Part shown: positions 1 through 64,000 of the stretch, piece by piece
Layout of the letters: every line of letters starts with the position of its first letter
Position numbering within the stretch: the first letter of the stretch is position 1
NCBI GenBank assembly: GCA_964628035.1
Contig: CAZVPI010000008.1
Coordinates: 29,437-93,436 of the forward strand
Length of the DNA stretch: 64,000 bases
Origin: an uncultured Clostridia bacterium
GTDB lineage: Bacteria > Acidobacteriota > Aminicenantia > UBA2199
Direction of reading: 5' to 3'
The notes under the pieces: generated by a model
Told to the model about the DNA's origin: nothing
What the model saw: the letters and a program-made list of their open reading frames with translations, nothing else
Database searches by the model: none
Position numbers and translations under genes: made by a program

Positions 1-114
1 CGCCCCGGCCTCGTCCAGCGACAGCAGGCTCAGCGAGAGGCCGCCGGCGCGAAGGAACTCCTCGATCTCGCGCCTCTTGCCCCGGTTGCGCGTGGCCAGG
101 AGCAGCCGGGTCAT
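1..114 (-). CDS. rdgB: Non-canonical purine NTP pyrophosphatase (RdgB/Ham1 family). Only the N-terminal 38 codons are in the window; the gene runs off the start
   Basis: Reverse complement of 1-114 translates MTRLLLATRNRGKRREIEEFLRAGGLSLSLLSLDEAGA. The ATRN.GK..E motif is typical of Ham1/RdgB N-termini. Its ATG overlaps the upstream MgtC stop as ATGA. Confidence 0.5.
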   Translation of the reverse strand, partial: MTRLLLATRNRGKRREIEEFLRAGGLSLSLLSLDEAGA

Positions 115-758
115 AGATTTTCCGAGAGGACCTCTTGGACGCCCTCGAGCATCATGACCTTGTCGAGAAACTCGCGGTTCTTGATCTCCGAGGTGGTGAA
201 GATGATCTCGAACTCGTAGGCCCCGGGGCGGCGGTTCAGCCGCGAGCTGCTGGCGCGTATGTTCAGCTCGGTCAGGATGCGGCGCATCTCGACCAGCAGC
301 GAGGCCTTTTCCTCGGTGGTGATGACGTAGACGCAGTTCTGCTTCTGGCGCTCGATCGCCAGCAGGAGGAAACGGAAGGCGGTCAGCACCAGGACCACCA
401 GCAGGGTGACCAGGAAGGCCAGCAGGGTGAAGCCGCCGCCGACGGCGATGCCGATGGCGGCCACGGTCCAGATGGTGGCGGCGGTCGTCAGGCCGTGCAC
501 GGCGAAGCGGGCCTGGATAATGGCGCCGGCGCCCAGGAAGCCGATGCCGGTGACGATCTGGGCCGCAAGCCGCGCCGGGTCGGCCGCCGGCGCCTGGGCG
601 GCGATCTTGAAGGAGAGGATGGTGATCAGGGCGCTGCCGACGGCGATGAGGATGTTGGTGCGCAGCCCGGCCTCCTTGTGGGCCAGCTCGCGCTCCAGGC
701 CGACGATGCCGCCGAGCATGGCCGCCAGCAGGATCTTCAGGATGACGCCGATCTCCAT
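111..758 (-). CDS. MgtC/SapB family membrane protein
   Basis: 215-aa ORF. Hydrophobic N-terminal half with GLERE...GLRTNILIAVGSALI, as in the MgtC family, followed by a soluble C-terminal domain. Confidence 0.75.
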   Translation of the reverse strand: MEIGVILKILLAAMLGGIVGLERELAHKEAGLRTNILIAVGSALITILSFKIAAQAPAADPARLAAQIVTGIGFLGAGAIIQARFAVHGLTTAATIWTVAAIGIAVGGGFTLLAFLVTLLVVLVLTAFRFLLLAIERQKQNCVYVITTEEKASLLVEMRRILTELNIRASSSRLNRRPGAYEFEIIFTTSEIKNREFLDKVMMLEGVQEVLSENL

Positions 759-762
759 TTTC

Positions 763-1674
763 TCACCTCAGCAGGAAGGCGATGGCGAAGACCGCCAGCA
801 GGAACAGCGTGTACAGCAGGAAATAGGGGTTCTTCAGCTGCTTCTCCGGCTCCTCGGCGGCGTCGCGGTCCTGGATCGACTTGAGCATGAACATGACCAG
901 GTAAAAGACGATGAACGGCATGGCGTAGAGAAAGGTCGCCAGCCGCGAGCGCGCGGCGAACAGGATGAACAGGGCCAGGAAGGCCAGGCCGTTGGCGGTC
1001 ATGAAGGCGGCCAGGCCGGCGATGCTCGAGCGGCCCAGCGAGCGCCGGTAGTTGCGCGCCTCCTCGGGGGAAAGGAACTTTTTCTCGGCCACGCGCTTGC
1101 CGATCATCAGGAAATTGCCGAAGGCCCACCAGGCGGCCAGCAGGCTCAGCGGCGGGAAGGAGTCGGCCAGGACATGCCAGCCGATCAGGAAGCGGATGGG
1201 GTTGTTGGCCGACTCCAGCGTCGAATCGAGGTACGGCAGGTCCTTGACGCGCAGCGGCGGCACGTTGTACAGCAGGCCGGCCAGAAGGAGCGCCGCCAGG
1301 CTCCAGGCGCAAGCCGGGCGGAAGGCCAGGAAGGCGATGGCCAGGGCCGACGCCGAGAGCAGGGCCCAGCCGCCTACGAGCACAGGCGCGCTGATCTCCT
1401 TGGCCACCAGCGGCCGGTTCTTTTTCCGGGGGTGGTGGGCGTCGTACGGGGCGTCGGTGATCTCGTTGACGATGTAATTCGCGGTGGAGGCCATCCAGGT
1501 GAGGAGGAAGGCCAGGGCCAGGCGCAGCGCCAGCCCCACGGTCAGGTCCGCGGGAAAACGGGACGGCTCGACCAGGAACACGGCGGCCGAGCCGACGACG
1601 ATGGCGATGCTGCGCGGCCAGCGGTCGAGGCGCAGCGAGGCCAGGTACAGGCTACTCTTCCCTCTTGCGGGCAT
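763..1674 (-). CDS. UbiA-family aromatic/decaprenyl-phosphate prenyltransferase
   Basis: 303 aa with multiple TM helices. NYIVNEITDAPYDAHHPRKKNRPL is an NxxxDxxxD Asp-rich motif characteristic of UbiA prenyltransferases. Confidence 0.75.
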   Translation of the reverse strand: MPARGKSSLYLASLRLDRWPRSIAIVVGSAAVFLVEPSRFPADLTVGLALRLALAFLLTWMASTANYIVNEITDAPYDAHHPRKKNRPLVAKEISAPVLVGGWALLSASALAIAFLAFRPACAWSLAALLLAGLLYNVPPLRVKDLPYLDSTLESANNPIRFLIGWHVLADSFPPLSLLAAWWAFGNFLMIGKRVAEKKFLSPEEARNYRRSLGRSSIAGLAAFMTANGLAFLALFILFAARSRLATFLYAMPFIVFYLVMFMLKSIQDRDAAEEPEKQLKNPYFLLYTLFLLAVFAIAFLLR

Positions 1675-2542
1675 AGACCTCCCAGGAATCGAACAACTGC
1701 AGTCTCAAGTGTAGCTTTTTCAGCGCTCCTTGTAAAGCCGAGCCCTTGAGCCCGGGCAGCAGGCGCGTCGCCAGGTAATAGGCGGTGAAGTGCCAGGCGA
1801 AGCGCCGGCTGGCGGCGATCTCGAAACCGTAGCGGCCGAGCAGCCGGCGCAGCGAGCGGCGGTTGAAGAAATTCACGTGGGCCGTGCGGTAGTGCCACCA
1901 GCGGCCGCCCAGGATGCGGGCGGCCAGGCTGCCGACGTCCGGGGTGACGATGACCAGCACCCCCCCGGGTTCCAGCAGGGGCGTGAGGGCGGCCATCAGG
2001 GCGCACGGGTCGGTGACGTGCTCCAGGACGTCCAGCAGGGTCACGATGCGGAACGTCTCGCCCCGCGGGTATTGCTCGGCCGTGCCGCGGAAGAGCTCCA
2101 GGCCGAAGCGCCGCTCGGCCTCGGCGGCCAGCGACGCGGACGGCTCGATGCCGCGCACGACGTAGCCGGCCGCCCGCGCCAGGTCGAGGAAAATGCCGCT
2201 GGCGGCGCCCACGTCGAGGAGGCGGCAGCCCGGCGGGGCGAAGGCGGCGAGCCGCCTCAGAATGGCGGCGAAGTTGCGCCCGCGCCCCTCCCCTTCCTGG
2301 CCGTACTCCTCGTCCTCGAGGGCGGCGTAGAATCCGGCGATGGCCTCCGGGTCGGGCGCCGGATCGGCGAACACGAAGCCGCAGTCGCGGCAGGAGGAAA
2401 GGGCCCAGCGCGACCCGTAGCGGCTGTCGGTGATCTTGAAGTCGCCGGCGTTGACGGCAACGGGATCGACGGTCCCCTTCTTGAACGGGCGGATGCGCCC
2501 GCCCCCGCACAGGGGGCAGCTGGCAAGCGGAGCAAGCTTCAT
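1652..2542 (-). CDS. Class I SAM-dependent methyltransferase
   Basis: The real start is the internal ATG (MKLAPLAS...) of a longer track ORF whose 5' part is Arg-rich antisense noise. LLDVGAASGIF is a SAM-binding glycine motif. An N-terminal CPLCGG...CRDCG motif looks like a zinc ribbon. Confidence 0.7.
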   Translation of the reverse strand: MKLAPLASCPLCGGGRIRPFKKGTVDPVAVNAGDFKITDSRYGSRWALSSCRDCGFVFADPAPDPEAIAGFYAALEDEEYGQEGEGRGRNFAAILRRLAAFAPPGCRLLDVGAASGIFLDLARAAGYVVRGIEPSASLAAEAERRFGLELFRGTAEQYPRGETFRIVTLLDVLEHVTDPCALMAALTPLLEPGGVLVIVTPDVGSLAARILGGRWWHYRTAHVNFFNRRSLRRLLGRYGFEIAASRRFAWHFTAYYLATRLLPGLKGSALQGALKKLHLRLQLFDSWEVYARKREE

Positions 2543-4734
2543 TCTTCCCTTTCCGGCCGGACCGCTCCGACGGGTCCGGCCGGTCTGACTTCTTCGGAAA
2601 AGAAGTGCTTCTTCCAGAACCCGATCGAGGCAAGGGCGTTCTCCAGGGCCTTCTTGCCGCGGATGCCGTGGCGCTGGCCCGGGTAGATCATCAGCTCCAG
2701 CGTCTTGCCCTGGTCGAGCAGAACGTCGAGCAGCTGCAGCGAGTTTTGCATGTGCACGTTGTCGTCCATGCTGCCGTGGGTCAGGCGCAGGCCGCCGCGG
2801 TAGGAGGCGGCGTGGGTGAGGACGGAGGCCTGGCGGTAGCCCTCGGGATTTTCCTGCGGCGTGTCCATGTAGCGCTCGGTATAGACCGAGTCGTACAGGG
2901 TCCAGTCGATCACCGAGTATTCGGCGATGCCGCAGGAGAAGAGGTCGGGGGCCGACACCACGGCCAGGGCGGCGACGTAGCCGCCGTAGCTGCCGCCGCT
3001 GATGCCGATGCGCTCCGCCGCGACGAAGGGCTGCCGGCGCAGCCAGGCGACGGCGCTGCCGTAGTCGGCCATCTCCCACTTGCCCAGGCAGCGGTGCATG
3101 AGCTCCTCGCCGCGCTTGCCGTGGTGGCCGGCGCCGCGATGGTCCACGGTCATGACGATGATGCCCTGCGTCGCCAGGTACGCGTCGTCCAGGCGGCGGG
3201 GAAAGGCGTCGCGGACCGAGCGGGCGCCGGGACCGCCGTACAGGCTCAGCACCACGGGGTATTTTTTGGCTGGATCGAAGCCGGGCGGCAGGATCCAGGC
3301 GGCGGGCAGCATCACGCCGTCGGCGGCGGGGATGCGGAAGATCTCGCGCCGGCCCAGGTCGAGGGCGGCCAGCGCCGGGGTGGAGCTGTCGCCCAGTTCG
3401 CGCAGCAAACGGCCGTCGCCGGCGCACAGCCGCAGCGCGGCCGGCCGATCCAGCGCGGACCAGCGGTCGAGGAAGAAGGCTCCGCGCGCCGACACGTCGG
3501 CGAAGTGCGATCCGCCGCCGACCGTCAGGCGCAGGGGCTCGCCTCCCGACCACGAGATCCGGTAGAGGTCGCTGCGCGTCGAATCCTCCTTGTCGGCGCT
3601 GAAGAACACCAGGCCGCGAGGCTCATCGACCGCCTGGATGGCGCCCACCGACCACTCGCCGGCGGTCAGGGCCCGCTCGTTGCCGGAGGCGTCGATGCGC
3701 AGCAGGTGGGTCCAGCCGCCCTTGCTGCTCAGCAGCAGCAGGGAGCCGTCGGCCAGCGGCACGAAGCTGCGGCCGTCCAGGAAGTCGATCCAGGCTTTCT
3801 GCCGCTCGCTGTAGGCCAGGCGCAGCGTCCTGGCGGCGAGGTCGTATTCATAGATGCGCAATTCGTCCTGGCCGCGGTTGAGCCACTGCAGGTAAGCCTT
3901 GTCCCCCTGCGGCGACCAGGCGAGGAAGGTCAGGTAGTGCTCGCCGCTATCCGCGAAAGAGACCCAGTCGATCTTTCCGCCCTCGGCCGCGACGAAGCCC
4001 GCCTTGACCTCGGGGTTGGGGAAACCGGGCTTGGGGTAGCGCTGCATCTCGAGCCGGCCGTAGGCGCCCTCGGCCGCGAACAGGGGGAAGCGCGGCACCC
4101 GCGACTGGTCGAAGCGCAGAAAGGCGATGCGCCTGCCGTCGGGGCTCCACTCGAAGGCGCGGTAGCGGCTGGCGCGGCCGAGGATCTCCTCGTAATAGAC
4201 CCACGAGGCGTACCCGTTGAGGATCTCCTCGCCGCCGTCGGCGGTCAGGCGCACCGGGGCGCCGCCGTCGACGTCGGCCGCATAGAGGTCGCCGCCGCAG
4301 GTGAAGGCCAGGCGTCGCCCGTCGGGAGAAAAGACCGGGTTCTCCTCCGCGGCCGGGGTGGAGGTGACGCGGGTCAGCCGGCCGGTTCGGGCGCGGAACA
4401 CGAACAGGTCGTTTTCGTGGACGAAGGCCAGGGCGGAGAAGTCGGGGCGGCGCGCAGCGGGTCGCAGCCAGTCCAGGCCCTCGGGGCCGGTTTTTCGCCA
4501 GCGGTCGGGATCGAACAGGACGCGGGCGCGGCCGCTGCGGGCGTCGACGCGCAGGGCCCTGCCGCCGCGCAGCTCCACGTAGGCCGAGTCGTCCAGCCAG
4601 GGGCCCGCCTCGGGCAGGGGCTTGAACAGCGGCTCACCGCGGTTCAGGAAGGCCTGCTCCAGGGTCAGTTTCTTCAACTCCCCGGCCTGGAGGCCGAGAG
4701 CGCAAGCCAGCAACAAAGGGATCAACCGTTTCAT
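2539..4734 (-). CDS. S9-family serine peptidase, DPP-IV-like (beta-propeller plus prolyl oligopeptidase domain)
   Basis: Start at MKRLIPLLLACALG (signal peptide). GGSYGGY is the catalytic Ser motif. An N-terminal beta-propeller region has WSPDG repeats. Confidence 0.85.
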   Translation of the reverse strand: MKRLIPLLLACALGLQAGELKKLTLEQAFLNRGEPLFKPLPEAGPWLDDSAYVELRGGRALRVDARSGRARVLFDPDRWRKTGPEGLDWLRPAARRPDFSALAFVHENDLFVFRARTGRLTRVTSTPAAEENPVFSPDGRRLAFTCGGDLYAADVDGGAPVRLTADGGEEILNGYASWVYYEEILGRASRYRAFEWSPDGRRIAFLRFDQSRVPRFPLFAAEGAYGRLEMQRYPKPGFPNPEVKAGFVAAEGGKIDWVSFADSGEHYLTFLAWSPQGDKAYLQWLNRGQDELRIYEYDLAARTLRLAYSERQKAWIDFLDGRSFVPLADGSLLLLSSKGGWTHLLRIDASGNERALTAGEWSVGAIQAVDEPRGLVFFSADKEDSTRSDLYRISWSGGEPLRLTVGGGSHFADVSARGAFFLDRWSALDRPAALRLCAGDGRLLRELGDSSTPALAALDLGRREIFRIPAADGVMLPAAWILPPGFDPAKKYPVVLSLYGGPGARSVRDAFPRRLDDAYLATQGIIVMTVDHRGAGHHGKRGEELMHRCLGKWEMADYGSAVAWLRRQPFVAAERIGISGGSYGGYVAALAVVSAPDLFSCGIAEYSVIDWTLYDSVYTERYMDTPQENPEGYRQASVLTHAASYRGGLRLTHGSMDDNVHMQNSLQLLDVLLDQGKTLELMIYPGQRHGIRGKKALENALASIGFWKKHFFSEEVRPAGPVGAVRPEREE
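2553..2583 (-). other. Perfect 11-bp inverted repeat hairpin (CCGGCCGGACC-9nt-GGTCCGGCCGG) inside the last 15 codons of the S9 peptidase gene, 10 nt upstream of the methyltransferase ATG
   Basis: Seen directly: CCGGCCGGACCGCTCCGACGGGTCCGGCCGG. It is GC-rich and has no T-run. Confidence 0.6.
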
Positions 4735-4787
4735 GCTTCCTCCATGGTCACTTGCTACGCAACGACCGGGCAAAACGTTGCGGAGAA

Positions 4788-6059
4788 TCAGACGACGAAG
4801 CCGGCGGGGATCTCCATGTCCTTGGGGATCACGGTGATGCCGTCGACGATGCTGTAGCGGTCGTGCGTGTAGTTCAGCAGCCCCTTCTCGTTGAGCAGCC
4901 TGGCCCCGGCGCCCAGGCGCACGTTCTTGTCCAGGATGGCGTTGCGCACGATGCAGTCGCGGCTGATGCCGACCGGGGGGCGGCCGCGGCGCTCGTTCTC
5001 GGCCTTTTCCTCGGCGCTCTCGTAAAAATCGGCGCCCATCATGACCACCCGCTCCAGGTAGGAGTTGGCGCGGATCACCGAGCGCGTGCCGATGACGGTG
5101 TTGCTCAGCTTGCTGCCCTCGATGATCGAGCCGTCGGAGATCAGCGAATAGTGGACGTCGCAGTTCTCGATCTTGGACCCGGGCAGGAAGCGCTTGCGGG
5201 TGAAGATCGGCGCCTCCTCGTTGTAGAAGTCGAAATGGGGAATGGGGTTGGCGAAGTCGAGGTTGGCCTCGAAAAAGGCCTTGATGGTCCCGATGTCCTC
5301 CCAGTAGTCGTTGAAGACGTAGGCAAACACGCGGCGGCCGGCGATGGCGTCGGGGATGACCTCGCGGCCGAAGTCCTCCTTGACGTTGTGCTCCAGCAGG
5401 TCGATCAGCACATCTTTCTTGAAGATATAGATGCCCATGGAGGCGATGTGCGTCAGGCTCGCGTCGCGCAGCCCCAGGTAGGAGGGCGGGGTGGCCAGCT
5501 CGTCCAGCAGGGCGTCGCCCTTGGGTTTCTCCACGAAGCGGACGATGCGCCGCCTGTCGTCGGTCTGCAGGATGCCGAAGTCGCCCGCCTTGGCGCGCGG
5601 GACCGGCTTGACGGCGATGGTGATTTCGGCCCCGTTCTCCTGGTGGCAGCGCATGAACTCCTGCAGGTTGATGCGGTAGAGCTGGTCGCCGGACAGGATC
5701 ACCACCGTGCCGACCTTCTGGTGCTTGATGTAATGGATGTTCTTGCGCACGGCGTCGGCCGTCCCCTGGTACCAGTTGGAGTCCTCGATGGTCTGCTGGG
5801 CGGCCAGGATCTGCAGGAAGCCGTCGGAGAAGCCGTCGAAACGGTAGGATTGGGCGATGTGGCGGTGCAGCGAGGCGGTGTTGAACTGGGTCAGGACCAT
5901 GATCTTGCGGATGTTCCAGTGCAGGCAGTTGGAGATGGGGATGTCGATGAGGCGGAACTTGCCGCCGATGGGCACCGCCGGCTTGGCGCGGAACTTGGTC
6001 AGGGGATACAGGCGGGTGCCGCGGCCGCCGCCCAAGATCACGGCCAGGGTGTTTTTCAT
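4788..6059 (-). CDS. glgC: Glucose-1-phosphate adenylyltransferase
   Basis: Starts MKNTLAVILGGGRGTRLYPLTK...PAVP.GGK, the diagnostic GlgC N-terminus. C-terminal left-handed beta-helix region. The 5' extension in the track ORF is not protein-like. Confidence 0.9.
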   Translation of the reverse strand: MKNTLAVILGGGRGTRLYPLTKFRAKPAVPIGGKFRLIDIPISNCLHWNIRKIMVLTQFNTASLHRHIAQSYRFDGFSDGFLQILAAQQTIEDSNWYQGTADAVRKNIHYIKHQKVGTVVILSGDQLYRINLQEFMRCHQENGAEITIAVKPVPRAKAGDFGILQTDDRRRIVRFVEKPKGDALLDELATPPSYLGLRDASLTHIASMGIYIFKKDVLIDLLEHNVKEDFGREVIPDAIAGRRVFAYVFNDYWEDIGTIKAFFEANLDFANPIPHFDFYNEEAPIFTRKRFLPGSKIENCDVHYSLISDGSIIEGSKLSNTVIGTRSVIRANSYLERVVMMGADFYESAEEKAENERRGRPPVGISRDCIVRNAILDKNVRLGAGARLLNEKGLLNYTHDRYSIVDGITVIPKDMEIPAGFVV

Positions 6060-6107
6060 GGGGCCATAGTAGATTCTGGCCAGGGGAAAGTCAATATGTT
6101 GAATGGC

Positions 6108-6349
6108 GAACTCAGTGACGAGAGGCGCGCTTCGCGCGCAGGGTAAAAGGCAAAAGTACAGAGGCGCAAGCAGGGACGGCGTCACGGAGTGACGACCGCC
6201 AGAGGCAGCGAAGGAGCGACTCCTGATGATGAGAGGGACAACTCGGCTGACGTGAAAAAAGGAGCACACTGGACGAAGGAGAAGAAATAGCTTGACCTAT
6301 TGCCACTTCTCTTCCCTCCTCACCCGTCACTTGTCACTTGTCACTGATC
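6108..6349. mobile_element. MITE/REP-like element, family 1 (terminal inverted repeats containing GTGACAAGTGAC), copy 1
   Basis: Left end GAACTCAGTGACGAG. Right end CGTCACTTGTCACTTGTCACTGATC is its inverted complement. The internal block GAGGCGCGCTTCGCGC...AAAAGGCAAAAGTACA is shared with the copy at 21029. Confidence 0.6.
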
Positions 6350-7026
6350 TCTTCTAATTGTCCGCCATGGAGCAGGTATCTCCTGTCCGTGAGCCGGGCC
6401 AGCTGCGGGTTGTGGGTGGCGACGACGGCGCTGAGGCCGCGGTCGGCGATCAGCCGCCGCAGCAGGGCGAAGACCGCCTCGCCGGTCTTCCAGTCGAGGC
6501 TTCCGGTCGGCTCGTCGGCCAGCAGCAGGCGCGGCCCGTTGAGCAGGCTGCGGGCGATGGCCGCCCGCTGCCTTTCCCCGCCCGAAAGTTGGTGGGGCAT
6601 GGCATCGAGCCGGTCGCCCAGGCCCACCTCGGCCAGCAGCGCCGAGGCCCGCTCCAGGGCCTGGCGCTTGCGGAAAGCGCGCACCAGCCCCGGTGCGGCT
6701 ACGTTCTCCCGCACCGTCAGCTCGGGCATCAGGTAATGGAACTGGAAGACGAAGCCGATGTCGCGGTTGCGGTAGTCGGCGAGCCGCCGGCGGCCGAAGG
6801 CGGCGATCTCCTCGCCGTCGAAGCGGATGCTCCCCCCGTCGGGACGGTCGAGCGAACCGAGCAGGTGCAGCAGCGTGCTCTTGCCCGAGCCCGAGGCGCC
6901 GGTGACCGACACGACGCTCCCCCGCGCCAGCTCCAGGGACAGGCCGTTCAAAATGACCAGCCGCTCGCGGTTCGGCTGGACAAAACTCTTGCGGATCTCC
7001 CTTGCCTCAAGGATCGGGTCGGACAT
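6334..7026 (-). CDS. ABC transporter ATP-binding protein (LolD/MacB/FtsE-like)
   Basis: Walker A GASGSGKST, signature LSGGERQR, Walker B LLLADEPT. 230 aa. Confidence 0.85.
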   Translation of the reverse strand: MSDPILEAREIRKSFVQPNRERLVILNGLSLELARGSVVSVTGASGSGKSTLLHLLGSLDRPDGGSIRFDGEEIAAFGRRRLADYRNRDIGFVFQFHYLMPELTVRENVAAPGLVRAFRKRQALERASALLAEVGLGDRLDAMPHQLSGGERQRAAIARSLLNGPRLLLADEPTGSLDWKTGEAVFALLRRLIADRGLSAVVATHNPQLARLTDRRYLLHGGQLEEISDK

Positions 7027-7038
7027 GCGCTTCTCCTT

Positions 7039-7521
7039 TCAGCCCTCGCCGGGGCGGGGCGCCGCGTCCGGCAGGACCGCGATGACGGCCTTGAGCCGGG
7101 GCAGCCAGTAGTCGTTCAGGATTTCCACGCGCACCCAGCCGCCGGAACTGGGGGCGTGCACGAAGCTTCCCTGCCCCAGGAAAATGGCCGTATGCCAGGA
7201 CTTTTTCAGGCGGAAGGCCAGGATGTCGCCCGGCTGGGCCTGGTGCAGGCGCACCGCCCGGCCGAGGCGCGATTGCTCGCGGGCGCTGCGCGGCAGGCGG
7301 ATGCCGAAGCAGTCGTAGACGTACGCCACCAGCCCGCTGCAGTCGAAGCCGTCGATGTCGCCTCCTCCATACACATAGGGCAGGCCGGCCAGGCTCGCGG
7401 CCAGCAGCGCCACCCGGCCGCGCAGCGCCGGGCGGCCGGGCGGCTCGGTGCGCACGGCGCAGGAGGCGGCGGCCAGCAGCGCCAGGGCTGCCAGGGGTCG
7501 GGCGAGTCGGAGGGGGATCAT
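7039..7521 (-). CDS. NlpC/P60 (C40) family peptidoglycan endopeptidase lipoprotein
   Basis: Signal/lipobox-like N-terminus (LLAAASCA), catalytic DCSGLVAYVY, and a downstream His (HTAIFLG). Confidence 0.8.
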   Translation of the reverse strand: MIPLRLARPLAALALLAAASCAVRTEPPGRPALRGRVALLAASLAGLPYVYGGGDIDGFDCSGLVAYVYDCFGIRLPRSAREQSRLGRAVRLHQAQPGDILAFRLKKSWHTAIFLGQGSFVHAPSSGGWVRVEILNDYWLPRLKAVIAVLPDAAPRPGEG

Positions 7522-7552
7522 CTGCGCTGCGTCCTTGCCGGGGCATGGGAGA

Positions 7553-7634
7553 TGCGAAAGGGGGGACTCGAACCCCCAGGCCTTGCGGCATCAGATCCTA
7601 AGTCTGACGTGTCTGCCAATTCCACCACTTTCGC
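7553..7634 (-). tRNA. tRNA-Leu, anticodon UAG, class II with long variable arm; CCA not encoded
   Basis: Reverse complement reads GCGAAAG-TG-GTGG-AATTGGCAGA-CACG-TCAGA-CTTAGGA-TCTGA-TGCCGCAAGGCCT-GGGGG-TTCGAGT-CCCCC-CTTTCGC-A. It has a perfect 7-bp acceptor stem, a 5-bp anticodon stem and a 5-bp T stem. GTTCGAGTC is the T loop. Anticodon TAG. Confidence 0.85.
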
Positions 7635-7752
7635 GGCCGCCCGGGGCGAAAATACCACGGGCGGCGGCGGTTGTCAAATCATTCGCCAAGGGTTTGACAT
7701 CGTGGAATCCTTCTGCTATGGTGGAAAAAGGAAATCCGTTCGGGAGGTTGCG

Positions 7753-8598
7753 ATGCCAAGCAAAAACAAAAGACTTGTCCGCGCCGTTCCGGCGCTGCTC
7801 CTGTCTTTCGGGCTGCTCGCGCTGCTCTGGCAGGCGGGCTGCCGCATGGAGACCCGTGAAGTCGGCCGCACGGCCGGCAGGCTGGAACAGATCCGCAAGG
7901 CGGGAAAGATCGTCGTCGGCACCAGCGCCGATTACCCGCCCTACGAATTCCGCCTCCTGCCCGATCTGGACCAGGAGATGGTGGGCATCGACATCGACAT
8001 CGCCGAGGCCATCGCCGCCAACCTAAGCGTCAGGCTGGAGCTCCGCGACATCGTGTTCAGCCGCCTGTTCGACGAGCTGGCGGCTGGGAACATCGACCTG
8101 GCCCTGGCCGGGCTGGCGCCGACCGAGAACCGCAAACGCGTAGCCGACTTCTCCATCCCCTACTACAAGGCGATGCAGAACATGCTGATCCGCGCCGAGG
8201 ACAAGGAGCGCATCCAACTGGTCGAGGACCTGCGCGGCAAGGTGGTGGGCACGCAGCGCGGATCGATCCAGGAGGACCTGGCCCGCAACCTGCTCAACGG
8301 CGCCGCCTTCTTCCTGCACGAGGAGATCGACGAGCTGATCGGCGCCCTGCTGCGCAAGGAGATCGACGCCATCATCCTGGAGAGGCCCGTGGCCGAGACC
8401 TACGCCGCCCGCGCCCCCGGATTCCTGCTGAACCTCGAATGCGACGCCGAAGGCCAGCACCTGGAATCGGCGGCGGCGGTGCGCAAGGGCGACGCGGAGC
8501 TCCTGGAGCGGGTCAACCAGGTCCTGAAGCAGTTGATCGCCGAGAACAAGATCACCGAATCGGCGGAAGCCGCCAAGCTATTGGCGAACAAGATTTAG
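7753..8598 (+). CDS. Amino-acid ABC transporter substrate-binding protein (family 3 SBP), no adjacent permease or ATPase
   Basis: GGAGG RBS 8 nt upstream of the ATG. Signal peptide MPSKNKRLVRAVPALLLSFGLLALL. Type-3 SBP layout with VVGTSADYPPYEF ... DLALAGL. Confidence 0.8.
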   Translation: MPSKNKRLVRAVPALLLSFGLLALLWQAGCRMETREVGRTAGRLEQIRKAGKIVVGTSADYPPYEFRLLPDLDQEMVGIDIDIAEAIAANLSVRLELRDIVFSRLFDELAAGNIDLALAGLAPTENRKRVADFSIPYYKAMQNMLIRAEDKERIQLVEDLRGKVVGTQRGSIQEDLARNLLNGAAFFLHEEIDELIGALLRKEIDAIILERPVAETYAARAPGFLLNLECDAEGQHLESAAAVRKGDAELLERVNQVLKQLIAENKITESAEAAKLLANKI

Positions 8599-8635
8599 CC
8601 GTTACTGTGATAGCGGTCGCAGCAGCCAAGGGCGA

Positions 8636-8760
8636 ACACCAGTGATGCGTGATGAGAAAAGCCAAGAACGAGCATACGTGATAGGCATTGAGAAAAGCCG
8701 AGAACAAGCTTTCGTGATCCGGAAGAGCCAAGACTGAGCGAGAACTCGGCGCAAGGAGCA
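8636..8760. repeat. Purine-rich degenerate tandem repeat (GTGATGAGAAAAGCCAAGAAC...); a related copy is at 62283-62320
   Basis: Three imperfect units of about 30 bp begin CGTGAT and carry AAAAGCC(A/G)AGAAC. 62290-62316 matches the same motif. Confidence 0.5.
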
Positions 8761-8799
8761 GGGCGGAGAACGCGGGGAAAGAAAGATGCATGCTCGCTT

Positions 8800-8935
8800 C
8801 ACAGTTGCCTTTTGCCCTTCGCCTTTTGCCTTGAGCCATCGTTCAGGTCAAGCGCAAAATGACTATTCAGCGCCTTTTCTTCAATTTTTGTCTTTTGCCT
8901 TTTCCCTTTCACCTTGTAAGCGCCTTGGTTTGGGT
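8800..8935. repeat. GCCTTTTGCC direct-repeat element (also at 49253-49316 and 62440-62475)
   Basis: TTGCCTTTTGCCCTTCGCCTTTTGCCTTG then GTCTTTTGCCTTTTCCCTTTCACCTTG. The complement motif GGCAAAAGGC occurs inside the family-1 elements. Confidence 0.45.
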
Positions 8936-8991
8936 CATGGGAATTTGTCCGCGGCTTGCCGCTTGCCGTTTCCGACGCTGACACGAACCCC

Positions 8992-10947
8992 ATGATACGC
9001 CTGCAGGACGTCCGGCTCGCCTATCGCGACAAGCCCATCTTCGCCGGGATCAGCTGGCTGATCTCCGACCGCAGCCGCGTCGGCCTGGTGGGCGACAACG
9101 GCGTCGGCAAGACCACCCTGCTGCGCGCCATCCAGGGCTCCGTGGCCCTGGACGGCGGGTCGATCGAAGTCTCGCGCTCGCAGCGCATCGGCTACCTGCC
9201 CCAGGACCTGGTCGAGCTGGAGCCGCTGCCGCTCATGGACACCCTGAAACGGCGCAGCGGCCACGAGGCGATGGAGCGGGCCGTGCAGGCCAGCCAGGAG
9301 CGCATCGCCGCGGGCGACCACGGCCGCGAGGGGTTCGCCTCGCTGCTCGACTGCTTCGACGCCGCCTCCGAGGCCTTTCTCCTGCGCGACGGCTATGGGT
9401 TCGAGGCCCGCGCCCGGCGCATCCTCAAGGGGCTGGGTTTCGCACCCGGCGACGAGGCGCGAAACTGCCGCGACTTCTCCGGCGGCTGGAAGATGCGCAT
9501 CCTGCTGGCCGTGCTCCTCCTCTCCGACCCGGAGATCATGCTGCTTGACGAGCCCACCAACCACCTGGACACCGACAGCATGGAATGGCTGGAAAGCTAC
9601 CTGCGGGGCTATGAGGGGACCCTGCTGGCCGTCTCCCACGACCACATGTTCCTCGACAAGATGGTGGGACAGGTCGCCGAGCTCGACCGCGGCCGTCTCA
9701 CCCTCTACAAGGGAGATTACAGTTATTATCTAAGGGAGAAGGAGCGCCGGGCGGCGGCGCTGGCCAAGAAGCGCGAGCTGCAGAGAGCCGAGATCAAGCG
9801 CATCCAGGCCTACATCGACCGCTTCCGCGCCAAGGCCAGCAAGGCCTCCGAAGTGCAGAGCCGCATCAAGCAGCTGGAGAAGTTCGAACTGCTGCCCGAG
9901 CAGCAGGGCGCCAAGGCCGTCCATTTCCGCTTCCCGGAGGGACGGCGCAGCGGCCGCGAGGTGCTGGCGGTCCGCGACCTGGCGAAGTCCTACGGCGGCC
10001 GCGAGGTCTTCGCCGGGGTGAACTTCACCCTGCAGCGCGGCGACAAGGCCGCCCTGCTGGGGGTCAACGGCGCAGGCAAGACGACCCTGGCCCGCATCCT
10101 GTCCGGGAGCGAGCCGCCCAGCCGCGGCGCGGTCGAATGGGGGTTCCAGGTGCAGACCGCCTTCTTCTCCCAGGAGAGCCAGGGCAACGTCGACTACGGG
10201 GGGACGGTATGGCAGGAGGCGCGGGGTGTCGAGGGCCGGGCCAGCGACCTGGAGGTGCGCAACCTGCTGGGCGCCTTCCTGTTTTCCGGCGACGACGTGA
10301 ACAAGCCGGTGGCGGTGCTCTCGGGCGGCGAGAAGAGCCGCCTGGCGCTGGTCAAGATCCTGCTCGGCGCCAGCAACTGCCTGATCCTGGACGAACCGAC
10401 CAACCACCTCGACCTCAAGACGAAGGAGATCTTCCAGAACGCGCTCCTGCATTATTCGGGGACGATCCTGCTGGTGTCGCACGACCGCCATTTCCTGGAC
10501 AACCTGGTGGGCCGGGTGCTGGAGCTTCGCGACGGCCGGCTGCACGAATACCTGGGCAACTATTCCGACTTCCTGCGCAGGCGCGAAGCCGAGCTGGCGG
10601 CCGAGGCGAGCGGGCAGTCCGCGCCGGCCCCCGTCCGCCAGGAGGAGCCGCGCAGAAGCGGGCGCACGCGCGAGGAGCGGCGGCTCGAGGCCGAGGAACG
10701 CAACCGCCTAGGCCGCGCCCGCCGCGAGCTGGCCGGGAAGGTCCAGGCGCTGGAGGCCGAGATCGGCGCGCTGGAAGAGGTCAAGAGCCGGAACCACAGG
10801 TGGTTGTGCGACCCCGATGTGCTCCGCGACTCGCCGCGCGTCCAGGAGCTCATGAAGGAGCTCAGCGCCGCCGAGACAAGGCTGAAGAAGCGTCTGCCCG
10901 AGTGGGAGAAGCTCATGGCTCAGCTCGAAGAGCTGAACGCGAACTGA
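8992..10947 (+). CDS. ABC-F family ATPase (two tandem ABC domains, Uup/EttA/YheS-like) with C-terminal coiled coil
   Basis: Two Walker A sites (GDNGVGKTT, GVNGAGKTT) and two signatures (FSGGWKMR, LSGGEKSR). No TM domain. Arg/Glu-rich coiled-coil tail. The ATG at 8992 gives MIRLQDVRLAY; the track ORF started at an upstream TTG. Confidence 0.85.
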   Translation: MIRLQDVRLAYRDKPIFAGISWLISDRSRVGLVGDNGVGKTTLLRAIQGSVALDGGSIEVSRSQRIGYLPQDLVELEPLPLMDTLKRRSGHEAMERAVQASQERIAAGDHGREGFASLLDCFDAASEAFLLRDGYGFEARARRILKGLGFAPGDEARNCRDFSGGWKMRILLAVLLLSDPEIMLLDEPTNHLDTDSMEWLESYLRGYEGTLLAVSHDHMFLDKMVGQVAELDRGRLTLYKGDYSYYLREKERRAAALAKKRELQRAEIKRIQAYIDRFRAKASKASEVQSRIKQLEKFELLPEQQGAKAVHFRFPEGRRSGREVLAVRDLAKSYGGREVFAGVNFTLQRGDKAALLGVNGAGKTTLARILSGSEPPSRGAVEWGFQVQTAFFSQESQGNVDYGGTVWQEARGVEGRASDLEVRNLLGAFLFSGDDVNKPVAVLSGGEKSRLALVKILLGASNCLILDEPTNHLDLKTKEIFQNALLHYSGTILLVSHDRHFLDNLVGRVLELRDGRLHEYLGNYSDFLRRREAELAAEASGQSAPAPVRQEEPRRSGRTREERRLEAEERNRLGRARRELAGKVQALEAEIGALEEVKSRNHRWLCDPDVLRDSPRVQELMKELSAAETRLKKRLPEWEKLMAQLEELNAN

Positions 10948-11185
10948 GGGGTGGTGATCGTGGTGGTAACCGCAATCAATGGAACAACAAACCCGAGATG
11001 GCGCAGTTCCGAAATAGAGAAATCATGTTGCCAAGTGGCAGAGGGATGGAGTTGTAAAGCGGAATAAGCCCCATACAGTGCATTTTTTCCGACGTTACCC
11101 CTCTGCAACGTTGTCTCTCTATCACTTTTAAAAACCACTTGAGCGCCTTCTCCACCACAACCACCAGCACGATCACCGCCGCTCA
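10948..11185. mobile_element. MITE/REP-like element with GGTGGTGATCGTGGTGG-type inverted ends, directly after the ABC-F stop
   Basis: Left end GGGGTGGTGATCGTGGTGGTAACC. Right end CACCACAACCACCAGCACGATCACC is an imperfect inverted complement. About 238 bp, non-coding. Confidence 0.45.
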
Positions 11186-11221
11186 AAAGGTAAAAGTGAG
11201 AGGCCTTGGGCTATCCCGGAT

Positions 11222-11300
11222 CATGAATTGCGAATCACGAATCACGATAACTTGCCTATAGATCGTTCCCTTGCTGTTCCAATCACCCATCACCAATTCC
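11222..11300. repeat. GTGATTCG-motif repeat (family 4 relative)
   Basis: GAATCACGAATCACGATAAC ... GTTCCAATCACCCATCACCAATTCCTCATCAC. Same motif family as 35862-35960 and 46905-47031. Confidence 0.4.
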
Positions 11301-11386
11301 TCATCACAAGAATGGGTTCGTTCAGGGCCTGCTCCTACCACTATCGCCATCACTTTTTCTTGTGCTAAAATGCCCTGGGAGGCAAC

Positions 11387-12130
11387 ATGAAACACCCCGT
11401 GCTCCTTGTGACCCTCGTTTCCATCCTCGCGATCCCGATGCTCCGGGCAGAGACCCTCGAGGATCTCCTGCAGCTGGGCGACGGGCTCTATGCCCGGCGC
11501 GGCGAGCCGGGAATGGCGGCCCAGGCCCTGGCCCGCTACCAGGAGGCGCTGAAGCAGGCGCCCGATGATTTCCCGGCGATCGTCAGGAACCTGCAGGCCT
11601 TGTATTTCGTGGGCGACCTGGCGGCCGACCAGGAACAGAAAAAGCGGCTTTTCAAGGAGGGCATGGACCTGGCGGCGCGCGCAGCGGCCCTGAAGCCCGG
11701 CCGCGTCGAGGGCCATTACTGGCTGGGGGTGCACACCGGGAGCTACGGTCAGGCGCGCGGCGTGCTCAAGTCGCTCTTCCTCAAGAACGACATCATCCGC
11801 GCCATGGAGCGCGCGATCGAGCTCGACGGCGCCTACGAGCAGGCCGGCGCCTACTGCGTGCTGGGCCGCCTTTACTACGAAGTCCCGGGCCTGTTCGGCG
11901 GCAGCAAGAAAAAGTCGCGCCACTACCTGGAGACCTGCCGCGGCATAGCCCCCAAGAGCTCGGTCTGCCTCCTTTTTCTGGCCGAGACCTACTGGGCGCT
12001 GGGCGAGAAGGACCTGGCCGTCAGGACCCTGGAGACGCTCCTGGCCCTGGAGCCCGACCCCGACTGGGTCCCCGAGACCGAGGCCGACAAGAGGGAAGGG
12101 GCGCGGCTGCTGAAAAAGTACAGAAAATGA
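11387..12130 (+). CDS. Secreted hypothetical protein, TPR-like helical repeats
   Basis: GGGAGG RBS. Signal peptide MKHPVLLVTLVSILAIPMLRA. Protein-like composition with Ala/Leu-rich helical repeats. No recognisable catalytic motif. Confidence 0.6.
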   Translation: MKHPVLLVTLVSILAIPMLRAETLEDLLQLGDGLYARRGEPGMAAQALARYQEALKQAPDDFPAIVRNLQALYFVGDLAADQEQKKRLFKEGMDLAARAAALKPGRVEGHYWLGVHTGSYGQARGVLKSLFLKNDIIRAMERAIELDGAYEQAGAYCVLGRLYYEVPGLFGGSKKKSRHYLETCRGIAPKSSVCLLFLAETYWALGEKDLAVRTLETLLALEPDPDWVPETEADKREGARLLKKYRK

Positions 12131-12176
12131 CCGCGCCCCCCCTTGCAATCGCGCCGGTTTTTTGGTAGATTTTAAA

Positions 12177-13265
12177 ATGACAAACACATACGTCCTGGCA
12201 ATAAACCCCGGTTCCACATCGACCAAGATCGCCATCTTCAAGGGCGAGGAGAAGGTCCTGGGCCAGAACATCTCCCATTCCGCGGAGGAGCTGGCGCCGT
12301 TCCCGCGCATCATCGACCAGCACCGCTTCCGCGAGAAGGTGATCCTGGAGTTCCTGAAAAAGAACGCCTTCGACGTCCGCCAGCTGGCCGCCGTCGTCGG
12401 CCGCGGCGGGCTGCTGGGTCCGATGGCCTCCGGCACCTACCGGGTCAACGACGACATGATCGAGTTCCTGCGCACCAACAAGACCGAGCACGCCTCCAAC
12501 CTGGGGGCGCTGCTGGCCAGCGACATCGCCAGGGAGATCGGCGTCGAGGCCTACATCGTCGACCCGGTGACCGTCGACGAGATGACCGAACTGGCCCGGG
12601 TCACGGGCCGCCCCGAGATCCCGCGCATCAGCATCTTCCACGCCCTGAACCAGAAAGCCGCCGCCCGCCTGGCCGCGCGCCAGCTGGGCAAGCCCTATGA
12701 CGCCTGCCGCCTGATCGTCGCCCACCTGGGCGGCGGCATCTCGGTCGGCGCCCACATCGACGGCAAGGTCGTCGACGTCAACAACGCCCTGAACGGCGAC
12801 GGGCCCTTCGCCCCCGAACGGGCCGGGTCGCTGCCCAGCTGGAGCCTGATCGAACTGGCCACCTCGGGCCGCTACGACCTGGCGGCGCTCAAGAAGATGA
12901 TCACCGGCCAGGGCGGCATCGTCGCCCACCTGCAGGTCAACGACATGCGCAAGGTGGAGGAGATGGTCAAGGCCGGCGACGCCAAGGCCACGCTGGTCTT
13001 CGAGGCCATGGCCTACAACGTGGCCAAGGAGATCGGCGGGCTGGCCGCCGTGATGGAGGGGCGGATCGACGCCGTCGTCCTGACCGGGGGCATCGCCTAC
13101 GACACGCTCTTCGTCGAACTGGTCCGCCGCCGCGTCGGCTTCCTCGGCAAGCTGATCGTCCTGCCGGGCGAGGACGAGATGGCGGCCCTGGCCCAGGGCG
13201 GGCTGCGCGTTCTGCGGGGAGAGGAGAAGCCGAAACACTGGAAGAAAGCAGGAGGAAACGCATGA
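12177..13265 (+). CDS. buk: Butyrate kinase
   Basis: MTNTYVLAINPGSTSTKIAIF is the acetate/butyrate kinase N-terminal ATP-binding motif. VAHLGGGISV. About 360 aa. Confidence 0.88.
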   Translation: MTNTYVLAINPGSTSTKIAIFKGEEKVLGQNISHSAEELAPFPRIIDQHRFREKVILEFLKKNAFDVRQLAAVVGRGGLLGPMASGTYRVNDDMIEFLRTNKTEHASNLGALLASDIAREIGVEAYIVDPVTVDEMTELARVTGRPEIPRISIFHALNQKAAARLAARQLGKPYDACRLIVAHLGGGISVGAHIDGKVVDVNNALNGDGPFAPERAGSLPSWSLIELATSGRYDLAALKKMITGQGGIVAHLQVNDMRKVEEMVKAGDAKATLVFEAMAYNVAKEIGGLAAVMEGRIDAVVLTGGIAYDTLFVELVRRRVGFLGKLIVLPGEDEMAALAQGGLRVLRGEEKPKHWKKAGGNA

Positions 13266-14167
13266 AGCCGATGAGGAAGCTGAGCGAGATCGAGACGCTG
13301 GTCAAGTCCAAGAAGAACTTCCAGATGGCCGTGGCCTACGGCCAGGACGAGGACACGATCCTGGCGGTCAAGCGCGCCGTCGAGGAGAAGATCGTCGACG
13401 CCATCATGATCGGCGACGAGAAGGTGATCCACGAGCAGTGCGCCCGGCTGAAGGTCGATCCCGGCCTGTTCCAGATCCTGAACGAGCCCGACGAGAAAAA
13501 AAGCGGCGACAAGGCCGTGCGCCTGATCATCGACGGCAAGGCCCAGATCCTGATGAAGGGGCTGATCTCGACCCCCTATTACCTGAAGCCCATCCTGAAC
13601 AAGGAATACAACCTGGTCGGCAAGGACGGCGTCCTGTCGCACACCGCCATCCTGGAGGTGCCGACGTACGACAAGCTGCTGTTGGTCTCCGACGTGGCCA
13701 TGATCCCCTACCCCGACCTGAGCCAGAAGATGCAGATGATCCAGTACAACGTCAAGATCGCGGCCAAGCTCGGGATCGAGAAGCCCAAGGTGGCGCTGCT
13801 GACGGCCAACGAGAAGGTCTCCGACAAGATGCCCTGCACCATGGAGGCGGCGGTCCTCGCCAAGATGGCCGAGCGCAAGCAGATCAAGGGCGCCGTCGTC
13901 GACGGACCGCTGGCCCTGGACGTGGCCATCTCCAAGCACGCCCTCGAGGTGAAGGGGCTGACATCGCCGGTCGAGGGCTACGCCGACATCCTGATCATGC
14001 CCAACATCGAGGCGGGGAACATCTTCTACAAGGCGACGACCCTTTTGGCCAAGGGCAAGCTGGCCGCCGTGGTCACCGGCGCCCCCTTCCCGGCCATCCT
14101 CACCTCGCGCGCCGACGACGACGACAGCAAGTATTATTCAATAGTCCTGGCGGCAGCCTTGGTCTAG
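13262..14167 (+). CDS. ptb: Phosphate butyryltransferase / phosphotransacylase
   Basis: PTA_PTB fold: ...SHTAILEVP...DVAMIPYPD...VALLTANEKVSDKMP...IMPNIEAGNIFYK. Its ATG overlaps the buk stop (ATGA). Confidence 0.85.
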   Translation: MKPMRKLSEIETLVKSKKNFQMAVAYGQDEDTILAVKRAVEEKIVDAIMIGDEKVIHEQCARLKVDPGLFQILNEPDEKKSGDKAVRLIIDGKAQILMKGLISTPYYLKPILNKEYNLVGKDGVLSHTAILEVPTYDKLLLVSDVAMIPYPDLSQKMQMIQYNVKIAAKLGIEKPKVALLTANEKVSDKMPCTMEAAVLAKMAERKQIKGAVVDGPLALDVAISKHALEVKGLTSPVEGYADILIMPNIEAGNIFYKATTLLAKGKLAAVVTGAPFPAILTSRADDDDSKYYSIVLAAALV

Positions 14168-14393
14168 AACTCAGTGACGAGCGACCAGTGCCGAGTGACA
14201 AGAGAAGACTAAAATTCCAGATCATGAATCCCGAATTCCAAACAAATCCTCAGCGCTGGATTCGAATGTCCCAAACGAAAGCCTTTGCGCGTGTCAGAAC
14301 TCGGTACCAAGTGGCCGCAAAGAAATGGCCTCAGTGATTCGCTCTATTGCGGTTCCTTGTTACTGGTCACTCGTCACGGGTCACTGAGCTGTT
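14165..14393. mobile_element. MITE/REP-like element, family 1, copy 2
   Basis: The left end TAGAACTCAGTGACGAGCGACCAGTGCCGAGTGACAAG begins within the ptb stop. The right end CTTGTTACTGGTCACTCGTCACGGGTCACTGAGCTGTTC is its inverted complement and abuts the stop of the convergent gene at 14394. Confidence 0.6.
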
Positions 14394-15194
14394 CTATTCC
14401 TCAGCCGCCATGGGCATGATGCTGGTTTCGGTGTAATCGGCGGGGATCTCGAAGAAGGCGGCGGGCAGGTTCTTGCTGCCCAGCGACAGCACCTCCATGA
14501 CCGTGCGGCTCTTTTCCTTGGCCCGGCCCTTCTTGTCGATCGAGGTGTTGACGGTGACCATCTTCAGGGGGAAGCCCAGGCCGGCCTCGGCCTTCATCTG
14601 CTGTTCGATCAGCGCGTCCAGGTCCTCGATGCCGGTCTTGAAGTCGCGGAAGCGGAAGGCCTCGGCCATCTCCTCCATGGCGCGGAACTTGGGGGTCGAC
14701 CAGGTCTCCTTCTCCACCTTCTCGTGGCTCTTGCTCTTGATGATGGCGATCTTCACTTCCATGTCGTATTCCATGAGCATCTTGCTGTGCAGGCAGGGGT
14801 AGCCGAGGAGGGTCTCGGTGCCGAGCTTCTCGACGTTGACCACCGGGTCCTTGATCTTGATCTTGACCAGCTTGCCGACCGCGCCGGCCAGTTGCAGCAT
14901 GGCGTTCAGCGGCAGGCGGGCGTAGGTCTTCTCCGCGGGGTTGACCAGGTACAGGGTCTCGTCGGCGGCCTTGAACAGCCAGTAGGAGCCCTGCTTGAAC
15001 ATCTCGCTCTCGTAGGCGACGGTCTCGAAGATCTGCTTGACGTTGCCGCCCTGGGCGTAAGCCTGCAGGACGATGGTGTTGCTCTGGCCCTTGGCCTCCG
15101 CCTGGGTGACGGTGCGGGCCTTCCATTCCACGCCGGCAAAGGAGCCTAACGCAAAGATCAGGATGAACAGCGAAACCAAAATGGCTTTTTTCAT
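14394..15194 (-). CDS. Secreted hypothetical protein
   Basis: AGGAGG RBS. Signal peptide MKKAILVSLFILIFALGSFAG. Protein-like composition, no recognisable motif. Confidence 0.6.
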   Translation of the reverse strand: MKKAILVSLFILIFALGSFAGVEWKARTVTQAEAKGQSNTIVLQAYAQGGNVKQIFETVAYESEMFKQGSYWLFKAADETLYLVNPAEKTYARLPLNAMLQLAGAVGKLVKIKIKDPVVNVEKLGTETLLGYPCLHSKMLMEYDMEVKIAIIKSKSHEKVEKETWSTPKFRAMEEMAEAFRFRDFKTGIEDLDALIEQQMKAEAGLGFPLKMVTVNTSIDKKGRAKEKSRTVMEVLSLGSKNLPAAFFEIPADYTETSIMPMAAEE

Positions 15195-15262
15195 GGTTTT
15201 TTCCTCCTGGGGTCTGGGAGCATTATATCTCAACGGCTCCAGAAATATCAATGCTCAAGTTT

Positions 15263-15484
15263 CTCGGCGTACGGCTTACGGCGTAAGGCGTACGGAAGAA
15301 ACAAAATCAACGCCCGCTGCCACCCCTACAACGATCACCACCGCTTAGAAATTGTTGAAGCTCATTGCTTGCTGTTGCTGACACCAACCCTAACACGGAA
15401 GCTGGTCTTCTTGCTTTTGCCGTTCGCCGTCAGCCGAGTCTGCCTTTCCTTCCGTACGCCGTATGCCCTACGCCGTACGCCGAG
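15263..15484. mobile_element. MITE/REP-like element, family 2 (CTCGGCGTACGG-type ends), copy A
   Basis: Left end CTCGGCGTACGGCTTACGGCGTAAGGCGTACGG. Right end CCGTACGCCGTATGCCCTACGCCGTACGCCGAG is its inverted complement. About 220 bp between a promoter region and the ALDH 3' end. Confidence 0.6.
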
Positions 15485-15487
15485 TCT

Positions 15488-16852
15488 TCAAGAGAGCACG
15501 ACGGTCTTGATGTTCACGAACTCCTTGAGCCCGTAGCCCGAGAGCTCGCGGCCGTAGCCCGACATCTTGACGCCGCCGAAGGGCAGCCGCGGGTCGGACT
15601 TGACCATGCCGTTGATGAAGACCGAGCCGGCCTCGATCCGCGCCGCCATCCCCGCCGCCCGCTGCGGGCGGGCGCTCCAGACCGACGCCCCCAGGCCGAA
15701 GGGGGTGTCGTTGGCGATGCGCAGCGCCTCCTCCTCGTCGTGGGCCTGGATCAGGGCGGCCACCGGCCCGAAGAGCTCCTCGTCGTAGGCCGGCATCCCC
15801 GGCTTGACGCCCTCCAGCACCGTGGGCTGGAAGAAGAATCCCCTGCCGGCGATGCGCCCGCCGCCAACGAGGACCCGGGCGCCGCGGCGCAGCGATTCCG
15901 CCACCTGGCGCTCCAGCTCCGCGACCAGGTCGGCGCGGGCCAGGGGACCCAGGTCGTTGGCCTCGTCGAGCGGGTCGCCGGTTTTCAGGCCCGCCACCGC
16001 GGCGGTAAAGGCCTTGCGGAAGCGGGAGTACGCCGGCTTGACGACGATGAAGCGCTTGGCGGCGATGCAGCTCTGGCCGTTGTTGATCATGCGCGCGCTG
16101 ACGGCGGCGGCGACGCATTTGGACAGCGGGGCGTCGGCCAGCACCAGGAAAGGATCGCTGCCGCCCAGTTCGAGGACCGTTTTCTTCAGGGCGCGGCCGG
16201 CGGCGGCGGCCACGGCGCGGCCGGCGGCGTCGCCGCCGGTGAGGGTGACGGCGCGCACCAGCGGATGGGCCACCAGCGGCTCGACCCGCTTCGAGCCCAG
16301 GCGCAGGGTGGTGAAGGCCGCCGGCGGAAAGCCGGCGCGGCGGAAGACCTCCTCGATGCGGCAGGCGCAGCCGGTGACGTTGGCGGCGTGCTTGAGCAGG
16401 CAGACATTGCCGGCCAGCAGCGCCGGGGCCGCGAAGCGGAACACCTGCCAGAACGGGAAGTTCCAGGGCATCACCGCCAGGACCACTCCCAGGGGATCGA
16501 AGCGCACATGGCTGGAGGCGGCGTCGGCCGCGACCGGCTCGGGGGCCAGCAGCTCCGGACCGCGCCCGGCGTAGTACTCGCAGACCAGGGCGCACTTCTC
16601 GACCTCGGCGATGGCCTGGAGGATGGGCTTGCCCATCTCCTCGCTCATCAGCCGCCCCAGGCCGTTCTTTTCCGCGCGCAGCACGGCCGCCGCCTTTCGC
16701 AGCGGCGCTGCGCGCTGGCCGCAGCCCAGGCCGCCCCAGGAGGCGAAGGCCCTGTGGGCCTTGCGCACGGCAGCCTCCACCTCGGCGTCCGTATGCTCCT
16801 CGTAGCTGGCGATCAGCTCGCCCGTGGCCGGATTTATGGATTTCAAGGCCAT
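15488..16852 (-). CDS. NAD(P)+-dependent aldehyde dehydrogenase (succinate-semialdehyde dehydrogenase-like)
   Basis: Start MALKSINPATGE. ALDH hallmarks: catalytic Cys in NNGQSCIAAKRF, Glu motif LELGGSDP, and FGPV. Confidence 0.85.
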   Translation of the reverse strand: MALKSINPATGELIASYEEHTDAEVEAAVRKAHRAFASWGGLGCGQRAAPLRKAAAVLRAEKNGLGRLMSEEMGKPILQAIAEVEKCALVCEYYAGRGPELLAPEPVAADAASSHVRFDPLGVVLAVMPWNFPFWQVFRFAAPALLAGNVCLLKHAANVTGCACRIEEVFRRAGFPPAAFTTLRLGSKRVEPLVAHPLVRAVTLTGGDAAGRAVAAAAGRALKKTVLELGGSDPFLVLADAPLSKCVAAAVSARMINNGQSCIAAKRFIVVKPAYSRFRKAFTAAVAGLKTGDPLDEANDLGPLARADLVAELERQVAESLRRGARVLVGGGRIAGRGFFFQPTVLEGVKPGMPAYDEELFGPVAALIQAHDEEEALRIANDTPFGLGASVWSARPQRAAGMAARIEAGSVFINGMVKSDPRLPFGGVKMSGYGRELSGYGLKEFVNIKTVVLS

Positions 16853-16903
16853 GAGCCCTCCCGTATTGGACAAACTGACCCATTCTAAACCAATCCAAAA
16901 CTT

Positions 16904-16970
16904 TTCAGCAACTTGAAGGTACGACGGTCCATCGAGGTTCCACGTACCATGTACCACGTTCCACGTTAGC
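16904..16970 (+). repeat. Dispersed about 60-bp repeat, family B (TTCAGCAACTTGAAGGTACGACGGTCCATCGAGGTTCCACGTACCATGTACCACG), copy 1
   Basis: Near-identical copies at 23264-23314 and 44925-44976. Reverse-orientation copy at 29809-29874. Partial copies at 34790-34825 and 23446-23560. Confidence 0.65.
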
Positions 16971-17048
16971 GCGCATCAGATGCTTTGGTGCAGGTCGAGC
17001 TCCAAGCGGGTACTTTGGCATAAAAAAGGCAAGAATGAAGAAAACGGG

Positions 17049-17176
17049 CATTTTTCTTACCCTACGCCTTACGCCCTATGCCTTACGCCAAGTGTATTTT
17101 GCTTTGCTAACGTCGTCACTGAAGTCCGTCTTCTTGCTGCTGCCGTACGCCGTGCGGCCTATGCAGCACGCCGAGC
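17049..17176. repeat. Family 2 element remnant (two right-end-type GCCTTACGCC/CCGTACGCC blocks)
   Basis: CCCTACGCCTTACGCCCTATGCCTTACGCCAAG and CCGTACGCCGTGCGGCCTATGCAGCACGCCGAG are both in right-end orientation, so this is a rearranged or truncated copy. Confidence 0.4.
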
Positions 17177-17260
17177 CGCGCCTTTGACACATCGACCGTC
17201 CTTTGATATAAGGAAATTCCGCGAGCAAACGCTTCGATCACGGGCTTCACCGGAGGTTCT

Positions 17261-18658
17261 ATGGGCGGATTCTTCGGCGTGGCGTCCAAGGGCAACTGCC
17301 TGGCCGACGTCTTCTACGGCACCGACTACCACTCCCACCTGGGGACCAAGCGCGGCGGCCTGGCCCTGGCCGGAGACGGCGGCTTCGCGCGCGTCATCCA
17401 CAACATCGAGAACACCCAGTTCCGCTCCAAGTTCGACGCCGACCTCGGACGCCTGAGCGGCCGCTGCGGCATCGGCGTCATCAGCGACACCGACGACCAG
17501 CCGCTGCTCATCCGCTCGCACCTGGGCGACTACGCGCTGGTCACCGTGGGCGTGGTGGCCAACGCCGAGGCCCTGGCCCGCGACGCCTTCCGCCAGCGGC
17601 GCCTGCACCTGGCGGAGATGGGCAGCGGCGACATCAATCCCACCGAGGTCGTGGCCTCGCTGATCAACCGCGAGGACAGCTTCGAGGCCGGCATCGCCCG
17701 CGTGCTGGCCGAGGTCGAGGGCTCCTGCTCGCTGCTCGTGCTCACCCGCGACGGCCTCTTCGCCGCCCGCGACCGCCGCGGCCGGACGCCGGTGATCATC
17801 GGCCGCAAGCCGGGGGCCACGGCGGTCAGCTTCGAGACCTGCGCCTTCGCCAACCTCGACTATCTCCCCGAGCGCGGCCTGGGGCCGGGAGAGATCGCCT
17901 TCGTCGGCGCCGAGGGCTGGGAGACGCGCAAGGCGGCGGAGGAGCGCCTGCAGATCTGCTCCTTCCTGTGGGTCTATTACGGCTATCCCGCCTCCACCTA
18001 CGAGGGGATCAACGTCGAGGAGGTGCGCAACCGCTGCGGCGCCGCGCTGGCCGGCCGTTTCCCGGTCGCCGTCGACTACGTGGCCGGCATCCCCGATTCG
18101 GGGATCGGCCACGGGCTGGGCTATGCCGCCGCCGCCGGGCTCCCCTTCCGCCGCCCCTTCGTCAAGTACACCCCCACCTGGGCCCGCAGCTTCATGCCCC
18201 AGCACCAGGAGGTGCGCGACCTGGTGGCGCGCATGAAGCTGATCCCCATCCGCGAGCTGATCGCCGGCCGGCGCATCCTCTTCTGCGAGGACTCGATCGT
18301 GCGCGGCACCCAGCTGGGCGACACCATCCGCCGCCTCTTCGACGCCGGCGCCGCCGAGATCCACATGCGCCCGGCCTGCCCGCCGCTCCTCTTCGGCTGC
18401 AAGTTCCTCAACTTCTCGCGCTCGCGCTCGGAGATGGACCTGGCCACGCGCCGGGCGATCCGCGAACTGGCCGGAGCCGACGCCGATCCGGCGGCCTTTG
18501 TGCGCCCGGACGCCGACGGCTTCGCGGGCATGGAGGAATGGATCCGCCGCCGCCTCGGCCTCACCTCCCTCAAGTACCAGTTGATGGAGGACCTGGTGGC
18601 GGCCATCGGCCTGCCCAAGGAGAAGCTGTGCACCTATTGCTGGGACGGAGTAGAATAG
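17261..18658 (+). CDS. Amidophosphoribosyltransferase-like protein (PurF homologue) lacking the N-terminal catalytic Cys
   Basis: GGAGG RBS. The N-terminus MGGFFGV replaces the canonical MCGI(V/F)G. The PRPP-binding loop is retained (RILFCEDSIVRGTQ), with C-terminal cysteines CPPLLFGC...CTYCWDG. There is an in-frame upstream stop at about 17204, so no Cys-containing extension is possible. Confidence 0.8.
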   Translation: MGGFFGVASKGNCLADVFYGTDYHSHLGTKRGGLALAGDGGFARVIHNIENTQFRSKFDADLGRLSGRCGIGVISDTDDQPLLIRSHLGDYALVTVGVVANAEALARDAFRQRRLHLAEMGSGDINPTEVVASLINREDSFEAGIARVLAEVEGSCSLLVLTRDGLFAARDRRGRTPVIIGRKPGATAVSFETCAFANLDYLPERGLGPGEIAFVGAEGWETRKAAEERLQICSFLWVYYGYPASTYEGINVEEVRNRCGAALAGRFPVAVDYVAGIPDSGIGHGLGYAAAAGLPFRRPFVKYTPTWARSFMPQHQEVRDLVARMKLIPIRELIAGRRILFCEDSIVRGTQLGDTIRRLFDAGAAEIHMRPACPPLLFGCKFLNFSRSRSEMDLATRRAIRELAGADADPAAFVRPDADGFAGMEEWIRRRLGLTSLKYQLMEDLVAAIGLPKEKLCTYCWDGVE

Positions 18659-18872
18659 GAACGAGCTACAGTGAAGAGTAAAAAGCGAACAGTGTAAGAG
18701 TCGTGAAGAAACCAAGAGCAAGCAAACCGAAAAGCAAACAATGGACTATAGTGAAAAGGTCTAGAGAGAGACAAACGCAAGCACCGGTTCACACATTCAA
18801 CTTCAAGACGACGAATTGCTCTTTTTGTTTCACTTTTCACTTTTCACTTTTCACTTACAAGGAGGTTTTCGC

Positions 18873-21038
18873 ATGAAAAACATATTCCTCATCCTGCTGC
18901 TGCTGGGCCTGGCCGCCCTGCTGCCCGCCGAGGAAGGCATGTTCCCGCTGAGCGAGATCCACAAGCTCGACCTCAAGGCCCGCGGCTTCGAGCTGGCCCC
19001 GGCCGAGCTGTACAATCCCAGCGGCGTCAGCCTGGTCGACGGCATCATCAACCTGGGCGGCTGCACGGCCAGCTTCATCTCTCCCGAGGGGCTGATCCTG
19101 ACCAACTACCACTGCGCCTTCGGCGCCATCCAGGCGCTGACCACCCCCGAGAACGACTACCTGCGGGACGGCTTCACCGCCGCCACGGCCGCCGACGAGC
19201 TGCCCGCCCCCCGCTACACGGCGCGACTGATCGAGTCCTACCGCGACGTGTCGCGCGAGGTGCTCGCCGCGGTCAAGAAGCGGATGGACCACGCCCAGCG
19301 CAGCAAGGCCATCGAGGAGAAGATCAAGCGCATGGAGGTCGATGTGGAAAAGTCCCTGCCGGGCCGGCGCGCCGAGGTGGCCGAGATGTTCCGCGGCAAG
19401 ACCTACGTGCTGTTCGTCTACGCCAACATCAAGGACGTGCGCCTGGTCTACGCCCCGCCGCGGGCCATCGGCGAGTTCGGCGGCGAGGTGGACAACTGGA
19501 CCTGGCCGCGGCATACCGGCGATTTCGCCCTGATGCGCGCCTACGTCGCCCCCGACGGCTCGTTCGCCGACCATTCCCCGGCCAACGTCCCCTACCGCCC
19601 CAAGAAGCACTTCCAGGTGTCGGCGGCCGGGGTCGACGAGGGCGACTTCGTCTTCGCCCTGGGCTATCCCGGCAGCACCCACCGCCACAAGTCGTCGCAC
19701 TACCTGGCCTTCGAGGAGGAGGTGCGGCTCCCCTTCACCATCGAGCTGGGCCGCTGGATCATCGAGCTGAAGGAGACGATGAGCCAGGAGAGCCGCGCCA
19801 CGGCCATCAAGCTGGCCTCGTCGCTGCAGGGGCTCTGGAACGGCGTCAAGCGCAGCGAGGGGCAGCTGAAAGGGCTGCGCAACCTGGGGCTGGCCGTGCG
19901 CCGGCGCCGCCAGGAGGAGGAGTTGCAGACGTTCATCGCCGCCGACAAGGGGCGGCGCAAGAAATACGGCACCCTGTTCGCCCGCCTCGACAGCGCCTAC
20001 GCCGACATGCGCCGGCGCGCAACCCGCGACATGACCCTGGCCAACCTGGTGAGCGGAAGGGTCTCCACCCTGCTGGGGAACGCCTTCCGCATCTGCCTGG
20101 CCTCCTACGAGCGCGCCAAGCCCGACACCCAGCGCGAGGAGGCCTTCATGGACCGCAACTTCGAGCGCACCGAGCGCATGATGACCATGGCCCTGCGGGA
20201 TTACCATGAGCCGGCGGAACGGGCCGTCCTGCGCCATATGCTGGGCCGGGCCGCCGCCCTGCCGGCCAACGAGGCCGTGCCGGCGGTCCAGAGGATCGTC
20301 AACGGCGGCGAGCCCGGACAGGCCCTGGATGACTTCCTGGACAAGGCCCTGGCTGAAACGAAACTGAAGGACCCGGCCGTGGTCAGCGCCTGGCTGAAAA
20401 CGCCCCAGGCCGGGCTGAAGGCCCAGAAGGACCCGTTCCTGCGCCTGGCCTTCGACCTCTACCCCGATTACCTGGAGATGAAGGAGGCCGAAAAGCGCGA
20501 CAAGGGGATCCTGGACCCGCTGCTGGCCCAGCTGGTCGACGTCAAGAAGGAGTTCCAGGGGACCGATTTCATCCCCGACGCCAACTCCACCCTGCGCCTG
20601 ACCTACGGCCGCATCCGCCCCTATTCCCCGGCCGACGCCGTCGAGATGAGGCCCTTCACCACCCTGCGCGGCATCGTCGAGAAAACGGTCCTGCACAAGG
20701 GGTCCGAGGACTTCTCGGCGCCGCAGCGGCTGCTCGACCTGGCCGCCGCGGGTGATCACGGCGCCTACGCCCACCCGCGCCTGGGGGATGTCCCGGTGGC
20801 CATGCTCTACGACATGGACACCACCGGCGGCAACTCGGGCTCGCCGGTCTTCAACGCCCGCGGCGAGCTGATCGGCCTGAACTTCGACCGCGTCTACGAG
20901 GCGACGATCAACGACTTCGCCTGGGACCCGTCCTACAGCCGCTCCATCGGCGTCGACACCCGCTTCCTCCTCTGGTCGCTGGACAAGTTCAGCAAGGCCC
21001 GGAGACTGCTGGAGGAGATGGGGATAGGGACGAAGTGA
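18873..21038 (+). CDS. S46-family dipeptidyl-peptidase (DPP7/DPP11-like)
   Basis: AAGGAGG RBS. Signal peptide MKNIFLILLLLGLAALLPA. The chymotrypsin-fold triad is split across the protein: His in NYHCAFG, Asp in RHTGDFALMRAY, Ser in TTGGNSGSPVF. Confidence 0.88.
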   Translation: MKNIFLILLLLGLAALLPAEEGMFPLSEIHKLDLKARGFELAPAELYNPSGVSLVDGIINLGGCTASFISPEGLILTNYHCAFGAIQALTTPENDYLRDGFTAATAADELPAPRYTARLIESYRDVSREVLAAVKKRMDHAQRSKAIEEKIKRMEVDVEKSLPGRRAEVAEMFRGKTYVLFVYANIKDVRLVYAPPRAIGEFGGEVDNWTWPRHTGDFALMRAYVAPDGSFADHSPANVPYRPKKHFQVSAAGVDEGDFVFALGYPGSTHRHKSSHYLAFEEEVRLPFTIELGRWIIELKETMSQESRATAIKLASSLQGLWNGVKRSEGQLKGLRNLGLAVRRRRQEEELQTFIAADKGRRKKYGTLFARLDSAYADMRRRATRDMTLANLVSGRVSTLLGNAFRICLASYERAKPDTQREEAFMDRNFERTERMMTMALRDYHEPAERAVLRHMLGRAAALPANEAVPAVQRIVNGGEPGQALDDFLDKALAETKLKDPAVVSAWLKTPQAGLKAQKDPFLRLAFDLYPDYLEMKEAEKRDKGILDPLLAQLVDVKKEFQGTDFIPDANSTLRLTYGRIRPYSPADAVEMRPFTTLRGIVEKTVLHKGSEDFSAPQRLLDLAAAGDHGAYAHPRLGDVPVAMLYDMDTTGGNSGSPVFNARGELIGLNFDRVYEATINDFAWDPSYSRSIGVDTRFLLWSLDKFSKARRLLEEMGIGTK

Positions 21039-21272
21039 CGAGTGACGAGTGACAAGTGACGAGGCGCGCGCTTCGCGCACAAGGCAAAAGTACAAAGGCA
21101 AAGGGAAAGACAACGGCACAAGGGGAAGACGAACGGCCGCAGGATAAAGAATGAGTCATCAGGATGAGAAAGAAAGGAACTCATTCCAGAAAAGGAGATG
21201 CAATCGTTCGAACCTATCGCTGTTTTTCTTCTCTCGTCCCTTGTTACGTGTCACTTGTCACTGAGGTTCGCT
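21029..21272. mobile_element. MITE/REP-like element, family 1, copy 3
   Basis: The left end GACGAAGTGACGAGTGACGAGTGACAAGTGAC overlaps the S46 stop (ACG AAG TGA). The right end CTTGTTACGTGTCACTTGTCACTGAGGTTCG overlaps the GT2 stop (TAA on the minus strand). The internal GAGGCGCGCGCTTCGCGCACAAGGCAAAAGTACAAAGGCAAAG matches the copy at 6108. Confidence 0.65.
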
Positions 21273-22134
21273 GGTTCTTCTTCAGTAGCTCTAGGATCTG
21301 CTTTGCCGCGCTCCTTTCCTCGGCGTCCCTGCTGCGCAGCCCTTTCCAGCGGAACTTGAGCCAGAGGTAGAGTTTCAAGGCGCCGAGCTGCCATCCGGGC
21401 AGGTGCTTGCGGTACACGGTCAGCTGGCTGCGGCGGTACTCGACGGCCGTGCGCGCCGGCATCGAGCCGACGCTGGCGCCCCCCAGGTGGACCATGCGCG
21501 CCCCGGGGTAGAAATAAACCGCCCGCCCCTGGCTGCGCAACCGGGCGCACAGCTCGCTGTCGTCGAAGTAGAGGAAGATCTCCTCGTCGAAAACACGGCC
21601 GCCGGGGAAAAAGGCGGCGCGGGTGAGCAGGCAGCAGCCGCTGACCCAGCCCACCTGACGCGTCCGCAGGCGCTCCGGGCGCCGCCGCCTGGCCAGGGGC
21701 GCGGCCACGGCCTTCTGCCAGAACTCGGAAAAGAGCGACAAGGGGCGGCCGTACGACAGCTGCAGGCTGTGGTCGTCGTTCAGGACCAGCGGGCCCACGG
21801 CGCCTGCATCGTCCCGCTCCTCGGCAAAGGCGACCAGCCGGGCCAGCGTGTCGGGGAAGACGCGGGTGTCGCTGTTGAGAAAGAGCAGGAACTCGCCGCG
21901 GGCCACGGCGGCGCCGCGGTTGTTGCCGCGGGTGAAGCCCAGGTTTTCCGGATTGCGGACGACGCGGATGCGCTCCAGGAACGGGGCCAGCTTGGATTCG
22001 AACTCCGCGGCGGCGTTGTCGACGACGATGACCTCGAAGGGGAACGGGGCCTCGCTGGCCAGCAGCGCGGCCAGGGCCCGGCGCAGGACCTGCTCCTGCT
22101 CGCGGCTGACGACCAGGATGACCGAGAGCTTCAT
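21244..22134 (-). CDS. Family 2 glycosyltransferase
   Basis: MKLSVILVVSREQEQVLRRAL...VIVVDNAA...LNSD is a GT-A N-terminus with a DXD-like motif. 296 aa. Confidence 0.85.
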   Translation of the reverse strand: MKLSVILVVSREQEQVLRRALAALLASEAPFPFEVIVVDNAAAEFESKLAPFLERIRVVRNPENLGFTRGNNRGAAVARGEFLLFLNSDTRVFPDTLARLVAFAEERDDAGAVGPLVLNDDHSLQLSYGRPLSLFSEFWQKAVAAPLARRRRPERLRTRQVGWVSGCCLLTRAAFFPGGRVFDEEIFLYFDDSELCARLRSQGRAVYFYPGARMVHLGGASVGSMPARTAVEYRRSQLTVYRKHLPGWQLGALKLYLWLKFRWKGLRSRDAEERSAAKQILELLKKNQRTSVTSDT

Positions 22135-22149
22135 CGGCGCGCGGCCGGC

Positions 22150-23187
22150 CTATTCCAGAATGATCTTGCCGGCGTTGCCCGCGAGCCCGACCTCGAAGGC
22201 CTCACGGAAGCGGGCCATGGGGAAGCGGTGGGTGATCAGCGGCGCCAGATCGACCCTGCCCGAGACCAGCAGGGCGTCCATCTGGAACCAGGTGTCGTAC
22301 ATGCGCCGGCCGTTGATGCCCTGGACGGTCACCCCCGCGAAGATGACGTCCCTGGCCAGGTCCAGGGTCAGGGGCTTGGCCGGGATGCCCAGCAGCGAGT
22401 AGCGGCCGTTCTTGCGGATGGCGCGGAAGCCCTGGGCGATGGCCGCCGGGTGGCCCGACATCTCCAGCACCACGTCGACACCCTGGCCGCCGGTGAGGCC
22501 GCGCACGACCTCCTCCACGCTCTCGGCCACCGGGTCGATGACGCGGTCGGCGCCCATCTTCTTCGCCAGCTCGCGGCGGAAGGGCATCACCTCGCTCAGC
22601 AGGACCAGCGAGGCGCCGGCCGCCTTGCACACCGGGACGGCGGCGATGCCGATCGGCCCGCCGCCGAGCACCAGGAAGGACTTGCCCACGGTGGCGCCGG
22701 CCATGACCGTGTGCACGGCGTTGCCGAAGGGGTCGTAGACCGCCGCCCACTCGGGGTCGATCCCCTTGGGCACGCGCCACAGGTTGCTCTCGGGCACGGC
22801 GATGTAGTCGGCGAAGCTGCCGTCGCCGTCGACGCCGAGGATGACCACGTTCTCGCACAGGTGGGCGTTGCCCGTCCGGCACTGGAAGCACTGGTTGCAG
22901 ACGACGTGCATCTCGGCGGTGACCAGATCCCCCACCCGGTAGTGGCGCACGGAGGCGCCGGCCTCGACGATCTCGCCGTAGAACTCGTGCCCGGTCGTGA
23001 CCGGGGGCTTGATGCGGTTCTGCGACCACTCGTCCCACTTGTAGATGTGCAGGTCGGTGCCGCAGATGGCGCGCTTGATCACCCGCACCAGGACCTCGCC
23101 GCTCTGGATGGCGGGAATGGGTACCGTTTGCAGCTCCAGCCCCGGCCCGGCCTTCATCTTGCGCAACGCTTGCATCGTGCCTTTCAT
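22150..23187 (-). CDS. tdh: L-threonine 3-dehydrogenase (zinc-dependent MDR family)
   Basis: The N-terminus MKGTMQALRKMKAGPGLELQTVPIP is like Tdh. Zinc ligands in ICGTDLHIYKWDEW...GHEFYGE, structural-Zn Cys cluster CNQCFQC, Rossmann motif GGGPIG. Confidence 0.88.
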   Translation of the reverse strand: MKGTMQALRKMKAGPGLELQTVPIPAIQSGEVLVRVIKRAICGTDLHIYKWDEWSQNRIKPPVTTGHEFYGEIVEAGASVRHYRVGDLVTAEMHVVCNQCFQCRTGNAHLCENVVILGVDGDGSFADYIAVPESNLWRVPKGIDPEWAAVYDPFGNAVHTVMAGATVGKSFLVLGGGPIGIAAVPVCKAAGASLVLLSEVMPFRRELAKKMGADRVIDPVAESVEEVVRGLTGGQGVDVVLEMSGHPAAIAQGFRAIRKNGRYSLLGIPAKPLTLDLARDVIFAGVTVQGINGRRMYDTWFQMDALLVSGRVDLAPLITHRFPMARFREAFEVGLAGNAGKIILE

Positions 23188-23263
23188 CAGGGATTCTCCT
23201 TAGAGCGAAGGAGCCATTGTAGTACGAATGGCCAACTTAAGCAAGTGAAGGGAACCCGGACTA

Positions 23264-23314
23264 TTCAGCAACTTGAAGATACGACGGCCCATCAAGGTAC
23301 CACGTACCACGTAT
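23264..23314 (+). repeat. Family B dispersed repeat, copy 2
   Basis: TTCAGCAACTTGAAGATACGACGGCCCATCAAGGTACCACGTACCACGTATT. Confidence 0.6.
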
Positions 23315-23445
23315 TAAGTACAAAGTAAAAAAGCCCTTGGAATTCCTCAAGCTTAAAGCCGCTTACGTTATAAGCAGTAACGCAATCACCTATTTCTAAG
23401 GCTTGTACGTTCACAGGATTTTTCTGGCTTTAAACATGGTACATG

Positions 23446-23560
23446 GTACGTGGTACGTGGTACCTCGAAGGACCGGGAGGTTTTTGTTCTCGAGATGGTA
23501 TGTGGTACCTCGACGGACTGGAGGTATTCAGGTCTTGAGATGGGATGTGGCATGTGGTAC
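23446..23560 (-). repeat. Two partial tandem family B copies in reverse orientation
   Basis: GTACGTGGTACCTCGAAGGACCGGGAGG and TATGTGGTACCTCGACGGACTGGAGGT are the reverse complement of the CCTCGATGGACCGTCGTACC core. Confidence 0.45.
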
Positions 23561-23588
23561 GTTCTGGCTCTCATGGTATAATGCCCGC

Positions 23589-24398
23589 ATGAAAAAAAGC
23601 ACTGTGCTGTGGCTGCTGGCCCTGCTGCCGACCCTGCTGCTGGCCGTCTACCAGCGCCTGAGCGGCCCCACCCACCCGCTGAAGGCGACCGAGGGCGACG
23701 GCGCCGCCCGCGTCACCTACAGGCTCTACCGCAGCTGGACGAGCCACCGGCCGCTGCCGGTGCGCGTCGCCGGCGACGGCATCGTCTCCATGCGCCTGCT
23801 TCACCGCCGCTTCCCCCCGGTCGAGGGCGAGGAGTGGGCGCCGGTGACGATGAAGACCCGCGGCGGAGCCTTCGTCGGCGACGTGCCGGGACAGCCGGCC
23901 GCCGGCAAGGTGGCCTACCGCATCGAGGCCGTAACCCCCTCCGGCAGCTTGTGGCTGAACGGCGGCGAGCCGGTCGTCGCCCGCTTCAAGGACGAGGTCC
24001 CGGCCTGGGCCCTGGTCCCGCACGTGCTGTTCATGTTCGCCGGGCTGCTCCTGGCTTTCCGCACCGGGCTGGGTGCGCTGCTGCGCCTGGAGGGCTGGGA
24101 GAGGCTCCTGCCCTGGACCGTGATCGTCACCGCCGCCGGAGGCCTGTTCCTCGGGCCGCTGGTGCAGAAGTACGCCTTCGGGTCTTTCTGGACCGGCTTC
24201 CCGCTCGGCCGCGACCTGACCGACACCAAGACCCTGTTCGTCATCCTGATCTGGCTGGCGGCGCTGTTCCTGAAGAGGAAGAGCCGCTGGTGGACGGTGG
24301 CGGCCATGCTGCTGATGATCGGCGTCTACATGATCCCCCATTCCATCTTGGGATCGGAGCTTGACTACAAGACGGGAAAGATCGTCACAGCGAAATAG
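23589..24398 (+). CDS. Hypothetical integral membrane protein
   Basis: Start MKKSTVLWLLALLPTLLLAVY, with several further TM segments. The upstream part of the track ORF (23403-23588) is repeat DNA, not coding. Confidence 0.6.
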   Translation: MKKSTVLWLLALLPTLLLAVYQRLSGPTHPLKATEGDGAARVTYRLYRSWTSHRPLPVRVAGDGIVSMRLLHRRFPPVEGEEWAPVTMKTRGGAFVGDVPGQPAAGKVAYRIEAVTPSGSLWLNGGEPVVARFKDEVPAWALVPHVLFMFAGLLLAFRTGLGALLRLEGWERLLPWTVIVTAAGGLFLGPLVQKYAFGSFWTGFPLGRDLTDTKTLFVILIWLAALFLKRKSRWWTVAAMLLMIGVYMIPHSILGSELDYKTGKIVTAK

Positions 24399-24401
24399 AA
24401 A

Positions 24402-24642
24402 CTCGGCGTGGGGCGCAGGGCGTAGGGGGAAGAGGAAGAAAAAACTCGGCATAGGGCGTAGAGGAAGAAGAAGAAAAGACCTTGGCGAAGGGAACGGCAA
24501 CAATCGATCTGTAGCTTTTCTCTTGCGCCTGAAACTCACGCCTCATGCCGAGACCACCAATGCATTTCCCCTTGGTGAAATGAAAGGCAGAGACCGGTCT
24601 ATGGCTATTCCCTTACGCCTAATGCCTTCCGCCTTACGCCAA
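24402..24642. mobile_element. MITE/REP-like element, family 2, copy C (composite)
   Basis: Left ends AACTCGGCGTGGGGCGCAGGGCGTAGGGGG and AACTCGGCATAGGGCGTAGAGG. Right end CCCTTACGCCTAATGCCTTCCGCCTTACGCCAAG. Confidence 0.5.
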
Positions 24643-24644
24643 GA

Positions 24645-25652
24645 TCAAAGTCCCAAGCTATTGAATGTTTCTTCGGCTTCTAGAACGAGCCCTTTGACGA
24701 TCTCCTTGACCGGCTTGCTGTCCTGGATCAGCCCCACGCTCTGGCCGGCCATCAGCGAACCGTGCTCGACGTCGCCCTCCTGGACGGCGCGGCGCAGGGC
24801 CCCCACCCAGTACTTCTCCACCTCGTACTGGGCCTGGATGCGGGAGATCTCGCCGCGCTCCAGCTTCTGGATCAGCTCGAGCTGCAGGCGGCCGAACTCC
24901 TCGCTGCCCTTGTTCTTCAGGGCGCGGACGGCGACCACCGGCAGGGCCGAACTGTACTGCGGGGTGGCGAAGGCCTCGCGCGCCCGCGCCTTGCGGAAGC
25001 GCTCCTTGAAGGCCGGGTGGCAGGGGCTTTCCTCGGCCATGGCGAAGATCGTCCCCATCTGCACGCCGGCCGCCCCCATCAGCAGCAGGTGGGCGACCAT
25101 GCGCCCGGTGGCGATGCCGCCGGCGACGAAAACCGGCAGCTGCGGGTAATGGAACAGGACCTGCTGGATGAGGACGATGGTCGAGACATGGCCGATGTGG
25201 CCGCCGGCCTCGCTCCCCTCGAGGATCAGGGCGTCGGCGCCGTAGTCGATCATGCGCTCGGCGATCGAGTCGTTGGAGGCGAAGCACAGCACCCTGGCGC
25301 CGCTCTCCTTGGCGATGCGCACCTCTTCCTGGCGCGGGAAGCTGCCGGCGAAGACGATGTAGGGAACGCACCACGAGGCGACCTTTTCCAGGTGGGACAG
25401 GTAGTTGGGGGCGATGGTGATCAGGTTGACGGCGAAGCGGCAGCCGCAGGACTGCAGGGCGCGGACTTCCTTCTCCAGCACCTCGGTGGGCATGTTGCCG
25501 GCGGCCAGCACGCCGAAGGCGCCGGCGTCGGCCACGGCCTTGACCAGCCCCGAGGTGCTGATCCAGGTCATGGCGCCGGCGATCAAGGGATATTCGACGC
25601 CCAGGAAGTCGCGGCCTCTTTGCCAGTATTTTTCGTGCTTAGCGGCTATCAT
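24645..25652 (-). CDS. Nitronate monooxygenase / FabK-like FMN-dependent enoyl reductase (NPD family)
   Basis: Start MIAAKHEKYW. GVEYPLIAGAMTWIS and GAFGVLAAG motifs of the 2-nitropropane dioxygenase/FabK TIM-barrel family. Confidence 0.75.
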   Translation of the reverse strand: MIAAKHEKYWQRGRDFLGVEYPLIAGAMTWISTSGLVKAVADAGAFGVLAAGNMPTEVLEKEVRALQSCGCRFAVNLITIAPNYLSHLEKVASWCVPYIVFAGSFPRQEEVRIAKESGARVLCFASNDSIAERMIDYGADALILEGSEAGGHIGHVSTIVLIQQVLFHYPQLPVFVAGGIATGRMVAHLLLMGAAGVQMGTIFAMAEESPCHPAFKERFRKARAREAFATPQYSSALPVVAVRALKNKGSEEFGRLQLELIQKLERGEISRIQAQYEVEKYWVGALRRAVQEGDVEHGSLMAGQSVGLIQDSKPVKEIVKGLVLEAEETFNSLGL

Positions 25653-25677
25653 AATAGATATTTTAACATGACATGCA

Positions 25678-25882
25678 CTCGGTGACAAGTGGTGCGAAGC
25701 AGCACGGAGCGAACCTTGAGACAATGTCCCGAAGGCAATCAAACGAGATTCCAGGAAAAAACAATGCGGCCGCACAAAGACCTGAAGCAGGGCATGATGG
25801 TTATCAGGAAGATTGTTGAACTTGCAAAAGGATATCCTGCTGCAACTCGCTATCTTGCTGGCTCCTTGTCACTTGTCACTCG
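25678..25882. mobile_element. MITE/REP-like element, family 1, copy 4
   Basis: Left end CTCGGTGACAAGTGGTGCGAAGC. Right end CCTTGTCACTTGTCACTCGCCACC. It sits in the divergent region between the NMO and histidine-kinase genes. The internal 78-codon ORF is not credible. Confidence 0.5.
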
Positions 25883-25954
25883 CCACCCGTCTCAGGAGAT
25901 CATTTTTTCTATTGTGCTAAGTTGAGAAATGGAATATAATGACTTATCCTGGCA

Positions 25955-26754
25955 ATGAAAATCACCGAATACACTCCCGGCGGCGAAGCGGCCGCACCGT
26001 CCGCACCGCTGCCCGCGGCCATGGCCGCCGCCCGCGACGCCCTGCTGTTGGAAGCCCTGCCGGGCATCTTCCACAAGCTGAAGAACAAGCTGACCCCCAT
26101 CCTGGGCTTCAGCCAGATCCTCAAGTCCCGCGGCTGCGACGATTTCGCGAGCGAGCGCCTGGAGCGCATCGAGCGCAACGCATACGAGCTGACCGAGAAC
26201 CTGAACGCGCTCAAGGAGTACAGCCGCCGAACGTCCCCGGCCCTGCAGGCTGCCGCCCTGGACAGCCTCCTGGAAGGGATGGCCGGCGACTGGCAGGCCC
26301 TGGCCGACCGCGCGGCCGCCCGCGTCGTCCTGGAGCTGGAGCCTGGGCTGCCCGAGCTGCCCCTCGACGGCGACCAGGTGCGCTTCCTGCTGCTGGAGCT
26401 CATTGGCAACGCCGCCCGGGCCCTGCGCGCCAGGTCCGCCGCGGAGCGCGAGATCCGCGTCTCGCTGCGCCGCTGCGGCGGGGCGCTGCGCCTGGCCGTG
26501 CGCGACAACGGCCGCGGCCTGGCGCCCCAGGAGCTGGAGTCCGTCTGGAACCCCTTTGCCGCCGGCGAGGGCGGCGGCGCCGGCCTGGGGCTGTCCCTGT
26601 GCGACGCGGCCGTCGCCCGCCACGGGGCCCGACGCTCCGTGGCCTCGGTCCCCGGCGAGTTCAGCGAATTCCGCATCGACTTCCCCCTGCCCCCCCCTGC
26701 CGGGCGCCGGCAGGGACGCCAAGGGGAAAAATCCGTGAATCCAAAGGAGGAACC

Positions 26755-26758
<4 letters not shown>
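25955..26758 (+). CDS. Small cytoplasmic sensor histidine kinase (HisKA + HATPase_c only), no adjacent response regulator
   Basis: H-box HKLKNKLTPILGFSQIL. N-box LLLELIGNAARA. G boxes DNGRGL...GGGAGLGLSL. No TM segments. Its stop overlaps the ppdK ATG (ATGA). Confidence 0.75.
26745..26750 (+). promoter_or_regulatory. Shine-Dalgarno (AGGAGG) for ppdK
   Basis: AAAGGAGGAACC ATG; spacing 5 nt. Confidence 0.6.
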
Positions 26759-29568
<2,810 letters not shown>

Positions 29569-29592
29569 ACGGTAGTCAGTAGACAGTAGAAA

Positions 29593-29628
29593 GGCCATTC
29601 CGCGAGATCGCGGGATGGCCTTTTTTTT
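29593..29628 (+). terminator. Rho-independent terminator after ppdK
   Basis: GGCCATTCCGCG-AGAT-CGCGGGATGGCC is a 12-bp stem with one G-U pair, followed by TTTTTTTT. Confidence 0.8.
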
Positions 29629-29808
29629 GGGAAGAAATGGTAATAATAGTGATAGTGGCAGTAGCAGCGTAGAAGCGATCATTCAGCTCAAGCGCAAAGC
29701 ATCTTCTCTTGCTTTCCCCCTTTACCTCCCCCTTGATGACTGATTCTCGTTTCTAGGAGTGAGAAGCTCTTAGAGCGCGGCAGGCCCCCAAGCATCGAGT
29801 GCTCGCTA

Positions 29809-29874
29809 ACGTGGTACACGGAACGTTGTACGTGGTGCCTCGAAGGACCGTCGCACCTTCAAATTGTTGACCAG
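29809..29874 (-). repeat. Family B dispersed repeat, reverse-orientation copy
   Basis: ACGTGGTACACGGAACGTTGTACGTGGTGCCTCGAAGGACCGTCGCACCTTCAAATTGTTGACCAG is the reverse complement of the family B consensus. Confidence 0.6.
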
Positions 29875-29932
29875 TTCTGTTCTTTCTAGCCGACTTGACT
29901 TCGCCTCCCCCATTTCATAAAATTTCCTCGCC

Positions 29933-30861
<929 letters not shown>

Positions 30862-30865
<4 letters not shown>

Positions 30866-31632
30866 AAGCCGGCATCCGCGGCATCGCCGTCAACACCTTC
30901 CGTGAGTCGGCGCGCAACAAGATGTTCTACCTGCTCGTCTTCTTCGGCGTCCTTTTCGCCTTCAGCTCCAAGCTGGTCAGCTTCCTGACCCTCGGCGACG
31001 CCACGAAGGTGCTCAAGGACACCGGCCTGGCGGCCATCAATTTCTTCTGCGTGCTGATCGCCGTCTTCACCGGCATCAACCTGGTCTACAAGGAGGTCGA
31101 GAAGAAGACCGTCATCAACATCCTGAGCAAGCCCATCCGCCGCGAGGAGTTCATCCTGGGCAAGTTCCTGGGGCTGGCCCTGACCCTGCTGGCCGCCCTG
31201 GGCGCCATGGCCGCCCTCTTCTTCGCCTTCTTGGCCCTCTCCGGCGGCGGCTTCGACCTCGGCATCCTGCTCTACTTCTTCATGCTCTACCTGGAGCTGC
31301 TGATCCTCATCGCCCTGTCGCTGCTCTTCTCCTCCTTCACCACCCCCATCCTCTCCTTCCTCTTCACCGTGTCGCTCTACCTGATCGGCCAGGTGCTGTG
31401 GACCTACAACGAGTTCAAGGACTACCTGGCCGTCCCCGCCTGGCGGTTCGTCAGCGAAATATTCTATTACGCGCTGCCCAACCTGCACAAGTTCAACATC
31501 AAGAGCGAGGTGGTGCTGGGACAGCTGCCTGGCCTGTCCACGGTCCTCCATGCCGTTCTCTACGCGCTGCTGTACGTCGCCGCCCTGCTGGCCCTGGCCG
31601 TGCTGGTCTTCCGCAGCCGGGAATTCCGATGA
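30862..31632 (+). CDS. ABC-2 family transporter permease
   Basis: Start MKAGIRGIAVNTFRESARNKMFYLLVFF. Six predicted TM helices. Its ATG overlaps the ATPase stop (ATGA). Confidence 0.75.
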
Positions 31633-32498
31633 TGCGCCGCCCCACCGGCGAGGTCCTGAAGGGAGGCTGGCTCGCGGCGACGGCGCTGGCCGGCCTGCTG
31701 CTGGCCGGCGGCGCGCAGCAGCGCTACGACGCCACCGTCGACTACTTCGCGGAGCGCAACGCCTTCGTCTCCCTGCCCTCGGGCAGGACCCTGAAGGCCC
31801 TTTCCTTCGGCTATCACGCCCTGGCCGCCGACCTGCTCTTCATCTGGTCGATCCAGTTCTACTCGACCTATCACATCCGCAACCGCTTCGAATTCATCGA
31901 GCGGGTCTACGAGGCGATCACCGATGTGTCGCCGACCTACAAGTCGCCCTACATCGTCGGTTCGCTGATCATGGTCCACGAGAAGCGGGACGTGCCCATG
32001 GCCCTGCGCCTGCTGGAAAAGGGCTCGCGGCACAATCCCGACGAGTGGCTCTTCGACCACGACGCCGGCTTCTACTGCTACAAGTACCTGAAGGACTACG
32101 CCAGGGCGCAGAAGTACTACAACCGCGCCGCCGCCAAGCCCGGGGCGCCGCCGTTCCTCCGCCGCCTGAAGGCCCACATGGTCTACCTGCGCGACGACCC
32201 GCAGGTGGCCACGCGCATGTGGCTCGACATCTACCGCAACGCCAGGGACACCCTGACCCGCGACTCGGCCTTCAACCACCTGTACCAGATCAAGGCCGAG
32301 GCCGACCTGCCGCTGCTGGCCGAGAAGATCGCCGCCTACCGCGGGCGCTTCCGCAGGCCGCCGGCCGCCCTGTCCGATCTGGTCGCGGCCGGGCTGCTCC
32401 GCGAGGTGCCCCGGGATTTCGCCGGCCAGGAATACCGCTACGACCCGGCGAGCGGCGAGGTGACGGCGCAGAGGATATTCCGGTGGAAGAAGCGCTGA
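31629..32498 (+). CDS. Hypothetical protein with N-terminal membrane anchor
   Basis: ATGATG start overlapping the permease stop. MMRRPTGEVLKGGWLAATALAGLLLAGG, then a soluble domain rich in aromatics. No recognised motif. Confidence 0.5.
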   Translation: MMRRPTGEVLKGGWLAATALAGLLLAGGAQQRYDATVDYFAERNAFVSLPSGRTLKALSFGYHALAADLLFIWSIQFYSTYHIRNRFEFIERVYEAITDVSPTYKSPYIVGSLIMVHEKRDVPMALRLLEKGSRHNPDEWLFDHDAGFYCYKYLKDYARAQKYYNRAAAKPGAPPFLRRLKAHMVYLRDDPQVATRMWLDIYRNARDTLTRDSAFNHLYQIKAEADLPLLAEKIAAYRGRFRRPPAALSDLVAAGLLREVPRDFAGQEYRYDPASGEVTAQRIFRWKKR

Positions 32499-33250
32499 GC
32501 GCCGTCCTGGGGCTGATCGTCGGCAGCTTCCTCAACGTGGTCATCCACCGCCTGCCGCTCGGGCAGGAGGTCGTCTTCCGCCCCTCGCACTGCCCGCGTT
32601 GCCAGGCCGCCATCCCCTGGTACCTGAACGTGCCGGTGCTGAGCTACCTGGCGCTCGGCGGGCGCTGCCGCTTCTGCCGCGCCGCCATCTCGCCGCGCTA
32701 TCCCCTCGTCGAGGTCCTGACCGCCTTCAGCTTCTGGCTGGCCTGCCACGCCTTCGGCCCCGGCCTGCACGGGGCCGCCGTCGCCGTCTTCCTCTCGCTG
32801 CTGATCGCCCTGGCCTTCATCGACCTCGCGCACATGATCCTGCCCGACGAGCTCACCCTGGGCGGCGCCGCGCTCTTCCTCGTCTACGCCTTCTTCCACC
32901 CCGAGATCGCGGCGCGCGACGCACTCCTCGCCGGTTTCGGCGCGGCCCTGTTCTTCGCCGGACTTTTTTATTTCTACCTCAAGGTGCGCAAGATCGAGGG
33001 GCTCGGCTTCGGCGACGTCAAGATGGCGCTGCTGCTCGGGCTGTTCCTGGGCCCGCGGCGCATCACGGTGGCCATCCTGCTGGCCTCGTTGTCCGGGGTG
33101 CTGGTGGGGCTGTTCTTCATCCTGTTCCGCAAGAAGGACCTGAAGCTGGCCCTGCCCTTCGGCCCCTTCCTGGCGCTGGGCGGCTACCTGTCGCTTTTCT
33201 GGGGCGAGGCGCTGCTGGCCTGGATCGGCTCGCTGTGGGGCCTGCCGTGA
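32483..33250 (+). CDS. Prepilin peptidase (A24 family, type IV leader peptidase/N-methyltransferase)
   Basis: Putative GTG start. Zinc-binding CPRC...CRFC tetracysteine pair. Catalytic Asp in AFIDLAHMILPDE and GFGDVKMALLLGLFLG. Confidence 0.8.
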   Translation: MEEALSAVLGLIVGSFLNVVIHRLPLGQEVVFRPSHCPRCQAAIPWYLNVPVLSYLALGGRCRFCRAAISPRYPLVEVLTAFSFWLACHAFGPGLHGAAVAVFLSLLIALAFIDLAHMILPDELTLGGAALFLVYAFFHPEIAARDALLAGFGAALFFAGLFYFYLKVRKIEGLGFGDVKMALLLGLFLGPRRITVAILLASLSGVLVGLFFILFRKKDLKLALPFGPFLALGGYLSLFWGEALLAWIGSLWGLP

Positions 33251-34764
33251 GGCGCTCGTCGCTGGTGCTGCTGCTGGTGGTCGAGGCGTTGTCGCTGTTC
33301 CTATTCGAGAACATGCGCTCCCTGTTCGCCAGCCTGGAGGAGAACGAACGCCAGGCGATCACGGCCCATGCCGAGCTCCAGGCCGAGCTGCACCTGCTGC
33401 GCGCCGGGGCCGGTCGGCAGGGGGACGTGCCCCTGCGCTCGGACGATTTCGCCTCCATCGCCCGCCTGCCGCGCCCCGAGTCCGGGAAGCGGCTGCTGCA
33501 GGCGGACGGCGCCCTGCGCCTGGAGATCCGCAGGCCGCTCGGCGACGGCGGGCTGCTCTTCGTCAAGGAGGTCGATTCGCCGCAGCTGCACTCGTTCCAG
33601 GGCATGCGCAAGGTGCTGTCGCTGCTGGTCCTGGTCCTGGGCCTGGCCCTGGTGGTCAGCGGCTTCACCCTGGTCTCCCAGCTGCGTCGCCGCAAGCCCG
33701 AGGAGCCCGCCGGCGCCGTAGCGCCGCTGCAGGACTACCTGGCCGACCTCAAGAACTCCCAGGCCGAGCTCCAGGAGATCGTGGCCAGCGAGCGCCGCTC
33801 TTCCAGCCGCCAGGAGGAGCTGAACCGCAGCATCCTGAACATCGTCCCCCTGGGGGTGATCTATCTGTCGGCCAACGGCCGCGTCGAGCTGTTCAACCCG
33901 GCGGCGCAGAAGCTGTTCGGCCGCAGCCTGGCCGCGGTGAAGAACGCCCCCCTGTCCCAGGCTCTGCCCGGGCACGACGGGCTGGTCGCCTTCATCCTCG
34001 GCGCCGGCCGCCGCCGCCACGCCGAGTTCGAGAGCGGCCAGGCCGTCCTGGCCGTCGACGTGGTCCCCGTGGGCGCGGGCGACGCGGGCGCCGGGGCGGG
34101 GCGGCTGGCGCTGGTGCGCGACGTCAGCGAGGAGCGCCTGCGCGAGCGGGTGCGCCGCCAGAACGAGAACCTGATCATGCTCGGCGAGATGGCCGCCTCG
34201 CTGGCCCACGAGGTGCGCAACTCGCTGGGGGTCATCCTGGGCTACACCAAGGGGCTGGGCGGCGAGGCGGAGAAGAAGGCCAAGGTCGTCAACGAAGTGC
34301 AGTTCATGACCGACATGATGGAAAGCTTCCTGCGCTTCGCCAGGCCGGTCGACAAGGTGGCGCGCCGGCCGGTGGAGATCGGGGCGCTGCTGCAGGCGGC
34401 GGCCGCGGCCCACGGCCTGGCCGTCGACCTGCCGCCCGGCCGCCTCGAGCTGGCCAGCGACCCCCTGCTGCTCAACATCATCTTCTCCAACCTGGCGCTG
34501 AACGCCCGCCAGGCCGGCGCCGCCAGGCTCACCGCCGCCTTCGCGCCGGGGGAGGCCCCGTCGGTGCTCATCAACGACGACGGCGCGGGGATCCCCGCAG
34601 CCAACGCCGAGAAGATCTGGCTGCCCTTCTTCAGCTCCCGGGACAAGGGGACGGGCATGGGGCTGGCCACGGTCAAGAAGCTGGCCGGAGCGTTGGGAGC
34701 GGACATCCGGCTGGAGAATCCGGGAGAGCCGGGAGCTAGATTCAGAATTACTTTCTACACATAG
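33247..34764 (+). CDS. Membrane-bound sensor histidine kinase (two TM segments, PAS-like region, HisKA, HATPase_c), no adjacent response regulator
   Basis: GTG overlapping the prepilin-peptidase stop. H-box MLGEMAASLAHEVRNSL. N/G boxes IIFSNLALNARQAG...DDGAGIP...GTGMGLATV. Confidence 0.8.
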   Translation: MRRSSLVLLLVVEALSLFLFENMRSLFASLEENERQAITAHAELQAELHLLRAGAGRQGDVPLRSDDFASIARLPRPESGKRLLQADGALRLEIRRPLGDGGLLFVKEVDSPQLHSFQGMRKVLSLLVLVLGLALVVSGFTLVSQLRRRKPEEPAGAVAPLQDYLADLKNSQAELQEIVASERRSSSRQEELNRSILNIVPLGVIYLSANGRVELFNPAAQKLFGRSLAAVKNAPLSQALPGHDGLVAFILGAGRRRHAEFESGQAVLAVDVVPVGAGDAGAGAGRLALVRDVSEERLRERVRRQNENLIMLGEMAASLAHEVRNSLGVILGYTKGLGGEAEKKAKVVNEVQFMTDMMESFLRFARPVDKVARRPVEIGALLQAAAAAHGLAVDLPPGRLELASDPLLLNIIFSNLALNARQAGAARLTAAFAPGEAPSVLINDDGAGIPAANAEKIWLPFFSSRDKGTGMGLATVKKLAGALGADIRLENPGEPGARFRITFYT

Positions 34765-34789
34765 CGGTCAGTCAGCTAGAACTCCAAAC

Positions 34790-34825
34790 TCGTCAGCATC
34801 TTGAAGGTACGCCGGCCCACCCAGG
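34790..34825 (+). repeat. Partial family B repeat
   Basis: TCGTCAGCATCTTGAAGGTACGCCGGCCCACCCAGG. Confidence 0.4.
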
Positions 34826-34832
34826 CGCCACG

Positions 34833-35044
34833 CCGGCGTCCCTGGCAAGGGCGCCGTCCCCGAGGGACAGGCTGCCTGAGGGGGACCGGCGTCCCTGGCA
34901 AGGGCGCCGTCCCCGAAGGACAGGCTGCCTGAGGGGGACCGGCGTCCCCGGCAAGGGCGCCGTCCCCGAGGGACAGGCTGCCTGAGGGGGACCGGCGTCC
35001 CCGGCAAGGGCGCCGTCCCCGAGCGGGGTTCCACGTTCCACGGT
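34833..35044. repeat. 53-bp tandem repeat, four copies, non-coding
   Basis: Unit CCGGCGTCCC(T/C)GGCAAGGGCGCCGTCCCCGA(G/A)GGACAGGCTGCCTGAGGGGGA starts at 34833, 34886, 34939 and 34992. Each unit contains GTCCC..GGGAC and CAGGC..GCCTG mini-palindromes. Confidence 0.85.
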
Positions 35045-35163
35045 GGCGAGCATAAGGTGCCTGGGGGCATGTTGAGCTCCAGGCATTTTCCCCGGCTGAA
35101 ACAATAGAGTCCGAGAATGGCTGTTGCTGACACCAACGCTAACACCAACACTCGTTGTTCGGT

Positions 35164-35169
35164 TATAAT
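35164..35169 (+). promoter_or_regulatory. Candidate -10 box (TATAAT) immediately upstream of ispD, possible leaderless transcript
   Basis: GGTTATAATATGCCCATGAAAACC. The TATAAT ends 6 nt before the ATG at 35176. There is no SD sequence. Confidence 0.3.
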
Positions 35170-35175
35170 ATGCCC

Positions 35176-35853
35176 ATGAAAACCACAGCCATCATCCTGG
35201 CCGGGGGCACGGGGTCCCGTTTCAAGAGCAAGGAACCGAAACAGTTCCACAAGCTGGGAAAAAGGACATTGCTCGACCACTGCCTGCAGCGTTTCCAGGA
35301 GCACAAGGACATCGCGGAGATCGTCCTGGTCTGCCCCAAGGCCTTCCTGGGGAAGGCGCAAACGATCGCCGCCGGGTACAAGAAGGTGGCGATGGTCGTT
35401 GCCGGCGGCAGGACCAGGCAGCAGTCGTCGGCCATCGGCGTAGCCGCGGCCGGGAGCGCCGAGTTCGTCCTCATCCACGATGCGGCGCGAGCCGTGGTGC
35501 CGAGGGATGTCATCACCCGGGTGCTGAAGGCCCTGGCCCGCAGCGCCGCCGTCATGCCGGTGCTGGCCGCGGGGGACACCCTTGTGCGCGTGGACGACAA
35601 GGGAACGGTGAACGCCGTGCTCGATCGCGAAAAGCTGCGCCGCGTCCAGACCCCCCAGGGCTTCCGCGCTTCGATCATCCGCATCGCCCACCGCCTGGCC
35701 CAGGAAGACGGCAAGACCGACGCTCCCGATGACTGTTCGTTGATCCTGGCATACGGCCTGGCCCCGATCGCGACCGTGGAAGGAGACGCGGCCAATATCA
35801 AGATCACGGTTCCCCTGGATCTGAAACTGGCGGAGCCAATCCTGAAAACCTAG
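35176..35853 (+). CDS. ispD: 2-C-methyl-D-erythritol 4-phosphate cytidylyltransferase
   Basis: MKTTAIILAGGTGSRF is the IspD P-loop. VQTPQGFR. Confidence 0.85.
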   Translation: MKTTAIILAGGTGSRFKSKEPKQFHKLGKRTLLDHCLQRFQEHKDIAEIVLVCPKAFLGKAQTIAAGYKKVAMVVAGGRTRQQSSAIGVAAAGSAEFVLIHDAARAVVPRDVITRVLKALARSAAVMPVLAAGDTLVRVDDKGTVNAVLDREKLRRVQTPQGFRASIIRIAHRLAQEDGKTDAPDDCSLILAYGLAPIATVEGDAANIKITVPLDLKLAEPILKT

Positions 35854-35861
35854 TGATCAGA

Positions 35862-35960
35862 GACGGCAAACGAGCGAACTAGCTTGGTGATTCGTAATTC
35901 GTGATCAGTGATTGGAACGGCATTGGTGGCGATCTCTAGCGAGCTATGGTGATTCGTAAT
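35862..35960. repeat. Direct repeat TGGTGATTCGTAATTCGTGAT x2 (family 4 relative)
   Basis: Copies at about 35869-35889 and 35938-35958. Confidence 0.5.
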
Positions 35961-35964
35961 TCGT

Positions 35965-36062
35965 GATTCTAGAAGAAAAATAGGTGAACGGTGTACGGTT
36001 TACGGTGTACGGGAAAATCCTAAGCCACCCAAGTCGTTCTTAGGCTTCTTCGTCTACCGTCC
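35965..36062. repeat. Short family 3 element (GGTGTACGG-type ends)
   Basis: GTGAACGGTGTACGGTTTACGGTGTACGG ... CGTCTACCGTCCACC. Confidence 0.4.
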
Positions 36063-36195
36063 ACCCAAAGTTGTTTATTCCTTTTACCTTTTACCTGCAA
36101 AGCACTCTTGCTTTACCCCCCCACCCCTTTACCCCTCTCCCCTGAATCCTGCTGTCAATTCCCGGGCGAATGCGCTATAATACGCCCCGTACCCC

Positions 36196-39100
36196 ATGAG
36201 CAAAAAACGCTTTCTCTTCACCGGTGGCGGCACCGGCGGCCACGTCTATCCCAATGTCGCCATCTACGAGGCGCTGAAGGAGAAGCATCCCGACGCCGAG
36301 TTCCTCTACGTGGGCACGCGCCGCGGCAGCGAGGCCTCGATCATCCCCTCCCTGCCCCAGCCCATGGAGTTCGTCGCCGTTCCCGCCCTGGGCCTGCCGC
36401 AGCGGCTGAAAAGCCCCAGGACGCTCCTGGCCGTCTTGGCCATCCTGTGGGGGGCGTTGCGCAGCCTGTTCATCCTGCGCCGCTTCAAGCCCGACGTGAT
36501 CATCGGCAGCGGCGGCTACGCGGCGGCGCCGGTGCTGCTGGCCGCGGCCCTGCTGCGCAGGCCGGTGTTCATCCACGAGCAGAACGCCGTGCCCGGGCGC
36601 ATGAACCTGTTCATCGCCCGCTTCGCCGCCAGGATCGGCGTCGCCTTCCCCTCGACGGCGGCGTTTTTCCCGGCGGCCAAGGTGGTCCAGGCCGGCTATC
36701 CGCTGCGCAAGTCGATCCGCGCCGCGGCCGCCAACGCCGCGGCGGCGCGGGAGAGGCTGGACATCCCGCCCAATAGCCGCGTCCTCTTCATCTGCAGCGG
36801 CAGCATGGGGGCGCGCACCATCAACCGCGCCGCGGTCGAGGCCATGCCGCGCCTGCTCTCCATCCCCAACCTCTTCGTCGTCATGTCGACAGGCAAGGCC
36901 TACGGCAAGGCCTACAAGGCCTACGACGACACGGTGAGCCGGCTGGAGCGCATGGGCTATCCCCCGCAGATCGAAGGCCGGCTGCTGGTGCAGGAGTATT
37001 TCGACCCGGTCGCCGACGTTTACGCCGTGTCCGACCTGGTGGTGGCCCGGGCCGGCGCCGGCACAGTCCAGGAGCTCGGGGCCCGCGGGCTGCCCGCCAT
37101 CCTGGTGCCCAAGATCGACCTGCCCGGAGACCACCAGGTGCTGAACGCCCGCGAGGTCGAGAAGGCCGGCGGCGCCCGCGTCCTCTATGAGGAGGCGCAG
37201 CCGGGTGGCAAGGCGGGGCGGATCGTCCTGTCCGCCGACTCCCTGGCCTCGGCGGTCGAGGAGCTGCTCGCCGCCCCCGAGCAGCTGGGAACCATGCGCC
37301 GCCACCAGCTGGCTGGCGAAAGGCGCGACAGCGCCGCCGTCATCCTGGAGGCGCTGGAGCGCATGGAAGCCGGCCGCGAGAAGGCCGAAACCGGCGAGAT
37401 CAAGGTCTTCTACCTGCAGGCGGTCGACGAGGAGAAGAACCTGGAGCTCCCCTTCCCCTCGACGGTGGTCGGCAACACGTTCCTGAGCGACGTGGTGCTG
37501 GAAAAGGCCGCCGCCCCCGTCCGCTTCACCATCAAGCTCCTGCCCGAGGGCGATGTTCCGGCCATGGTCCGCCTGCAGCGCGGCCGCGTGCTGCTCAACG
37601 GCCGCCCGGTCAGCGACTGGCTGCCCCTGCATTCCGGTGACCGGCTGGAGGTCGAGGATCACGCCTACGTTTTCAAGAGCTACCAGGAAAAGGTCGCCGA
37701 CAAGGACCGCAGCGTCTGCCCCAGCGCCGCCGCCCATCCCGGCTCGCCCCTGGTGGCGCGGCTGGCCGACTTCGGCCGCGCCATCGCCGCCGCAGCCCTG
37801 TTCGGCGCCGGCCGCGTGGTCGACGCCTTCACCGCCGCCCTGGCCGTCGTCGGCTTCCTGCGCCGGCTGGTCGGCGCCAACGCCATGAGCCGCGTCTTCA
37901 TGCCCATCTTCGCCCGCCTCTTCCAGCGCGCCTCGCGGGGCAAGGCCTGGGAGGCGGCCACGGCGCTGAGCGCCGGCACCGCCCTGCTGTCTCTGGCCAT
38001 CGCCGTGCTGGGCCTGCTGCTGGCGCCGGCGCTCGTGGGCCTGGCCTTCCCCGGCTTCGGCCCAGGCGGCACCGCCACCACGGCGGCCAACATGCTGCGC
38101 ACGCTGCTGCCCGCGGCCTTCCTGGGCACGCTGGCGGCGCTGGCCTCCGTCTACCTGCGCGCCTTCGGCAGGCGCCTCGTCACCGAGGCCTCGGGCCTGC
38201 TGTTCACCGTCGCGGCCATCGCCGGCATTTTCCTCTTTTACCACGGCAGCGGCCCCTATGCCCTGGCCTGGAGCATCCTCCTGGCCTCGCTGCTGCAGGT
38301 GGCCCTGCTGGCCCCCTACCTGGCCGCGACCCTGGCCCGGCCCGAGCTGGAGTTCGTCTTCCGGCCGTCGTTCCGCGCCTCGCGCCAGGTGAACCGCAAG
38401 TACGTCGCCCGCCTGGCGCCGGCCGGCCTGGGCGCCGCCCTGTCCCACGCGCCGCCGCTGATCGAGCGCTGCATCGGCTCCTGGCTGGCGGTCGGCTCGG
38501 TCTCGGCCCTCTATTTAGCCACCGAGCTGGCCCGCCTGCCCTTCACCCTGGTGGCGCGCGCCGCCCAGGGCCGGACGCTGCGCGACCGCCAGGCCCCGGT
38601 CATGCCCATGGACCGGGCGCGGCAGAGCCGGGTGCTGGCCGACGGCTTCCGCGACAACCTGTTCCTGCTGGCGCCGCTTTCGATCCTGCTGGTCGTGCTG
38701 GCCGGCCCCTTCGTCTCGCTGCTGCTCGCCCGCGGCCACTTCTCCGCCGCCGAGGCGGCGGCCACGGCCCGCGTCCTGCAGTTTTACGCCATCGGCCTCA
38801 GCGGCTGGGGGCTGCAGGCGCTGACCGCGCGCCTGTTCCACTCGCGCCTGGAGGAGCGCAGCGCCATCGTCACCGACCTGCTGCTGCTGGCCGTGCAGCT
38901 GCCGCTCACGGTCGCCCTGGCGCGCACCAGCCTGGGCGTCGCCGGCATCGCCCTGGCCGCCTCGCTGGCGGCGCTGGCGGTCGGCCTGGGCCGCGTCGCC
39001 CTGCTGCAGCTGCGCCTGCGCCGCGAAGGGGCGGCCCCGGCGGCGGGCGAATTCGCCTCCTCGACGCTGAAGACCCTCGGCGCCTCGCTGCTGATGGTCA

Positions 39101-39975
39101 TCGCCCTGGCCGAGGCCGAGTTCGTCTTCCGCCGCATCGAGTTCCGCGTGCCCTTCTGGCGCGACCTGATCCTCTGCGTGTCGCTGGCCTTCATGGGCAC
39201 GGCGGTCTATCTCCTGGCCTCGCTGCTGCTCAAGAACAAGGGCATCCTGATGTTCCGCAAGCGCCGGCGCGACCGGCGCAACGGCGCCCCGCTGTCGCTG
39301 CTGTCGCCGTTCCGCTTCCTGGACGTGGTCTCGGCCAACCCCGATTTCTACAAGGCCGAGTACCGCTACAAGACCGGCGTCTACCTGGCCAGCCCTTCCT
39401 GGGAGGTGCGCAACGTCGGCATCAAGCTGGCCGGGCTGTTCAAGGACCGCTCCAAGGTCCCGTACCTGACCGACCTGCTGAACAGCGGCCGGGCCAACGG
39501 TTTCATGCGCCGCAACGCCCTGCAGGCGCTGCGCAGCATCAACCCCTGGGGCCCGGAGCTGGAGGAACTGGCCCTGCGCCTGCTCCGCGACCGCTACTAC
39601 GAGGTGCGCAGCGCCGCCATCGACTGGCTGGGGCAGAACATCGGCGAGGCCGGATACGCCCGCCTGCGGCCGCTGCTGGAACGGCGCCTGGCGCGGGGCG
39701 GCATCCAGGAAAAGACCGCCTGCCTGCGCCTGGTCGCACGCAAGGGCGGTCTGGAGGACCTGCCGCGGCTGCGCCGGCTCTACCTGCACAGCAGCTCGCT
39801 GCTGCGCGAGGAGGTGCTGGAGGCCCTCTACTCCTTCCTGCGCCGCGGCCTGCTCGAGGCCGACGCCGCGCGCCGCGAGGCCCGGCAGGTGCTGGTCACC
39901 TCCGACCACCTGACCCCCGAGTTCCGCGTCAAGTCCATCCTGCTGCGCATCCTCCGCGAGAGTGAACGCCCATGA
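36196..39975 (+). CDS. Single 1259-aa polypeptide fusing MurG (GT28 lipid II glycosyltransferase), an FHA-like domain, MurJ/MviN (lipid II flippase) and C-terminal HEAT repeats
   Basis: Residues 1-395 are MurG (RFLFTGGGTGGHVYPNVAI is the G-loop, GSGGYAAAP). Residues 405-495 are FHA-like (VVGNTFLSDVVL...RVLLNGRPV...GDRLEV). Residues 515-1040 are MurJ (FGAGRVVDAFTAALAVVGFLRRLVGANAMSRVFMPIFARL, about 14 TM helices). Residues 1070-1259 are HEAT-like repeats (EVRSAAIDWLGQ, RRNALQALRSI). There is no stop or frame break at the junctions in the supplied track. Confidence 0.8.
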   Translation: MSKKRFLFTGGGTGGHVYPNVAIYEALKEKHPDAEFLYVGTRRGSEASIIPSLPQPMEFVAVPALGLPQRLKSPRTLLAVLAILWGALRSLFILRRFKPDVIIGSGGYAAAPVLLAAALLRRPVFIHEQNAVPGRMNLFIARFAARIGVAFPSTAAFFPAAKVVQAGYPLRKSIRAAAANAAAARERLDIPPNSRVLFICSGSMGARTINRAAVEAMPRLLSIPNLFVVMSTGKAYGKAYKAYDDTVSRLERMGYPPQIEGRLLVQEYFDPVADVYAVSDLVVARAGAGTVQELGARGLPAILVPKIDLPGDHQVLNAREVEKAGGARVLYEEAQPGGKAGRIVLSADSLASAVEELLAAPEQLGTMRRHQLAGERRDSAAVILEALERMEAGREKAETGEIKVFYLQAVDEEKNLELPFPSTVVGNTFLSDVVLEKAAAPVRFTIKLLPEGDVPAMVRLQRGRVLLNGRPVSDWLPLHSGDRLEVEDHAYVFKSYQEKVADKDRSVCPSAAAHPGSPLVARLADFGRAIAAAALFGAGRVVDAFTAALAVVGFLRRLVGANAMSRVFMPIFARLFQRASRGKAWEAATALSAGTALLSLAIAVLGLLLAPALVGLAFPGFGPGGTATTAANMLRTLLPAAFLGTLAALASVYLRAFGRRLVTEASGLLFTVAAIAGIFLFYHGSGPYALAWSILLASLLQVALLAPYLAATLARPELEFVFRPSFRASRQVNRKYVARLAPAGLGAALSHAPPLIERCIGSWLAVGSVSALYLATELARLPFTLVARAAQGRTLRDRQAPVMPMDRARQSRVLADGFRDNLFLLAPLSILLVVLAGPFVSLLLARGHFSAAEAAATARVLQFYAIGLSGWGLQALTARLFHSRLEERSAIVTDLLLLAVQLPLTVALARTSLGVAGIALAASLAALAVGLGRVALLQLRLRREGAAPAAGEFASSTLKTLGASLLMVIALAEAEFVFRRIEFRVPFWRDLILCVSLAFMGTAVYLLASLLLKNKGILMFRKRRRDRRNGAPLSLLSPFRFLDVVSANPDFYKAEYRYKTGVYLASPSWEVRNVGIKLAGLFKDRSKVPYLTDLLNSGRANGFMRRNALQALRSINPWGPELEELALRLLRDRYYEVRSAAIDWLGQNIGEAGYARLRPLLERRLARGGIQEKTACLRLVARKGGLEDLPRLRRLYLHSSSLLREEVLEALYSFLRRGLLEADAARREARQVLVTSDHLTPEFRVKSILLRILRESERP

Positions 39976-41078
39976 TCGCCTGGCTCAGTGAACTGTTCGC
40001 CGACCTGCCCGGGCAGCGGCTGCTGACCTACATCACCTTCCGCGCCCTGATGGCCATCCTCACCTCGTTCGCCGTGGGCATCGTGCTGGGGCGGCGCATC
40101 ATCCGCGCCATCTACCAGCTGAACTTCCGCGACCGCGCCCGCGACTTCGGCGACATGTCGCCGCGCAACAAGGACGGCACGCCGACCATGGGCGGGCTGA
40201 TCCTCTTCTTCTCCATGCTGGTCTCGGCGCTGCTGTGGGGCAGCTGGCGCAAGCCCAACGACTTTTTCCTGATCACCATCCTGTTCACCGCCTTCTGGTT
40301 CACGGCGCTGGGCTTCTTCGACGACTACCTGAAGAACATCCGCGGCTCCAGCGACCTGGGCATGAACCGCGGCCTGAAGCTGCTGCTGCAGGGGCTGTTC
40401 GGCGTCATCCTGGCCCTGCTGGTGCTGGGAAGGGAATCGTCGCCGTTCGTCGCCGGCACGGCCACCCTGCTGCATGTCCCCTTCTTCAAGACGCCGCTGG
40501 TCGACCTGGGCGTCCTCTATTACCCGTTCATCGTGCTGGCGGTGATCGCCATCGCCAACGCCATCAACTTCGCCGACGGCCTCGACGGCCTGGCCAGCGT
40601 CCCCTCGGGGCTGGTGAGCGCCGTCTACGCCGTCTTCGCCTACATCATCGGCAACTCGATCGCCGCCAAGTACCTCTGGTTCTCCTACATCCCCGGGGCC
40701 GGCGAGCTGGTGGTGGCCCTGGCGGCGCTGGTCGGCGCCCTGGCCGCCTTCCTGTGGTTCAACGCCTACCCGGCCGAGGTGTTCATGGGCGACACCGGCT
40801 CGCTGCTCATCGGCGGCGTCATCGCCACGTCGGCGGTGCTGCTGAAGCAGGAGCTGCTGTTCCTGATCGCCGGCGGCGTCTTCGTCATCGAGTTCCTGTC
40901 GGTCTTCATCCAGGACGTCATCGGCATCAAGCTGCTCAAGCGGCGCCTCTTCTACCGCGCCCCCATCCACCACACCTTCCAGTTCCTGGGCATCGCCGAG
41001 CCCAAAATCGTCGTCCGTTTCTGGATCCTGGCCGTGATCTTCACCCTGGTCAGCCTGATCAGCATCAAGCTGCGCTGA
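39972..41078 (+). CDS. mraY: Phospho-N-acetylmuramoyl-pentapeptide transferase
   Basis: Its ATG overlaps the fusion gene stop (ATGA). MraY motifs NAINFADGLDGLA and FMGDTGSL. 10 TM helices. Confidence 0.9.
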   Translation: MIAWLSELFADLPGQRLLTYITFRALMAILTSFAVGIVLGRRIIRAIYQLNFRDRARDFGDMSPRNKDGTPTMGGLILFFSMLVSALLWGSWRKPNDFFLITILFTAFWFTALGFFDDYLKNIRGSSDLGMNRGLKLLLQGLFGVILALLVLGRESSPFVAGTATLLHVPFFKTPLVDLGVLYYPFIVLAVIAIANAINFADGLDGLASVPSGLVSAVYAVFAYIIGNSIAAKYLWFSYIPGAGELVVALAALVGALAAFLWFNAYPAEVFMGDTGSLLIGGVIATSAVLLKQELLFLIAGGVFVIEFLSVFIQDVIGIKLLKRRLFYRAPIHHTFQFLGIAEPKIVVRFWILAVIFTLVSLISIKLR

Positions 41079-41097
41079 AGCGCCCGCGAGGAGCCCC

Positions 41098-43980
41098 ATG
41101 CCCGAAAAGCCGAACGGAGTTCAAGAAGCAAACCCCGACGCCACCCCCTGGCACGCCCTGAGCGCCGCCGAGGTCGCCCGCGAGCTCGCCACCCCGGCCG
41201 GCCGCGGCCTGGACGAGGAGGAGGCCGCCCGGCGCCGCGATCTGCACGGCCGCAACGAGATCGCGGCCGCGCCGCGCCCCACCTTCCTGAAGCTGCTGCT
41301 GGCCCAGTTCGACAACTTCATCATCCTGCTGCTGATCGGCGCCGCCGCCGTCTCCGGCTTCCTGGGGGAGTGGATCGAGGCGGCGGCCATCCTGGCCATC
41401 GTGCTGCTGAACGCCTTCCTGGGCGTGATCCAGGAGCAGCGGGCCGAGCAGGCGCTGGCCGCGCTCAAGAAGCTGGCGGCGCCCGAGGCGCAGGTGCTGC
41501 GCAACGGCTCGCGGCGCTCGCTGCCGGCGCCCGAGCTGGTTCCGGGCGACATCGTGTTCATCGAGGCCGGCAACTACGTGCCGGCCGACCTGCGCCTGCT
41601 GGAGGCGGTGAACCTGCGCCTGGAGGAGGCGGCGCTGACCGGCGAGTCGCTGCCGGTGGAAAAGGACGCCGCCATCCGCCTGGAGGCCGACGTGCCGCTC
41701 GGCGACAGGCGCAACACCGCCTTCATGGGCACGCTGGCCGCCGCCGGCCGCGGCACCGGCATCGTGGTCAGCACCGGCATGCACACGCAGATCGGGCTGA
41801 TCGCCGCCATGCTGCAGAAGGTCGAGCAGGAGTCGACGCCGCTGCAGAAGCGGCTGGACGGCCTGGGCAGGACTCTGGGCCTGGCCGCCATCGTCGTCTG
41901 CGCCGCCGTCTTCGCCCTCGGCCTGCTGCGCGGCCACGAGGCGCTGCAGATGTTCATGCTCGCCGTCGGCCTGGCCATCGCCGCCGTCCCCGAGGGGCTG
42001 CCGGCGGTGGTGACCATCAGCCTGGCCTTGGGCATGCGCGAGATGGTCAAGCGCCACGCCCTGATCCGCCGCCTGGCCTCGGTGGAGACGCTGGGCTCGA
42101 CCACGGTCATCTGCACCGACAAGACCGGCACCCTGACCCAGAACAAGATGACCGTCACCCGCCTGTGGGCCGACGACGACCTGGTCGAGGTCACCGACGC
42201 CGGCGCGGTGCTGGCCGGCGAGTTCCGCCAGAACGGCAGGGCCGTCGACATCAACGATCACCCGGCCATCGAGACCGCCCTGTGGATCGGCGCCCTGAAC
42301 AATGACGCCTGCATGGAGATCTCGGGCGAGAGCGGCGGCCGCGGCCCCACCTACCGCATGGTCGGCGACCCGACCGAGGGGGCGCTGCTGGTGGCGGCGG
42401 CCAAGGCCGGCTGCCTGCCGCGGCCCCTGTCCGAGGCCTACCCGCGCGTCTCCGAGGTGCCCTTCGACGCCACGCGCAAGAACATGATCACCGTGCACCA
42501 CATCTTCGCCCCGCGCCTGGCCGACTCCTCGCCCTTCGACGAGAGCCACCGCGACAGCGGCTACGCCGTGGCCGTCAAAGGAGCCCCCGACATGGTGCTG
42601 AAGCTGTGCAGCCGCTACCAGCGCCGCGACAACAGCGTGGCCCCGCTCGACGAGGCGACCCGCCAGCGCATCCTGGAGGCCAACACGGCCATGACCCGCG
42701 CCGCCCTGCGCGTGCTGGGCTTCGCCTACCGCGTCGACCAGGAGAAGCCCGACCCCCAGGACGTGCCGACGCTGGAGCGGGACCTGGTCTTCGTCGGCCT
42801 GGCCGGCATGATCGACCCGCCGCGCGCCGAGGTGGCGCCGGCGCTGGCCAACGCCGCCGCGGCCGGCATCCGCACCATCATGATCACCGGCGACTACCCG
42901 GAGACGGCGCGGGCCATCGCCTCATCGATCGGCCTGCTGCGCCCCGGCCACCAGGTGCTCAGCGGCCGCGACGTCGACCTGCGCAGCGCCGACGAGCTGC
43001 GGCGCGAGGTGCGCCGCACCGACGTCTTCGCCCGCGTCTCGCCCGAGCACAAGCTGCGCATCGTCGAGGCGCTGCGCGCCGAGGGCGAGGTGGTGGCCAT
43101 GACCGGCGACGGCGTCAACGACGCCCCCTCGATCAAGGCCGCCGACATCGGCGTGGCCATGGGCATCACCGGCACCGACGTGGCCAAGGAGAGCGCCGAC
43201 ATGGTGCTCACCGACGACAACTACGCCAGCATCGTCTCGGCCGTCGAGCAGGGCCGGATCATCTACGACAACATCCGCAAGTTCGTCTTCTTCCTCCTCT
43301 CCTCGAACGTGGCCGAGATCGCCATCATCTTCCTGGCCACCCTGGCCGGCCTGCCGGCGCCGCTGACCGTCATCCAGCTGCTGTGGCTGAACCTGCTGAC
43401 CGACGGCGCGCCGGCGCTGGCGCTGGCCATGGAGAAGGGCGACCCGGAGATCATGAAGCGCAAGCCGCGCCCGCCGGCCGAGCCGGTGATCAACTCCACC
43501 ATGCGCCTGGGCATCGTTGTGCAGACCGTGGCCCAGGCCGGCGCCGTGCTGACGGCGTTCGCCCTGGGGCTGCTCTGGCACCTGCGCGCCGGCGACGCGC
43601 TGCCCCCCGGCGCCAACCCCGTCGCCTTCCTGCTCGGCTACGACTGGCGCGGCCTGGACGTGCAGACCGCCGAGACCATGGCCTTCGTCACCCTGTCGCT
43701 GTGCGAGCTGTTCCGCGCCTACACCGTGCGCTCCGAGCGCCTGTCGGTGTTCCGCATCGGCGTCTTCTCCAACCGCTCCATGCAGCTGGCGGTGGGCGTC
43801 TCGCTGGCGCTGCTGTTCCTCGTCGTGTCCGTGCCGTTCCTGCAGCCTGTTTTCAACACCCATTTTCCCAGCGCCCGCGAGTGGGCGGTCGTGCTTGGAC
43901 TAGCCTTAGTGCCTGCTATGGCTGAAGAAATCACCAAGTGGTTCTTGCGGCGAGCTGACAAGAAACGGTTCTCGGCATAA
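41098..43980 (+). CDS. P-type cation-transporting ATPase (P2, Ca2+-ATPase-like)
   Basis: N-terminal domain HALSAAEVAREL...GL. Phosphorylation site ICTDKTGTLT. TGES. MITGDYPETA. Hinge MTGDGVNDAPSIKAADIGVAMG. Confidence 0.9.
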   Translation: MPEKPNGVQEANPDATPWHALSAAEVARELATPAGRGLDEEEAARRRDLHGRNEIAAAPRPTFLKLLLAQFDNFIILLLIGAAAVSGFLGEWIEAAAILAIVLLNAFLGVIQEQRAEQALAALKKLAAPEAQVLRNGSRRSLPAPELVPGDIVFIEAGNYVPADLRLLEAVNLRLEEAALTGESLPVEKDAAIRLEADVPLGDRRNTAFMGTLAAAGRGTGIVVSTGMHTQIGLIAAMLQKVEQESTPLQKRLDGLGRTLGLAAIVVCAAVFALGLLRGHEALQMFMLAVGLAIAAVPEGLPAVVTISLALGMREMVKRHALIRRLASVETLGSTTVICTDKTGTLTQNKMTVTRLWADDDLVEVTDAGAVLAGEFRQNGRAVDINDHPAIETALWIGALNNDACMEISGESGGRGPTYRMVGDPTEGALLVAAAKAGCLPRPLSEAYPRVSEVPFDATRKNMITVHHIFAPRLADSSPFDESHRDSGYAVAVKGAPDMVLKLCSRYQRRDNSVAPLDEATRQRILEANTAMTRAALRVLGFAYRVDQEKPDPQDVPTLERDLVFVGLAGMIDPPRAEVAPALANAAAAGIRTIMITGDYPETARAIASSIGLLRPGHQVLSGRDVDLRSADELRREVRRTDVFARVSPEHKLRIVEALRAEGEVVAMTGDGVNDAPSIKAADIGVAMGITGTDVAKESADMVLTDDNYASIVSAVEQGRIIYDNIRKFVFFLLSSNVAEIAIIFLATLAGLPAPLTVIQLLWLNLLTDGAPALALAMEKGDPEIMKRKPRPPAEPVINSTMRLGIVVQTVAQAGAVLTAFALGLLWHLRAGDALPPGANPVAFLLGYDWRGLDVQTAETMAFVTLSLCELFRAYTVRSERLSVFRIGVFSNRSMQLAVGVSLALLFLVVSVPFLQPVFNTHFPSAREWAVVLGLALVPAMAEEITKWFLRRADKKRFSA

Positions 43981-44088
43981 GGCGTAAGGCTTAGGGTGCA
44001 AGGGAAAAGCCATAGACCGTTCTTTGCTTTCCCTAAGCTGAGGTCTTTTCTTTTTTCCTTACGCCTTACGCCCTGCGCCCTACGCCGA
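43971..44088. mobile_element. MITE/REP-like element, family 2, copy B (short)
   Basis: The left end CTCGGCATAAGGCGTAAGGCTTAGGG overlaps the ATPase stop (TCG GCA TAA). The right end CCTTACGCCTTACGCCCTGCGCCCTACGCCGAG is its inverted complement. Confidence 0.55.
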
Positions 44089-44130
44089 GGACCTTGAAAA
44101 TCCCCTGAATCTGCGCTACAATCAATCATC

Positions 44131-44907
44131 ATGCGAAATCCGTTCAAACGCACGCCCAAGCCTCCCAAGCCGCCCAGAACCGTCTCCGTCTTCCGCGAGT
44201 ATTTCGAGCTCATCGCCGAGACGCTGATCTACGTGTTCTTCGTCAACACCTTCCTGCTGCAGTCTTTCGTCATCCCCACCCCCTCGATGGAGAGCACGCT
44301 GCTGGTCGGCGACCACCTGCTGGTCAACAAGGTGGCCTATTCCAACTCCATCAGCAAGCTCGGCAACTTCCTGCTGCCGCAGGTGGAGATCCGGCGCGGC
44401 ATGATCGTCACCTTCAAGGCGCCGCCCGACATGGAGAAGGAGTACGTCAAGCGCGTGATCGGCATGCCCGGCGACCGGCTGCGCATCGAGGGCCGCAGGG
44501 TGTTCGTCAACGGCCGGCAGCTCCCCGAGACCTACACGCAGTACATCGGCAGCGACTCCGCGGCCGGGTTCCCTCCGCAGAACCACTACGACTGGTACTT
44601 CCAGTTCCCCGTCAAGTTGCGCACGACGCAGCGGAACCCCGACGGCAGCGTCGACTACGTCGTCCCCCAGCGCTATTACTTCTGCATGGGCGACAACCGC
44701 GACAACTCCTTCGACTCCCGCTACTGGGGGCCGGTCCCCTTCGACTATGTCGTAGGCAGGCCCTGGCGCATCTATTGGTCGTACGAGTCGAACACCGAGG
44801 AGTACCTGACGCCGGGGCTGATCTACAAAATCAAGGACATCGCCTTGACTGTCGTGAGGTTTTTCTCGCATACCAGGTGGGAGAGAACTATTAAGGCTAT
44901 TGAATAG
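44131..44907 (+). CDS. lepB: Signal peptidase I
   Basis: PTPSMESTLLVGDHLLVNK is the S26 Ser box. KRVIGMPGD is the Lys box. GDNRDNSFDSRYWG. Confidence 0.9.
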   Translation: MRNPFKRTPKPPKPPRTVSVFREYFELIAETLIYVFFVNTFLLQSFVIPTPSMESTLLVGDHLLVNKVAYSNSISKLGNFLLPQVEIRRGMIVTFKAPPDMEKEYVKRVIGMPGDRLRIEGRRVFVNGRQLPETYTQYIGSDSAAGFPPQNHYDWYFQFPVKLRTTQRNPDGSVDYVVPQRYYFCMGDNRDNSFDSRYWGPVPFDYVVGRPWRIYWSYESNTEEYLTPGLIYKIKDIALTVVRFFSHTRWERTIKAIE

Positions 44908-44924
44908 AAACGAGCTCAGGACAA

Positions 44925-44976
44925 TTCAGCAACTGGAAGGTACGACGGTCCATCGAGGCACCATGTACCAGGTACC
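44925..44976 (+). repeat. Family B dispersed repeat, copy 5
   Basis: TTCAGCAACTGGAAGGTACGACGGTCCATCGAGGCACCATGTACCAGGTACC. Confidence 0.6.
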
Positions 44977-45044
44977 CAATACCATGTTAATGACAGAGGA
45001 ATGGCCACGGCAGAGACATCGGTATTCAACGTGGAACATAGAAT

Positions 45045-46910
45045 GTGGTACTTGGAACATCTAACAGAGCGTTCAGTTCCTTCGAATGGCGCGAGAGCCG
45101 ATATAATTTGACAAAGCAGCAAGAAATAAGCCACTTTAAAGGGCACTGGCTGGTTAATTATCAGAAGGAACAATACACTTTTCAAGATATTTTAGTTATT
45201 TTGCTTGAAATTCAGGATTATTTTAACAAAAACGGCATTGAATTTGAGAATTTAAATGTAAAAATCAATAATAAAGGCGATAAAAGTCATTATTTTAAAG
45301 AAAACCAAACTGTTTACTTGAATATTGGCGATAATTTGGCTGAATTTGAGGAAATTGGCAAAAAACCGGAAGAAATCGCCAAGTTCAAGGCACTAGGGAA
45401 ACCTGTCAAGACAGTTTCGCTGCTGTTTCCCAGGCTGGAAAGCGATCCAAGATGGCGGAGCATGGGGATGCCGGCAGGGCAGCTCCTATTGTCGTCAAGC
45501 CTCAAAGCCCATGGATTCGAGCCGGTTCCCCTTGCACTGGCGATTCCGGGCAAAATAAGCCTTTCTGGGGCGTTTTCGGTGGATTTGGCCGGCTTCACCC
45601 TGTTCGAGGACCTTCTGCCCCTCCTGAGGCCGGTTTTGGCCGATTTTCGCCTATCCTACAGGGGAATCGTGGCCGCAGGCGGCCCCTTCCCCACCCTGGC
45701 CCCCATGGCGGCCATGTACCACCTGCCCGAGATCAATTTAATGGTCCGCGGCGAGGCCGAATTCGTCCTGCCCGGGATCCTCGCTGCCTTGAATAAGAGT
45801 GACGCCGAAGGGTTCTTCTCCCATGAAGGGGTCTTCTGGCATCACGACGGGGTGATCGCCATGGCCGGCTTCGACAAGGTGGTTAGGCCGGACGACCTGG
45901 CCTCCCTGCCAATTGACCTGGGCTTCCTGAAGCCCAACGACCTGGGCAACGGCCTGGAGATGAACTTCTCCCGCGGCTGCCGCAGGGGCTGCGTCTTCTG
46001 CTGCCGGGCCCAGGGGAGCCGCATGCGGAAGATGCCGCCGTGGAAGGCCGGAGAGCTGCTGTCGGCTTACGCCGGCAAGGTCGACCGGCTCGGCGCCGGC
46101 GGCGTGGCAACCAGGACGGTCAACATCAACGACGACGACATCCTGCAGGACCCCGCATACGCCCGGGATATCTTTGCGGCCATCAAGCGGCAGGGGCTGC
46201 GCATTTTCGGCATCCAGACCTCGACCGCATCGCTGGCCAAGGCCGACGGCTCGCCGAACGCCCAGGTTCTCGAGTTGGCCGCCGACTCCGACCTTTTCGT
46301 CAATAGCGCTCCCCTGCTATGGCTGGGGACCGACACGTTCCTGCAAGGCCGCGCCCAACGGCTGGGAAAGAAGCTTCCTCCGCCTGCTCAATTCAGGGAA
46401 CTGCTGGCGGAGATGGAGCGACGGCGGATCCGCCATTATCACTATTGGATCAGCAGCGACGGCGATTCCACCTGGCCCGAATTCGTCGGGGAATTGGAAT
46501 CGATCTTTTCACTTTTCAAGGATTTCCCGAACTTCGGCCTTCTGGCCCACGCCCCCTTCCTCGTCCCCTATCCTTCCAGCGTCCTGTTCTCCCAGCTGCC
46601 AGAAAGCGATCCACGCCTGAAGATCAAGCTGGACATGGAAGCCCCCGATCCGCGCTTCCGCTACAAGGTCGTCGAGCGCATGGAGGCGTCCTGGCCCCAG
46701 CTCAATGCCCTGCTGCGCAACGAAAAGGCCGGAGGCGAGAAGGGCTTTTTTGATTTCCTGAAAGAAAAGGATCTAACGGCCGCCGCCCAGTTAGGGTATC
46801 ATTTTTTAAAGCAGGAAATGTTTCAAGACCCAAGGCGGGAGCCAGAGTTGCAAATCGCCAAGGGGATGCTGGAAGAAGTAATCGAAGATTACCTTGATCG
46901 TGGCTCGTGA
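45045..46910 (+). CDS. Radical SAM protein (probable B12-binding-domain class) with an N-terminal about 110-aa region encoded by about 30% GC DNA
   Basis: CxxxCxxC radical-SAM cluster motif in NFSRGCRRGCVFCC. The preceding ...MVRGEAEFVLPGIL resembles a cobalamin-binding Rossmann segment. Nucleotides about 45100-45420 are strongly AT-rich yet keep an open frame encoding Lys/Asn/Glu-rich protein-like sequence. The exact start is uncertain. Confidence 0.7.
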   Translation: MVLGTSNRAFSSFEWRESRYNLTKQQEISHFKGHWLVNYQKEQYTFQDILVILLEIQDYFNKNGIEFENLNVKINNKGDKSHYFKENQTVYLNIGDNLAEFEEIGKKPEEIAKFKALGKPVKTVSLLFPRLESDPRWRSMGMPAGQLLLSSSLKAHGFEPVPLALAIPGKISLSGAFSVDLAGFTLFEDLLPLLRPVLADFRLSYRGIVAAGGPFPTLAPMAAMYHLPEINLMVRGEAEFVLPGILAALNKSDAEGFFSHEGVFWHHDGVIAMAGFDKVVRPDDLASLPIDLGFLKPNDLGNGLEMNFSRGCRRGCVFCCRAQGSRMRKMPPWKAGELLSAYAGKVDRLGAGGVATRTVNINDDDILQDPAYARDIFAAIKRQGLRIFGIQTSTASLAKADGSPNAQVLELAADSDLFVNSAPLLWLGTDTFLQGRAQRLGKKLPPPAQFRELLAEMERRRIRHYHYWISSDGDSTWPEFVGELESIFSLFKDFPNFGLLAHAPFLVPYPSSVLFSQLPESDPRLKIKLDMEAPDPRFRYKVVERMEASWPQLNALLRNEKAGGEKGFFDFLKEKDLTAAAQLGYHFLKQEMFQDPRREPELQIAKGMLEEVIEDYLDRGS

Positions 46911-47031
46911 TTCGTGATTGGAACAGCAATAGTCGGTCTACTTGTATCTCTCATCAACTATTGCCATGGCTCGCAAATTTTCCATGCATGCTTTTCTCCA
47001 ATCACTGATCACTCATTACTAATCACGGATC
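46905..47031. mobile_element. MITE/REP-like element, family 4 (GTGATTCGTGATTGG-type ends), between convergent genes
   Basis: The left end CTCGTGATTCGTGATTGGAACAGCAATAG overlaps the radical-SAM stop (TCG TGA). The right end CCAATCACTGATCACTCATTACTAATCACGGATC overlaps the methyltransferase stop (TAG on the minus strand). Confidence 0.55.
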
Positions 47032-48401
47032 CTGCGCATGAGATACAGCACCCTCTTCGACCCTGCTACGGCTTCCCTGCGCTCGATCGCAAAATGCTTC
47101 TGGAACTCGCGTTCGAACCCCTCTTGGGTGTAGCCCGGGAAGACGTCCTCGCGGGTGGCCAGCAGCAGCCGCACCTGCGAATCGTCCTTGGGGATGAACT
47201 CGACGACCAGGCTGCGGCACAGGCGGCTGAAGAAGAGGGCGATCCTGGCCAGGGGCAGGTTGTTGCTGATGGCGAGGTGGTGGACCAGCGCCAGCGCCAG
47301 GACCATGTCGACGGGGCCGCGCTCCAGCAGCGACATGCGCTCGGTGTTCTCCCAGCCGATGCCCGGGCTGGGGTTGGTCATGTCGCCGACCAGGGGCAGG
47401 AGGAACTTGTCCTTCTCCCTGCGGCACTGCAGGTAGTTCTTCTCCACGGCGGCGGCGTCGATGTCGATGGCCACGGTGCGGATGCCGCGCGAGGAGGCCA
47501 GGCGGCTGAAGACGCCGCGGTTGGCGCCGATGTCCCAGACGTCGCGCGGCCCGCCCTGCAGGCACCCGGCGACGAATTCCCTCTTGGCCGCGAACGCCTG
47601 GTCGGAATAATTCGTGCCGTCGTAATATTCGGCCCATTCGCTGCCGCCCGGGCGCCAGGAGAGGTTGCGCACCGCCCCCTCCAGGCTGTTCAGCAGGGCC
47701 AGCAGCGCGAAGCGGCTCATGGGCCGTGACTTGGCCTGGACCGGCTTGTCGGCGTAGCGCTTCTGGGCGCGGGCGTGGGCGTGGATGTGGGACAGGAGCG
47801 AGAATTTCAGCCGCGTGCGCCAGGGCAGCAGGGCCGAGGCCAGGTCGAGCGGCAGGCCGTCCAGGTGCAGCCGCGACAGCTGGTTCAGGCGCACGTCGCG
47901 CCAGGCCATGATCGCCAGCGGCGCCAGGAAGTGCTGGCAGAACTGGCGGTAGGCCACCCAGGGCCGCCCTTCCGGGCAGCGCTCGAAGGAGAGGGTGTCG
48001 ATCAGCTGCGGCCGGCCGTCGACGAACTGCACGTTGTAGGCGCTGGCGTCCTTGAGCGACAGGCCGTGCTCCAGCGCCAGCTTCTGGATTTCCAGCGTCA
48101 GCAGCGCCGCGTCCTTGAGCTGGCTGAAGCTCCACTCGTAGGGGTAGGAGATGAAGGGGATCTTTTGCGGGCGGATGACCTTGTAGGCAAGATCCGGGGC
48201 CGCCGGCTCCGCATCGCATTCCTCGTGCGGGGTCAGCCGGTTGTCGGCAGCGAGCTTGTCGTAAAGCCCGGAGGCGATCAGGAGGTCGTAATCCTGGCGG
48301 CAGACCCGGTTGATTTGGCGGTAGAGAATGCCGTCGCGCCGGAACAGGAACCCGCTGGGGTCGCGGAAGGAGCCGGAGACGGCCTCCCGGTCACTGGCCA
48401 T
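47019..48401 (-). CDS. Two-domain protein: N-terminal domain of unknown function plus C-terminal class I SAM-dependent methyltransferase
   Basis: VWDIGANRGVFS is the SAM-binding G-loop. An acidic residue follows in AIDID. The N-terminal about 250 aa has no recognised motif. Protein-like composition. Confidence 0.7.
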   Translation of the reverse strand: MASDREAVSGSFRDPSGFLFRRDGILYRQINRVCRQDYDLLIASGLYDKLAADNRLTPHEECDAEPAAPDLAYKVIRPQKIPFISYPYEWSFSQLKDAALLTLEIQKLALEHGLSLKDASAYNVQFVDGRPQLIDTLSFERCPEGRPWVAYRQFCQHFLAPLAIMAWRDVRLNQLSRLHLDGLPLDLASALLPWRTRLKFSLLSHIHAHARAQKRYADKPVQAKSRPMSRFALLALLNSLEGAVRNLSWRPGGSEWAEYYDGTNYSDQAFAAKREFVAGCLQGGPRDVWDIGANRGVFSRLASSRGIRTVAIDIDAAAVEKNYLQCRREKDKFLLPLVGDMTNPSPGIGWENTERMSLLERGPVDMVLALALVHHLAISNNLPLARIALFFSRLCRSLVVEFIPKDDSQVRLLLATREDVFPGYTQEGFEREFQKHFAIERREAVAGSKRVLYLMRRIRD

Positions 48402-48615
48402 CGGTTTTTTTCGAGAACAGCCCCGAGACGAATTTCCTTATCTTCTGCCAGTAGATCTTGACGGCGAAGGAGGCCGCGACCAGGGCGGCGACGATGACCT
48501 GGAAGACGTAGCTGCCCGTGCCCGGGTCGATGTAGCCGTAGGAGTAGATCGGGAAGAGCAGAGAAACAGCCAGGACCAGCAGCAGGGTCTCAAAAGGCCT
48601 CTTGAATGCCCTCAT
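48391..48615 (-). CDS. Small hypothetical membrane protein (74 aa, two TM helices) overlapping the methyltransferase start by 11 nt
   Basis: MRAFKRPFETLLLVLAVSLLFPIYSYGYIDPGTGSYVFQVIVAALVAASFAVKIYWQKIRKFV. Hydrophobic helices flank a YIDPGTGS turn. Confidence 0.4.
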   Translation of the reverse strand: MRAFKRPFETLLLVLAVSLLFPIYSYGYIDPGTGSYVFQVIVAALVAASFAVKIYWQKIRKFVSGLFSKKTDGQ

Positions 48616-48679
48616 AGTTGCACCTCAATTGAATGGGTATCCGTTTCAAATGATCTTCCGGCAAGAAGCATGACAGAAA

Positions 48680-48830
48680 TAGTATACCCCTTTTTTGTTG
48701 AAAAGCCAAGCAGGAAACAGAGAAACCGGGAAGACCCAAGAAAAGGACGCAAAAAAGGTAAAAGGTGAAAGTGGAAGAGAAGGCCCAGTCAAGGGAAGAG
48801 AAAAGAGGGGAAAAAAAGAGGAAGGCCCTA
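48680..48830 (+). repeat. About 150-nt polypurine (A/G) tract with almost no T, carrying AAAAGCCAAG-type motifs
   Basis: AAAAGCCAAGCAGGAAACAGAGAAACCGGGAAGACCCAAGAAAAGGACGCAAAAAAGGTAAAAGGTGAAAGTGGAAGAGAAGG... Confidence 0.7.
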
Positions 48831-48840
48831 ATTCGAGCTT

Positions 48841-49075
48841 TTGGATGCTTTTAAGCTTATCGAAGCGGGGATGTTTTTAAGTGCGGCCGATTCGCCAAGA
48901 AGTGATTCGGTTTCTTTGGAATTGTTCAAATCCATCTCGCCGAGGATCCGAAGCCAATGGTCCGCTTCCCGGATTTCCTTTAAAGATGTTTTCGCTTTGT
49001 TGCTAAAATCGGCACGAGAACAGGCGGCCTGCGCTTCCTCGTAATGTGCCCCGCAAGAGGTCGCGGCCTAGGTCA
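48841..49075 (-). pseudogene. Possible degenerate remnant of a four-helix-bundle (TIGR02436/Avd-like) gene, no start codon
   Basis: Minus-strand frame reads ...YEEAQAACSRADFSNKAKTSLKEIREADHWLRILGEMDLNNSKETESLLGESAALKNI. This weakly resembles the A.GSL.ELET.L.IA..LGY core of that family. Low confidence. Confidence 0.2.
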
Positions 49076-49389
49076 ATTGAAATTTCACTACATGCAGCGA
49101 TGAACCGCTTCCCTGGCGTCTTAGCATTTTTTTTGTATCAACCGCGAAGCGAAACAGCCCTGAGCACCGTTCCTTTCCTTTCCTTTAATTTGCCTGTGCT
49201 TATTAGAAACACCTGTACTTTCCGTCAACCACTTGCCACATTTTTCATGCAAGTCGGTTTATTCAAGGGCTTTTCACTTTTTCCTTTTGCCTTTTTCCTT
49301 TTGCCTTTCAAGTGCCACAGCACTTTCAAAACTATTGCATATGGCCTTGTTCTCAAGTATAATCGTTTTACTTCACCTCGAGGCCTCCT

Positions 49390-50262
49390 ATGAAAATCAC
49401 AACAAAAGACCTCCGTCGCAATCTGGCCGATCTGGCCCTGGTCGTGTTGGGCTCGGTCATCATGGGCATCGGCTATTCGCTGTTCCTGATCCCGCACCAC
49501 TTCGTCCCCGGGGGCGTCTCGGGCATCGCCATGATCGTCAACTACTTCAGCAGGCTGCCGCTGGGCATGCTGATCATGGTCCTGAACATTCCCGTGTTCA
49601 TCCTGGGCGTCAGGATCATGGGCAAGAAATACGCCCTGCGCTCGCTGCTGGGCATGGTCATCTCCTCGCTGTTCATCGACTTTTTCCAGGAGATCCTGGG
49701 CCTGAAATCGGCCACCGACAACACCATCCTGGCCGCCATATACGGCGGCTTCATGCTGGGGGTGGGGCTGGGGCTGGTCTTCCGCGGCCGCGCCTCGACC
49801 GGCGGCTCCGACATCCTGGGCCAGATCCTCAACCGCTGGACCGGCATGTCGGTGGGCATCGCCATCATGCTCATCGACTTCTTCATCATCTCGGCTTCGG
49901 GCGTGGCCTTCAAGCAGCTGGAAGCGCCGCTGTACGGCTACATCGTGCTGTTCATTTCCTCGAACGTCATCGATATGATCCTCGAGGGCTGGAATTACAC
50001 CAAGATGGTGCTCATCACATCAACAAAAAACGACGAGATCCAGGATTTCATCCTGAACACGTTGGACCGCGGCGGCACGGCGTTGCGCTCGCGCGGCCTG
50101 TACCTCAACCGCGAGGGCGAGACCATCCTGACCGTCATCCACCGCAAGCAGCTGCCCGAGTTGCGGCGCTTCGTCAAGGAGACCGACCCCCATGCCTTCG
50201 TCATCATCAATGACACCTATGCCGTCCTGGGCAAGGGATTTAAAGTCACGCAAGTCAACTAG
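49390..50262 (+). CDS. YitT-family membrane protein (DUF161 + DUF2179)
   Basis: GGAGG RBS. Four or five TM helices with a C-terminal soluble domain (...VLITSTKNDEIQDFIL...AFVIINDTYAVLGKGF). This layout is typical of YitT/YqfU. Confidence 0.8.
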   Translation: MKITTKDLRRNLADLALVVLGSVIMGIGYSLFLIPHHFVPGGVSGIAMIVNYFSRLPLGMLIMVLNIPVFILGVRIMGKKYALRSLLGMVISSLFIDFFQEILGLKSATDNTILAAIYGGFMLGVGLGLVFRGRASTGGSDILGQILNRWTGMSVGIAIMLIDFFIISASGVAFKQLEAPLYGYIVLFISSNVIDMILEGWNYTKMVLITSTKNDEIQDFILNTLDRGGTALRSRGLYLNREGETILTVIHRKQLPELRRFVKETDPHAFVIINDTYAVLGKGFKVTQVN

Positions 50263-50263
50263 C

Positions 50264-50722
50264 ACTCGGTAAACGGTACACGGTGGACGGTAGACGGTGA
50301 AAGCACGTAATGGAATTCCGAATATTCTGGAAAATTGGTTTACGGTTGACGGTACACGGCAGACGGAATGGCCCTAAAACAGCTTGACGCGTTCATTGGC
50401 TTTGCCATATCCCGCACAGCGTTTTTGTATGCCACACCGGTTGTCTATTTGAGCCGGAAGTATCACCCTCCGCTATATGGCTGGGGCTGGACACCGCCGC
50501 TCTGCGTGCTTGATCCCCAAGTCCAAAATCCTTGTCGCAACTCCCCTTCCCAGAGATATCCTATAATTTTACTGCCAGCCTTTTCCCTCTCTGGCAGGCT
50601 TTCAAATCCCGAAATCCCTGATGATCAGCCATTTCTTTGCTTCTCTCTTCCTATCTGCCGTCTACCGTCTTCCGTACGCCCATTTCTTCTTATTTTTCAC
50701 CGTAAACCGTCCACCGTCCACC
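50264..50722. mobile_element. MITE-like element, family 3 (GGT[GA][TG]ACGG-type inverted ends), about 460 bp
   Basis: The left end CACTCGGTAAACGGTACACGGTGGACGGTAGACGGTGAAA lies directly after the YitT stop. The right end TTTCACCGTAAACCGTCCACCGTCCACC lies 7 nt before the Wzc stop. The internal 141-codon ORF is not protein-like. Confidence 0.5.
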
Positions 50723-50729
50723 AATTTCT

Positions 50730-52979
50730 CTATTTCTCAATTCTAGATTCTTCCAGCTCCGCATCAGATCCATACTTATACTGGTACGAATAATACCCCG
50801 ATCCAGCCTTGCGCGCGTTGAGCTTGTTCAGGATGACGCCGAAGAGCTTGATGCCGAACTTGGCGATCTCGTCGCGCGCCTTCTCGATGGTCTTGCGCGG
50901 CGTCTTGCCGCCCAGGGTGACCAGGATGATGCCGTCGCCCTGCTCGCCCAGCAGGATGGCGTCGGAGCCGGCCATCAGCGGCGGCGTGTCGATGAAGACG
51001 TGGTCGTAGCGGTTCTTGAGGCTCTCCAGCAGCTCCCTCATGGCCCTGGAGGTAAGGAGCTCGGCCGGGTTGGGCGGCACCGGGCCCGAGGGGATCAGCT
51101 GAAGGTTGGGCTCGCCCGGGCACTCGTGGACGATCTCGTCCAGGCTCGAGCGGCCGACCAGGTGCGAGGTCAGGCCCGAGGTGTTCTTCAGGCGGAAGAC
51201 CTTGTGCAGGCGCGGACGGCGCAGGTCGCAATCGACGGCCAGGACCTTGCGCCCCTGCTGGGCGAAGGCCACGGCCAAATTGATGGTCGTCACCGTCTTG
51301 CCCTCCTGGGGCAGCGGCGAGGTGGCGACCATGACCTTGGGCGGATGGTCGGGGGCCAGCAGCAGCGAGGTGCGGATGTAGCGGTAGTGCTCGGCGATCA
51401 TCGACTCGGGCTCGCGCAGGTTGATCAGCTCCACCGCCTTGGGCTTGCCGTCTTCTTCCTGCCTCTTGCGCTCGGAGTAATAGGGCTGGTACAAGTGGCG
51501 CTTGGCCGCCAGCGAGGTGTCGGGGACGAAGCCCAGGGCCGGCAGGCGCAACAGCTTTTCCACGTCCTCGGGCGACTTGACCGTGTTGTCCAGGTACTTG
51601 AGGGCGAAGACGACGAACACGCCCAGGCCCAGGCCCAGCATCAGGGCCATCAGCAGCGTGCGCCTGCGGTTGGGCGAGAAGGGGCCGGGCGGCACCTCGG
51701 CGCGGTCGACGATCTTGATGTTGGAGGTCTGCAGCCCCTCCAGGCGCGCCGAGAGCATCGACTCCTTCTCCTTGCGCGTCAGGTGGTCGAGGAGGCTGCG
51801 CATGTTCTCGACCTCGATCTTCAGGCTGTTGTAATAGATGGCGCTGGCGTTGCTGGAGACCACGCTCCCCTTCTGCTGGGTCAGCATCTCCTGCAGCGAG
51901 TTCTCCTTCTTGAGCGCCGCCTGGTACTCGGCCTCGGCCTGGTTCAGGACTTTGCGGGCGATGTCGGCCGTCTCCTCGGCGATGCGCTTCTGCAAGGCGT
52001 CCAGCTGGGTCTTCAGCCGCTGCATCTCGGGGTAGGAGTCCTGGAAGATCTGCGACTTGCGCTTGTACTCCGACTCCTTGCTCGAGTACTCCTGCTTCAG
52101 GCCGGTGATCAGGGCGCTGGCGCGCACCTCGGAGTAGTTGTCGTAGGATTTGCTGCGCAGCTCGCGGTAGAGAGACTCGCGGTTGATGCGCTCGATCTGG
52201 GCGGCGGTGAAGGCGGCGTTCAGGTCGGAGAGCTTCTGCACCACGGTGCTGTCCTCGCCGCGGATGTAATACAACTCCTTGCGCTTGCCGTATTCCTGCA
52301 GCTCCTGCTCCTTCTGCGCCAGCGAGCGGCGCATGTCCTCGATCTGGGCGGTGAGGAACTCGGAGGCCTGCTGCGACGACTCGGCCTTCATCTCCAGGTT
52401 GAACTCGACGAACTTGTCGAACAGGGTGTTGACGGCGAAGGCGGCCAGCTTGGGGTCTGGGGAAACGTAGGTCACCTCCAGCAGGCGGGTGTTCTCGACG
52501 TTGGCGACCTGCAGCGAGCCCAGGAACCCCGAGATGGCGCCGCTCAGGCGCAGTCGCGCCGCGGCCTCCGGATCTTCAGCCTCTTCTTTCCCCTGCTCCT
52601 TGTCCCCCTTCTTCCCGTCGGACTTGGGCAACGGGGCGAACTTCTCCAGCTCCTCGATCACCTTGCGGGCCAGGGAGCGGCTGGTCAGCACGCGGATCTG
52701 GGTGTTGAGGTACTCGTTGTTCCAGTCGTTGTCGTAGGCGTACCACTGGTTGAGCAGGTTCAACTGTCCTCGCCCCTCCTTCTCGATCAGCAGCGTGCCG
52801 CGCGCCTTGAACAGCGGCGTCTGCATCTGCACGCGCACCAGGGCGGCCAGCAGCACGGCGCCGGCGACGAACAGGATGAGCCTGTACTGGCTGCGTACCA
52901 GATCCCAGATCTCGTGAAAGTTGATCCCCTCCTCGGCCAGCAGGTCTTCGTTCGCCGCGATTCCGCTCATGGGGTTCAT
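50730..52979 (-). CDS. Polysaccharide co-polymerase / tyrosine autokinase (Wzc/EpsB-like), paralogue 1
   Basis: N-terminal Wzz/GumC domain with two TM segments. C-terminal Walker A in TSPLPQEGKTVTTINLA, Walker B VFIDTPPL, and DxD. About 60-65% identical to the ORF at 56725-58965. Confidence 0.85.
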   Translation of the reverse strand: MNPMSGIAANEDLLAEEGINFHEIWDLVRSQYRLILFVAGAVLLAALVRVQMQTPLFKARGTLLIEKEGRGQLNLLNQWYAYDNDWNNEYLNTQIRVLTSRSLARKVIEELEKFAPLPKSDGKKGDKEQGKEEAEDPEAAARLRLSGAISGFLGSLQVANVENTRLLEVTYVSPDPKLAAFAVNTLFDKFVEFNLEMKAESSQQASEFLTAQIEDMRRSLAQKEQELQEYGKRKELYYIRGEDSTVVQKLSDLNAAFTAAQIERINRESLYRELRSKSYDNYSEVRASALITGLKQEYSSKESEYKRKSQIFQDSYPEMQRLKTQLDALQKRIAEETADIARKVLNQAEAEYQAALKKENSLQEMLTQQKGSVVSSNASAIYYNSLKIEVENMRSLLDHLTRKEKESMLSARLEGLQTSNIKIVDRAEVPPGPFSPNRRRTLLMALMLGLGLGVFVVFALKYLDNTVKSPEDVEKLLRLPALGFVPDTSLAAKRHLYQPYYSERKRQEEDGKPKAVELINLREPESMIAEHYRYIRTSLLLAPDHPPKVMVATSPLPQEGKTVTTINLAVAFAQQGRKVLAVDCDLRRPRLHKVFRLKNTSGLTSHLVGRSSLDEIVHECPGEPNLQLIPSGPVPPNPAELLTSRAMRELLESLKNRYDHVFIDTPPLMAGSDAILLGEQGDGIILVTLGGKTPRKTIEKARDEIAKFGIKLFGVILNKLNARKAGSGYYSYQYKYGSDAELEESRIEK

Positions 52980-54580
52980 TGTACCACGATTTTGACCGCG
53001 ACCTTGCTCTCGAAGCGCAACAGCGGGGCGCCTATGACGAATTTTGCCGGAAGTTCCCCGCCGTAGCTTTCGGCGGCGATCTTCTCATCGACGAACACCT
53101 GCACCAGCTGCCCAGAACCGATCTTGGCGCGCCAAGCCGGGTCGATCGTCACCTCGATCTCGGGCTGGTTGAACAGGAACGCATAGTGGGGAGCGTTGAA
53201 GCGGTTGATCACCAGGAAGCGGCTTTCGGCCACCTGGGCCAGCCTGGCGTCAAGCTCGGGATCGGGACGGCCATCGGCGCCCAGGACGTTGCGGATGCGC
53301 TGCACCCGCCACAAGACGTCCTGGTTGTCGGGCTGGTTCTCGTAGAGCTCGCGGGCGACGGCCTCGGCGGCGGTCATCAGCTTGCTGCAGTAATAGGAGT
53401 CGGCCAACAGCAGCAGGATGTCGGTGTAATCGGCGGCCTGCTCCTTTTTTATGAACGAGATCCCCTTGCGTATGGCCTCGATCTCGGAAATCACGCCGCC
53501 GTAATCCCCCTTCCTGAAGGCGATCATCGTCTTCAGCCGCAGCGAGGGGAAGTCGTTCTCCTTGAAGTAGTTGCGGTCCTGCAGGAGCTTCTGCAGCTGG
53601 TCGAGCTCGCCCAGCCCCGGGTGCTCGGCGATGAAATACTCGATGATCTCGCGCAGCCGCGCTGCCTGCTTCGCGTCGGTCCGGGCCGGGGCGATCAGGG
53701 CGTCGATGGCCCCGATCAGCAGCGTGCGCCGCAGCTTGAGGAACTTGTCGCGGTCGAAGCCAGCATCCGGGTGCAGGCGGCTGTAGCCCTTGATGGACCG
53801 GGCCTGGCTCAACAGGGAGAGCGATTGTTCCAGGCTGGCCCCGCCCTGCAGGTTCAGCTCGTTATGTCGACGCTCCAGGCTGTCGAGGGTGTTGGCTTCA
53901 TGGAGGGCCAGCATCTCCCAGCGCTTGGCCAGCGGCAGGCCGGAGACGGTCAGCTGGTCGGCCGCCGGCCCGAAAAAGTCGGGCTTCAGCTGCAGCAGCC
54001 GCATCAGCAGGGGGACGTCCTGGACGTAAAGCGACCAGGCCTCGACCAGGGGGCTGAACTCGCTCCAACCGACATAGGGCATGACCCCGGCGAGGAGCTC
54101 GGAGCAGAATTTCCGGTCCGGCTCCTCCAGGAGCGGCCACAGCGAGAAGAACATGCGGCCGCAGTCGAGGGCGATGTTCTTGTTGCTGCCGCGGATCGAG
54201 GCGGCGCGCTTGAGCTCGCGCACGCCGAGCTCGAAATAGTCGTTGTCCACGGCGCTGAAGCGCAGATAGGCCTTGGACAGGTAGTAACGGGCCTGGTAAT
54301 CGAGGGGGTTGCGGCCGATGCCCTTGGCCAGCAGGCGCATGGCCTGCTTGATCTGGGCCTCGCTCCCGCCGCCCTCGCCCGCCTCCAGCAGGGCGAAGGC
54401 GGTGTCGGTGTGCAGGCGGCTCGAGAGGGAGAGGTCGATCAGCCTCAGCGGGGGCTTGGCGGGTTTCGCGCCGGCGCCGGGCGTCGAAGCAAGGAGGAGC
54501 GACAGCTCGGCGGCGAACTGGACCAGGAAGAACAGCCCCAGGAGCAGGGCGAAAAGGATGAGAAGCCTGCTAGATCTCAT
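52976..54580 (-). CDS. Exported hypothetical protein, TPR-like
   Basis: Signal peptide MRSSRLLILFALLLGLFFLVQF. Protein-like composition. Start and stop overlap the flanking genes (ATGA). Confidence 0.55.
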   Translation of the reverse strand: MRSSRLLILFALLLGLFFLVQFAAELSLLLASTPGAGAKPAKPPLRLIDLSLSSRLHTDTAFALLEAGEGGGSEAQIKQAMRLLAKGIGRNPLDYQARYYLSKAYLRFSAVDNDYFELGVRELKRAASIRGSNKNIALDCGRMFFSLWPLLEEPDRKFCSELLAGVMPYVGWSEFSPLVEAWSLYVQDVPLLMRLLQLKPDFFGPAADQLTVSGLPLAKRWEMLALHEANTLDSLERRHNELNLQGGASLEQSLSLLSQARSIKGYSRLHPDAGFDRDKFLKLRRTLLIGAIDALIAPARTDAKQAARLREIIEYFIAEHPGLGELDQLQKLLQDRNYFKENDFPSLRLKTMIAFRKGDYGGVISEIEAIRKGISFIKKEQAADYTDILLLLADSYYCSKLMTAAEAVARELYENQPDNQDVLWRVQRIRNVLGADGRPDPELDARLAQVAESRFLVINRFNAPHYAFLFNQPEIEVTIDPAWRAKIGSGQLVQVFVDEKIAAESYGGELPAKFVIGAPLLRFESKVAVKIVVQ

Positions 54581-55934
54581 GGCTGAACTCGCGGCGGTGG
54601 GTGGCCAGCTTGATCCCCAGCGCCAGCAGGGCCAGGAACAGGAAGGCGTTGGCCGGGATGCGCAGGGAGAAGTCGAAGAAGGAGTGGAAGAAGGCGGCGA
54701 AGACGGCGGTCAGGACGCCCAGCACGGCCGGCTTGACCTCGGGATGGCGGCGGGAGATCCACATGCGCAGGAGCGAGAAGACGATGACGGCCAGCAGGGC
54801 CATGAAAACGACGAAGGCCGGGAGGCCCATGTCGGCCAGCGACTCGACATACTCGTTGTGGGCATGGTTCACCCAGCCCGTCTCCTTGCCGTAGAGGAAG
54901 TAGGCGTACTTGAACGTGCCCAGCCCGGTGCCGAACAGGGGGAAATCGCCGAACATCTTCAGCGAGTTCGCCCAGTAATCGACACGGCCGCCCTCGATGT
55001 AGTTCCCGGCGAGAAACTTCTCCAGCGTGCTCTGCAAGCCGACGAACACGGCCAGCAGCGTGCCCAGGATGAAGACCAGGCGCAGGTGGCGGCGGGCGTT
55101 GAAATTCACCCGCAGGTAGACCGACATCTGGGCGAAGAAGAGGACCGAAAGCACCAGGACGGCGATGCCGGAGCGGCAGCCGGTCAGGTAGATGGCGCCG
55201 GCCATCACCGCCGGAGCCAGGAACAGCAGGATGAGCGGGCGGTCGTCGGCCAGGTGCAGCACCTTGTCCTTCAGCGACTGGCCGGGATCGAAGAGATGGA
55301 GGCGGGCGAACAGAAGGCCCATGGCGACCGGGAAAAGCAATTCCAGGTAAAAGGAAAAGTGGTCGGCGTTGTAGATGGTGCCGCGCAGGAACTGCGAGGC
55401 GTGCTCGTCGGGCATGAAGAAGAGAAAGAAATTCTTGTTGCCGCCGCCCAGCTTCAGCAGCCCGAAAATGGCCTGGCCCACGCCCGAGGCCACGAGCGTG
55501 GAAAACAGGATGAAAATGTCGTTCCGGCTCCATTCGACGCGCAGCAAGGCGATGAAGAAGAGGGCATAGACCAGGAAGCGGCCCAGGGCCAGCAGCGTCT
55601 CGCCCGGGATCAGGCTCAGGGAGTGGAACGCGGGCAGCGAACCGGAAAGGTTCTGCAACACCCTGGCCCCTCCGGGGGAAAGCCATTTGAGCAGGAAAAT
55701 GGGCAGGGGAACGAGCTGCAGGACGATCAGCGCGAAGAAGACCAGGGCCAGGACCCTCATCGGCCGCTGGAAGAGAAACTGGTAGGGCGCCTGAGGACCC
55801 AGGAAAACCAGGAGGGAGAAGAGGGCGAACAGGGCAAAGCACAGGGGCTGCCAGACGCCGCCGGCGCATCCCAGGGGCAGGGGCGACAGCACCAGCAGGA
55901 CCTGCAGCAGCAGACGCAGGGTTTTTCGGCTCAT
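54570..55934 (-). CDS. O-antigen ligase / Wzy-type polymerase family membrane protein
   Basis: About 11 TM helices. A large periplasmic loop carries ...NHAHNEYVESLADMGLPAF, as in the Wzy_C/O-antigen ligase family. Confidence 0.75.
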   Translation of the reverse strand: MSRKTLRLLLQVLLVLSPLPLGCAGGVWQPLCFALFALFSLLVFLGPQAPYQFLFQRPMRVLALVFFALIVLQLVPLPIFLLKWLSPGGARVLQNLSGSLPAFHSLSLIPGETLLALGRFLVYALFFIALLRVEWSRNDIFILFSTLVASGVGQAIFGLLKLGGGNKNFFLFFMPDEHASQFLRGTIYNADHFSFYLELLFPVAMGLLFARLHLFDPGQSLKDKVLHLADDRPLILLFLAPAVMAGAIYLTGCRSGIAVLVLSVLFFAQMSVYLRVNFNARRHLRLVFILGTLLAVFVGLQSTLEKFLAGNYIEGGRVDYWANSLKMFGDFPLFGTGLGTFKYAYFLYGKETGWVNHAHNEYVESLADMGLPAFVVFMALLAVIVFSLLRMWISRRHPEVKPAVLGVLTAVFAAFFHSFFDFSLRIPANAFLFLALLALGIKLATHRREFSHEI

Positions 55935-56722
55935 GAGTCGCGCCTGCGGAAGAAGTCGAAGAACGAGCGCCTGGAATGGCTGGAAACCGGCTCGCCGATG
56001 TCGGGGATGGCCTCGTCGGCGAGGATGGCGGCCGGGATCCCTTCGAGGAACAGGTCGACTTTGTCAGGGTCGACGCCGGTGAGCAGGGCCCGGACATACG
56101 ACAAGCCGGGGCGGCGGCTCTCCAGGTCGTGGGCGTCGGAGGCGACGACGTGGACCAGGTTGTCCTGCAGCAGGTCGTAGGCGCAGCGCCGCGCCTCGTG
56201 GCCGAAATCGCCGCGGAAGCTGCCGGCGTTCACCTGGCACAGGGCGCCGGCCTTGACCAGCTCGCGCAGCACCGCGGGAGAGCGCTGGATCTCCTGGTTG
56301 CGCTCGGCGTGGGAGATGACCGGGATCAGGTCCTCGGTCTGCGCCTTGAAGATGAACTCCTTGGTGTGGGCGTAGACGTAGTCGGCCGGGAACTCGAGGA
56401 GGAAATAGGAGCCGTTGTTGATGGTCAGCAGGTCGCGGTTGGCCTTGAGAATGGCCAGCAGGTCGGTGGTGAAATAGACCTCGGCGCCCTGGACGATCTT
56501 CAACTTCAGGCCTTCCCTCTCCAGTTGCTTGCGCCAGCGGGCCCAGGACTTGCGCAGCCCGTCCAGGTCCTTGAACCTGGACATGCCGCTGCAGCAGTGC
56601 GGGGTGACGACGACGGTGTCGATGCCGTCGGCCTCGGCCAGGCGCAGCATGGCCAGCGAGGTCTCGTCGTCGCCGGCGCCGTCGTCGACGCCGGGCAGGT
56701 AGTGGCCGTGTAGATCGATCAT
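55931..56722 (-). CDS. PHP-family manganese-dependent protein-tyrosine phosphatase (CpsB/YwqE-like)
   Basis: The MIDLHGHYLPGVDDGA metal-binding motif. Downstream PHCCSG, HAER and VVASDAHD motifs. Confidence 0.85.
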   Translation of the reverse strand: MIDLHGHYLPGVDDGAGDDETSLAMLRLAEADGIDTVVVTPHCCSGMSRFKDLDGLRKSWARWRKQLEREGLKLKIVQGAEVYFTTDLLAILKANRDLLTINNGSYFLLEFPADYVYAHTKEFIFKAQTEDLIPVISHAERNQEIQRSPAVLRELVKAGALCQVNAGSFRGDFGHEARRCAYDLLQDNLVHVVASDAHDLESRRPGLSYVRALLTGVDPDKVDLFLEGIPAAILADEAIPDIGEPVSSHSRRSFFDFFRRRDS

Positions 56723-56724
56723 TT

Positions 56725-58965
56725 CTAGACTCTCCCCTCTTCCTCGGAGCGGTATTCTCCGTATTTGTAATGGTAGGGCGAATAGGCGTAGGCGAGGCGG
56801 CGCAGGTTGACCTTGTTCAGGATGAGACCGTACAGCTTGATGCTGAACCTGGCGATCTCGTCCCTGGCCTTCTGCACCACCTTGCGCGGCGTCTTGCCGC
56901 CCCAGGCCACCAGCAGCAGCCCGTCGGCATGCTCGCCCAGCAGGATGGCGTCCTGGATGCCCATCAGCGGCGGCGCGTCGATGAAGATGAAGTCGAAGTG
57001 CTGGCGCAGCGCCGCCATCATTTCGCGCATGCCCTTGGAGATGATCAGTTCCACCGGGTTGGGCGGGATGGGGCCCGAGGGCAGCACGTGCAGGTTGGGC
57101 TCGCCCGGGTAGCGGTGGATGATCTCCTCGATGCGGCCGCGGCCGGTGAGGAACGAGGAGATGCCGGCGGTGTTCTTGATGCGGAAGATCTTGTGCACGC
57201 GGGGGCGGCGCAGATCGGCGTCAAGGATCAGCACTTTTCTGCCCAGCTGGGCGAAGGCCACGGCCAGGTTGATGACGGTGACGGTCTTGCCCTCCTGGGG
57301 CAGGGCCGAGGTGGCCACGAAGACCTTGGGCGGCTGGTCGGGGTTGGAGAGGAGGAGCGAGGTGCGGATGTTGCGGTAGTGCTCGGCGAAGGTCGACTCG
57401 GGGTCGCGGAGGTTGACCAGTTCGATGGCCTTGATCTTCTCCTCGTTCTGCTGCTTCTTGCGGTCGGAGTAATAATGATTGTAGTAGGACTGGGCGGCCC
57501 GGACGCCGACGGCCGGGATGTAGCCCAGCGCCGGGAGCTTCAGGATTTTTTCCACCTCTTCGGGCGACTTGATGGTGTTGTCGAGGTAGTTCAGGGCGAA
57601 GATGAGGAAGATGCCGCCGCCGATGCCCAGCATCAGCGCCATCAGGATCGTGCGCTGCTTGTTGGGCGAGAAGGGGCGCTGGGGCACGCGGGCGCGGTCG
57701 ACGACCTTGATGTTGGAGGTCTCGGTCCCTTCCAGGCGCGAGGTGAGCATCGACTCCTTCTGCTTGCTGATCAGGAAGTTGAGCAGCGTGCGCATGTTCT
57801 CGACCTCGATCTTCAGGCTGTTGTAGTAGATGGCGTCGGCGTTGCTGGAGACCACGCTCCCCTTCTGCTGGTCGAGCATCTCCTGCAGGTAGTTCTCCTT
57901 CTTGAGCGCCGCCTGGTACTCGGCCTCGGCCTGGCCCAGCACCTTGCGGGCGATATCGTTCGTCTCCTCGCCGATGCGCTTCTGCAGGCCGTCCAGCTGC
58001 GAGCGCAGGCGCTGCATCTCGGGATAGGAGTCCTGGAAAATCTGCGACTTGCGCTTGTACTCCGACTCCTTGGCCGAGTACTCGGTCTTCAGGCTGGTGA
58101 TCAGCGGATTGTTGCGAACTTCCGAATAGCTGTCGAAGGTCTTGCCCTTCAGCTCCCGGTAGGTGGCCTCGTGGTTCACCCGCTCGATCTGCGCCTGGGT
58201 GAAGGCGGCGTTCAGGTCCGACAGCTTCTGCACCACCGTGCTGTCGCTGCCGCGGATGTAATACAGCTCCTTGCGCTTGCCGTACTCCTGCAGCTCCTGC
58301 TCCTTCTGGGCCAGCGAGCGGCGCATCTCCTCGATCTGGGCGGTCAGGAACTCGGCCGCCTGCTTGGTCGATTCGGCCTTCATCTCCAGGCTGAACTCGA
58401 TGAACTTGTCGAACAGGGTGTTGACCGAATGGGCGGCCAGCTTGGGGTCGGAGGAGACGTAGCTCACCTCCAGCAGGCGGGTGTCGGGGATCTGGCTGAC
58501 CCCCAGGCCGCCCAGGAAGGACATCGACTTGGCGTCGGCTATGAGTTCCTTGCGCGTCTCGGGGTCGACCTCCTTCTCCTTGCCGCCGAACAGGGGCTTC
58601 CTGGCCTTGGGTGCCCTGGCCTCGTTGCCGGGCAGGCGCTCCAGCTCCTCGACCACCTTCTGCGCCAGCGACTGGCTGGTCAGGATGCGGATCTGGGTGT
58701 TGATGTATTCGCCGCGGAAGTCGCTGTCGAAGGCCCAGTACTGGTTCAGCACGTTCAGGTTGCTGCGCCCCTCTTTTTCGATCAAAAGCGTCCCCTGGGC
58801 CCTGTACATGGGGGTTTGCAGCTGGACGCGTATCAGGGCCGCCAGCAGGACGAAGCCGGCGAAATAGTAGATGATCATGCGCCGCTTCTTGATGAGCTCC
58901 CAGATCTCATGGAAATGGATCCCTTCTTCCTGCAGCAGGTCCAGGCTTTCGTCGGCTGTGGCCAT
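56725..58965 (-). CDS. Polysaccharide co-polymerase / tyrosine autokinase (Wzc/EpsB-like), paralogue 2
   Basis: The start at MATADESLDLLQEEGIHFHEIW is an internal ATG of the track ORF; the upstream 36 codons are Arg/Ser-rich and not protein-like. Walker A TSALPQEGKTVTVINLA, Walker B IFIDAPPL. Confidence 0.85.
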   Translation of the reverse strand: MATADESLDLLQEEGIHFHEIWELIKKRRMIIYYFAGFVLLAALIRVQLQTPMYRAQGTLLIEKEGRSNLNVLNQYWAFDSDFRGEYINTQIRILTSQSLAQKVVEELERLPGNEARAPKARKPLFGGKEKEVDPETRKELIADAKSMSFLGGLGVSQIPDTRLLEVSYVSSDPKLAAHSVNTLFDKFIEFSLEMKAESTKQAAEFLTAQIEEMRRSLAQKEQELQEYGKRKELYYIRGSDSTVVQKLSDLNAAFTQAQIERVNHEATYRELKGKTFDSYSEVRNNPLITSLKTEYSAKESEYKRKSQIFQDSYPEMQRLRSQLDGLQKRIGEETNDIARKVLGQAEAEYQAALKKENYLQEMLDQQKGSVVSSNADAIYYNSLKIEVENMRTLLNFLISKQKESMLTSRLEGTETSNIKVVDRARVPQRPFSPNKQRTILMALMLGIGGGIFLIFALNYLDNTIKSPEEVEKILKLPALGYIPAVGVRAAQSYYNHYYSDRKKQQNEEKIKAIELVNLRDPESTFAEHYRNIRTSLLLSNPDQPPKVFVATSALPQEGKTVTVINLAVAFAQLGRKVLILDADLRRPRVHKIFRIKNTAGISSFLTGRGRIEEIIHRYPGEPNLHVLPSGPIPPNPVELIISKGMREMMAALRQHFDFIFIDAPPLMGIQDAILLGEHADGLLLVAWGGKTPRKVVQKARDEIARFSIKLYGLILNKVNLRRLAYAYSPYHYKYGEYRSEEEGRV

Positions 58966-58981
58966 GGTGCTCACGCTTCTC

Positions 58982-59845
58982 CTAGAGGATGCTCTCGGGG
59001 ACGAACACGACGTCGAAGGCCTGCAGGGCGAAGTCCTTCTGCCCGCCGCCCAGGATCTCCTTGACGTCGACATAGATTTTCTTTTCCCTGCCGTCCTCGG
59101 TGCGGGTGACCAGCACCTTGCCGCGGCGGGCGCGGTCGGTGAAGCCGCCGGCCTGGGCGATGGCGCGTAGCAGGGTCACCTCGTCGGTCCCTTTCTTCAT
59201 GCGCACGGCGCCCGGGTTCTTGACCTGGCCGAAGACATAGATGTCGAGGAACTGGCTCCCGGGCACGTTGATGATGTCGCCCGGGAAGATCGGGATGTTG
59301 TACCTGGGATTGGCCTTGACCAGCAGCTCGTCGAGCTTGATGGTCAGCGACAGGCCGGGGCCGCTCTTGAACTGGCGGAAGACGACCACCGAGTCGCTGG
59401 CCTGCTCGCTCAGGCCGCCGGCCATGGAGATGACCTGCAGCAGCGACTGGCGGCCGATCAGGTCGTGCTGGCCCGGGTTCTTGACCGCGCCCATGATCGA
59501 TATCTTCTTGCTCTGGAACTCCTTGATGAAGATCGTCACCTGGGCGTTTTTCAGGTAGTTCTTCTCCAGCCTGGTCGCAAGTTCCTTCTCGAGTTGCAAC
59601 CGGTTCAATCCCTCGGCCCGGATCTCACCCAGCAGCGGCAGGCTGATCATGCCGTTTTCAGAGACGCGGACCGTAATGTTCAACTCAGGGACTTCGAACA
59701 CGGAGATCTGCAACAGGTCCTTGGCGCCTATTTGATACTCGTAGGTTTGATCAGGAACGGAGCCAGCTTGCGCATGGATAAGACGTGGAAGCGGCAGTGA
59801 TAGGGATAGCAGAAAGATGAGACCCAGAGTTTTTTTGCTATTCAT
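58982..59845 (-). CDS. Polysaccharide export outer-membrane lipoprotein Wza (Poly_export + SLBB domains)
   Basis: Start MNSKKTLGLIFLLSLSL (signal). IGAKDLLQISVFEVPELN is the PES motif. Two SLBB-like repeats (...PGDIINVP...). Confidence 0.85.
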   Translation of the reverse strand: MNSKKTLGLIFLLSLSLPLPRLIHAQAGSVPDQTYEYQIGAKDLLQISVFEVPELNITVRVSENGMISLPLLGEIRAEGLNRLQLEKELATRLEKNYLKNAQVTIFIKEFQSKKISIMGAVKNPGQHDLIGRQSLLQVISMAGGLSEQASDSVVVFRQFKSGPGLSLTIKLDELLVKANPRYNIPIFPGDIINVPGSQFLDIYVFGQVKNPGAVRMKKGTDEVTLLRAIAQAGGFTDRARRGKVLVTRTEDGREKKIYVDVKEILGGGQKDFALQAFDVVFVPESIL

Positions 59846-59987
59846 GATTGGCTCCAAAAGAGAAGTGAAGAAGGATGGTGAAAGTGATTGTTCAGGAAAA
59901 ATTCCCAATGTCCTTTTTTAAAAGAGCTCGTCATCGGCTCGCTACTACCACGGTCACTACCTCTACCCCTCATAGCTCTTTTCATGT

Positions 59988-61208
59988 CTAAAACCCATAC
60001 TGCAAAAACGCTCCCCAGTAGCTCCTGGCATAATCGAGCTCCAGCACGTCCGATGTCAATCGGTATATGTTGTACGAAAAGCCCAGAGACGTTTTGCCGA
60101 AGAACGGGATGGCCAAATAATACTGCTGCTGGCGGATGCGGTCGCTGCGCTGTAACTGCAGGTCGATGAACGAGCGGTACCTCAGCCTGCCGTCGCGATG
60201 GTTGCCCCCGGCCTTCAGGAAGCGGGTCAGGTAGACCTCGGCCCCGCCACCGAAGGAGTTGTCATCATAAAATACATCGCTGGAATAATAAGAAAACCGT
60301 GTGTCGATCGCATAGAAAACATTCAATCGCACGCGGTCGGCCAAGGTGAGTCGCACGTCTCCCCTGCCATTGGCCCGCTGGGTGGTTTGGTACAAGGGGT
60401 TGCTCGGGTCGAAGCGCCTGACGCCGATCTGGAAGCTCCCCTGCAGCGAGCCCTTCTCGGGGAACTGCACGCCCAATCCAATCTGTTGTGCTTTGGTATT
60501 CCTTTCCAGGCTTTGCTCGAACTTGTAGTCGGTCCGCTCGTAATGGGCGTAGATGATCGTGCTGGTGAATACCGGCTTGTTCAATCTGAAGCCAAACGTA
60601 TTCTCCTCGTGGTTCAATCGTTCGGACAGATCGTAAGTGCCTAAATAGGGATCTTCATCATATTCAAGCTTGTTGAACGAAGCATAAGCGGTCACGAACA
60701 GGCTGTATGGCCTGCCTATATCGACCTCTCCCGACCATGCGCCGTCGCGATAATGGTAGGGGCTGCTGAACTCTAGCCGGGGCCTTTGGTAGAGATCGTT
60801 CTGCGCGAACCCCGCCTTGACATTGAACGGCCCGGCGTAACTGTGCGCCGCGGCCTTGAACTGGTTGCTCCAGGTCCTGAATTGCTCATTCTCCAAGTAG
60901 AACGAGTAGTATGGCAGATCTTCAACCTGCAGGATAAGCCTGTTGGCAACAATAGCCGATGCTCTTAGCCCCACTCCTATATCGCCCGTCCAGTCCGGGT
61001 ATTCCTCTTCCTGATACGTATAGATGCTGCTGGTATAGCCGACATTATCCAGCATGAGGAGCGGAGTAAGATATACGAACCCCAGCTTCAGTCTGGACTC
61101 ATTCAGGATTTTTTCTTTGACTTTAAAGAAATCATCCGAGCCAATACTCAGTGTCAGTGTCAGCGTTAGTGTTAGGAAGAGAAGAAAACGGCGGAGACGA
61201 TCACTCAT
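59988..61208 (-). CDS. Putative outer-membrane beta-barrel protein; signal peptide contains an (LT)n repeat
   Basis: MSDRLRRFLLFLTLTLTLTLSIGS. Alternating amphipathic strands rich in Y/F/G. C-terminal ...FLQYGF ends in an aromatic, typical of OMPs. Confidence 0.6.
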   Translation of the reverse strand: MSDRLRRFLLFLTLTLTLTLSIGSDDFFKVKEKILNESRLKLGFVYLTPLLMLDNVGYTSSIYTYQEEEYPDWTGDIGVGLRASAIVANRLILQVEDLPYYSFYLENEQFRTWSNQFKAAAHSYAGPFNVKAGFAQNDLYQRPRLEFSSPYHYRDGAWSGEVDIGRPYSLFVTAYASFNKLEYDEDPYLGTYDLSERLNHEENTFGFRLNKPVFTSTIIYAHYERTDYKFEQSLERNTKAQQIGLGVQFPEKGSLQGSFQIGVRRFDPSNPLYQTTQRANGRGDVRLTLADRVRLNVFYAIDTRFSYYSSDVFYDDNSFGGGAEVYLTRFLKAGGNHRDGRLRYRSFIDLQLQRSDRIRQQQYYLAIPFFGKTSLGFSYNIYRLTSDVLELDYARSYWGAFLQYGF

Positions 61209-61317
61209 TGGGGATCACCGGAAGAATTCCCCCAAAAGCCCTTTCCAACCGATGACACCCAAAAACAATGTATGAATTTTAGGAAAGGATGATCCTCATG
61301 CGGGACATCTGCGCTGG

Positions 61318-61614
61318 TCATGATGATGACTTGGCCAGGCCGCGCAGCATCTTGGATATTTCGTCGCACTCTCTTCGCAACCCCTTATTTTGGGAAGCCT
61401 CGATATAGCCAAGATCCCGTCCCAATAACAAGTGATATTGTAACTCACCTGCCGACCCATTGGCAATACCCACGATCTGCGCAGAACTCGTTGTAAAAGA
61501 CAAAATTGCCCCTCTATTCCCAGGAAATCAGTGAATTTTTGGCTCCCTCAGGAGCTCTTTCAAAATACCGGCTATGTTCTCTTCGCTGACACGAACACGA
61601 AGAGCTAGCAGCTC
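61318..61614 (-). pseudogene. Frameshifted four-helix-bundle protein gene (TIGR02436; 23S rRNA intervening-sequence / Avd-like family)
   Basis: The C-terminal half is intact from a TTG (SFTTSSAQIVGIANGSAGELQYHLLLGRDLGYIEAS...ISKMLRGLAKS). The expected N-terminal half appears in another frame upstream (...RVRVSEENIAGILKELLREPKIH*) before a TGA. Confidence 0.5.
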
Positions 61615-62127
61615 TTATTTACCTGTCGGCGAAGTCTCTTTCTCAATGATCTTTACAAAGCCATACGTAGCCCCGGCGGTTACGCCACCGATAAGGGCCC
61701 AGCCGCAGGGGGTGAGGAAGAAGCACTTGGGCGACTTGCAGCGCAGCTGGTAGCCGGGGACCTCGTCGGCCTTCTTGGGCAGGGTGAGGCAGGCCAGCTG
61801 CTTCTTGGGCTCGATCTTGATCAGCACGTCGACGTTGTAGTCCTTGCCGTCGTGCTGGATGCCGATGGCATAGGTGCCGGGGATGATGTTCTCGATCTTG
61901 TACGTGCCCTTCTTGTCCGATTTCTCCGACTGGTAGGTCCTCTCGGTGGTGGTCTCGCGGATCAGGACAACTGCGTTGGGAAGGGGCTTCTTGCCGTCAT
62001 CGGAATAGACAAAACCATGGAGCTTGCCGACCTTGGCTTCCTGTGCCGGAATCACAATGGGGAATAATGTGATCATGAACGCGGAAAGGGCCACCAGACT
62101 TATGTTTTTCCTCAGTAGACCTTTCAT
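61615..62127 (-). CDS. Exported carboxypeptidase-regulatory-like (CarbopepD_reg) domain protein
   Basis: AGGAGG RBS. Signal MKGLLRKNISLVALSAFMITLFPIVIPA. GFVYSDDGKKPLPNAVVLI and GTYAIGIQHDGKDYN are typical of Ig-like CarbopepD_reg beta-sandwiches. Confidence 0.7.
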   Translation of the reverse strand: MKGLLRKNISLVALSAFMITLFPIVIPAQEAKVGKLHGFVYSDDGKKPLPNAVVLIRETTTERTYQSEKSDKKGTYKIENIIPGTYAIGIQHDGKDYNVDVLIKIEPKKQLACLTLPKKADEVPGYQLRCKSPKCFFLTPCGWALIGGVTAGATYGFVKIIEKETSPTGK

Positions 62128-62576
62128 GGTTTTATTTCCTCCAATCATTTCTGTGCCCATTGTACCATGTTTTTTTCAAATTTCAAGTAGTCAAGGGCAG
62201 TTTTGAGTTCTTTACCATTTTCCTGATACGGGGGCGTTATTACGAACGAACAGCGGCAGTGAAAGCAGCAGCCGGGAGCGAGCGCGCGCGACGAGTGATG
62301 AGAAAAGCCAAGAACAAGCTGCATGATTCGAAATTCGTGGTTCGCAAAAGAACGGGAGTGACTTCGAGACGTTGGAGACCAGACGATGGACGTCAGCAAG
62401 GCAAAATAGACTCGGCGTAAGGCATCGGGTAAAAAGAATGTCCGCTCTCCTCACTTTTGCCTTTTGGTTTTTGCCTTGGGCATTCGCCCAGTCCCAGCGC
62501 TAAATGATTTCATAGCGCCTTCCTTCCGTTTTTTCCTCTCTCTCGCTTTACCCCTCCACCCCTAAAATCTAAGTTG

Positions 62577-63344
62577 CTACTTCTTTGAGCTTTTGATTTC
62601 ATCCATAAGATCCATGAGCTGGTGAACATAGTCCGGGTTCTTTATCTTGCTGGCGTACTTTTCCCCTGCCACCAAGTCCCCCCTTTTCAAATGGCAATAC
62701 GCCAGGTAGAACTGGGCATCTTCTCCGAGGTCTCCTCCCAGTCCGTCAATGACTTTTTCCAATCTGCCAATGCAGCGCCTGTGGTCTCCCTGCTGGAAGG
62801 CCAGATACCCTTCCAGGAAGCGAAGCCGGCGTTCGTCGTTCCTCATCTTGCCCATGACCTTGAGGTTGGCTTCGGCCTGATCAACCTGCTTGACCCTGAG
62901 CAAATCCCAGGTTTCGTAAAACATGTTCATGAAGGGCAGCATTCCGGGCTGGGCGCCGGGCTGGTCCAGATAGTTCAGCGCCCTGATCATGTTGACGATC
63001 TCCTTCTCGATCTCCCTGGGCCGCTTGGCCTTCCTGCTCCCCTCCTCTCCCAACACCGTTTTCATCTTGTCCAGCAGCGCCCTGGTCTCCCCGATCGCCC
63101 CCTTTTTGTACTGGGTGATCGCGTAGAAATAGTAGAGCTCTGCCACAAATTCCTTTTCGTCCAACAATCCAAACTCAGCCAACTGGAAACTTTCCAGGGC
63201 TTCGTCATACTTGCCCGCCTGGTATTGCAGCTTGCCCTCGTTCAGCAGATTGGAATAGAACGGATCAGCAGAATAGAGCAGCACGGTGCTTGTTAGGATT
63301 AGCAGGGTCGGCAATAACGTTTTGAATGCCATTTTGTTCTCCAT
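62577..63344 (-). CDS. Secreted TPR-repeat protein
   Basis: Signal MAFKTLLPTLLILTSTVLL. TPR-like repeats (YYFYAITQYKKGAIGETRALLDKM; AYCHLKRGDLVAGEKYASKI). Confidence 0.65.
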   Translation of the reverse strand: MENKMAFKTLLPTLLILTSTVLLYSADPFYSNLLNEGKLQYQAGKYDEALESFQLAEFGLLDEKEFVAELYYFYAITQYKKGAIGETRALLDKMKTVLGEEGSRKAKRPREIEKEIVNMIRALNYLDQPGAQPGMLPFMNMFYETWDLLRVKQVDQAEANLKVMGKMRNDERRLRFLEGYLAFQQGDHRRCIGRLEKVIDGLGGDLGEDAQFYLAYCHLKRGDLVAGEKYASKIKNPDYVHQLMDLMDEIKSSKK

Positions 63345-63409
63345 GTTCTGAAGGATTGTAACTGATTTTTGGGTGGGGGTAAAGGGATATACAGGCTATA
63401 GCGGATTAT

Positions 63410-64000
63410 TTAAAACTCAATCCCATGAGAGCGGATCCCTATATTGTACGATATGAAAATCAGGCTGACCAACAGATATTGAATTGTCATCGCCCATGCC
63501 AGAAATTTTCGCGATTGGATCTCGCGTTGAAGCAGCAAGATAATGAATGGGAGAGCGACAAAAACATGCGCTGAAGCGAGGCGGGAATGAATCAGGAAAG
63601 CGGCCAGGAAACCGCAAAAGATATACAAGAAGATATTTCTCTCAGCGATTTCCTGTTGGCGCAGGATCAATACGAGCCCCAGAAGCCCCGATAAGATGAA
63701 CGGGAACAAGATCCAGGCATAGGGAAGACGGATTAGTTTTTCAGCTTGGCTTGCGAAATTAGCGATAAAGCCGTTGATATGATTTGCCCCATTGTACGAT
63801 GAATAGGCCGGGATGGAGAGAAACAACGGCGGCAATAGGAAAAGCAGGGGGATGTTCCTGGTTTTCAAGATGGATCGGAAATGCGCCAGCACGACAAGGA
63901 AGAACATGAATCCCATGTTGATCAGGACGATGTTCAGATGCTCGAGGCTGGGATGGAACCCATGGGAAGCGAACTTCGGATGAGTGAAGCCGCCCCAGGC
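63410..64000 (-). CDS. Polytopic membrane protein, partial (the ORF continues upstream past the window end without a stop)
   Basis: Very hydrophobic, about 5 TM helices in the visible part. The in-frame upstream sequence AWGGFTHPKFASHGFHPSLEHLNIVLIN precedes the first ATG. Confidence 0.5.
   Translation of the reverse strand, partial: AWGGFTHPKFASHGFHPSLEHLNIVLINMGFMFFLVVLAHFRSILKTRNIPLLFLLPPLFLSIPAYSSYNGANHINGFIANFASQAEKLIRLPYAWILFPFILSGLLGLVLILRQQEIAERNIFLYIFCGFLAAFLIHSRLASAHVFVALPFIILLLQREIQSRKFLAWAMTIQYLLVSLIFISYNIGIRSHGIEF

Follow-up and report, generated by a model that had tools for sequence, protein, structure and literature searches.

The closest described counterparts of the elements analysed here are the intervening sequences (IVS) found in helix 9, 25 or 45 of 23S rRNA in Coxiella, Leptospira and Xanthomonas. 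The Coxiella IVS comprises 428 nt, is closed by a terminal stem of 28 bp that RNase III cleaves and carries an S23p ORF in the loop, and its 5′ cut site shows tandem GACAGAT heptamers with a copy number varying between strains (PMC4990558). In Geobacter metallireducens, the Gmet_I sites consist of 4–5 tandem 7–8-nt units, arranged mostly as opposite-strand pairs at variable distance in intergenic DNA, and have been read as binding sites of a global regulator (PMC2700814). A further report, on TAACTGA repeats, cites heptamers as the commonest long simple repeat (PMC4679880). Tandem, stop-rich 7-nt units in intergenic DNA are also typical of the STRR heptamers of heterocystous cyanobacteria, which are described as direct arrays; in the STRR literature, no description of inverted pairing or of a link to PF05635 was found, and searching the literature on Acidobacteria heptamers, heptamer-ended MITEs and PF05635 outside rRNA yielded nothing relevant beyond the three reports cited.

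Paired tandem arrays of heptanucleotides in intergenic DNA are likewise found in the window, the whole 64-kb stretch of DNA studied here, which belongs to the genome of a Candidatus Aminicenantes bacterium (Acidobacteriota). The unit sequences differ, being GTTGCTYN and MTYCTGA in Gmet_I and GTGACNN and others here, and both unit sequence and phylum also differ from the STRRs. Four GTGAC-ended elements had originally been predicted in the window, and all four are indeed intergenic and located where predicted:

6108..6349, strand not applicable: s1, GTGAC arms and no gene, between the stop of lolD and the promoter of glgC (minus-strand genes)
14165..14393, strand not applicable: s2, GTGAC arms and no gene, in the spacer separating PTA_PTB (stop 14167) from the convergent DUF4412 gene (stop 14394)
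21029..21272, strand not applicable: s3, GTGAC arms and no gene, in the spacer separating the peptidase S46 gene from the convergent glycosyltransferase gene
25678..25893, strand not applicable: s4, GTGAC arms and no gene, flanked by divergent promoters

The sequence GTGACNNGTGAC has nine exact matches in the window (0.05 expected) and 15 when allowing up to one mismatch (2.3 expected), all of them inside s1–s4, where polarity is constant, 5′-(GTGACNN)n ... (NNGTCAC)n-3′. The sequence quoted earlier as an inverted terminal repeat turns out to be 7-nt units in tandem, and while such heptamer ends are present at all four loci, two good arms are only found in s2 (14170–14202 and 14356–14388, inverted-repeat z of 8.9, period-7 values of 0.62 and 0.69) and s3 (21031–21063 with four units and 21233–21266, z of 6.5), the latter harboring the stop codons of both neighboring genes (21036–21038 and 21244–21246) inside its arms. 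One arm each is decayed in s1 and s4. The left terminus of s1, GAACTCAGTGACGAG (6108–6122), represents one unit, and the stringent inverted-repeat test likewise gives a single unit there, TCAGTGACGAG; the right arm (6319–6349, 3–4 units) extends over the final lolD codons with their stop (6334–6348, ...ISDK*), and the inverted repeat of s1 alone is not significant. At s4, with a decayed left arm (25678–25697) and a right arm at 25863–25893, perfect pairing extends over 10 nt only and is not significant in the stringent test, and the last unit of the left arm supplies the −35 hexamer, TTGTCA, for the minus-strand promoter of the NMO gene (predicted as TTGTCA-17-TAAAAT at 25688..25660). As had been proposed, the four are devoid of recognisable protein-coding sequence, and a profile search did not reveal any PF05635 trace in them. 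The window does not contain rRNA according to Rfam, tRNA-Leu being the sole match at the gathering threshold, and s1–s4 all lie between protein-coding genes.

Whole-length alignment of the four copies, by which the original prediction itself was to stand or fall, failed beyond the heptamers except for s1 versus s3, for which local alignment scores 65 over the full length and 33 in the interior (null 17 ± 2.5). An internal block common to two copies had been predicted and is present in s1 and s3, accompanied by a second one:

6114..6165, plus strand: internal block (GAGGCGCGCTTCGCGC ... AAGGCAAAAGTACAGAGGC) of s1, with its s3 partner at about 21054–21098 by alignment
About 6289–6318 and 21205–21240, strand not applicable: second block common to s1 and s3, adjoining the right arms

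Interior sequence is common to these two copies only; the interiors of s2 and s4 score 14–17 against other copies (shuffled null 16), that is, without excess likeness. Outside s1 and s3, the block was found only in contigs of the same species and was absent from the other fetched loci; the same-species contigs (L001–L005), compared for repeat-number polymorphism, are 99.97–100% identical to the window. At the level of sequence, it is solely the heptamer ends that make the four copies a family.

The density of elements had been attributed to one unusually abundant family, which is misleading, as at least 10 of the 22 intergenic regions in the window have a significant inverted repeat, nine of these repeats being heptameric and built from at least six different heptamers. 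Intergenic DNA as a whole shows a lag-7 autocorrelation of 0.334 (background about 0.26), and about half of the long intergenic regions in the genome are bracketed by inverted heptamer arrays of GTGACNN, CGTAAGG, GTGATTC, ACGGTNN and other flavours. Sister elements and gene remnants in the window are as follows:

15263..15484, strand not applicable: sister element CTCGG(CGTACGG)n ... (CCGTACG)nCCGAG, inverted-repeat z of 18.9
18670..18855, strand not applicable: sister element with AGTGAAA / TTTCACT units, z of 11.0, spanning the whole spacer that separates the upstream stop from the ribosome-binding site of the S46 gene
43967..44093, strand not applicable: gene-less sister element of about 125 nt, CGTAAGG flavour, z of 12.4
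46907..47012, strand not applicable: gene-less sister element, GTGATTC flavour, from the inverted-repeat test
50266..50722, strand not applicable: sister element, ACGGTNN flavour, with a decayed PF05635 gene, z of 15.7
61327..61482, minus strand: C-terminal half of a second PF05635 gene, profile search E of 2.9e-7

The decayed gene at 50444–50614 (minus strand) has an in-frame stop and is recognised by Pfam at 39.9 bits (cutoff 33.8) and by profile search at an E value of 8e-8, while the spacer of the second remnant is flanked by short CAGTGT/ACACTG-type repeats (about 61140–61175 and 61590–61614). Both remnants are located inside armed spacers, indicating decay in place, and most armed spacers are free of any PF05635 trace. 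An inner motif beside the arms, AACMGCAATAG, is only weakly enriched (23 versus 14 expected) and was dropped as a defining feature.

Across metagenomic loci, the PF05635 gene is tied to heptamer arms. In 59 of 67 testable loci (GC content 0.30–0.65), it is enclosed by an inverted repeat (z of at least 4), and an inverted-repeat score of 28 is reached by 88% of the PF05635 genes but only 2% of 81 other ORFs from the same loci. The flanking arrays are inverted and have a period of 7 with the consensus AGTRAYN; in the arms of 58 distinct elements, 0.595 of the positions match at lag 7 versus about 0.27 at other lags, and the commonest arm pentamers are AGTGA, GTGAT, AGTAA, GTGAC and GTAAT. The encoded protein is a bAvd-like four-helix bundle (PF05635/TIGR02436) annotated as ‘23S rRNA intervening-sequence protein’ (S23p), is related to Avd of diversity-generating retroelements and matches the crystallised Xanthomonas XCC0516 pentamer (PDB 2gsc) with an E value of 2.5e-28. 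Cassettes of relatives (L091–L095 and L086) have the structure (GAACTCA)GTGACGAGTGACAAGTGAC... / ...GTCACTTGTCACTGAGTTC enclosing the gene, and the 15-mer GAACTCAGTGACGAG is identical in s1, s2, L091 and L092. A gene-bearing partner with the same ends, as had been predicted, does exist, but its gene is PF05635 instead of a transposase. Matching anatomy is found in the cultured organisms Anabaena sp. 90, Calothrix NIES-22 and Gemmatirosa, whereas in one cyanobacterial case, Pseudanabaena, the arrays are direct. Moreover, plasmid-borne PF05635 homologues are almost confined to STRR-bearing genera (among 30 records, Nostoc 12, Calothrix 4, Anabaena and Trichormus) and are flanked by such arrays.

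In related species, the armed architecture is kept at orthologous sites, occupied in species at 73–85% protein identity, while the heptamers differ and both arms change together. Orthologs of s2 come in GTGAC, CGTACGG, GTAATTC, ACGGTnT and GTAACGC flavours, with arm complementarity averaging 31 within species versus 15.7 across species. In L086, the s3 ortholog has GTGAC arms as in s3 enclosing a complete PF05635 gene, each arm of the s4 ortholog has four clean units, with further arms nested inside, and the ortholog of 18670..18855 bears GTGAC units in place of AGTGAAA / TTTCACT. A GTGAC-armed PF05635 cassette sits exactly at the 43967–44093 site in the syntenic relative L091, with equal boundaries, and another one in the spacer orthologous to 46907–47012 in L092 and L093. 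At three orthologous sites, a gene-bearing GTGAC cassette in a relative corresponds to a gene-less armed element in the window. Other close relatives (L090, L010 and L089) have spacers of 36–150 nt without arms at the same sites, the s3 site being empty in L090, and the armed structure is thus dispensable. Since the GGTAC flavour is represented by near-identical dispersed copies of about 190 nt in L086, gene-less armed elements can multiply.

On balance, s1–s4 probably belong to a family of IVS-like, hairpin-ended cassettes, of which they would be gene-less and partly decayed copies, as suggested by their termini and by the orthology of sites. With the rRNA IVS, the cassettes share complementary termini giving a long closing stem, a PF05635 gene in the loop of complete copies, with an ORF prone to decay, and tandem heptamers of variable copy number in the 5′ arm, the Coxiella GACAGAT array containing GATGACA, which is close to AGTGACA. 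Unlike the IVS, the window elements are situated between protein-coding genes, s1–s4 lack an ORF, and cassette arms consist almost wholly of heptamer arrays in many flavours. Cutting by RNase III belongs to the IVS and is predicted for the window elements by analogy.

In minimum free energy folds, both ends of each of s1–s4 pair and enclose the whole spacer (4/4), with fold z values of −2.3/−3.5 for s2 and −4.5/−3.1 for s3. Elements occupy precisely the gap between one stop codon and whichever promoter, ribosome-binding site or second stop comes next; they are located at unit boundaries and 0–16 nt from the −35 box. In the window, lolD and the S46 gene end inside arms, as do the lolD genes of relatives L007, L017 and L009. 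A canonical (Rho-independent) terminator is not present in or beside s1–s4, and such terminators are generally rarer than chance (6 found versus 14.8 expected). That an arm always supplies the −35 box was considered but applies only to the left side of s4. These positions, together with an architecture that persists at orthologous sites while every base changes, would also suit structural spacers made by the host, with arrays arising by slippage, mirrored by template switching and kept as terminator, insulator or 3′-end protector, and with PF05635 lodging secondarily. Heptamer arrays without a PF05635 match, which are frequent in other Acidobacteriota and in certain Anaerolineae loci, and the many armed spacers devoid of gene traces would fit as well. 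We consider such an origin unlikely, though, because the three relatives mentioned do without arms and folding shows no bias toward the sense strand, which folds better in only 8 of 18 tandem spacers. Likewise, in the 58 gene-bearing elements G:U-type mismatches on the sense strand are not commoner than A:C-type ones (120 versus 139), giving no sign of pairing at the RNA level. A generic need for hairpins would not predict recurrence of the AGTRAY unit across phyla around one gene, and identical 15-nt termini at unrelated sites and in another species as well as the dispersed GGTAC copies also speak against host-made spacers.

Derivation from a classical DNA transposon, as in the original prediction of MITEs, is even less probable. 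The arrays would then be subterminal transposase-binding repeats and the elements mobilised in trans; several repeated units per end are also known from the ends of Mu, Tn7 and Ac/Ds. Like MITEs and REPINs, the elements are short, non-coding, intergenic and multi-copy with inverted ends, and the interior blocks common to s1 and s3, the near-identical GGTAC copies, the empty s3 site in L090 and the nested arms of the s4 ortholog, resembling an insertion into an insertion, are what a mobile element might leave. However, target-site duplications, for which the boundaries were inspected, are absent from s1–s4 and from gene-bearing cassettes, the flanks showing no direct repeat but a weak palindrome running on outward. 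No transposase, reverse transcriptase, integrase or RAYT is encoded within the 64-kb window, no transposase adjoins the arms in any of the 80 cassette loci, and PF05635 is the sole gene observed between such arms. Heptamers are all that the copies have in common, and occupancy is ancient and orthologous, with flavours changing inside fixed boundaries. Orthologous occupancy with other heptamers and co-varying arms means that the armed sites are not recent MITE insertions. The original observation is confirmed in part and its interpretation supported in part: the copies are non-coding and related to a larger element that has matching inverted ends, but they are not recent insertions. That the elements are REP/REPIN-like and depend on a RAYT (Y1 transposase) for their maintenance is highly improbable, as intergenic position, palindromic structure, abundance and long persistence at orthologous sites, also reported for REPINs, are outweighed by tandem 7-nt units in place of individually palindromic, imperfect 20–40-nt units with a conserved GTAG head, an arm spacing of 40–500 nt, the lack of a RAYT in the window and PF05635 as the associated gene.

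A complete cassette consists of terminal inverted repeats made of tandem 7-nt arrays (consensus AGTRAYN, with GTGAC[A/G]A as the window unit) and one small PF05635/TIGR02436 gene between them. Upon read-through from a neighboring gene, the arms would pair into a 20–35-bp stem which, as in the 23S rRNA IVS, may be cleaved by RNase III, and the insert would then be cut out of the neighboring message or kept apart from it. All three reading frames contain stops in 78 of 116 arms read inwards versus 30 of 116 read outwards, although not in all flavours, GTTCGAA and GGTAC units lacking them; these inward TGA and TAA codons would halt any entering ribosome, and stem cleavage and inward stops together would render the insert harmless. 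As arm complementarity in the 58 gene-bearing elements is only about 79% and unit order differs in one arm only between the closely related cassettes L094 and L095, exact pairing is not tightly kept. From the pattern of variation, arrays would lengthen or shorten by 7-nt slippage and would be homogenised within and between arms, or recombination through them would swap them among copies. No copying mechanism of the cassettes was found, which counts against the cassette reading; alternatively, a protein could bind to the conserved AGTRAY unit, and the direction might be reversed, with gene-bearing cassettes inserting into pre-existing armed sites.

Going further, we tentatively suggest that the cassettes constitute an unrecognised class of selfish elements spanning several phyla. 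The rRNA IVSs would then be copies that landed in rRNA, bacterial heptamer arrays such as the cyanobacterial STRRs and those of Acidobacteriota would largely be footprints, and the Avd-like protein would help the cassettes to propagate or persist, perhaps by recognising AGTRAY units or in concert with a reverse transcriptase, the way Avd acts in diversity-generating retroelements.

The association of PF05635 with heptamer arms joins two puzzles, intergenic 7-nt repeats in bacteria and the role of the S23p family (PF05635, TIGR02436) outside rRNA, and provides a testable anatomy in the form of flanking inverted arrays (88% versus 2% of control genes). Much of what counts as ‘intergenic’ DNA in this lineage, about 200–400 nt per unit boundary, would be cassette remains. 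Gene calling and promoter prediction are affected, because these remains supply stops, C-terminal residues (lolD ...SDK*) and a −35 box. Should RNase III cut at the terminal stems, the elements would determine where operons are processed in an uncultured phylum.

The four intergenic loci that the original prediction took for copies of one MITE/REP-like family, abbreviated s1-s4, are all borne out at their places:

6108-6349 (s1), separating the stop of lolD from the start of glgC, two minus-strand genes
14165-14393 (s2), between convergent PTA_PTB and DUF4412 genes
21029-21272 (s3), between convergent peptidase S46 and glycosyltransferase genes
25678-25893 (s4), between divergent NMO and PPDK-type genes

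In the window, GTGACNNGTGAC has 9 exact matches (0.05 expected) and 15 with at most one mismatch (2.3 expected), every match lying within these loci, and the polarity is invariably 5'-(GTGACNN)n ... (NNGTCAC)n-3'. Hence, the predicted terminal inverted repeats are present but are actually tandem arrays of 7-nt units (heptamers), here called arms. The prediction was thus confirmed in part, as the likeness among the loci is much lower than implied: pairwise local alignment finds interior similarity only between s1 and s3 (score 33 versus 17 ± 2 for the null), the other five pairs being at the level of shuffled sequences. A stringent inverted-repeat test detects two good arms in s2 (z 8.9) and s3 (z 6.5) and one decayed arm each in s1 and s4. 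Minimum-free-energy folds pair the ends and close the spacer in all four (fold z-scores of -0.5 to -4.5), and the weak palindrome extends into the flanks and the stop codons of neighbouring genes.

GTGAC arrays are one flavour (heptamer used) of a general feature in this genome, which belongs to a member of Candidatus Aminicenantes (Acidobacteriota) with nearest species representatives at 83-85% GlgC identity and with the contig recurring unchanged in several metagenomes. Scanning the window for period 7 revealed 22 arrays, nearly all intergenic, built from GTGACNN, CGTAAGG/CGTACGG, GTGATTC, AGTGAAA, ACGGTNN, GGTACGT, CAGTAGA and other units, mostly as inverted pairs spaced 40-450 nt. Inverted repeats with z of at least 4 occur in 10 of 22 intergenic regions and are heptameric in nine of the ten. 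Intergenic self-match reaches 0.334, 0.307 and 0.288 at lags 7, 14 and 21 (about 0.26 at other lags); coding DNA shows period 3 alone. High densities of inverted heptamer arrays recur in loci fetched from other Acidobacteriota, i.e., a MAG (L049, 17 arrays in 21 kb, some arm pairs systematically mismatched once in each unit, as in GGATTTG versus CGATTTG), Pyrinomonadaceae (L084) and Chloracidobacterium (L085), and in some Chloroflexi loci (Anaerolineae; L031, L039, L071); the fetched Treponema, Verrucomicrobiota and Latescibacterota loci essentially lack them.

A second dispersed family (GGTAC flavour) combines a conserved 45-80-nt block (TTCAGCAACTTGAAGGTACGACGGTCCATCGAGG) with subsequent GTACCAC/GTGGTAC heptamers. 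Its five window copies (74-88% identity) and those of the relative L086 are:

16887-16968, window
23247-23328, window
29807-29879, window, reverse
34786-34832, window
44908-44989, window
4109-4260, L086
6080-6230, L086
about 12780-12900, L086
about 19040-19270, L086

The L086 copies, inverted-arm, near-identical and of about 190 nt, resemble a MITE-like element that has multiplied recently. In front of the leaderless start of an Aldedh gene, the block apparently provides a -35-like TTGCTG. One block copy adjoins a tandem repeat at 34831-35034 (53-nt G+C-rich unit, about 4 copies, 93-98% identity) in the spacer after a histidine-kinase gene. Strong sigma-70-like promoters are found at:

6066-6094, minus strand
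25660-25688, minus strand
about 44095-44130, plus strand
15222-15251, minus strand

For glgC (promoter kept in all relatives), NMO, signal peptidase and DUF4412 genes, the -10 box ends 6-8 nt before the ATG, which suggests leaderless or near-leaderless mRNAs. Further downstream, paralogous Wzz/tyrosine-kinase-type genes (50811-52884 and 56800-58879, 75-80% DNA identity) lie within an exopolysaccharide cluster (Wzy_C, CpsB, Poly_export), and the last 5 kb (59000-64000) may have been acquired, given their low G+C (about 0.50 versus 0.66) and unannotated ORFs.

Due to good synteny, equivalent spacers of relatives (L numbers) could be compared directly:

s1 site (upstream of glgC): (CGTGACG)n arms in L006 and L008, GTGATGC/GTGATTC in L017, GTGATGA in L007, a simple hairpin accompanied by two GTGAC units in the low-GC relatives L009/L010
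s2 site: GTGAC in the window, CGTACGG with unchanged boundaries (GAACTCRG ... CYGAGC) in L086, GTAATTC in L007/L017, ACGGTnT in L011, GTGACGC/GTAACGC in L009, no array in L010
s3 site: GTGAC in the window and L086, GTGATTC in L087, GTTCGAA in L088, an empty 36-nt spacer in L090
s4 site: GTGAC in the window and L086, CGTAAGG in L088, none in L089/L090
GATase-S46 spacer: GTGAAAA flavour in the window, GTGAC flavour in L086

At the s2 site, arm complementarity averages 31 within species versus 15.7 between species; hence, both arms change together. Judged from these sites, the armed elements are old and fixed in position, with sequences turning over in concert, and are dispensable, as some relatives lack them. 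Recent MITE insertion is ruled out for them by occupied orthologous sites with concerted sequence turnover. The s4 ortholog in L086 has cleaner arms than the window and more arrays nested within; this region (15040-15290) is a concentric palindrome of outer GTGAC arms, a CGTACGG/ACGG middle and inner GTGATTA arms, layered either by repeated loop insertion or by growth from the centre.

At the s3 site of L086, the GTGAC arms enclose a complete gene of the 23S rRNA intervening-sequence protein family (S23p; PF05635/TIGR02436). Its product is a four-helix bundle weakly similar to the DGR protein Avd, with a match at E 2.5e-28 to the crystallised pentamer XCC0516 of Xanthomonas (PDB 2gsc). L091, syntenic with window 42.5-44.6 kb, carries a gene-bearing cassette at the exact position of the window's gene-less CGTAAGG-armed element 43967-44093, with equal boundaries (left CTCRG; right CYRAG, then CTTGAAAATCC), and the L092/L093 cassette is located at the ortholog of the GTGATTC-armed window spacer 46907-47012. 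Hence, three window sites with a gene-less armed element correspond to orthologous sites where a relative carries a gene-bearing GTGAC cassette. In L091-L095, the PF05635 gene is bracketed by GAACTCAGTGACGAGTGACAAGTGACGAGTGACAAG ... TTGTCACTCGTCACTTGTCACTGAGTTC, and the 15-mer GAACTCAGTGACGAG is identical in s1, s2, L091 and L092. Searching with a profile from 71 such proteins gave no PF05635 trace in s1-s4. In long "non-coding" spacers of the window, two clear remnants and a doubtful one were found:

50444-50614, minus strand, remnant with in-frame stop within the ACGGTNN-armed spacer 50266-50722 (39.9 bits versus a Pfam cutoff of 33.8)
61327-61482, minus strand, second remnant (E 2.9e-7, profile of 71 proteins)
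48885-49091, minus strand, doubtful third remnant (E 0.28, same profile)

This association extends to 80 fetched metagenomic loci encoding relatives of the protein, whose GC of 0.30 to 0.65 indicates many taxa. Inverted repeats with z of at least 4 enclose the gene in 59 of 67 loci with sufficient flank, and 88% of the PF05635 genes, versus 2% of 81 other ORFs from the same loci, reach an inverted-repeat score of 28. Arms of 58 distinct elements show a sharp period 7 (0.595 versus about 0.27 at other lags), and the unit AGTRAYN follows from their commonest pentamers (AGTGA, GTGAT, AGTAA, GTGAC and GTAAT). Among 72,556 plasmids, 30 records hold homologues. Heterocystous cyanobacteria account for nearly all of them (Nostoc 12, Calothrix 4, Anabaena, Trichormus); STRR heptamers are known from these genera. 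Cultured organisms show a like cassette anatomy, with these arrays flanking the gene:

Anabaena sp. 90, (GGTGACA)n and (CTGTCAC)n
Calothrix NIES-22, (GGGTGTA)n and (TACACCC)n
Gemmatirosa, (GGAGGGC)n and (CTCCTGCC)n
Pseudanabaena galeata pPg_01 (L176), (GCTAAAA)n and (GCCAAAA)n, direct, not inverted

In Anabaena sp. 90 pANA02 (L172) and L176, the four-helix-bundle gene with its arrays lies in a CRISPR-Cas locus, flanked by cas6 and cas4. In the literature covered, itself incomplete, no paper was found on heptamer-armed PF05635 cassettes outside rRNA or on their link to STRR-type repeats.

The closest described system is the 23S rRNA intervening sequence (IVS). In Coxiella it measures 428 nt; its terminal stem of 28 bp is cleaved by RNase III, the loop contains a decaying S23p ORF, and the 5' cut site bears tandem heptamers whose number varies by strain (PMC4990558). 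By this likeness, the window elements probably belong to a family of IVS-like cassettes that resides instead between protein genes, as members without the gene. Of the original interpretation, what holds is that the family is non-autonomous and has a partner carrying a gene; its assignment to MITE or REP does not hold. That the hairpins are made by the host, with PF05635 genes merely lodging there, is unlikely: positional conservation fits, but armed elements are dispensable in relatives, and neither the recurrence of the unit across phyla around a single gene nor identical termini at unrelated sites would be explained. We consider it quite improbable that these are genuine MITEs whose subterminal repeats bind a transposase, as no target-site duplications were seen in the flanks of s1-s4 and no transposase, reverse transcriptase or integrase is encoded within the 64-kb window, despite the blocks common to s1 and s3 and the GGTAC-flavour copies in L086. 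A REPIN/RAYT system, failing on unit structure, is hardly credible.

In the IVS-like cassettes, paired ends would form a stem which, by analogy, might be cut by RNase III, so that the insert would be excised or insulated. An RNA-specific constraint is unsupported by indirect tests: sense-strand mismatches are of G:U type in 120 cases and of A:C type in 139, fewer than half of the 18 tandem spacers (8) fold better as sense than as antisense strand, and arm complementarity reaches only about 79%. With no such signal, the conserved AGTRAY unit may matter otherwise, acting as stop codons or as a protein-binding site, possibly for the cassette's own protein. As 7 is not divisible by 3, the frame shifts from unit to unit and three units suffice to place TGA/TAA in every frame, which is the case in 78 of 116 arms read inwards versus 30 of 116 outwards. 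The cassette fills the exact gap from the upstream stop to the next promoter, ribosome-binding site or convergent stop, its promoter-side edge lying 0-16 nt from the -35 box, and no canonical terminator was found at gene ends flanking armed elements.

The close cassettes L094 and L095 differ in unit number and order, and flavours change while boundaries stay fixed, variation that points to 7-nt slippage and to homogenisation, or exchange by recombination through arrays. Flanking genes often terminate within an arm, such as lolD (...ISDK*) in GTGACAAGTGA, its counterparts in L007, L017 and L009, and S46 with its TGA in the first unit. In the window, the heptamer arm at 6334-6348 (minus strand) encodes these final LolD residues, and LolD of relatives ends in ...EEI* or ...S*, with TGA inside a GTGA[CT] unit; thus, the arrays remodel gene C-termini.

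Follow-up and report, generated by a model that had tools for sequence, protein, structure and literature searches.

The inverted ends CTCGG-(NNNACGG)x4 that recur in this 64-kb window (the whole stretch of DNA that was analysed) probably belong, as arms, to a fold-back cassette of the kind known from the intervening sequences (IVSs) of 23S rRNA genes, built around a PF05635 gene. Such a cassette would consist of two 28-35-nt inverted arms bracketing a small PF05635/TIGR02436 ('S23p', Avd-like) gene, and in this Aminicenantes-like genome it would sit in intergenic spacers rather than in rRNA, with arms made of degenerate tandem heptamers. The gene would have been lost from most copies, leaving in the window two pseudogene-bearing elements (50264-50722 and 61147-61605) and many bare hairpins; the latter, among which are all three 'full copies' named in the preliminary description, may have arisen through internal deletion of the gene. 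An old puzzle, that of the bacterial heptamer repeats, would now be linked with a protein family whose function is unknown.

Heptamer arms and hairpins in the window

The motif CTYGGCRTRNGGC of this family (family 2) is present at 10 sites in the window (15263, 15484, 17092, 24402, 24445, 24552, 24643, 43971, 44089 and 62411), compared to 0.16 +/- 0.42 expected from 100 dinucleotide shuffles, and the two-unit pattern GGCGTANGGCRTANGG, with at most 2 mismatches, gives 24 matches vs. 0.75 expected. The repeat unit is the heptamer GGCGTAN, equivalently NNNACGG, with CTCGG before and GGAAGAAA after the array, and arms comprise 4-5 tandem 7-base units. The ends had been described as periodic 9-mers, but their period is 7: tandem tracts in the window number 14 at lag 7 and 0-4 at each other lag among 4-12, in agreement with TRF. 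Some arrays, counting those of other genomes, have a period of 6 or 8. On a rough ORF-based gene map, 11 of the 14 lag-7 tracts are intergenic. The family-2 features are as follows.

15263-15484, unstranded: gene-less fold-back, recognised by motif, fold and arm complementarity
15263-15301: left arm of this copy, CTCGG(CGTACGG CTTACGG CGTAAGG CGTACGG)AAGAAA
15446-15484: right arm of this copy
24402-24643, unstranded: outer fold-back, arms about 24402-24430 and 24604-24643
24445-24552, unstranded: complete inner hairpin, CTCGGCATAGGGCGTAG ... CACGCCTCATGCCGAG, z = -5.05
43971-44089, unstranded: gene-less 118-nt hairpin, recognised by motif, fold and synteny with locus L185 of a relative
17056-17092, minus strand: right-type arm, partnerless, reverse complement CTTGGCGTAAGGCATAGGGCGTAAGGCGTAGGG
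17142-17176, minus strand: second right-type arm, oriented like 17056-17092
62411-62432, plus strand: solo left end, CTCGGCGTAAGGCATCGGGTAA

The motif is thus found at the places named in the preliminary description, but the internal structure differs at two of them. The supposed composite with two left ends at 24402-24642 is a nested pair, with the inner hairpin 24445-24552 inside the loop of the outer one (24402/24643); loops do take in further elements. The rearranged remnant at 17049-17176 does contain family-2 arms, but these are two right-type arms in direct orientation that form no hairpin (fold z = 0.03). The solo end, placed earlier at about 62401-62430, lies at 62411-62432.

The ends are true inverted repeats, and the arms pair along their 28-35 nt. 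Those of the first copy are 87% complementary over 39 nt, and all three full copies fold end to end as RNA (z = -5.5 for 15263-15484, -5.3 for 24402-24642 and -5.6 for 43971-44088), with none of 200 shuffles folding equally well and coding-sequence controls at z = -0.37 +/- 0.97. Across 25 family-2 elements, 82.9% of cells pair vs. 78.3 +/- 0.7% when shuffled (0 of 500 as high), pairing falls to 26-48% when partners are shifted by 1-3 columns, and the N position of the heptamer shows CG<->AU/GU double changes. The original view of a dispersed, hairpin-forming, non-coding intergenic family is borne out. The three full copies have only the arms and about 25 nt in common, which speaks against a conserved internal core; in the relative L020, a composite element is conserved over about 230 nt in at least 5 copies.

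The elements reach up to or into stop codons and take up the spacers. The 15263-15484 copy, whose 4-unit arms have orthologues in the relatives L020 and L021, occupies the whole spacer from the ALDH stop codon (15488) to the DUF4412 promoter (15251-15222, minus strand), and 24402-24643 sits between convergent genes with stop codons at 24398 and 24645. The first unit of 43971-44089 contains the TAA stop codon of an ATPase gene (43978-43980), and a promoter, TTGAAA-17-TACAAT, directly follows the element. Inverted arrays of heptamers of many types, set against stop codons, make up nearly all intergenic spacers of this metagenomic, Aminicenantes-like genome; they include the following.

50264-50722, unstranded: nested fold-back of the sister sub-family CGGTNNA between convergent genes; outer arms 50264-50302 and 50695-50722, inner arms 50332-50363 and 50654-50685
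14170-14388, unstranded: inverted AGTGACN arrays filling a convergent spacer, with a decayed AAATTCC inner element in the loop
21031-21262, unstranded: inverted AGTGACG arrays, z -5.7, arms containing both flanking stop codons
18666-18858, unstranded: inverted AGTGAAA arrays from the GATase stop codon to the S46 ribosome-binding site; orthologous pairs in relatives are built of AGTGATG or AGTGACG
10948-11185, unstranded: inverted GGTGATC/GGTGGT arms immediately past the ABCF stop codon, z -3.7
46898-47031, unstranded: inverted GTGATTC arrays between convergent genes, arms containing both stop codons, z -3.95
35983-36062, unstranded: GGTGNAC array (35983-36013) with a short, weak partner (36042-36062), no significant fold

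These differently tipped elements share one architecture, in line with the earlier suggestion of one mechanism generating many sub-families. End-to-end folding extends to three of the four further elements for which the same architecture had been claimed (50264-50722, 46905-47031 and 10948-11185, z from -3.7 to -5.9), but not to 35965-36062, which folds no better than shuffles (z = 0.14).

PF05635 genes and heptamer arrays

Full-length elements carry in their loop a PF05635/TIGR02436 gene, which encodes a four-helix-bundle, Avd-like protein annotated as 23S rRNA intervening-sequence protein. Decayed forms of this gene are present in the window.

50420-50632, minus strand: PF05635 (23S_rRNA_IVP) pseudogene enclosed by the inner arms of 50264-50722
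61147-61605, unstranded: second decayed cassette, hexamer arms 61147-61176 and 61579-61605
61321-61491, minus strand: C-terminal half of a PF05635 pseudogene inside these inverted arms, HMM positions 60-116, E 6.6e-7

The first pseudogene is truncated, covering residues 1-71 with 53% identity to the intact protein of L182 and an in-frame stop at codon 24, and scores 39.9 bits against PF05635 (gathering score 33.8). The second cassette retains 15 end-to-end pairs, with an overall z of only -1.2. Most window hairpins have no trace of the gene. While an ORF of this family in the loop characterises the element class, an HMM search in all six frames found no PF05635 trace in 15263-15484 or 24402-24643 individually; the identity of their arms suggests that these two may derive from gene-bearing cassettes.

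For the third full copy, a relative provides a direct counterpart. L185 is fully syntenic with the window, and its ATPase belongs to the 90%-identity cluster of the window ATPase. At the site of 43971-44089 it has an intact 119-aa PF05635 gene within family-2 arms, forming a cassette of roughly 700 nt whose flanks and arms align with the window, and a second intact PF05635 gene lies at the site of pseudogene 50420-50632. The gene is also found within family-2 arms in L172 and L182, and a compact cassette in L187-L196 consists of CTCGG and 4 units, a 122-aa gene, and 4 units and CCGAG. At a GC content of about 0.5, L197/L198 encode a 58-59%-identical protein flanked on each side by 16-20 NNNACGG units. 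For the PF05635 protein, the match to PDB 2GSC (XCC0516) is at E = 4e-28, and that to the Avd profile NF033474 is weak (E = 0.004). We considered and rejected a diversity-generating retroelement, given that neither reverse transcriptase nor template/variable repeats occur near the loci examined; reverse transcriptase (RVT) is absent from the precomputed Pfam hits in the L185 and L187 gene tables, and Pfam likewise detected none among 60 ORFs that neighbour the gene at IMG/VR PF05635 loci.

Arms and gene are found together across phyla: an array lies no more than 220 nt away at 40 of 46 PF05635 loci, among them loci from IMG/VR, Nostoc, Calothrix and Gemmatirosa. Examples are (CTTCTGC)x5 directly downstream of WP_010994075.1 in Nostoc PCC 7120, (CAGGAGT)x5 directly upstream of NPUN_RS35280 in N. 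punctiforme, a (TTAGCTG)x3 array upstream of the Calothrix PCC 7716 gene, and octamer arrays around the Gemmatirosa gene. In Xanthomonas, GGGAATC repeat #15 overlaps the start codon of XCC0516 (table in Rehm et al. 2015, PMC4692102). Arrays occupy nearly every spacer of array-rich Aminicenantes, so that adjacency to the gene is weak evidence there, and the argument therefore rests on a near-versus-far contrast in IMG/VR and on how protein identity relates to the repeat unit. The 33 IMG/VR PF05635 loci contain 51 lag-7 tracts vs. 0-4 for other lags, with an upstream array at 24 of them; 35 of the 51 tracts are within 350 nt of the PF05635 gene, a density 6.6-fold above the rest of the loci, the comparison spanning only +/-1.5 kb per locus. 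For pairs from different loci with a protein identity of at least 0.7, the mean unit distance is 1.21 (64% at most 1), vs. 3.1-3.6 for pairs of lower identity. Where unrelated loci encode proteins of at least 70% identity, the repeat unit is shared, so arms and gene relocate together.

Copies in relatives and alternative explanations

Copies beyond the window do exist, as anticipated: a metagenome scan returned at least 120 loci. Among the matches listed, 23 of 44 in heptamer arrays have a partner arm (at least 20/30 bases, within 700 nt), vs. only 2 of 78 non-array matches by the same measure. An inverted partner with the same unit lies no more than 600 nt away for 48 of 110 tracts, and for none is there only a direct partner. 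Arrays are lineage-specific, with 2-9.5 heptamer tracts per 10 kb in array-carrying close Aminicenantes relatives and a density of about 0 in outgroup loci totalling roughly 600 kb. Two close Aminicenantes relatives, L011 and L014, have no arrays; L011 retains the gene order of the window with array-free spacers of 14-76 nt, and represents the 'empty' state. The size distribution of the arrays has a plateau at 3-5 units, beyond which it falls 7-fold.

Among close relatives, the family-2 hairpin changes more slowly than synonymous sites: an orthologous hairpin in L105, L151 and L159 is 94-97.5% identical, vs. 71-77% for third-codon positions of the flanking gene, and L159 has a 113-nt loop difference (insertion or deletion). 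In more distant relatives, the units found at a given site have been exchanged or have changed together on the two arms. Relatives at 86-90% amino-acid identity have other units (CGTGATT or the hexamer AGTGAT) at the orthologous 3' site of the ATPase gene, which fits repeated replacement and, equally well, a site-specific mutational process.

By analogy with rRNA IVSs, for which this has been demonstrated by experiment, the stem of roughly 30 bp in transcripts would be cut by RNase III, so that an insertion between genes or at their ends would do almost no harm. Array homogeneity may be maintained by slippage and by templated correction between the arms. As for movement, our working guess is that the homopentameric protein could recognise its own 4-5-unit heptamer array.

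It is possible, if rather unlikely, that the hairpins are instead self-generated simple-sequence structures. Polymerase slippage in a 7-nt register would then give rise to the arrays, and template switching within a strand to the second arm. The hairpins would be retained by the host because they serve as stem-loops at 3' ends, as insulators or as sites for regulators, and PF05635 genes would be secondary passengers entering hairpin loops as they enter rRNA helices. Cyanobacterial STRR, the Xanthomonas GGGAATC repeats and the Geobacter 'global regulator sites' would be parallels, and work cited in PMC4679880 and PMC4692102 has heptamer repeats over-represented in many bacteria and proposes polymerase slippage. 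Several observations fit: arms start about -12 to +7 nt from stop codons, each of the 5 spacers between convergent window genes is filled by arrays, canonical terminator-like sites are rarer than in shuffles (8 vs. 14.7), arms evolve more slowly than synonymous sites, the gene has left no trace in most hairpins, and nesting marks loops as insertion sites. However, no U-tract follows the 3' arms, and the plateau with its sharp cut-off is not the geometric decay of a slippage product. The syntenic L011 manages without arrays, so no general host need is evident. Slippage also sits poorly with related proteins at unrelated loci having the same unit, and with the concentration of phage-contig arrays around the PF05635 gene.

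Classical MITEs, IS deletion derivatives whose heptamer-rich terminal inverted repeats a transposase encoded elsewhere in the genome would recognise, would account for the conserved tip CTCGG/CTCAG of the terminal inverted repeats in several families, for small, non-coding, intergenic elements, and for a composite of roughly 230 nt in L020 with at least 5 copies in 17 kb at 83-93% identity. We nevertheless regard this origin as improbable. In all family-2 ends read, there is no consistent flanking direct repeat (the bases before CTCGG are GTTT, GAAA, AAAA, GGTT and AGCA), and hence none of the target-site duplications that a MITE reading implies; no transposase Pfam family is present in the ORFs of the window or in syntenic loci, and full-length forms encode the PF05635 four-helix-bundle protein, not a transposase. 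The many unrelated unit families with one architecture would, moreover, require many transposases. What survives of the 'MITE-like' label is the relation of miniature to full-length forms, with gene-bearing forms at the same sites in relatives. Still more improbable is a REP/REPIN origin, with mobilisation by a RAYT (Y1) transposase, despite the inverted hairpin doublets, extragenic location, high density and lack of target-site duplications that define REPINs (PMC3116915). The arms are tandem arrays, unlike REPs, and no Y1_Tnp/RAYT gene is present in the window ORFs. Single arms are mostly non-palindromic and therefore not REPs. The arms at 15263 and 15484, with CGTACG in their unit, are the palindromic exceptions: as DNA, only these CGTACG-rich arms fold on their own (z -4.6 and -3.3), vs. 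z from +1.1 to -2.9 for eight others. Neither transposase, integrase, reverse transcriptase nor target-site duplication is associated with the elements examined.

Comparison with known systems

The IVS-like cassette that we favour shares features with several known systems. With the Avd proteins of diversity-generating retroelements it has the protein fold family in common, PF05635 having been described as Avd-like (PMC10053308). Like MITEs and REPINs, its gene-less forms are short, non-coding, hairpin-forming, intergenic and related to a longer gene-bearing form, but they lack target-site duplication, transposase and RAYT, and their tandem-array arms contrast with the unique terminal inverted repeats of MITEs and the palindromic REPs.

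Closer in sequence organisation are other bacterial heptamer repeats. The cyanobacterial STRR heptanucleotide repeats (Mazel et al. 1990, as cited in PMC4692102) and the TAACTGA repeats, mostly direct arrays upstream of start codons (MacGregor 2015, PMC4679880), are, like the window arrays, intergenic tandem heptamers with several unit types and of unknown function. Cyanobacterial genera with such repeats, Nostoc and Calothrix, also dominate the PF05635 matches in plasmids (18 and 4 of 41 records). The window, however, belongs to Acidobacteriota/Aminicenantes, and its arrays are predominantly inverted pairs. The multicopy sites of Geobacter metallireducens, four or five tandem heptanucleotides in many copies and mostly paired on opposite strands, have been read as global-regulator binding sites; some are intragenic, and no gene-bearing form is described (Aklujkar et al. 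2009, PMC2700814). Xanthomonas GGGAATC repeats form mostly 4-unit arrays, with 70-75 inverted pairs per genome and arms 21-67 nt apart among the listed examples, 3-16 nt from gene ends and also inside operons (PMC4692102). They resemble the window arrays in array size and in close inverted pairing at gene ends, and one abuts the PF05635 gene XCC0516, a link not drawn by Rehm et al. (2015, PMC4692102). Their single G-rich unit is read as a G-quadruplex former, whereas the window has many units, most of them unable to form G4 (read from the sequences, GGCGTAN, AGTGACG, GTGATTC and CGGTNNA have no G3 runs), and longer, nested loops.

The 23S rRNA IVSs of Coxiella burnetii and Leptospira (PMC4990558) match in a stem of ~28 bp, a PF05635 ORF of roughly 120 aa and a length of about 430-540 nt. 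In Coxiella, a terminal stem of 28 bp closes the IVS, which is excised by RNase III and encodes the homopentameric S23p from an ORF under reductive evolution (Warrier et al. 2016, PMC4990558); the pseudogenes of the window elements parallel this decay-prone ORF, and their nesting the insertion of IVSs into the loop of an existing helix. IVSs are located in helix 25 or 45 of 23S rRNA, whereas the copies in the window, which contains no rRNA genes, lie between protein-coding genes, with tandem heptamer arms, many arm sub-families and massively amplified gene-less derivatives. We conclude that the elements are MITE-like in relationship only, and that rRNA IVS elements are the nearest kind known so far.

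Inverted heptamer arrays between the genes of the window

Reading the window sequence confirmed repeat copies where the preliminary description had placed them. Their shared tip, CTYGGCRTRNGGC, is present 10 times where 0.16 copies are expected (100 dinucleotide shuffles), and a two-unit pattern has 24 matches in the window against 0.75 expected.

Sites of CTYGGCRTRNGGC in the window: 15263, 15484, 17092, 24402, 24445, 24552, 24643, 43971, 44089, 62411

The ends, described earlier as periodic 9-mers, repeat with a period of seven: we found 14 tracts at lag 7 compared with 0-4 at any other lag from 4 to 12, and nine-base periodicity, with zero tracts at lag 9, was rejected. By a rough ORF-based gene map of the window, 11 of the 14 tracts are intergenic. 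The consensus end of the family (family 2 below) is CTCGG-(NNNACGG)x4-GAAGAAA. As predicted RNAs, the three proposed full copies (43971-44089, 15263-15484 and 24402-24643, in this order) fold end to end with z-scores of -5.6, -5.5 and -5.3 and 0 of 200 shuffles as good; controls from coding sequence give -0.37 +/- 0.97. The arms of 15263-15484 are 87% complementary across 39 nt. The copy at 24402-24643, taken for a composite with two left ends, is instead nested, its loop enclosing a complete inner hairpin (24445-24552). The proposed remnant at 17049-17176 does contain arms, but the two lie in the same sense and do not fold, and 35965-36062, thought to share the architecture, folds no better than chance. 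An Rfam scan of the window returned only a tRNA-Leu above the gathering threshold, and the elements therefore match no curated RNA family. The 43971 locus shows no variation among seven metagenomic copies, which are thus uninformative about slippage. Canonical intrinsic terminators are not apparent in the window: no U-tracts follow the arms, and shuffled sequence contains more terminator-like sites. Near-consensus sigma-70-type promoters lie directly past hairpins at 44094-44122 and 15251-15222 (minus strand). A TTGAAA-17-TACAAT promoter ends 8 nt upstream of the ATG at 44131, pointing to an mRNA with no leader or a very short one.

The window (64% G+C) is part of a 329-kb metagenomic contig, and its proteins group with 'Candidatus Aminicenantes' MAGs, with about 80-85% amino-acid identity to the closest relatives among GTDB representatives. 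Its genes are ordinary housekeeping and exopolysaccharide genes. The intergenic spacers are richer in A+T and are composed of heptamer arrays of many unit types.

Unit types in window spacers: AGTGACG, AGTGAAA, GTGATTC, CGGTNNA, GTACCAC, TTTGCCT, others

Across the window and its relatives, 48 of 110 arrays are matched by an inverted array of the same unit no more than 600 nt away, and none of the 110 has a direct-only partner. Arms start a few bases from a stop codon or overlap it. In each of the window's five convergent spacers, elements occupy the full length between the two stop codons, and in tandem spacers the element stops just short of the next promoter or ribosome-binding site. For annotation, it matters that most 'intergenic' DNA in such genomes consists of these elements, which overlap stop codons and can lengthen or shorten reading frames. 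Purine content is consistently higher in the 5' arm (0.60) than in the 3' arm (0.41), stop triplets occur in 16 of 32 5' arms vs. 4 of 32 3' arms, and at 6 of 15 gene ends (0.14 expected) all three frames are closed within 36 nt. A period of 7 equals 1 modulo 3, so that an array could close every frame; the effect is only modest and is not the explanation for the arrays, and frame closing is possibly a by-product of the purine-rich 5' arm. In the relative L178, the final ATPase codons (12848-12877) run through a degenerate GGCGTAA-type array (…CGGCGTAAGGATCAGGGAGCGCAGTAA), and arrays can thus turn into C-terminal coding sequence.

Another repeat family, probably the first family of the preliminary description, has a conserved motif of ~55 nt (TTCAGCAACTTGAAGGTACGACGGTCCATCGAGG) followed by (TACCACG)n arrays. 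Its copies are 80-90% identical in pairwise comparison and lie mostly upstream of genes, and their arm polarity is reversed relative to the other families (C-rich arm first). These copies and further features of the window are as follows.

16900-16957: copy of the ~55-nt-motif family
23258-23313: copy, partner at 23429-23475
29790-29870: copy, reverse complement
44919-44976: copy
34786-34832 and 35028-35081: split copy
34833-35023: 53-nt repeat of 3.6 units (97% identity), within the split copy and directly following a histidine-kinase-like ORF (32599-34764)
50730-52979 and 56725-59073: paralogous Wzz/GNVR/ParA-type tyrosine-kinase genes of one exopolysaccharide cluster, 80% DNA identity over 1.68 kb
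7553-7634, minus strand: tRNA-Leu (anticodon tag), within a long spurious ORF (6358-8598)
7640-8950: no confident gene call, several purine-rich repeats

Turnover, constraint and covariation of the arms

The gene order ABCF-TPR-Ack-PTA-DUF4412-ALDH-GATase-S46-GT2-ADH-hyp-NMO-PPDK is retained in twelve Aminicenantes MAGs. Arrays are abundant in most close relatives, with essentially none in ~600 kb of outgroup loci. One relative, L011, has an unchanged gene complement and spacers of just 14-76 nt without arrays. Orthologous spacers retain the inverted pair while the unit type changes: upstream of the S46 gene the unit is AGTGAAA, AGTGATG or AGTGACG depending on the relative, both arms having changed in concert. 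In the DUF4412-ALDH spacer, CTCGG(CGTACGG...)x4 in the window corresponds to ATCGG(TTTACGG...)x4 in the UBA2199 relative L020, with four units each, common flanks and matching right arms, so that the GGCGTAC and 'GGTGTACGG' families of the preliminary description are variants of one NNNACGG family. Arrays at the 3' end of the ATPase gene are quite different among relatives at 86-90% identity. Over long timescales, the units at a site are thus replaced. Over short timescales we see the opposite, a constrained hairpin: in three loci (L105, L151 and L159), the orthologous family-2 element is 94-97.5% identical, compared with 71-77% at adjoining third-codon positions, and one element of the trio differs by 113 nt, exactly in the apical loop.

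The further copies anticipated elsewhere do exist, with at least 120 loci in a metagenome scan for CTCGGCRTANGGCGTANGG. Among the matches listed, 44 fall in heptamer arrays, and a partner arm lies within 700 nt of 23 of these vs. 2 of 78 chance-like matches; family-2 elements among the matches listed are 81-627 nt long, with heterogeneous loops. In 25 elements, 82.9% of cells pair vs. 78.3% with shuffled partners (0 of 500 shuffles as high), and the variable seventh base of the unit covaries between arms (CG with AU/GU). This shows that the arms co-evolve; since sub-family structure adds to the signal, we read it as co-evolution only, and selection on the RNA is not thereby proven. Array size has a plateau at 3-5 units and then drops 7-fold; background matches in the outgroup decay geometrically.

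L020 also contains a composite fold-back of ~230-300 nt, whose copies, at least five within 17 kb, are 83-93% identical. The arms are of CGGTNNA type outside and AAATTCC/GGAATTT inside, around a small loop, and some copies have an extra inverted pair inserted centrally.

Copies of the composite fold-back in L020: 6238-6535, 16619-16842, 7969-8352, 15358-15745, 5051-5267

Heptamer arrays and a PF05635 gene form one cassette

Two family-2 elements, L172 (at 627 nt the longest among the matches listed) and L182 (from a strain with a signal peptidase in the window's 90%-identity cluster), have a 119-aa ORF in the loop. The ORF is assigned to PF05635 (23S_rRNA_IVP; E = 7e-29) and to TIGR02436 'four helix bundle protein', matches PDB 2GSC (Xanthomonas XCC0516; E = 4e-28) and is weakly related to the Avd protein of DGRs. 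The window itself has two pseudogenes of this family.

50420-50632, minus strand: PF05635 pseudogene, truncated and with an in-frame stop, in the loop formed by the inner arms of the 50264-50722 element
61321-61491: remnant of a PF05635 pseudogene (C-terminal half) inside a decayed cassette with hexamer arms (61147-61605)

The arms of the decayed cassette have a period of 6 nt (CAGTGT) rather than 7 and do pair, with an overall fold z of only -1.2. A period of 6 is also seen in arms of L179 (12866-13008), and a Gemmatirosa plasmid (L238) has octamer arms. The close and fully syntenic relative L185 has an intact PF05635 gene within family-2 arms exactly where the window has the gene-less 118-nt hairpin 43971-44089, with flanks and arms that align between the two, and a second intact gene at the position of the window pseudogene 50420-50632. 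The cleanest cassette (L187-L196) consists of a stop codon, CTCGG plus 4 units, a 122-aa gene, 4 units plus CCGAG, and the next promoter. Two of the three full copies (15263-15484 and 24402-24643) contain no trace of the gene. Contigs carrying PF05635 genes are mostly very short, which would fit elements that break short-read assemblies.

The association extends well beyond these relatives. In genomes with a G+C of ~0.5, a 58-59%-identical protein is flanked on each side by 16-20 NNNACGG units. The 33 IMG/VR loci with PF05635 genes 30-43% identical to the query contain 51 tracts at lag 7 vs. 0-4 for the other lags from 5 to 12. With 35 of these 51 tracts no more than 350 nt from the gene, their density there is 6.6 times as high as elsewhere in the loci, and upstream arrays usually stop 8-100 nt short of the start codon. 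Neighbours in these loci include methylases, DNA polymerase III alpha and phage structural genes. Overall, 40 of 46 loci have an array within 220 nt of the PF05635 gene, although in array-rich genomes such adjacency is weak evidence. For locus pairs whose outer flanks fail to align, units differ at a mean of 1.2 positions when the proteins are at least 70% identical and at 3.1-3.6 in all lower identity classes, indicating that gene and arms relocate together. In the window and the 46 comparison loci, array and gene are seen as parts of one cassette, and by sequence comparison the match of protein and unit persists where the cassette occupies unrelated genomic contexts.

A tblastn search of PLSDB with a PF05635 protein matched 41 of 72,556 plasmid records, led by Nostoc (18), Calothrix (4), Riemerella (4), Trichormus, Anabaena and Scytonema; the main hosts, Nostoc, Calothrix and relatives, are the classic heptamer-repeat cyanobacteria. 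Arrays abut the PF05635 gene in cultured examples, the array of WP_010994075.1 in Nostoc PCC 7120 being (CTTCTGC)5 and that of XCC0516 in Xanthomonas (GGGAATC)4, and Xanthomonas repeat #15 in the table of Rehm et al. overlaps the XCC0516 start codon (PMC4692102). Two identical PF05635 copies, carried by the alpha and gamma plasmids of Nostoc PCC 7120, adjoin transposase genes.

A possible mechanism and relation to known systems

We regard arm pairing, placement at gene ends, nesting in loops, the coupling of arms and gene with joint relocation, and constraint over short but turnover over long timescales as established. To our knowledge, the PF05635/TIGR02436 'four helix bundle' or '23S rRNA IVS' proteins are very widespread and have no known function, and they and the intergenic heptamer repeats may have a common explanation. 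A tentative proposal, which we consider possible but rather doubtful as a whole, is that short-period, mostly heptamer arrays of bacteria and phage, including cyanobacterial STRRs, Xanthomonas GGGAATC repeats and the window arrays, are cognate cis-elements of PF05635 proteins. A pentameric protein would recognise its own array of 4-5 units in a unit-specific manner, one unit per protomer; the Xanthomonas S23p protein is a homopentamer (PMC4990558). The complex could then maintain or mobilise the arm-gene-arm cassette, with hairpin loops and gene ends as targets, and the thousands of gene-less heptamer hairpins would be its non-autonomous progeny. By analogy with rRNA intervening sequences (IVS), the stem of ~30 bp would be an RNase III substrate, making insertion into transcription units tolerable. 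If true, this proposal would explain what a large orphan protein family does and where a repeat class unexplained since 1990 comes from.

The elements do not fit several known classes. The preliminary description favoured a MITE/REP-like family; inverted ends are indeed present, but neither a target-site duplication nor a transposase gene was seen in the 64-kb window, and the arms are mostly not palindromic, as REP/REPIN sequences would be. A DGR context, conceivable for Avd-like genes, was rejected because no reverse transcriptase is found nearby, including among the neighbours in the IMG/VR loci. We also considered as a mobile module or transposase a gene pair at 47019-48615 (minus strand) that encodes a 74-aa membrane peptide and a 460-aa protein with a SAM-methyltransferase-like motif and no Pfam match. 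The same pair, 71-74% identical, lies at a different location in L178 (12954-14622), and neither L179 nor L185 has it at that position. It appears to be a rearranged SAM-methyltransferase-like pair, and its placement is a local rearrangement.

Intergenic heptanucleotide repeats have been described in cyanobacteria from 1990 (as cited in PMC4692102), later in Xanthomonas (PMC4692102), Geobacter (PMC2700814) and Beggiatoaceae (PMC4679880), and statistically across bacteria (as cited in PMC4679880 and PMC4692102). The elements are akin to these repeats in description (PMC4692102, PMC4679880, PMC2700814), and Xanthomonas arrays have the same anatomy as here, with 4 units in inverted pairs 3-16 nt from gene ends (PMC4692102). 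Proposals so far, namely G-quadruplexes, regulator sites or slippage (PMC4692102, PMC4679880, PMC2700814), leave the gene association unaccounted for. We found no paper in the open-access literature that links the arrays with PF05635, and the link may have been noted before elsewhere. The closest described object is the S23p-type 23S rRNA IVS, such as the selfish Coxiella IVS of 428 nt, whose ends form a 28-bp stem, whose S23p ORF is undergoing reductive evolution and which RNase III excises (PMC4990558). The window elements have the same anatomy and the same gene, but unlike rRNA IVS they lie between protein-coding genes, have arms made of heptamer arrays and have spawned many gene-less hairpins.

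Follow-up and report, generated by a model that had tools for sequence, protein, structure and literature searches.

What is known of the transfer of lipid II between MurG and the flippase comes from indirect evidence, and a physical complex of MraY, MurG, and MurJ is uncertain. The identity of the flippase itself was long disputed. The locus described here lies within a 64-kb window (the whole stretch of DNA that was analyzed). The explanation that we favor, and consider likely, is that it encodes a conserved single chain composed of MurG, an FHA-fold spacer devoid of a phosphothreonine (pThr) pocket, a 14-helix MurJ, and a HEAT-like tail. Together with the adjoining mraY gene, this arrangement suggests that the last membrane steps of cell wall precursor synthesis are physically coupled, and the fusion would be a naturally preassembled complex in one chain, suited to cryo-EM and to assays that couple synthesis with flipping.

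Organization of the locus

The sequence-only reading had described one open reading frame joining MurG, an FHA-like module, MurJ, and HEAT repeats, and both the Pfam matches and homologs of the same architecture bear this out (Table 1). Among the profiles that it proposed for searching, Glyco_transf_28, Glyco_tran_28_C, MurJ, and HEAT_2 were matched, while FHA was unmatched in the window's copy. The overlap between the stop codon of the fusion and the start of mraY was likewise as described: TGA and ATG lie in the 4 nt (ATGA) that the two genes share, and mraY is predicted to be translationally coupled to the fusion. The mraY product passes the NCBIfam TIGR00445 equivalog cutoff (284.4 bits versus 192.05). 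A terminator scan inside the operon gave below-background matches only, and no dcw-borne canonical copy of murG, murJ, or mraY was found within the 64-kb window.

The ispD gene had been placed immediately upstream. It does precede the fusion in gene order, but 342 nt of intergenic DNA lie between them and contain a separate sigma70-like promoter match. The promoter scan of the region returned 2 consensus matches versus 0.5 expected; this one ends 15 nt before the fusion ATG, which would mean a very short leader. Because of the gap with its promoter-like site, and because more distant members lack the adjacency (it is absent in L001, L003, and L004), a functional link between ispD and the fusion was rejected.

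Table 1. Features of the fusion locus (coordinates refer to the window)
Feature	Coordinates	Strand	Remarks
ispD	35155..35853	+	Context; adjoining only in close relatives
Sigma70-like promoter match CTGTCA-18-TATAAT	36152..36181	+	Consensus match only
murG-FHA-murJ-tail fusion ORF	36196..39975	+	1259 aa plus stop, ATG start, uninterrupted
MurG (GT28) domain	36196..37368	+	aa 1-391; Pfam, motifs, Foldseek
FHA-fold beta-sandwich	37390..37698	+	aa 399-501; canonical pThr-binding residues absent
MurJ (MOP-family lipid II flippase) domain, predicted	37750..39255	+	aa 519-1020; 14 TM helices by homology
Cytoplasmic HEAT-like alpha-solenoid tail	39256..39972	+	aa 1021-1259
mraY	39972..41078	+	368 aa; TIGR00445
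P-type cation ATPase	41098..43980	+	Context; 19 nt after mraY; kept in close relatives only

The MurG and MurJ parts

Pfam Glyco_transf_28 matches aa 6-148 (E 3e-32, 111.9 bits versus a cutoff of 26.2) and Glyco_tran_28_C matches aa 196-371 (E 2e-21, 77 bits versus 22). The MurG motifs GGGTGGH (10-16), GSGGY (104-108), HEQN (127-130), GSxGAR (202-207), RAGAG..E293, and DHQ..NA (312-318) are kept in 112 to 120 of the 120 listed homologs, nearly all of them in at least 116. Alignment to 1f0k and 3s2u recovers the G-loop and donor-binding residues in E. coli numbering (GGTGGH, GGY, HEQN, GSxGA, E269, and Q289/N292), and Foldseek superimposes the model of this part on P. aeruginosa MurG:UDP-GlcNAc with a TM-score of 0.90 (0.80-0.90 across the E. 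coli and P. aeruginosa MurG structures). With its catalytic motifs intact, the MurG part looks like an active lipid II synthase.

The Pfam MurJ model matches aa 533-974 (E 4e-54, 184.3 bits versus a cutoff of 27.4), and the model of the MurJ part has TM-scores of 0.82-0.85 to solved MurJ structures. It aligns to residues 9-510 of E. coli MurJ, thus spanning all 14 TM helices, the N and C termini both being cytoplasmic, in agreement with the earlier view that the topology of the chain is self-consistent. By alignment, R522, R528, D543, and R556 are the counterparts of the essential E. coli cavity residues R18, R24, D39, and R52; they are kept in 101, 115, 113, and 106 of the 120 listed homologs, respectively. 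Where E. coli has the essential R270 (TM8), the alignment gives E777, a position that varies among family members; an Arg at +3 (R780), found in 81 of the 120, resembles an R/E swap with respect to E. coli R270/E273. By its fold and the four conserved cavity positions, the MurJ part looks like an active 14-helix lipid II flippase; the R270 position and the scores of the MurG and MurJ parts under their NCBIfam equivalog cutoffs (given below) count against the explanation favored here.

A HEAT-like tail shared with other MurG proteins

HEAT_2 matches aa 1064-1143 above its cutoff of 27.7 bits (E 1e-8, 35.8 bits; E 2.8e-13, 50.4 bits when the tail is scanned alone). The tail profile matches alphaRep and PP2A-A repeats (E 1.6e-24), and the structure model is all-helical over aa 1038-1195. 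The assignment of HEAT repeats after MurJ thus stands as regards their nature; their length is about 240 aa, not the about 190 first given. Of 150 representatives, 93 are matched by a tail HMM along almost the whole of the profile; in the 15 complete genes that were inspected, E values run from 1e-22 to 1e-40. Three polar motifs are invariant (W1069-x3-N1073-x-G-x-K1077-L, G1102-F-x-R-R1106-N1107, and D1132-x-Y-x-E1136), and these are common to all three architectures in which the tail occurs: MurG-FHA-MurJ-tail, MurG-tail, and MurJ-MurG-tail.

Judged by these matches, the tail is a specific MurG-associated domain that is also found on many unfused MurG proteins. It is probably a scaffold for protein binding; candidate partners are MraY, MurG, or both. 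Conserved and unstudied, it is a candidate organizer of the membrane steps of wall synthesis.

MurG-tail proteins are present in several phyla; that of Desulfacinum infernum (WP_084076270.1, 722 aa) is annotated simply as a "glycosyltransferase." Syntrophobacteria have a permuted fusion, MurJ-MurG-tail, which occupies the same purD-purE-sua5 locus as the MurG-tail gene in Desulfacinum, so that MurG and MurJ were fused at least twice and in different orders. In one MAG (L035), murJ, murG-tail, and mraY are separate genes that follow each other in this order with overlapping stop and start codons. Both MurG-tail and MurJ-MurG-tail proteins resemble the Aminicenantes fusion in their homologous MurG, in a HEAT-like tail of ~220-240 aa, and in the mraY gene directly downstream, and differ from it in lacking FHA and in the place of MurJ, which is absent, separate and upstream (L035), or N-terminal. 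Across all architectures, mraY lies directly downstream in 10 of the 10 loci examined, its start codon in most cases overlapping or abutting the preceding stop. The tail is the hallmark of this wider MurG-tail group. All 10 contexts are outside any dcw cluster.

Two independent joinings of MurG and MurJ argue for a functional coupling of MraY, MurG, and MurJ; at least two fusions of MurG and MurJ, in opposite orders, in different phyla, and always with mraY adjoining, are independent comparative-genomic ("Rosetta-stone") evidence that these two proteins work together. Natural chimeras of Mur enzymes have been reported, namely, MurE-MurF, MurC-Ddl, MurC-MurB, MurG-MurC, MurD-FtsW, and MraY-MurG, and were interpreted as stabilizing complexes or fixing stoichiometry (PNAS 2023, PMC10214165). 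The present protein likewise fuses peptidoglycan-precursor enzymes, but its two partners, a peripheral enzyme and a 14-TM transporter, act in consecutive steps of the pathway, and their fusion occurs in two domain orders. MurG-MurJ is absent from that survey, which left out unidentified species. In keeping with the sequence-only reading, which knew of no such protein, we found no description of a natural MurG-MurJ or MurJ-MurG fusion in the literature searched, exact phrases included; a broader search on MurG/MurJ fusions returned artificial reporter fusions or unrelated work only. No studies of MurG-tail or MurJ-MurG-tail proteins were apparent, and the Aminicenantes and dcw-evolution literature searched makes no mention of a displaced mraY or murG.

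A possible route for lipid II

In E. coli, lipid I and lipid II follow affinity gradients from one to the next of three separate proteins, MraY, MurG, and MurJ (PMC9046198). The Aminicenantes system would share with it the three activities, the order of the pathway, the catalytic and cavity motifs, and the folds; it differs in that MurG and MurJ form one polypeptide with two extra domains, in the translational coupling of mraY, and in its position outside dcw. The FHA and MurJ domains sit between MurG and MurG's own tail, an insertion permitted by the cytoplasmic location of the two MurJ ends. We propose that MraY, co-translated from the overlapping downstream gene, makes lipid I, to which the tethered MurG domain would add GlcNAc at the inner leaflet; lipid II would then be captured and flipped by the MurJ domain of the same or a neighboring chain. 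The FHA domain is flanked by short connectors (about 6 and 15 residues) that may keep MurG beside TM1 of MurJ, and the fusion would set a 1:1 stoichiometry and the proximity of the two enzymes. In published MurJ structures, TM1 lines the lateral portal. The model of aa 1-1200 (pTM 0.60) is of low confidence in the connectors and thus predicts no rigid interface between MurG and MurJ. We infer both the in-cis handoff and a housekeeping status for the fusion.

A broader reading, which we put forward tentatively and hold to be somewhat less probable than its contrary, is that MurG-tail, MraY, and MurJ constitute an unrecognized multiphylum lipid II module outside dcw, in which the tail would be a physical bridge between MurG and MraY and/or MurJ; on this reading, the single Aminicenantes chain would serve as the only, and obligate, lipid II synthase-flippase of these bacteria, with in-cis handover. 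By MAG and strain labels, the phyla concerned are Acidobacteriota/Aminicenantes, Thermodesulfobacteriota, Latescibacterota, and possibly others.

Alternatively, the MurG-like, MurJ-like, and MraY proteins could be a paralogous set that stands beside a canonical dcw set and serves another undecaprenyl-linked glycan or a specialized or conditional wall. The location of all 10 contexts outside dcw would fit this, as would the scores of the MurG and MurJ parts under their NCBIfam equivalog cutoffs (TIGR01133, 221.8 bits versus 250.25; TIGR01695, 195 bits versus 235.55) and the nonconserved R270 equivalent; moreover, alternative MurG enzymes are known in Streptomyces (PMC8092295). We nevertheless consider a paralogous set unlikely, given that the adjoining MraY scores as a true equivalog and the UDP-GlcNAc-binding motifs of MurG are invariant. 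The MurG domain is also 35-47% identical to ordinary standalone MurGs and equally similar to MurG-tail proteins, and it is MurG and MurJ, rather than other GT-B enzymes or Wzx flippases, that come closest to the fusion parts among solved structures.

The FHA-fold domain

Between MurG and MurJ, the family profile and the structure model recognize a beta-sandwich with an FHA fold, a folded and conserved junction flanked by low-confidence connectors at aa 394-399 and 502-516. FhaA is among its close structural matches. In mycobacteria, the cytoplasmic pseudokinase domain of MviN is phosphorylated and then bound by an FHA domain (the MviN-FhaA-PknB system), and the domain found here had been taken for a built-in phospho-signaling module of that kind. 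The FHA fold stands, but the canonical pThr-contacting residues are absent. In the register given by alignment of the 120 listed homologs, the Arg of G-R is never Arg (0/120) and is Asn in 106; in S-x-x-H, the residue in place of Ser varies and the His, never found (0/120), is replaced by Phe (70/120) or an aliphatic residue; and the Asn of S-x-N-G is replaced by Lys (74/120) or Arg (29/120).

That the module is nevertheless a working pThr reader, placing lipid II export under Ser/Thr kinase control in cis as FhaA does with phosphorylated MviN, appears improbable in light of these substitutions, and the profile searches point the same way. Scanned by itself against Pfam at E<=10, the linker matched no model, FHA (PF00498) included; only 2 of 39 relatives reach an E value of 0.09 with PF00498, and the best Pfam match among the relatives is Yop-YscD_cpl, which we take to be a phospho-independent, membrane-adjacent FHA-like family. 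Across its 1259 aa, the protein gave no kinase or pseudokinase match in Pfam and NCBIfam scans. In addition, FHA is missing from MurG-tail proteins and from the permuted fusion (MurJ-MurG-tail), so the domain would be dispensable for coupling. The phospho-signaling proposal is thus not supported, and the resemblance to MviN-FhaA-PknB, in which an FHA-fold domain is also associated with a MurJ flippase, is one of parts and not of mechanism: the fusion's MurJ has no pseudokinase, and its FHA domain lies in cis, N-terminal of MurJ. As part of the overall explanation that we prefer, the FHA domain is likely a spacer that no longer has a pThr pocket. Phospho-independent FHA-like domains beside membrane segments occur in YscD/PrgH of type III and EssC of type VII secretion systems, where they scaffold the secretion machines; the domain in the fusion differs in that it links MurG to MurJ.

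Conservation of the fusion

The sequence-only reading had suggested looking for co-linear MurG-MurJ proteins in other genomes, and these proved to be numerous. Among 120 homolog clusters listed, drawn from JGI, ENA, NCBI, and Logan assemblies of independent metagenomes, at least 118 encode proteins of 1240-1290 aa with the same domain set at 38-100% identity. They are mostly labeled Aminicenantes/Acidobacteriota, and all fusion members are uncultured MAGs. Because so many clusters from independent metagenomes show the same architecture, the fusion is, to judge from this comparison, a genuine conserved single polypeptide and not an assembly artifact. The notion that an assembly, frameshift, or gene-calling error merged adjacent murG and murJ genes, for which one could cite that the window is a single sequence and that the databases clearly contain some fragments and split genes, has next to no probability and is effectively refuted by the uninterrupted frame of similar length in these clusters, by a junction that is a folded conserved domain with no read-through spacer, and by a GC3 of 0.95 along the whole frame.

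Such fragments also account for "MurJ-HEAT only" proteins (P0150, P0283, and others), which were considered as a fourth architecture and rejected: P0150 is on a 2.4-kb contig, while P0283 (771 aa) and P0316 (529 aa) are on one contig and have a cluster mate of 1305 aa. A single-protein search of genome contigs gave, among the matches listed, a few close relatives and unrelated standalone murG genes. Five additional full-length 50%-identity representatives were found, and a second tier of proteins of about 1290-1333 aa, with 32-37% identity, also contains the FHA-like linker.

MurG and MurJ in one continuous frame

The sequence-only reading had joined MurG, an FHA-like module, MurJ, and HEAT-like repeats in one ORF, and Pfam and NCBIfam profile searches on the translation place MurG, MurJ, and HEAT in a single uninterrupted frame, whose GC3 is 0.95 along its whole length. 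Among 5.8 billion clustered proteins, at least 120 homolog clusters were found, and 118 of the 120 listed are 1240 to 1290 aa long, 38 to 100% identical over ~100% of the fusion, and identical in Pfam set. Co-linear MurG-MurJ proteins, which that reading suggested looking for elsewhere, are thus represented by at least 118 clusters from JGI, ENA, NCBI, and Logan assemblies, which rules out an assembly artefact. All fusion members are from uncultured organisms, labeled, where named, as “Candidatus Aminicenantes” or Acidobacteriota MAGs, with a few deviant bin labels. Product names are mostly single-function (“MurJ,” “glycosyltransferase,” “lipid II flippase MurJ,” or “hypothetical protein”), while the JGI name is a double MurG/MurJ. 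No canonical murG, murJ, or mraY was found besides the fusion locus within the 64-kb window.

Features of the fusion protein and of the window
Feature	Position	Strand	Remark
ispD	35155-35853		upstream of fusion
Fusion ORF	36196-39975	+	1259 codons, ATG start
Glyco_transf_28	aa 6-148 of fusion		Pfam
Glyco_tran_28_C	aa 196-371 of fusion		Pfam
MurJ	aa 533-974 of fusion		Pfam
HEAT_2	aa 1064-1143 of fusion		Pfam
mraY	39972-41078	+	368 codons, NCBIfam equivalog
P-type cation ATPase	41098-43980	+	960 aa, starts 19 nt after mraY
Wzz/GNVR/P-loop tyrosine-kinase-type protein	50730-52979	-	paralog of 56725-59073
ORF	52976-54580	-	534 aa, no Pfam match
Wzy_C O-antigen-ligase-like protein	54570-55934	-	
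CpsB/CapC phosphatase	55931-56722	-	
Wzz/GNVR/P-loop tyrosine-kinase-type protein	56725-59073	-	paralog of 50730-52979
Pyruvate phosphate dikinase ORF	25939-29568	+	1209 aa
ORF	25909-29682	-	1257 aa, opposite the dikinase, spurious
ORF	23403-24398		coding-like GC3
ORF	31398-32498		coding-like GC3
ORF	45045-46910		coding-like GC3
ORF	47019-48401	-	coding-like GC3

Compared with the solved structures 1f0k and 3s2u, the MurG part retains GGTGGH, GGY, HEQN, GSxGA, the ribose-binding Glu (E293), and the DHQxxNA donor motif, and these residues are found in 112 to 120 of the 120 listed homologs. The MurJ part aligns with E. coli MurJ residues 9 to 510; R18, R24, D39, and R52 correspond to R522, R528, D543, and R556 (conserved in 101 to 115 of 120). 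The position of the essential R270 is Glu in the fusion and variable among the 120, and an Arg lies three residues further on in 81 of them. The pattern resembles an R/E swap on TM8 and calls for some caution over the MurJ part. An AF2 model of aa 1-1200 (119 sequences; mean pLDDT 85) superposes on solved MurG with TM-scores up to 0.90 and on solved MurJ with 0.82 to 0.85, best for inward-facing states. Since both MurJ termini are cytoplasmic, MurG, linker, and tail would all lie on the cytoplasmic side, and the topology proposed earlier is indeed self-consistent.

An FHA-fold linker without phosphothreonine-reader residues

The linker is conserved in the family, and searched alone it matched no Pfam model. 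Its fold is FHA, because a 39-sequence profile matches FHA domains in EmbR (E = 0.002), Dun1, KIF13B, and Ki-67, and the FHA-clan model Yop-YscD_cpl is matched by 4 of the 39 relatives (best E = 1.4e-6). Among the 120 listed homologs, the Gly of the G-R motif is invariant and its Arg position is Asn in 106 and Arg in none; in S-x-x-H the Ser position is variable and the His position Phe or aliphatic, and in S-x-N-G the Asn is replaced by Lys or Arg. The residues defining a phosphothreonine reader are thus missing family-wide, and Pfam finds no kinase-like domain in the fusion protein. The proposed FHA-like module therefore stands as a fold and probably not as a phosphothreonine binder, leaving both the built-in phospho-signalling and the analogy with FhaA control of MviN unsupported. 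The linker instead resembles the FHA-like modules of YscD and EssC, which sit beside the membrane and are phospho-independent.

A HEAT-like tail shared by three architectures

We searched 1.84 billion representative proteins with aa 1-1200 and dissected the best 150 matches with the four parts of the fusion. These comprise 63 MurG-tail proteins (600 to 780 aa), 54 plain MurG, 11 permuted MurJ-MurG-tail proteins (10 of 1137 to 1219 aa and a 908-aa piece, P0256), 6 MurG-FHA-MurJ-tail, 6 MurG-linker-MurJ-tail (32 to 37% identity), 2 truncated MurG-FHA-MurJ pieces, and 1 MurJ fragment; 7 apparent MurJ-tail proteins are fragments or split genes and were rejected as a separate architecture. Pfam confirms the permuted and MurG-tail forms. 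The family FHA HMM recognises the linker of P0145 to P0148 from the MurG-linker-MurJ-tail group, and FHA was seen only where MurG precedes MurJ. MAG labels, which are indicative only, are Syntrophobacteria or Deltaproteobacteria for permuted fusions, Planctomycetota and Myxococcales for the MurG-linker-MurJ-tail group, and Latescibacterota for one MurG-tail protein. In P0197 (985 aa), a further architecture, Pfam places pentapeptide repeats N-terminal to MurG-tail, which suggests that this unit takes varied N-terminal additions.

The HEAT-like repeats reported after MurJ are borne out. Of the best 150 representatives, 93 match the tail HMM of the fusion family along almost the full HMM (E = 1e-22 to 1e-40 in the 15 complete genes inspected), the tails of all three architectures have the invariant polar motifs W-x3-N-x-G-x-K-L, G-F-x-R-R-N, and D-x-Y-x-E in common, and their joint profile matches HEAT-like alphaRep and PP2A-A repeats (E = 1.6e-24). 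For these reasons the tail is, as judged from sequence, a specific MurG-associated HEAT-like domain rather than a chance repeat match. The invariant polar surface of the tail points to a defined partner, for which MraY, MurG, or MurJ would be candidates.

Gene context

The fusion TGA and the mraY ATG overlap as ATGA at 39972, as the sequence-only reading had it. The ispD gene, said to lie immediately upstream, does precede the fusion but is separated from it by 342 nt containing short direct repeats and a sigma70-like match (CTGTCA-18-TATAAT) that ends 15 nt before the fusion ATG. Three repeat families (35885-36142) could be regulator binding sites: a 21-nt perfect repeat, TGGTGATTCGTAATTCGTGAT, at 35885 and 35947, a 14-nt tandem pair at 35983-36010, and a C-rich 16-nt tandem pair at 36111-36142, directly 5' of the promoter-like site. 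No promoter or terminator match was found in the gap between mraY and the P-type ATPase gene. The ATPase gene may share a transcript with the cell-wall genes; it is kept in this position in the 74%-identity relative (L001/L002, 14909-17782) and not in distant ones.

mraY lies directly 3' in 10 of 10 loci examined, including three core-family loci (74%, 48%, and 38% identity; four if both places of the related protein P0004 are counted), one MurG-linker-MurJ-tail locus, three permuted fusions, and two MurG-tail genes. In one MAG (L035), murJ, murG-tail, and mraY are separate genes whose stop and start codons overlap. The order in a closed 4.7-Mb Syntrophobacteria-type genome is purD-purE-sua5-(MurJ-MurG-tail)-mraY, and in cultured Desulfacinum infernum it is purD-purE-sua5-(MurG-tail)-mraY. 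In the permuted fusion, MurJ was joined to the N terminus of an existing MurG-tail gene, an event independent of the Aminicenantes arrangement, with FHA and MurJ between MurG and tail. Near a MurG-linker-MurJ-tail gene, L036 encodes a 561-aa protein (19724-21409, minus strand) with HEAT_2 repeats and NosD/beta-helix domains.

A possible lipid II relay on one chain

In E. coli, MraY, MurG, and MurJ are separate proteins forming a relay through affinity gradients (PMC9046198), whereas the fusion carries MurG and MurJ on one chain. In the best-supported interpretation it would be a hard-wired MraY-to-MurG-to-MurJ relay, in which fusion would guarantee 1:1 stoichiometry and proximity of MurG and MurJ, the FHA spacer would tether MurG to TM1 of MurJ, and mraY would be translationally coupled. 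The AF2 model has a pTM of 0.60, its connectors (aa 394-399 and 502-516) are short, flexible, and of low confidence, and no rigid MurG-MurJ interface is predicted. A paralog or an alternative-substrate system is an unlikely reading, in favor of which are the displaced R270-equivalent and NCBIfam scores below the equivalog cutoffs for murG (aa 3-386; 221.8 versus 250.25) and murJ_mviN (aa 517-1016; 195 versus 235.55); for the gene that follows the fusion, the mraY equivalog match is clear (284 bits versus 192).

The natural Mur chimeras listed in a 2023 survey are MurE-MurF, MurC-Ddl, MurC-MurB, MurG-MurC, MurD-FtsW, and MraY-MurG; MurG-MurJ is absent from this survey, which left out unidentified species (PMC10214165). 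Phrase and keyword literature searches turned up no account of MurG fused to MurJ, agreeing with the earlier statement, and none of a MurG with a HEAT tail. The novelty is one of architecture, built from known families in proteins already public under single-function names. For the cell-wall field, the fusion provides Rosetta-stone evidence for MurG and MurJ working together and a structural-biology handle on lipid II hand-off, and the family draws attention to the tail as an unstudied MurG-associated domain.

Other features of the window

GC content is ~0.64 to 0.73 over 26-44 kb and drops to 0.50 to 0.60 in 2-kb blocks at 44-46, 48-50, and 58-64 kb; the low-GC regions (44001-50000 and 58001-64000) may be horizontally acquired. 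A polysaccharide-export locus occupies 50730-59073 on the minus strand. The pyruvate phosphate dikinase ORF, matched by PPDK_N in three stretches, is longer than its syntenic counterparts in L002 and L004 (913 to 961 aa), reflecting either an over-extended start or insertions. None of the four sizeable ORFs noted for coding-like GC3 has a Pfam match at E ≤ 0.001; that at 45045-46910 has a counterpart in a 624-aa or 622-aa no-Pfam gene beside a signal peptidase gene in L001/L002 and L004.
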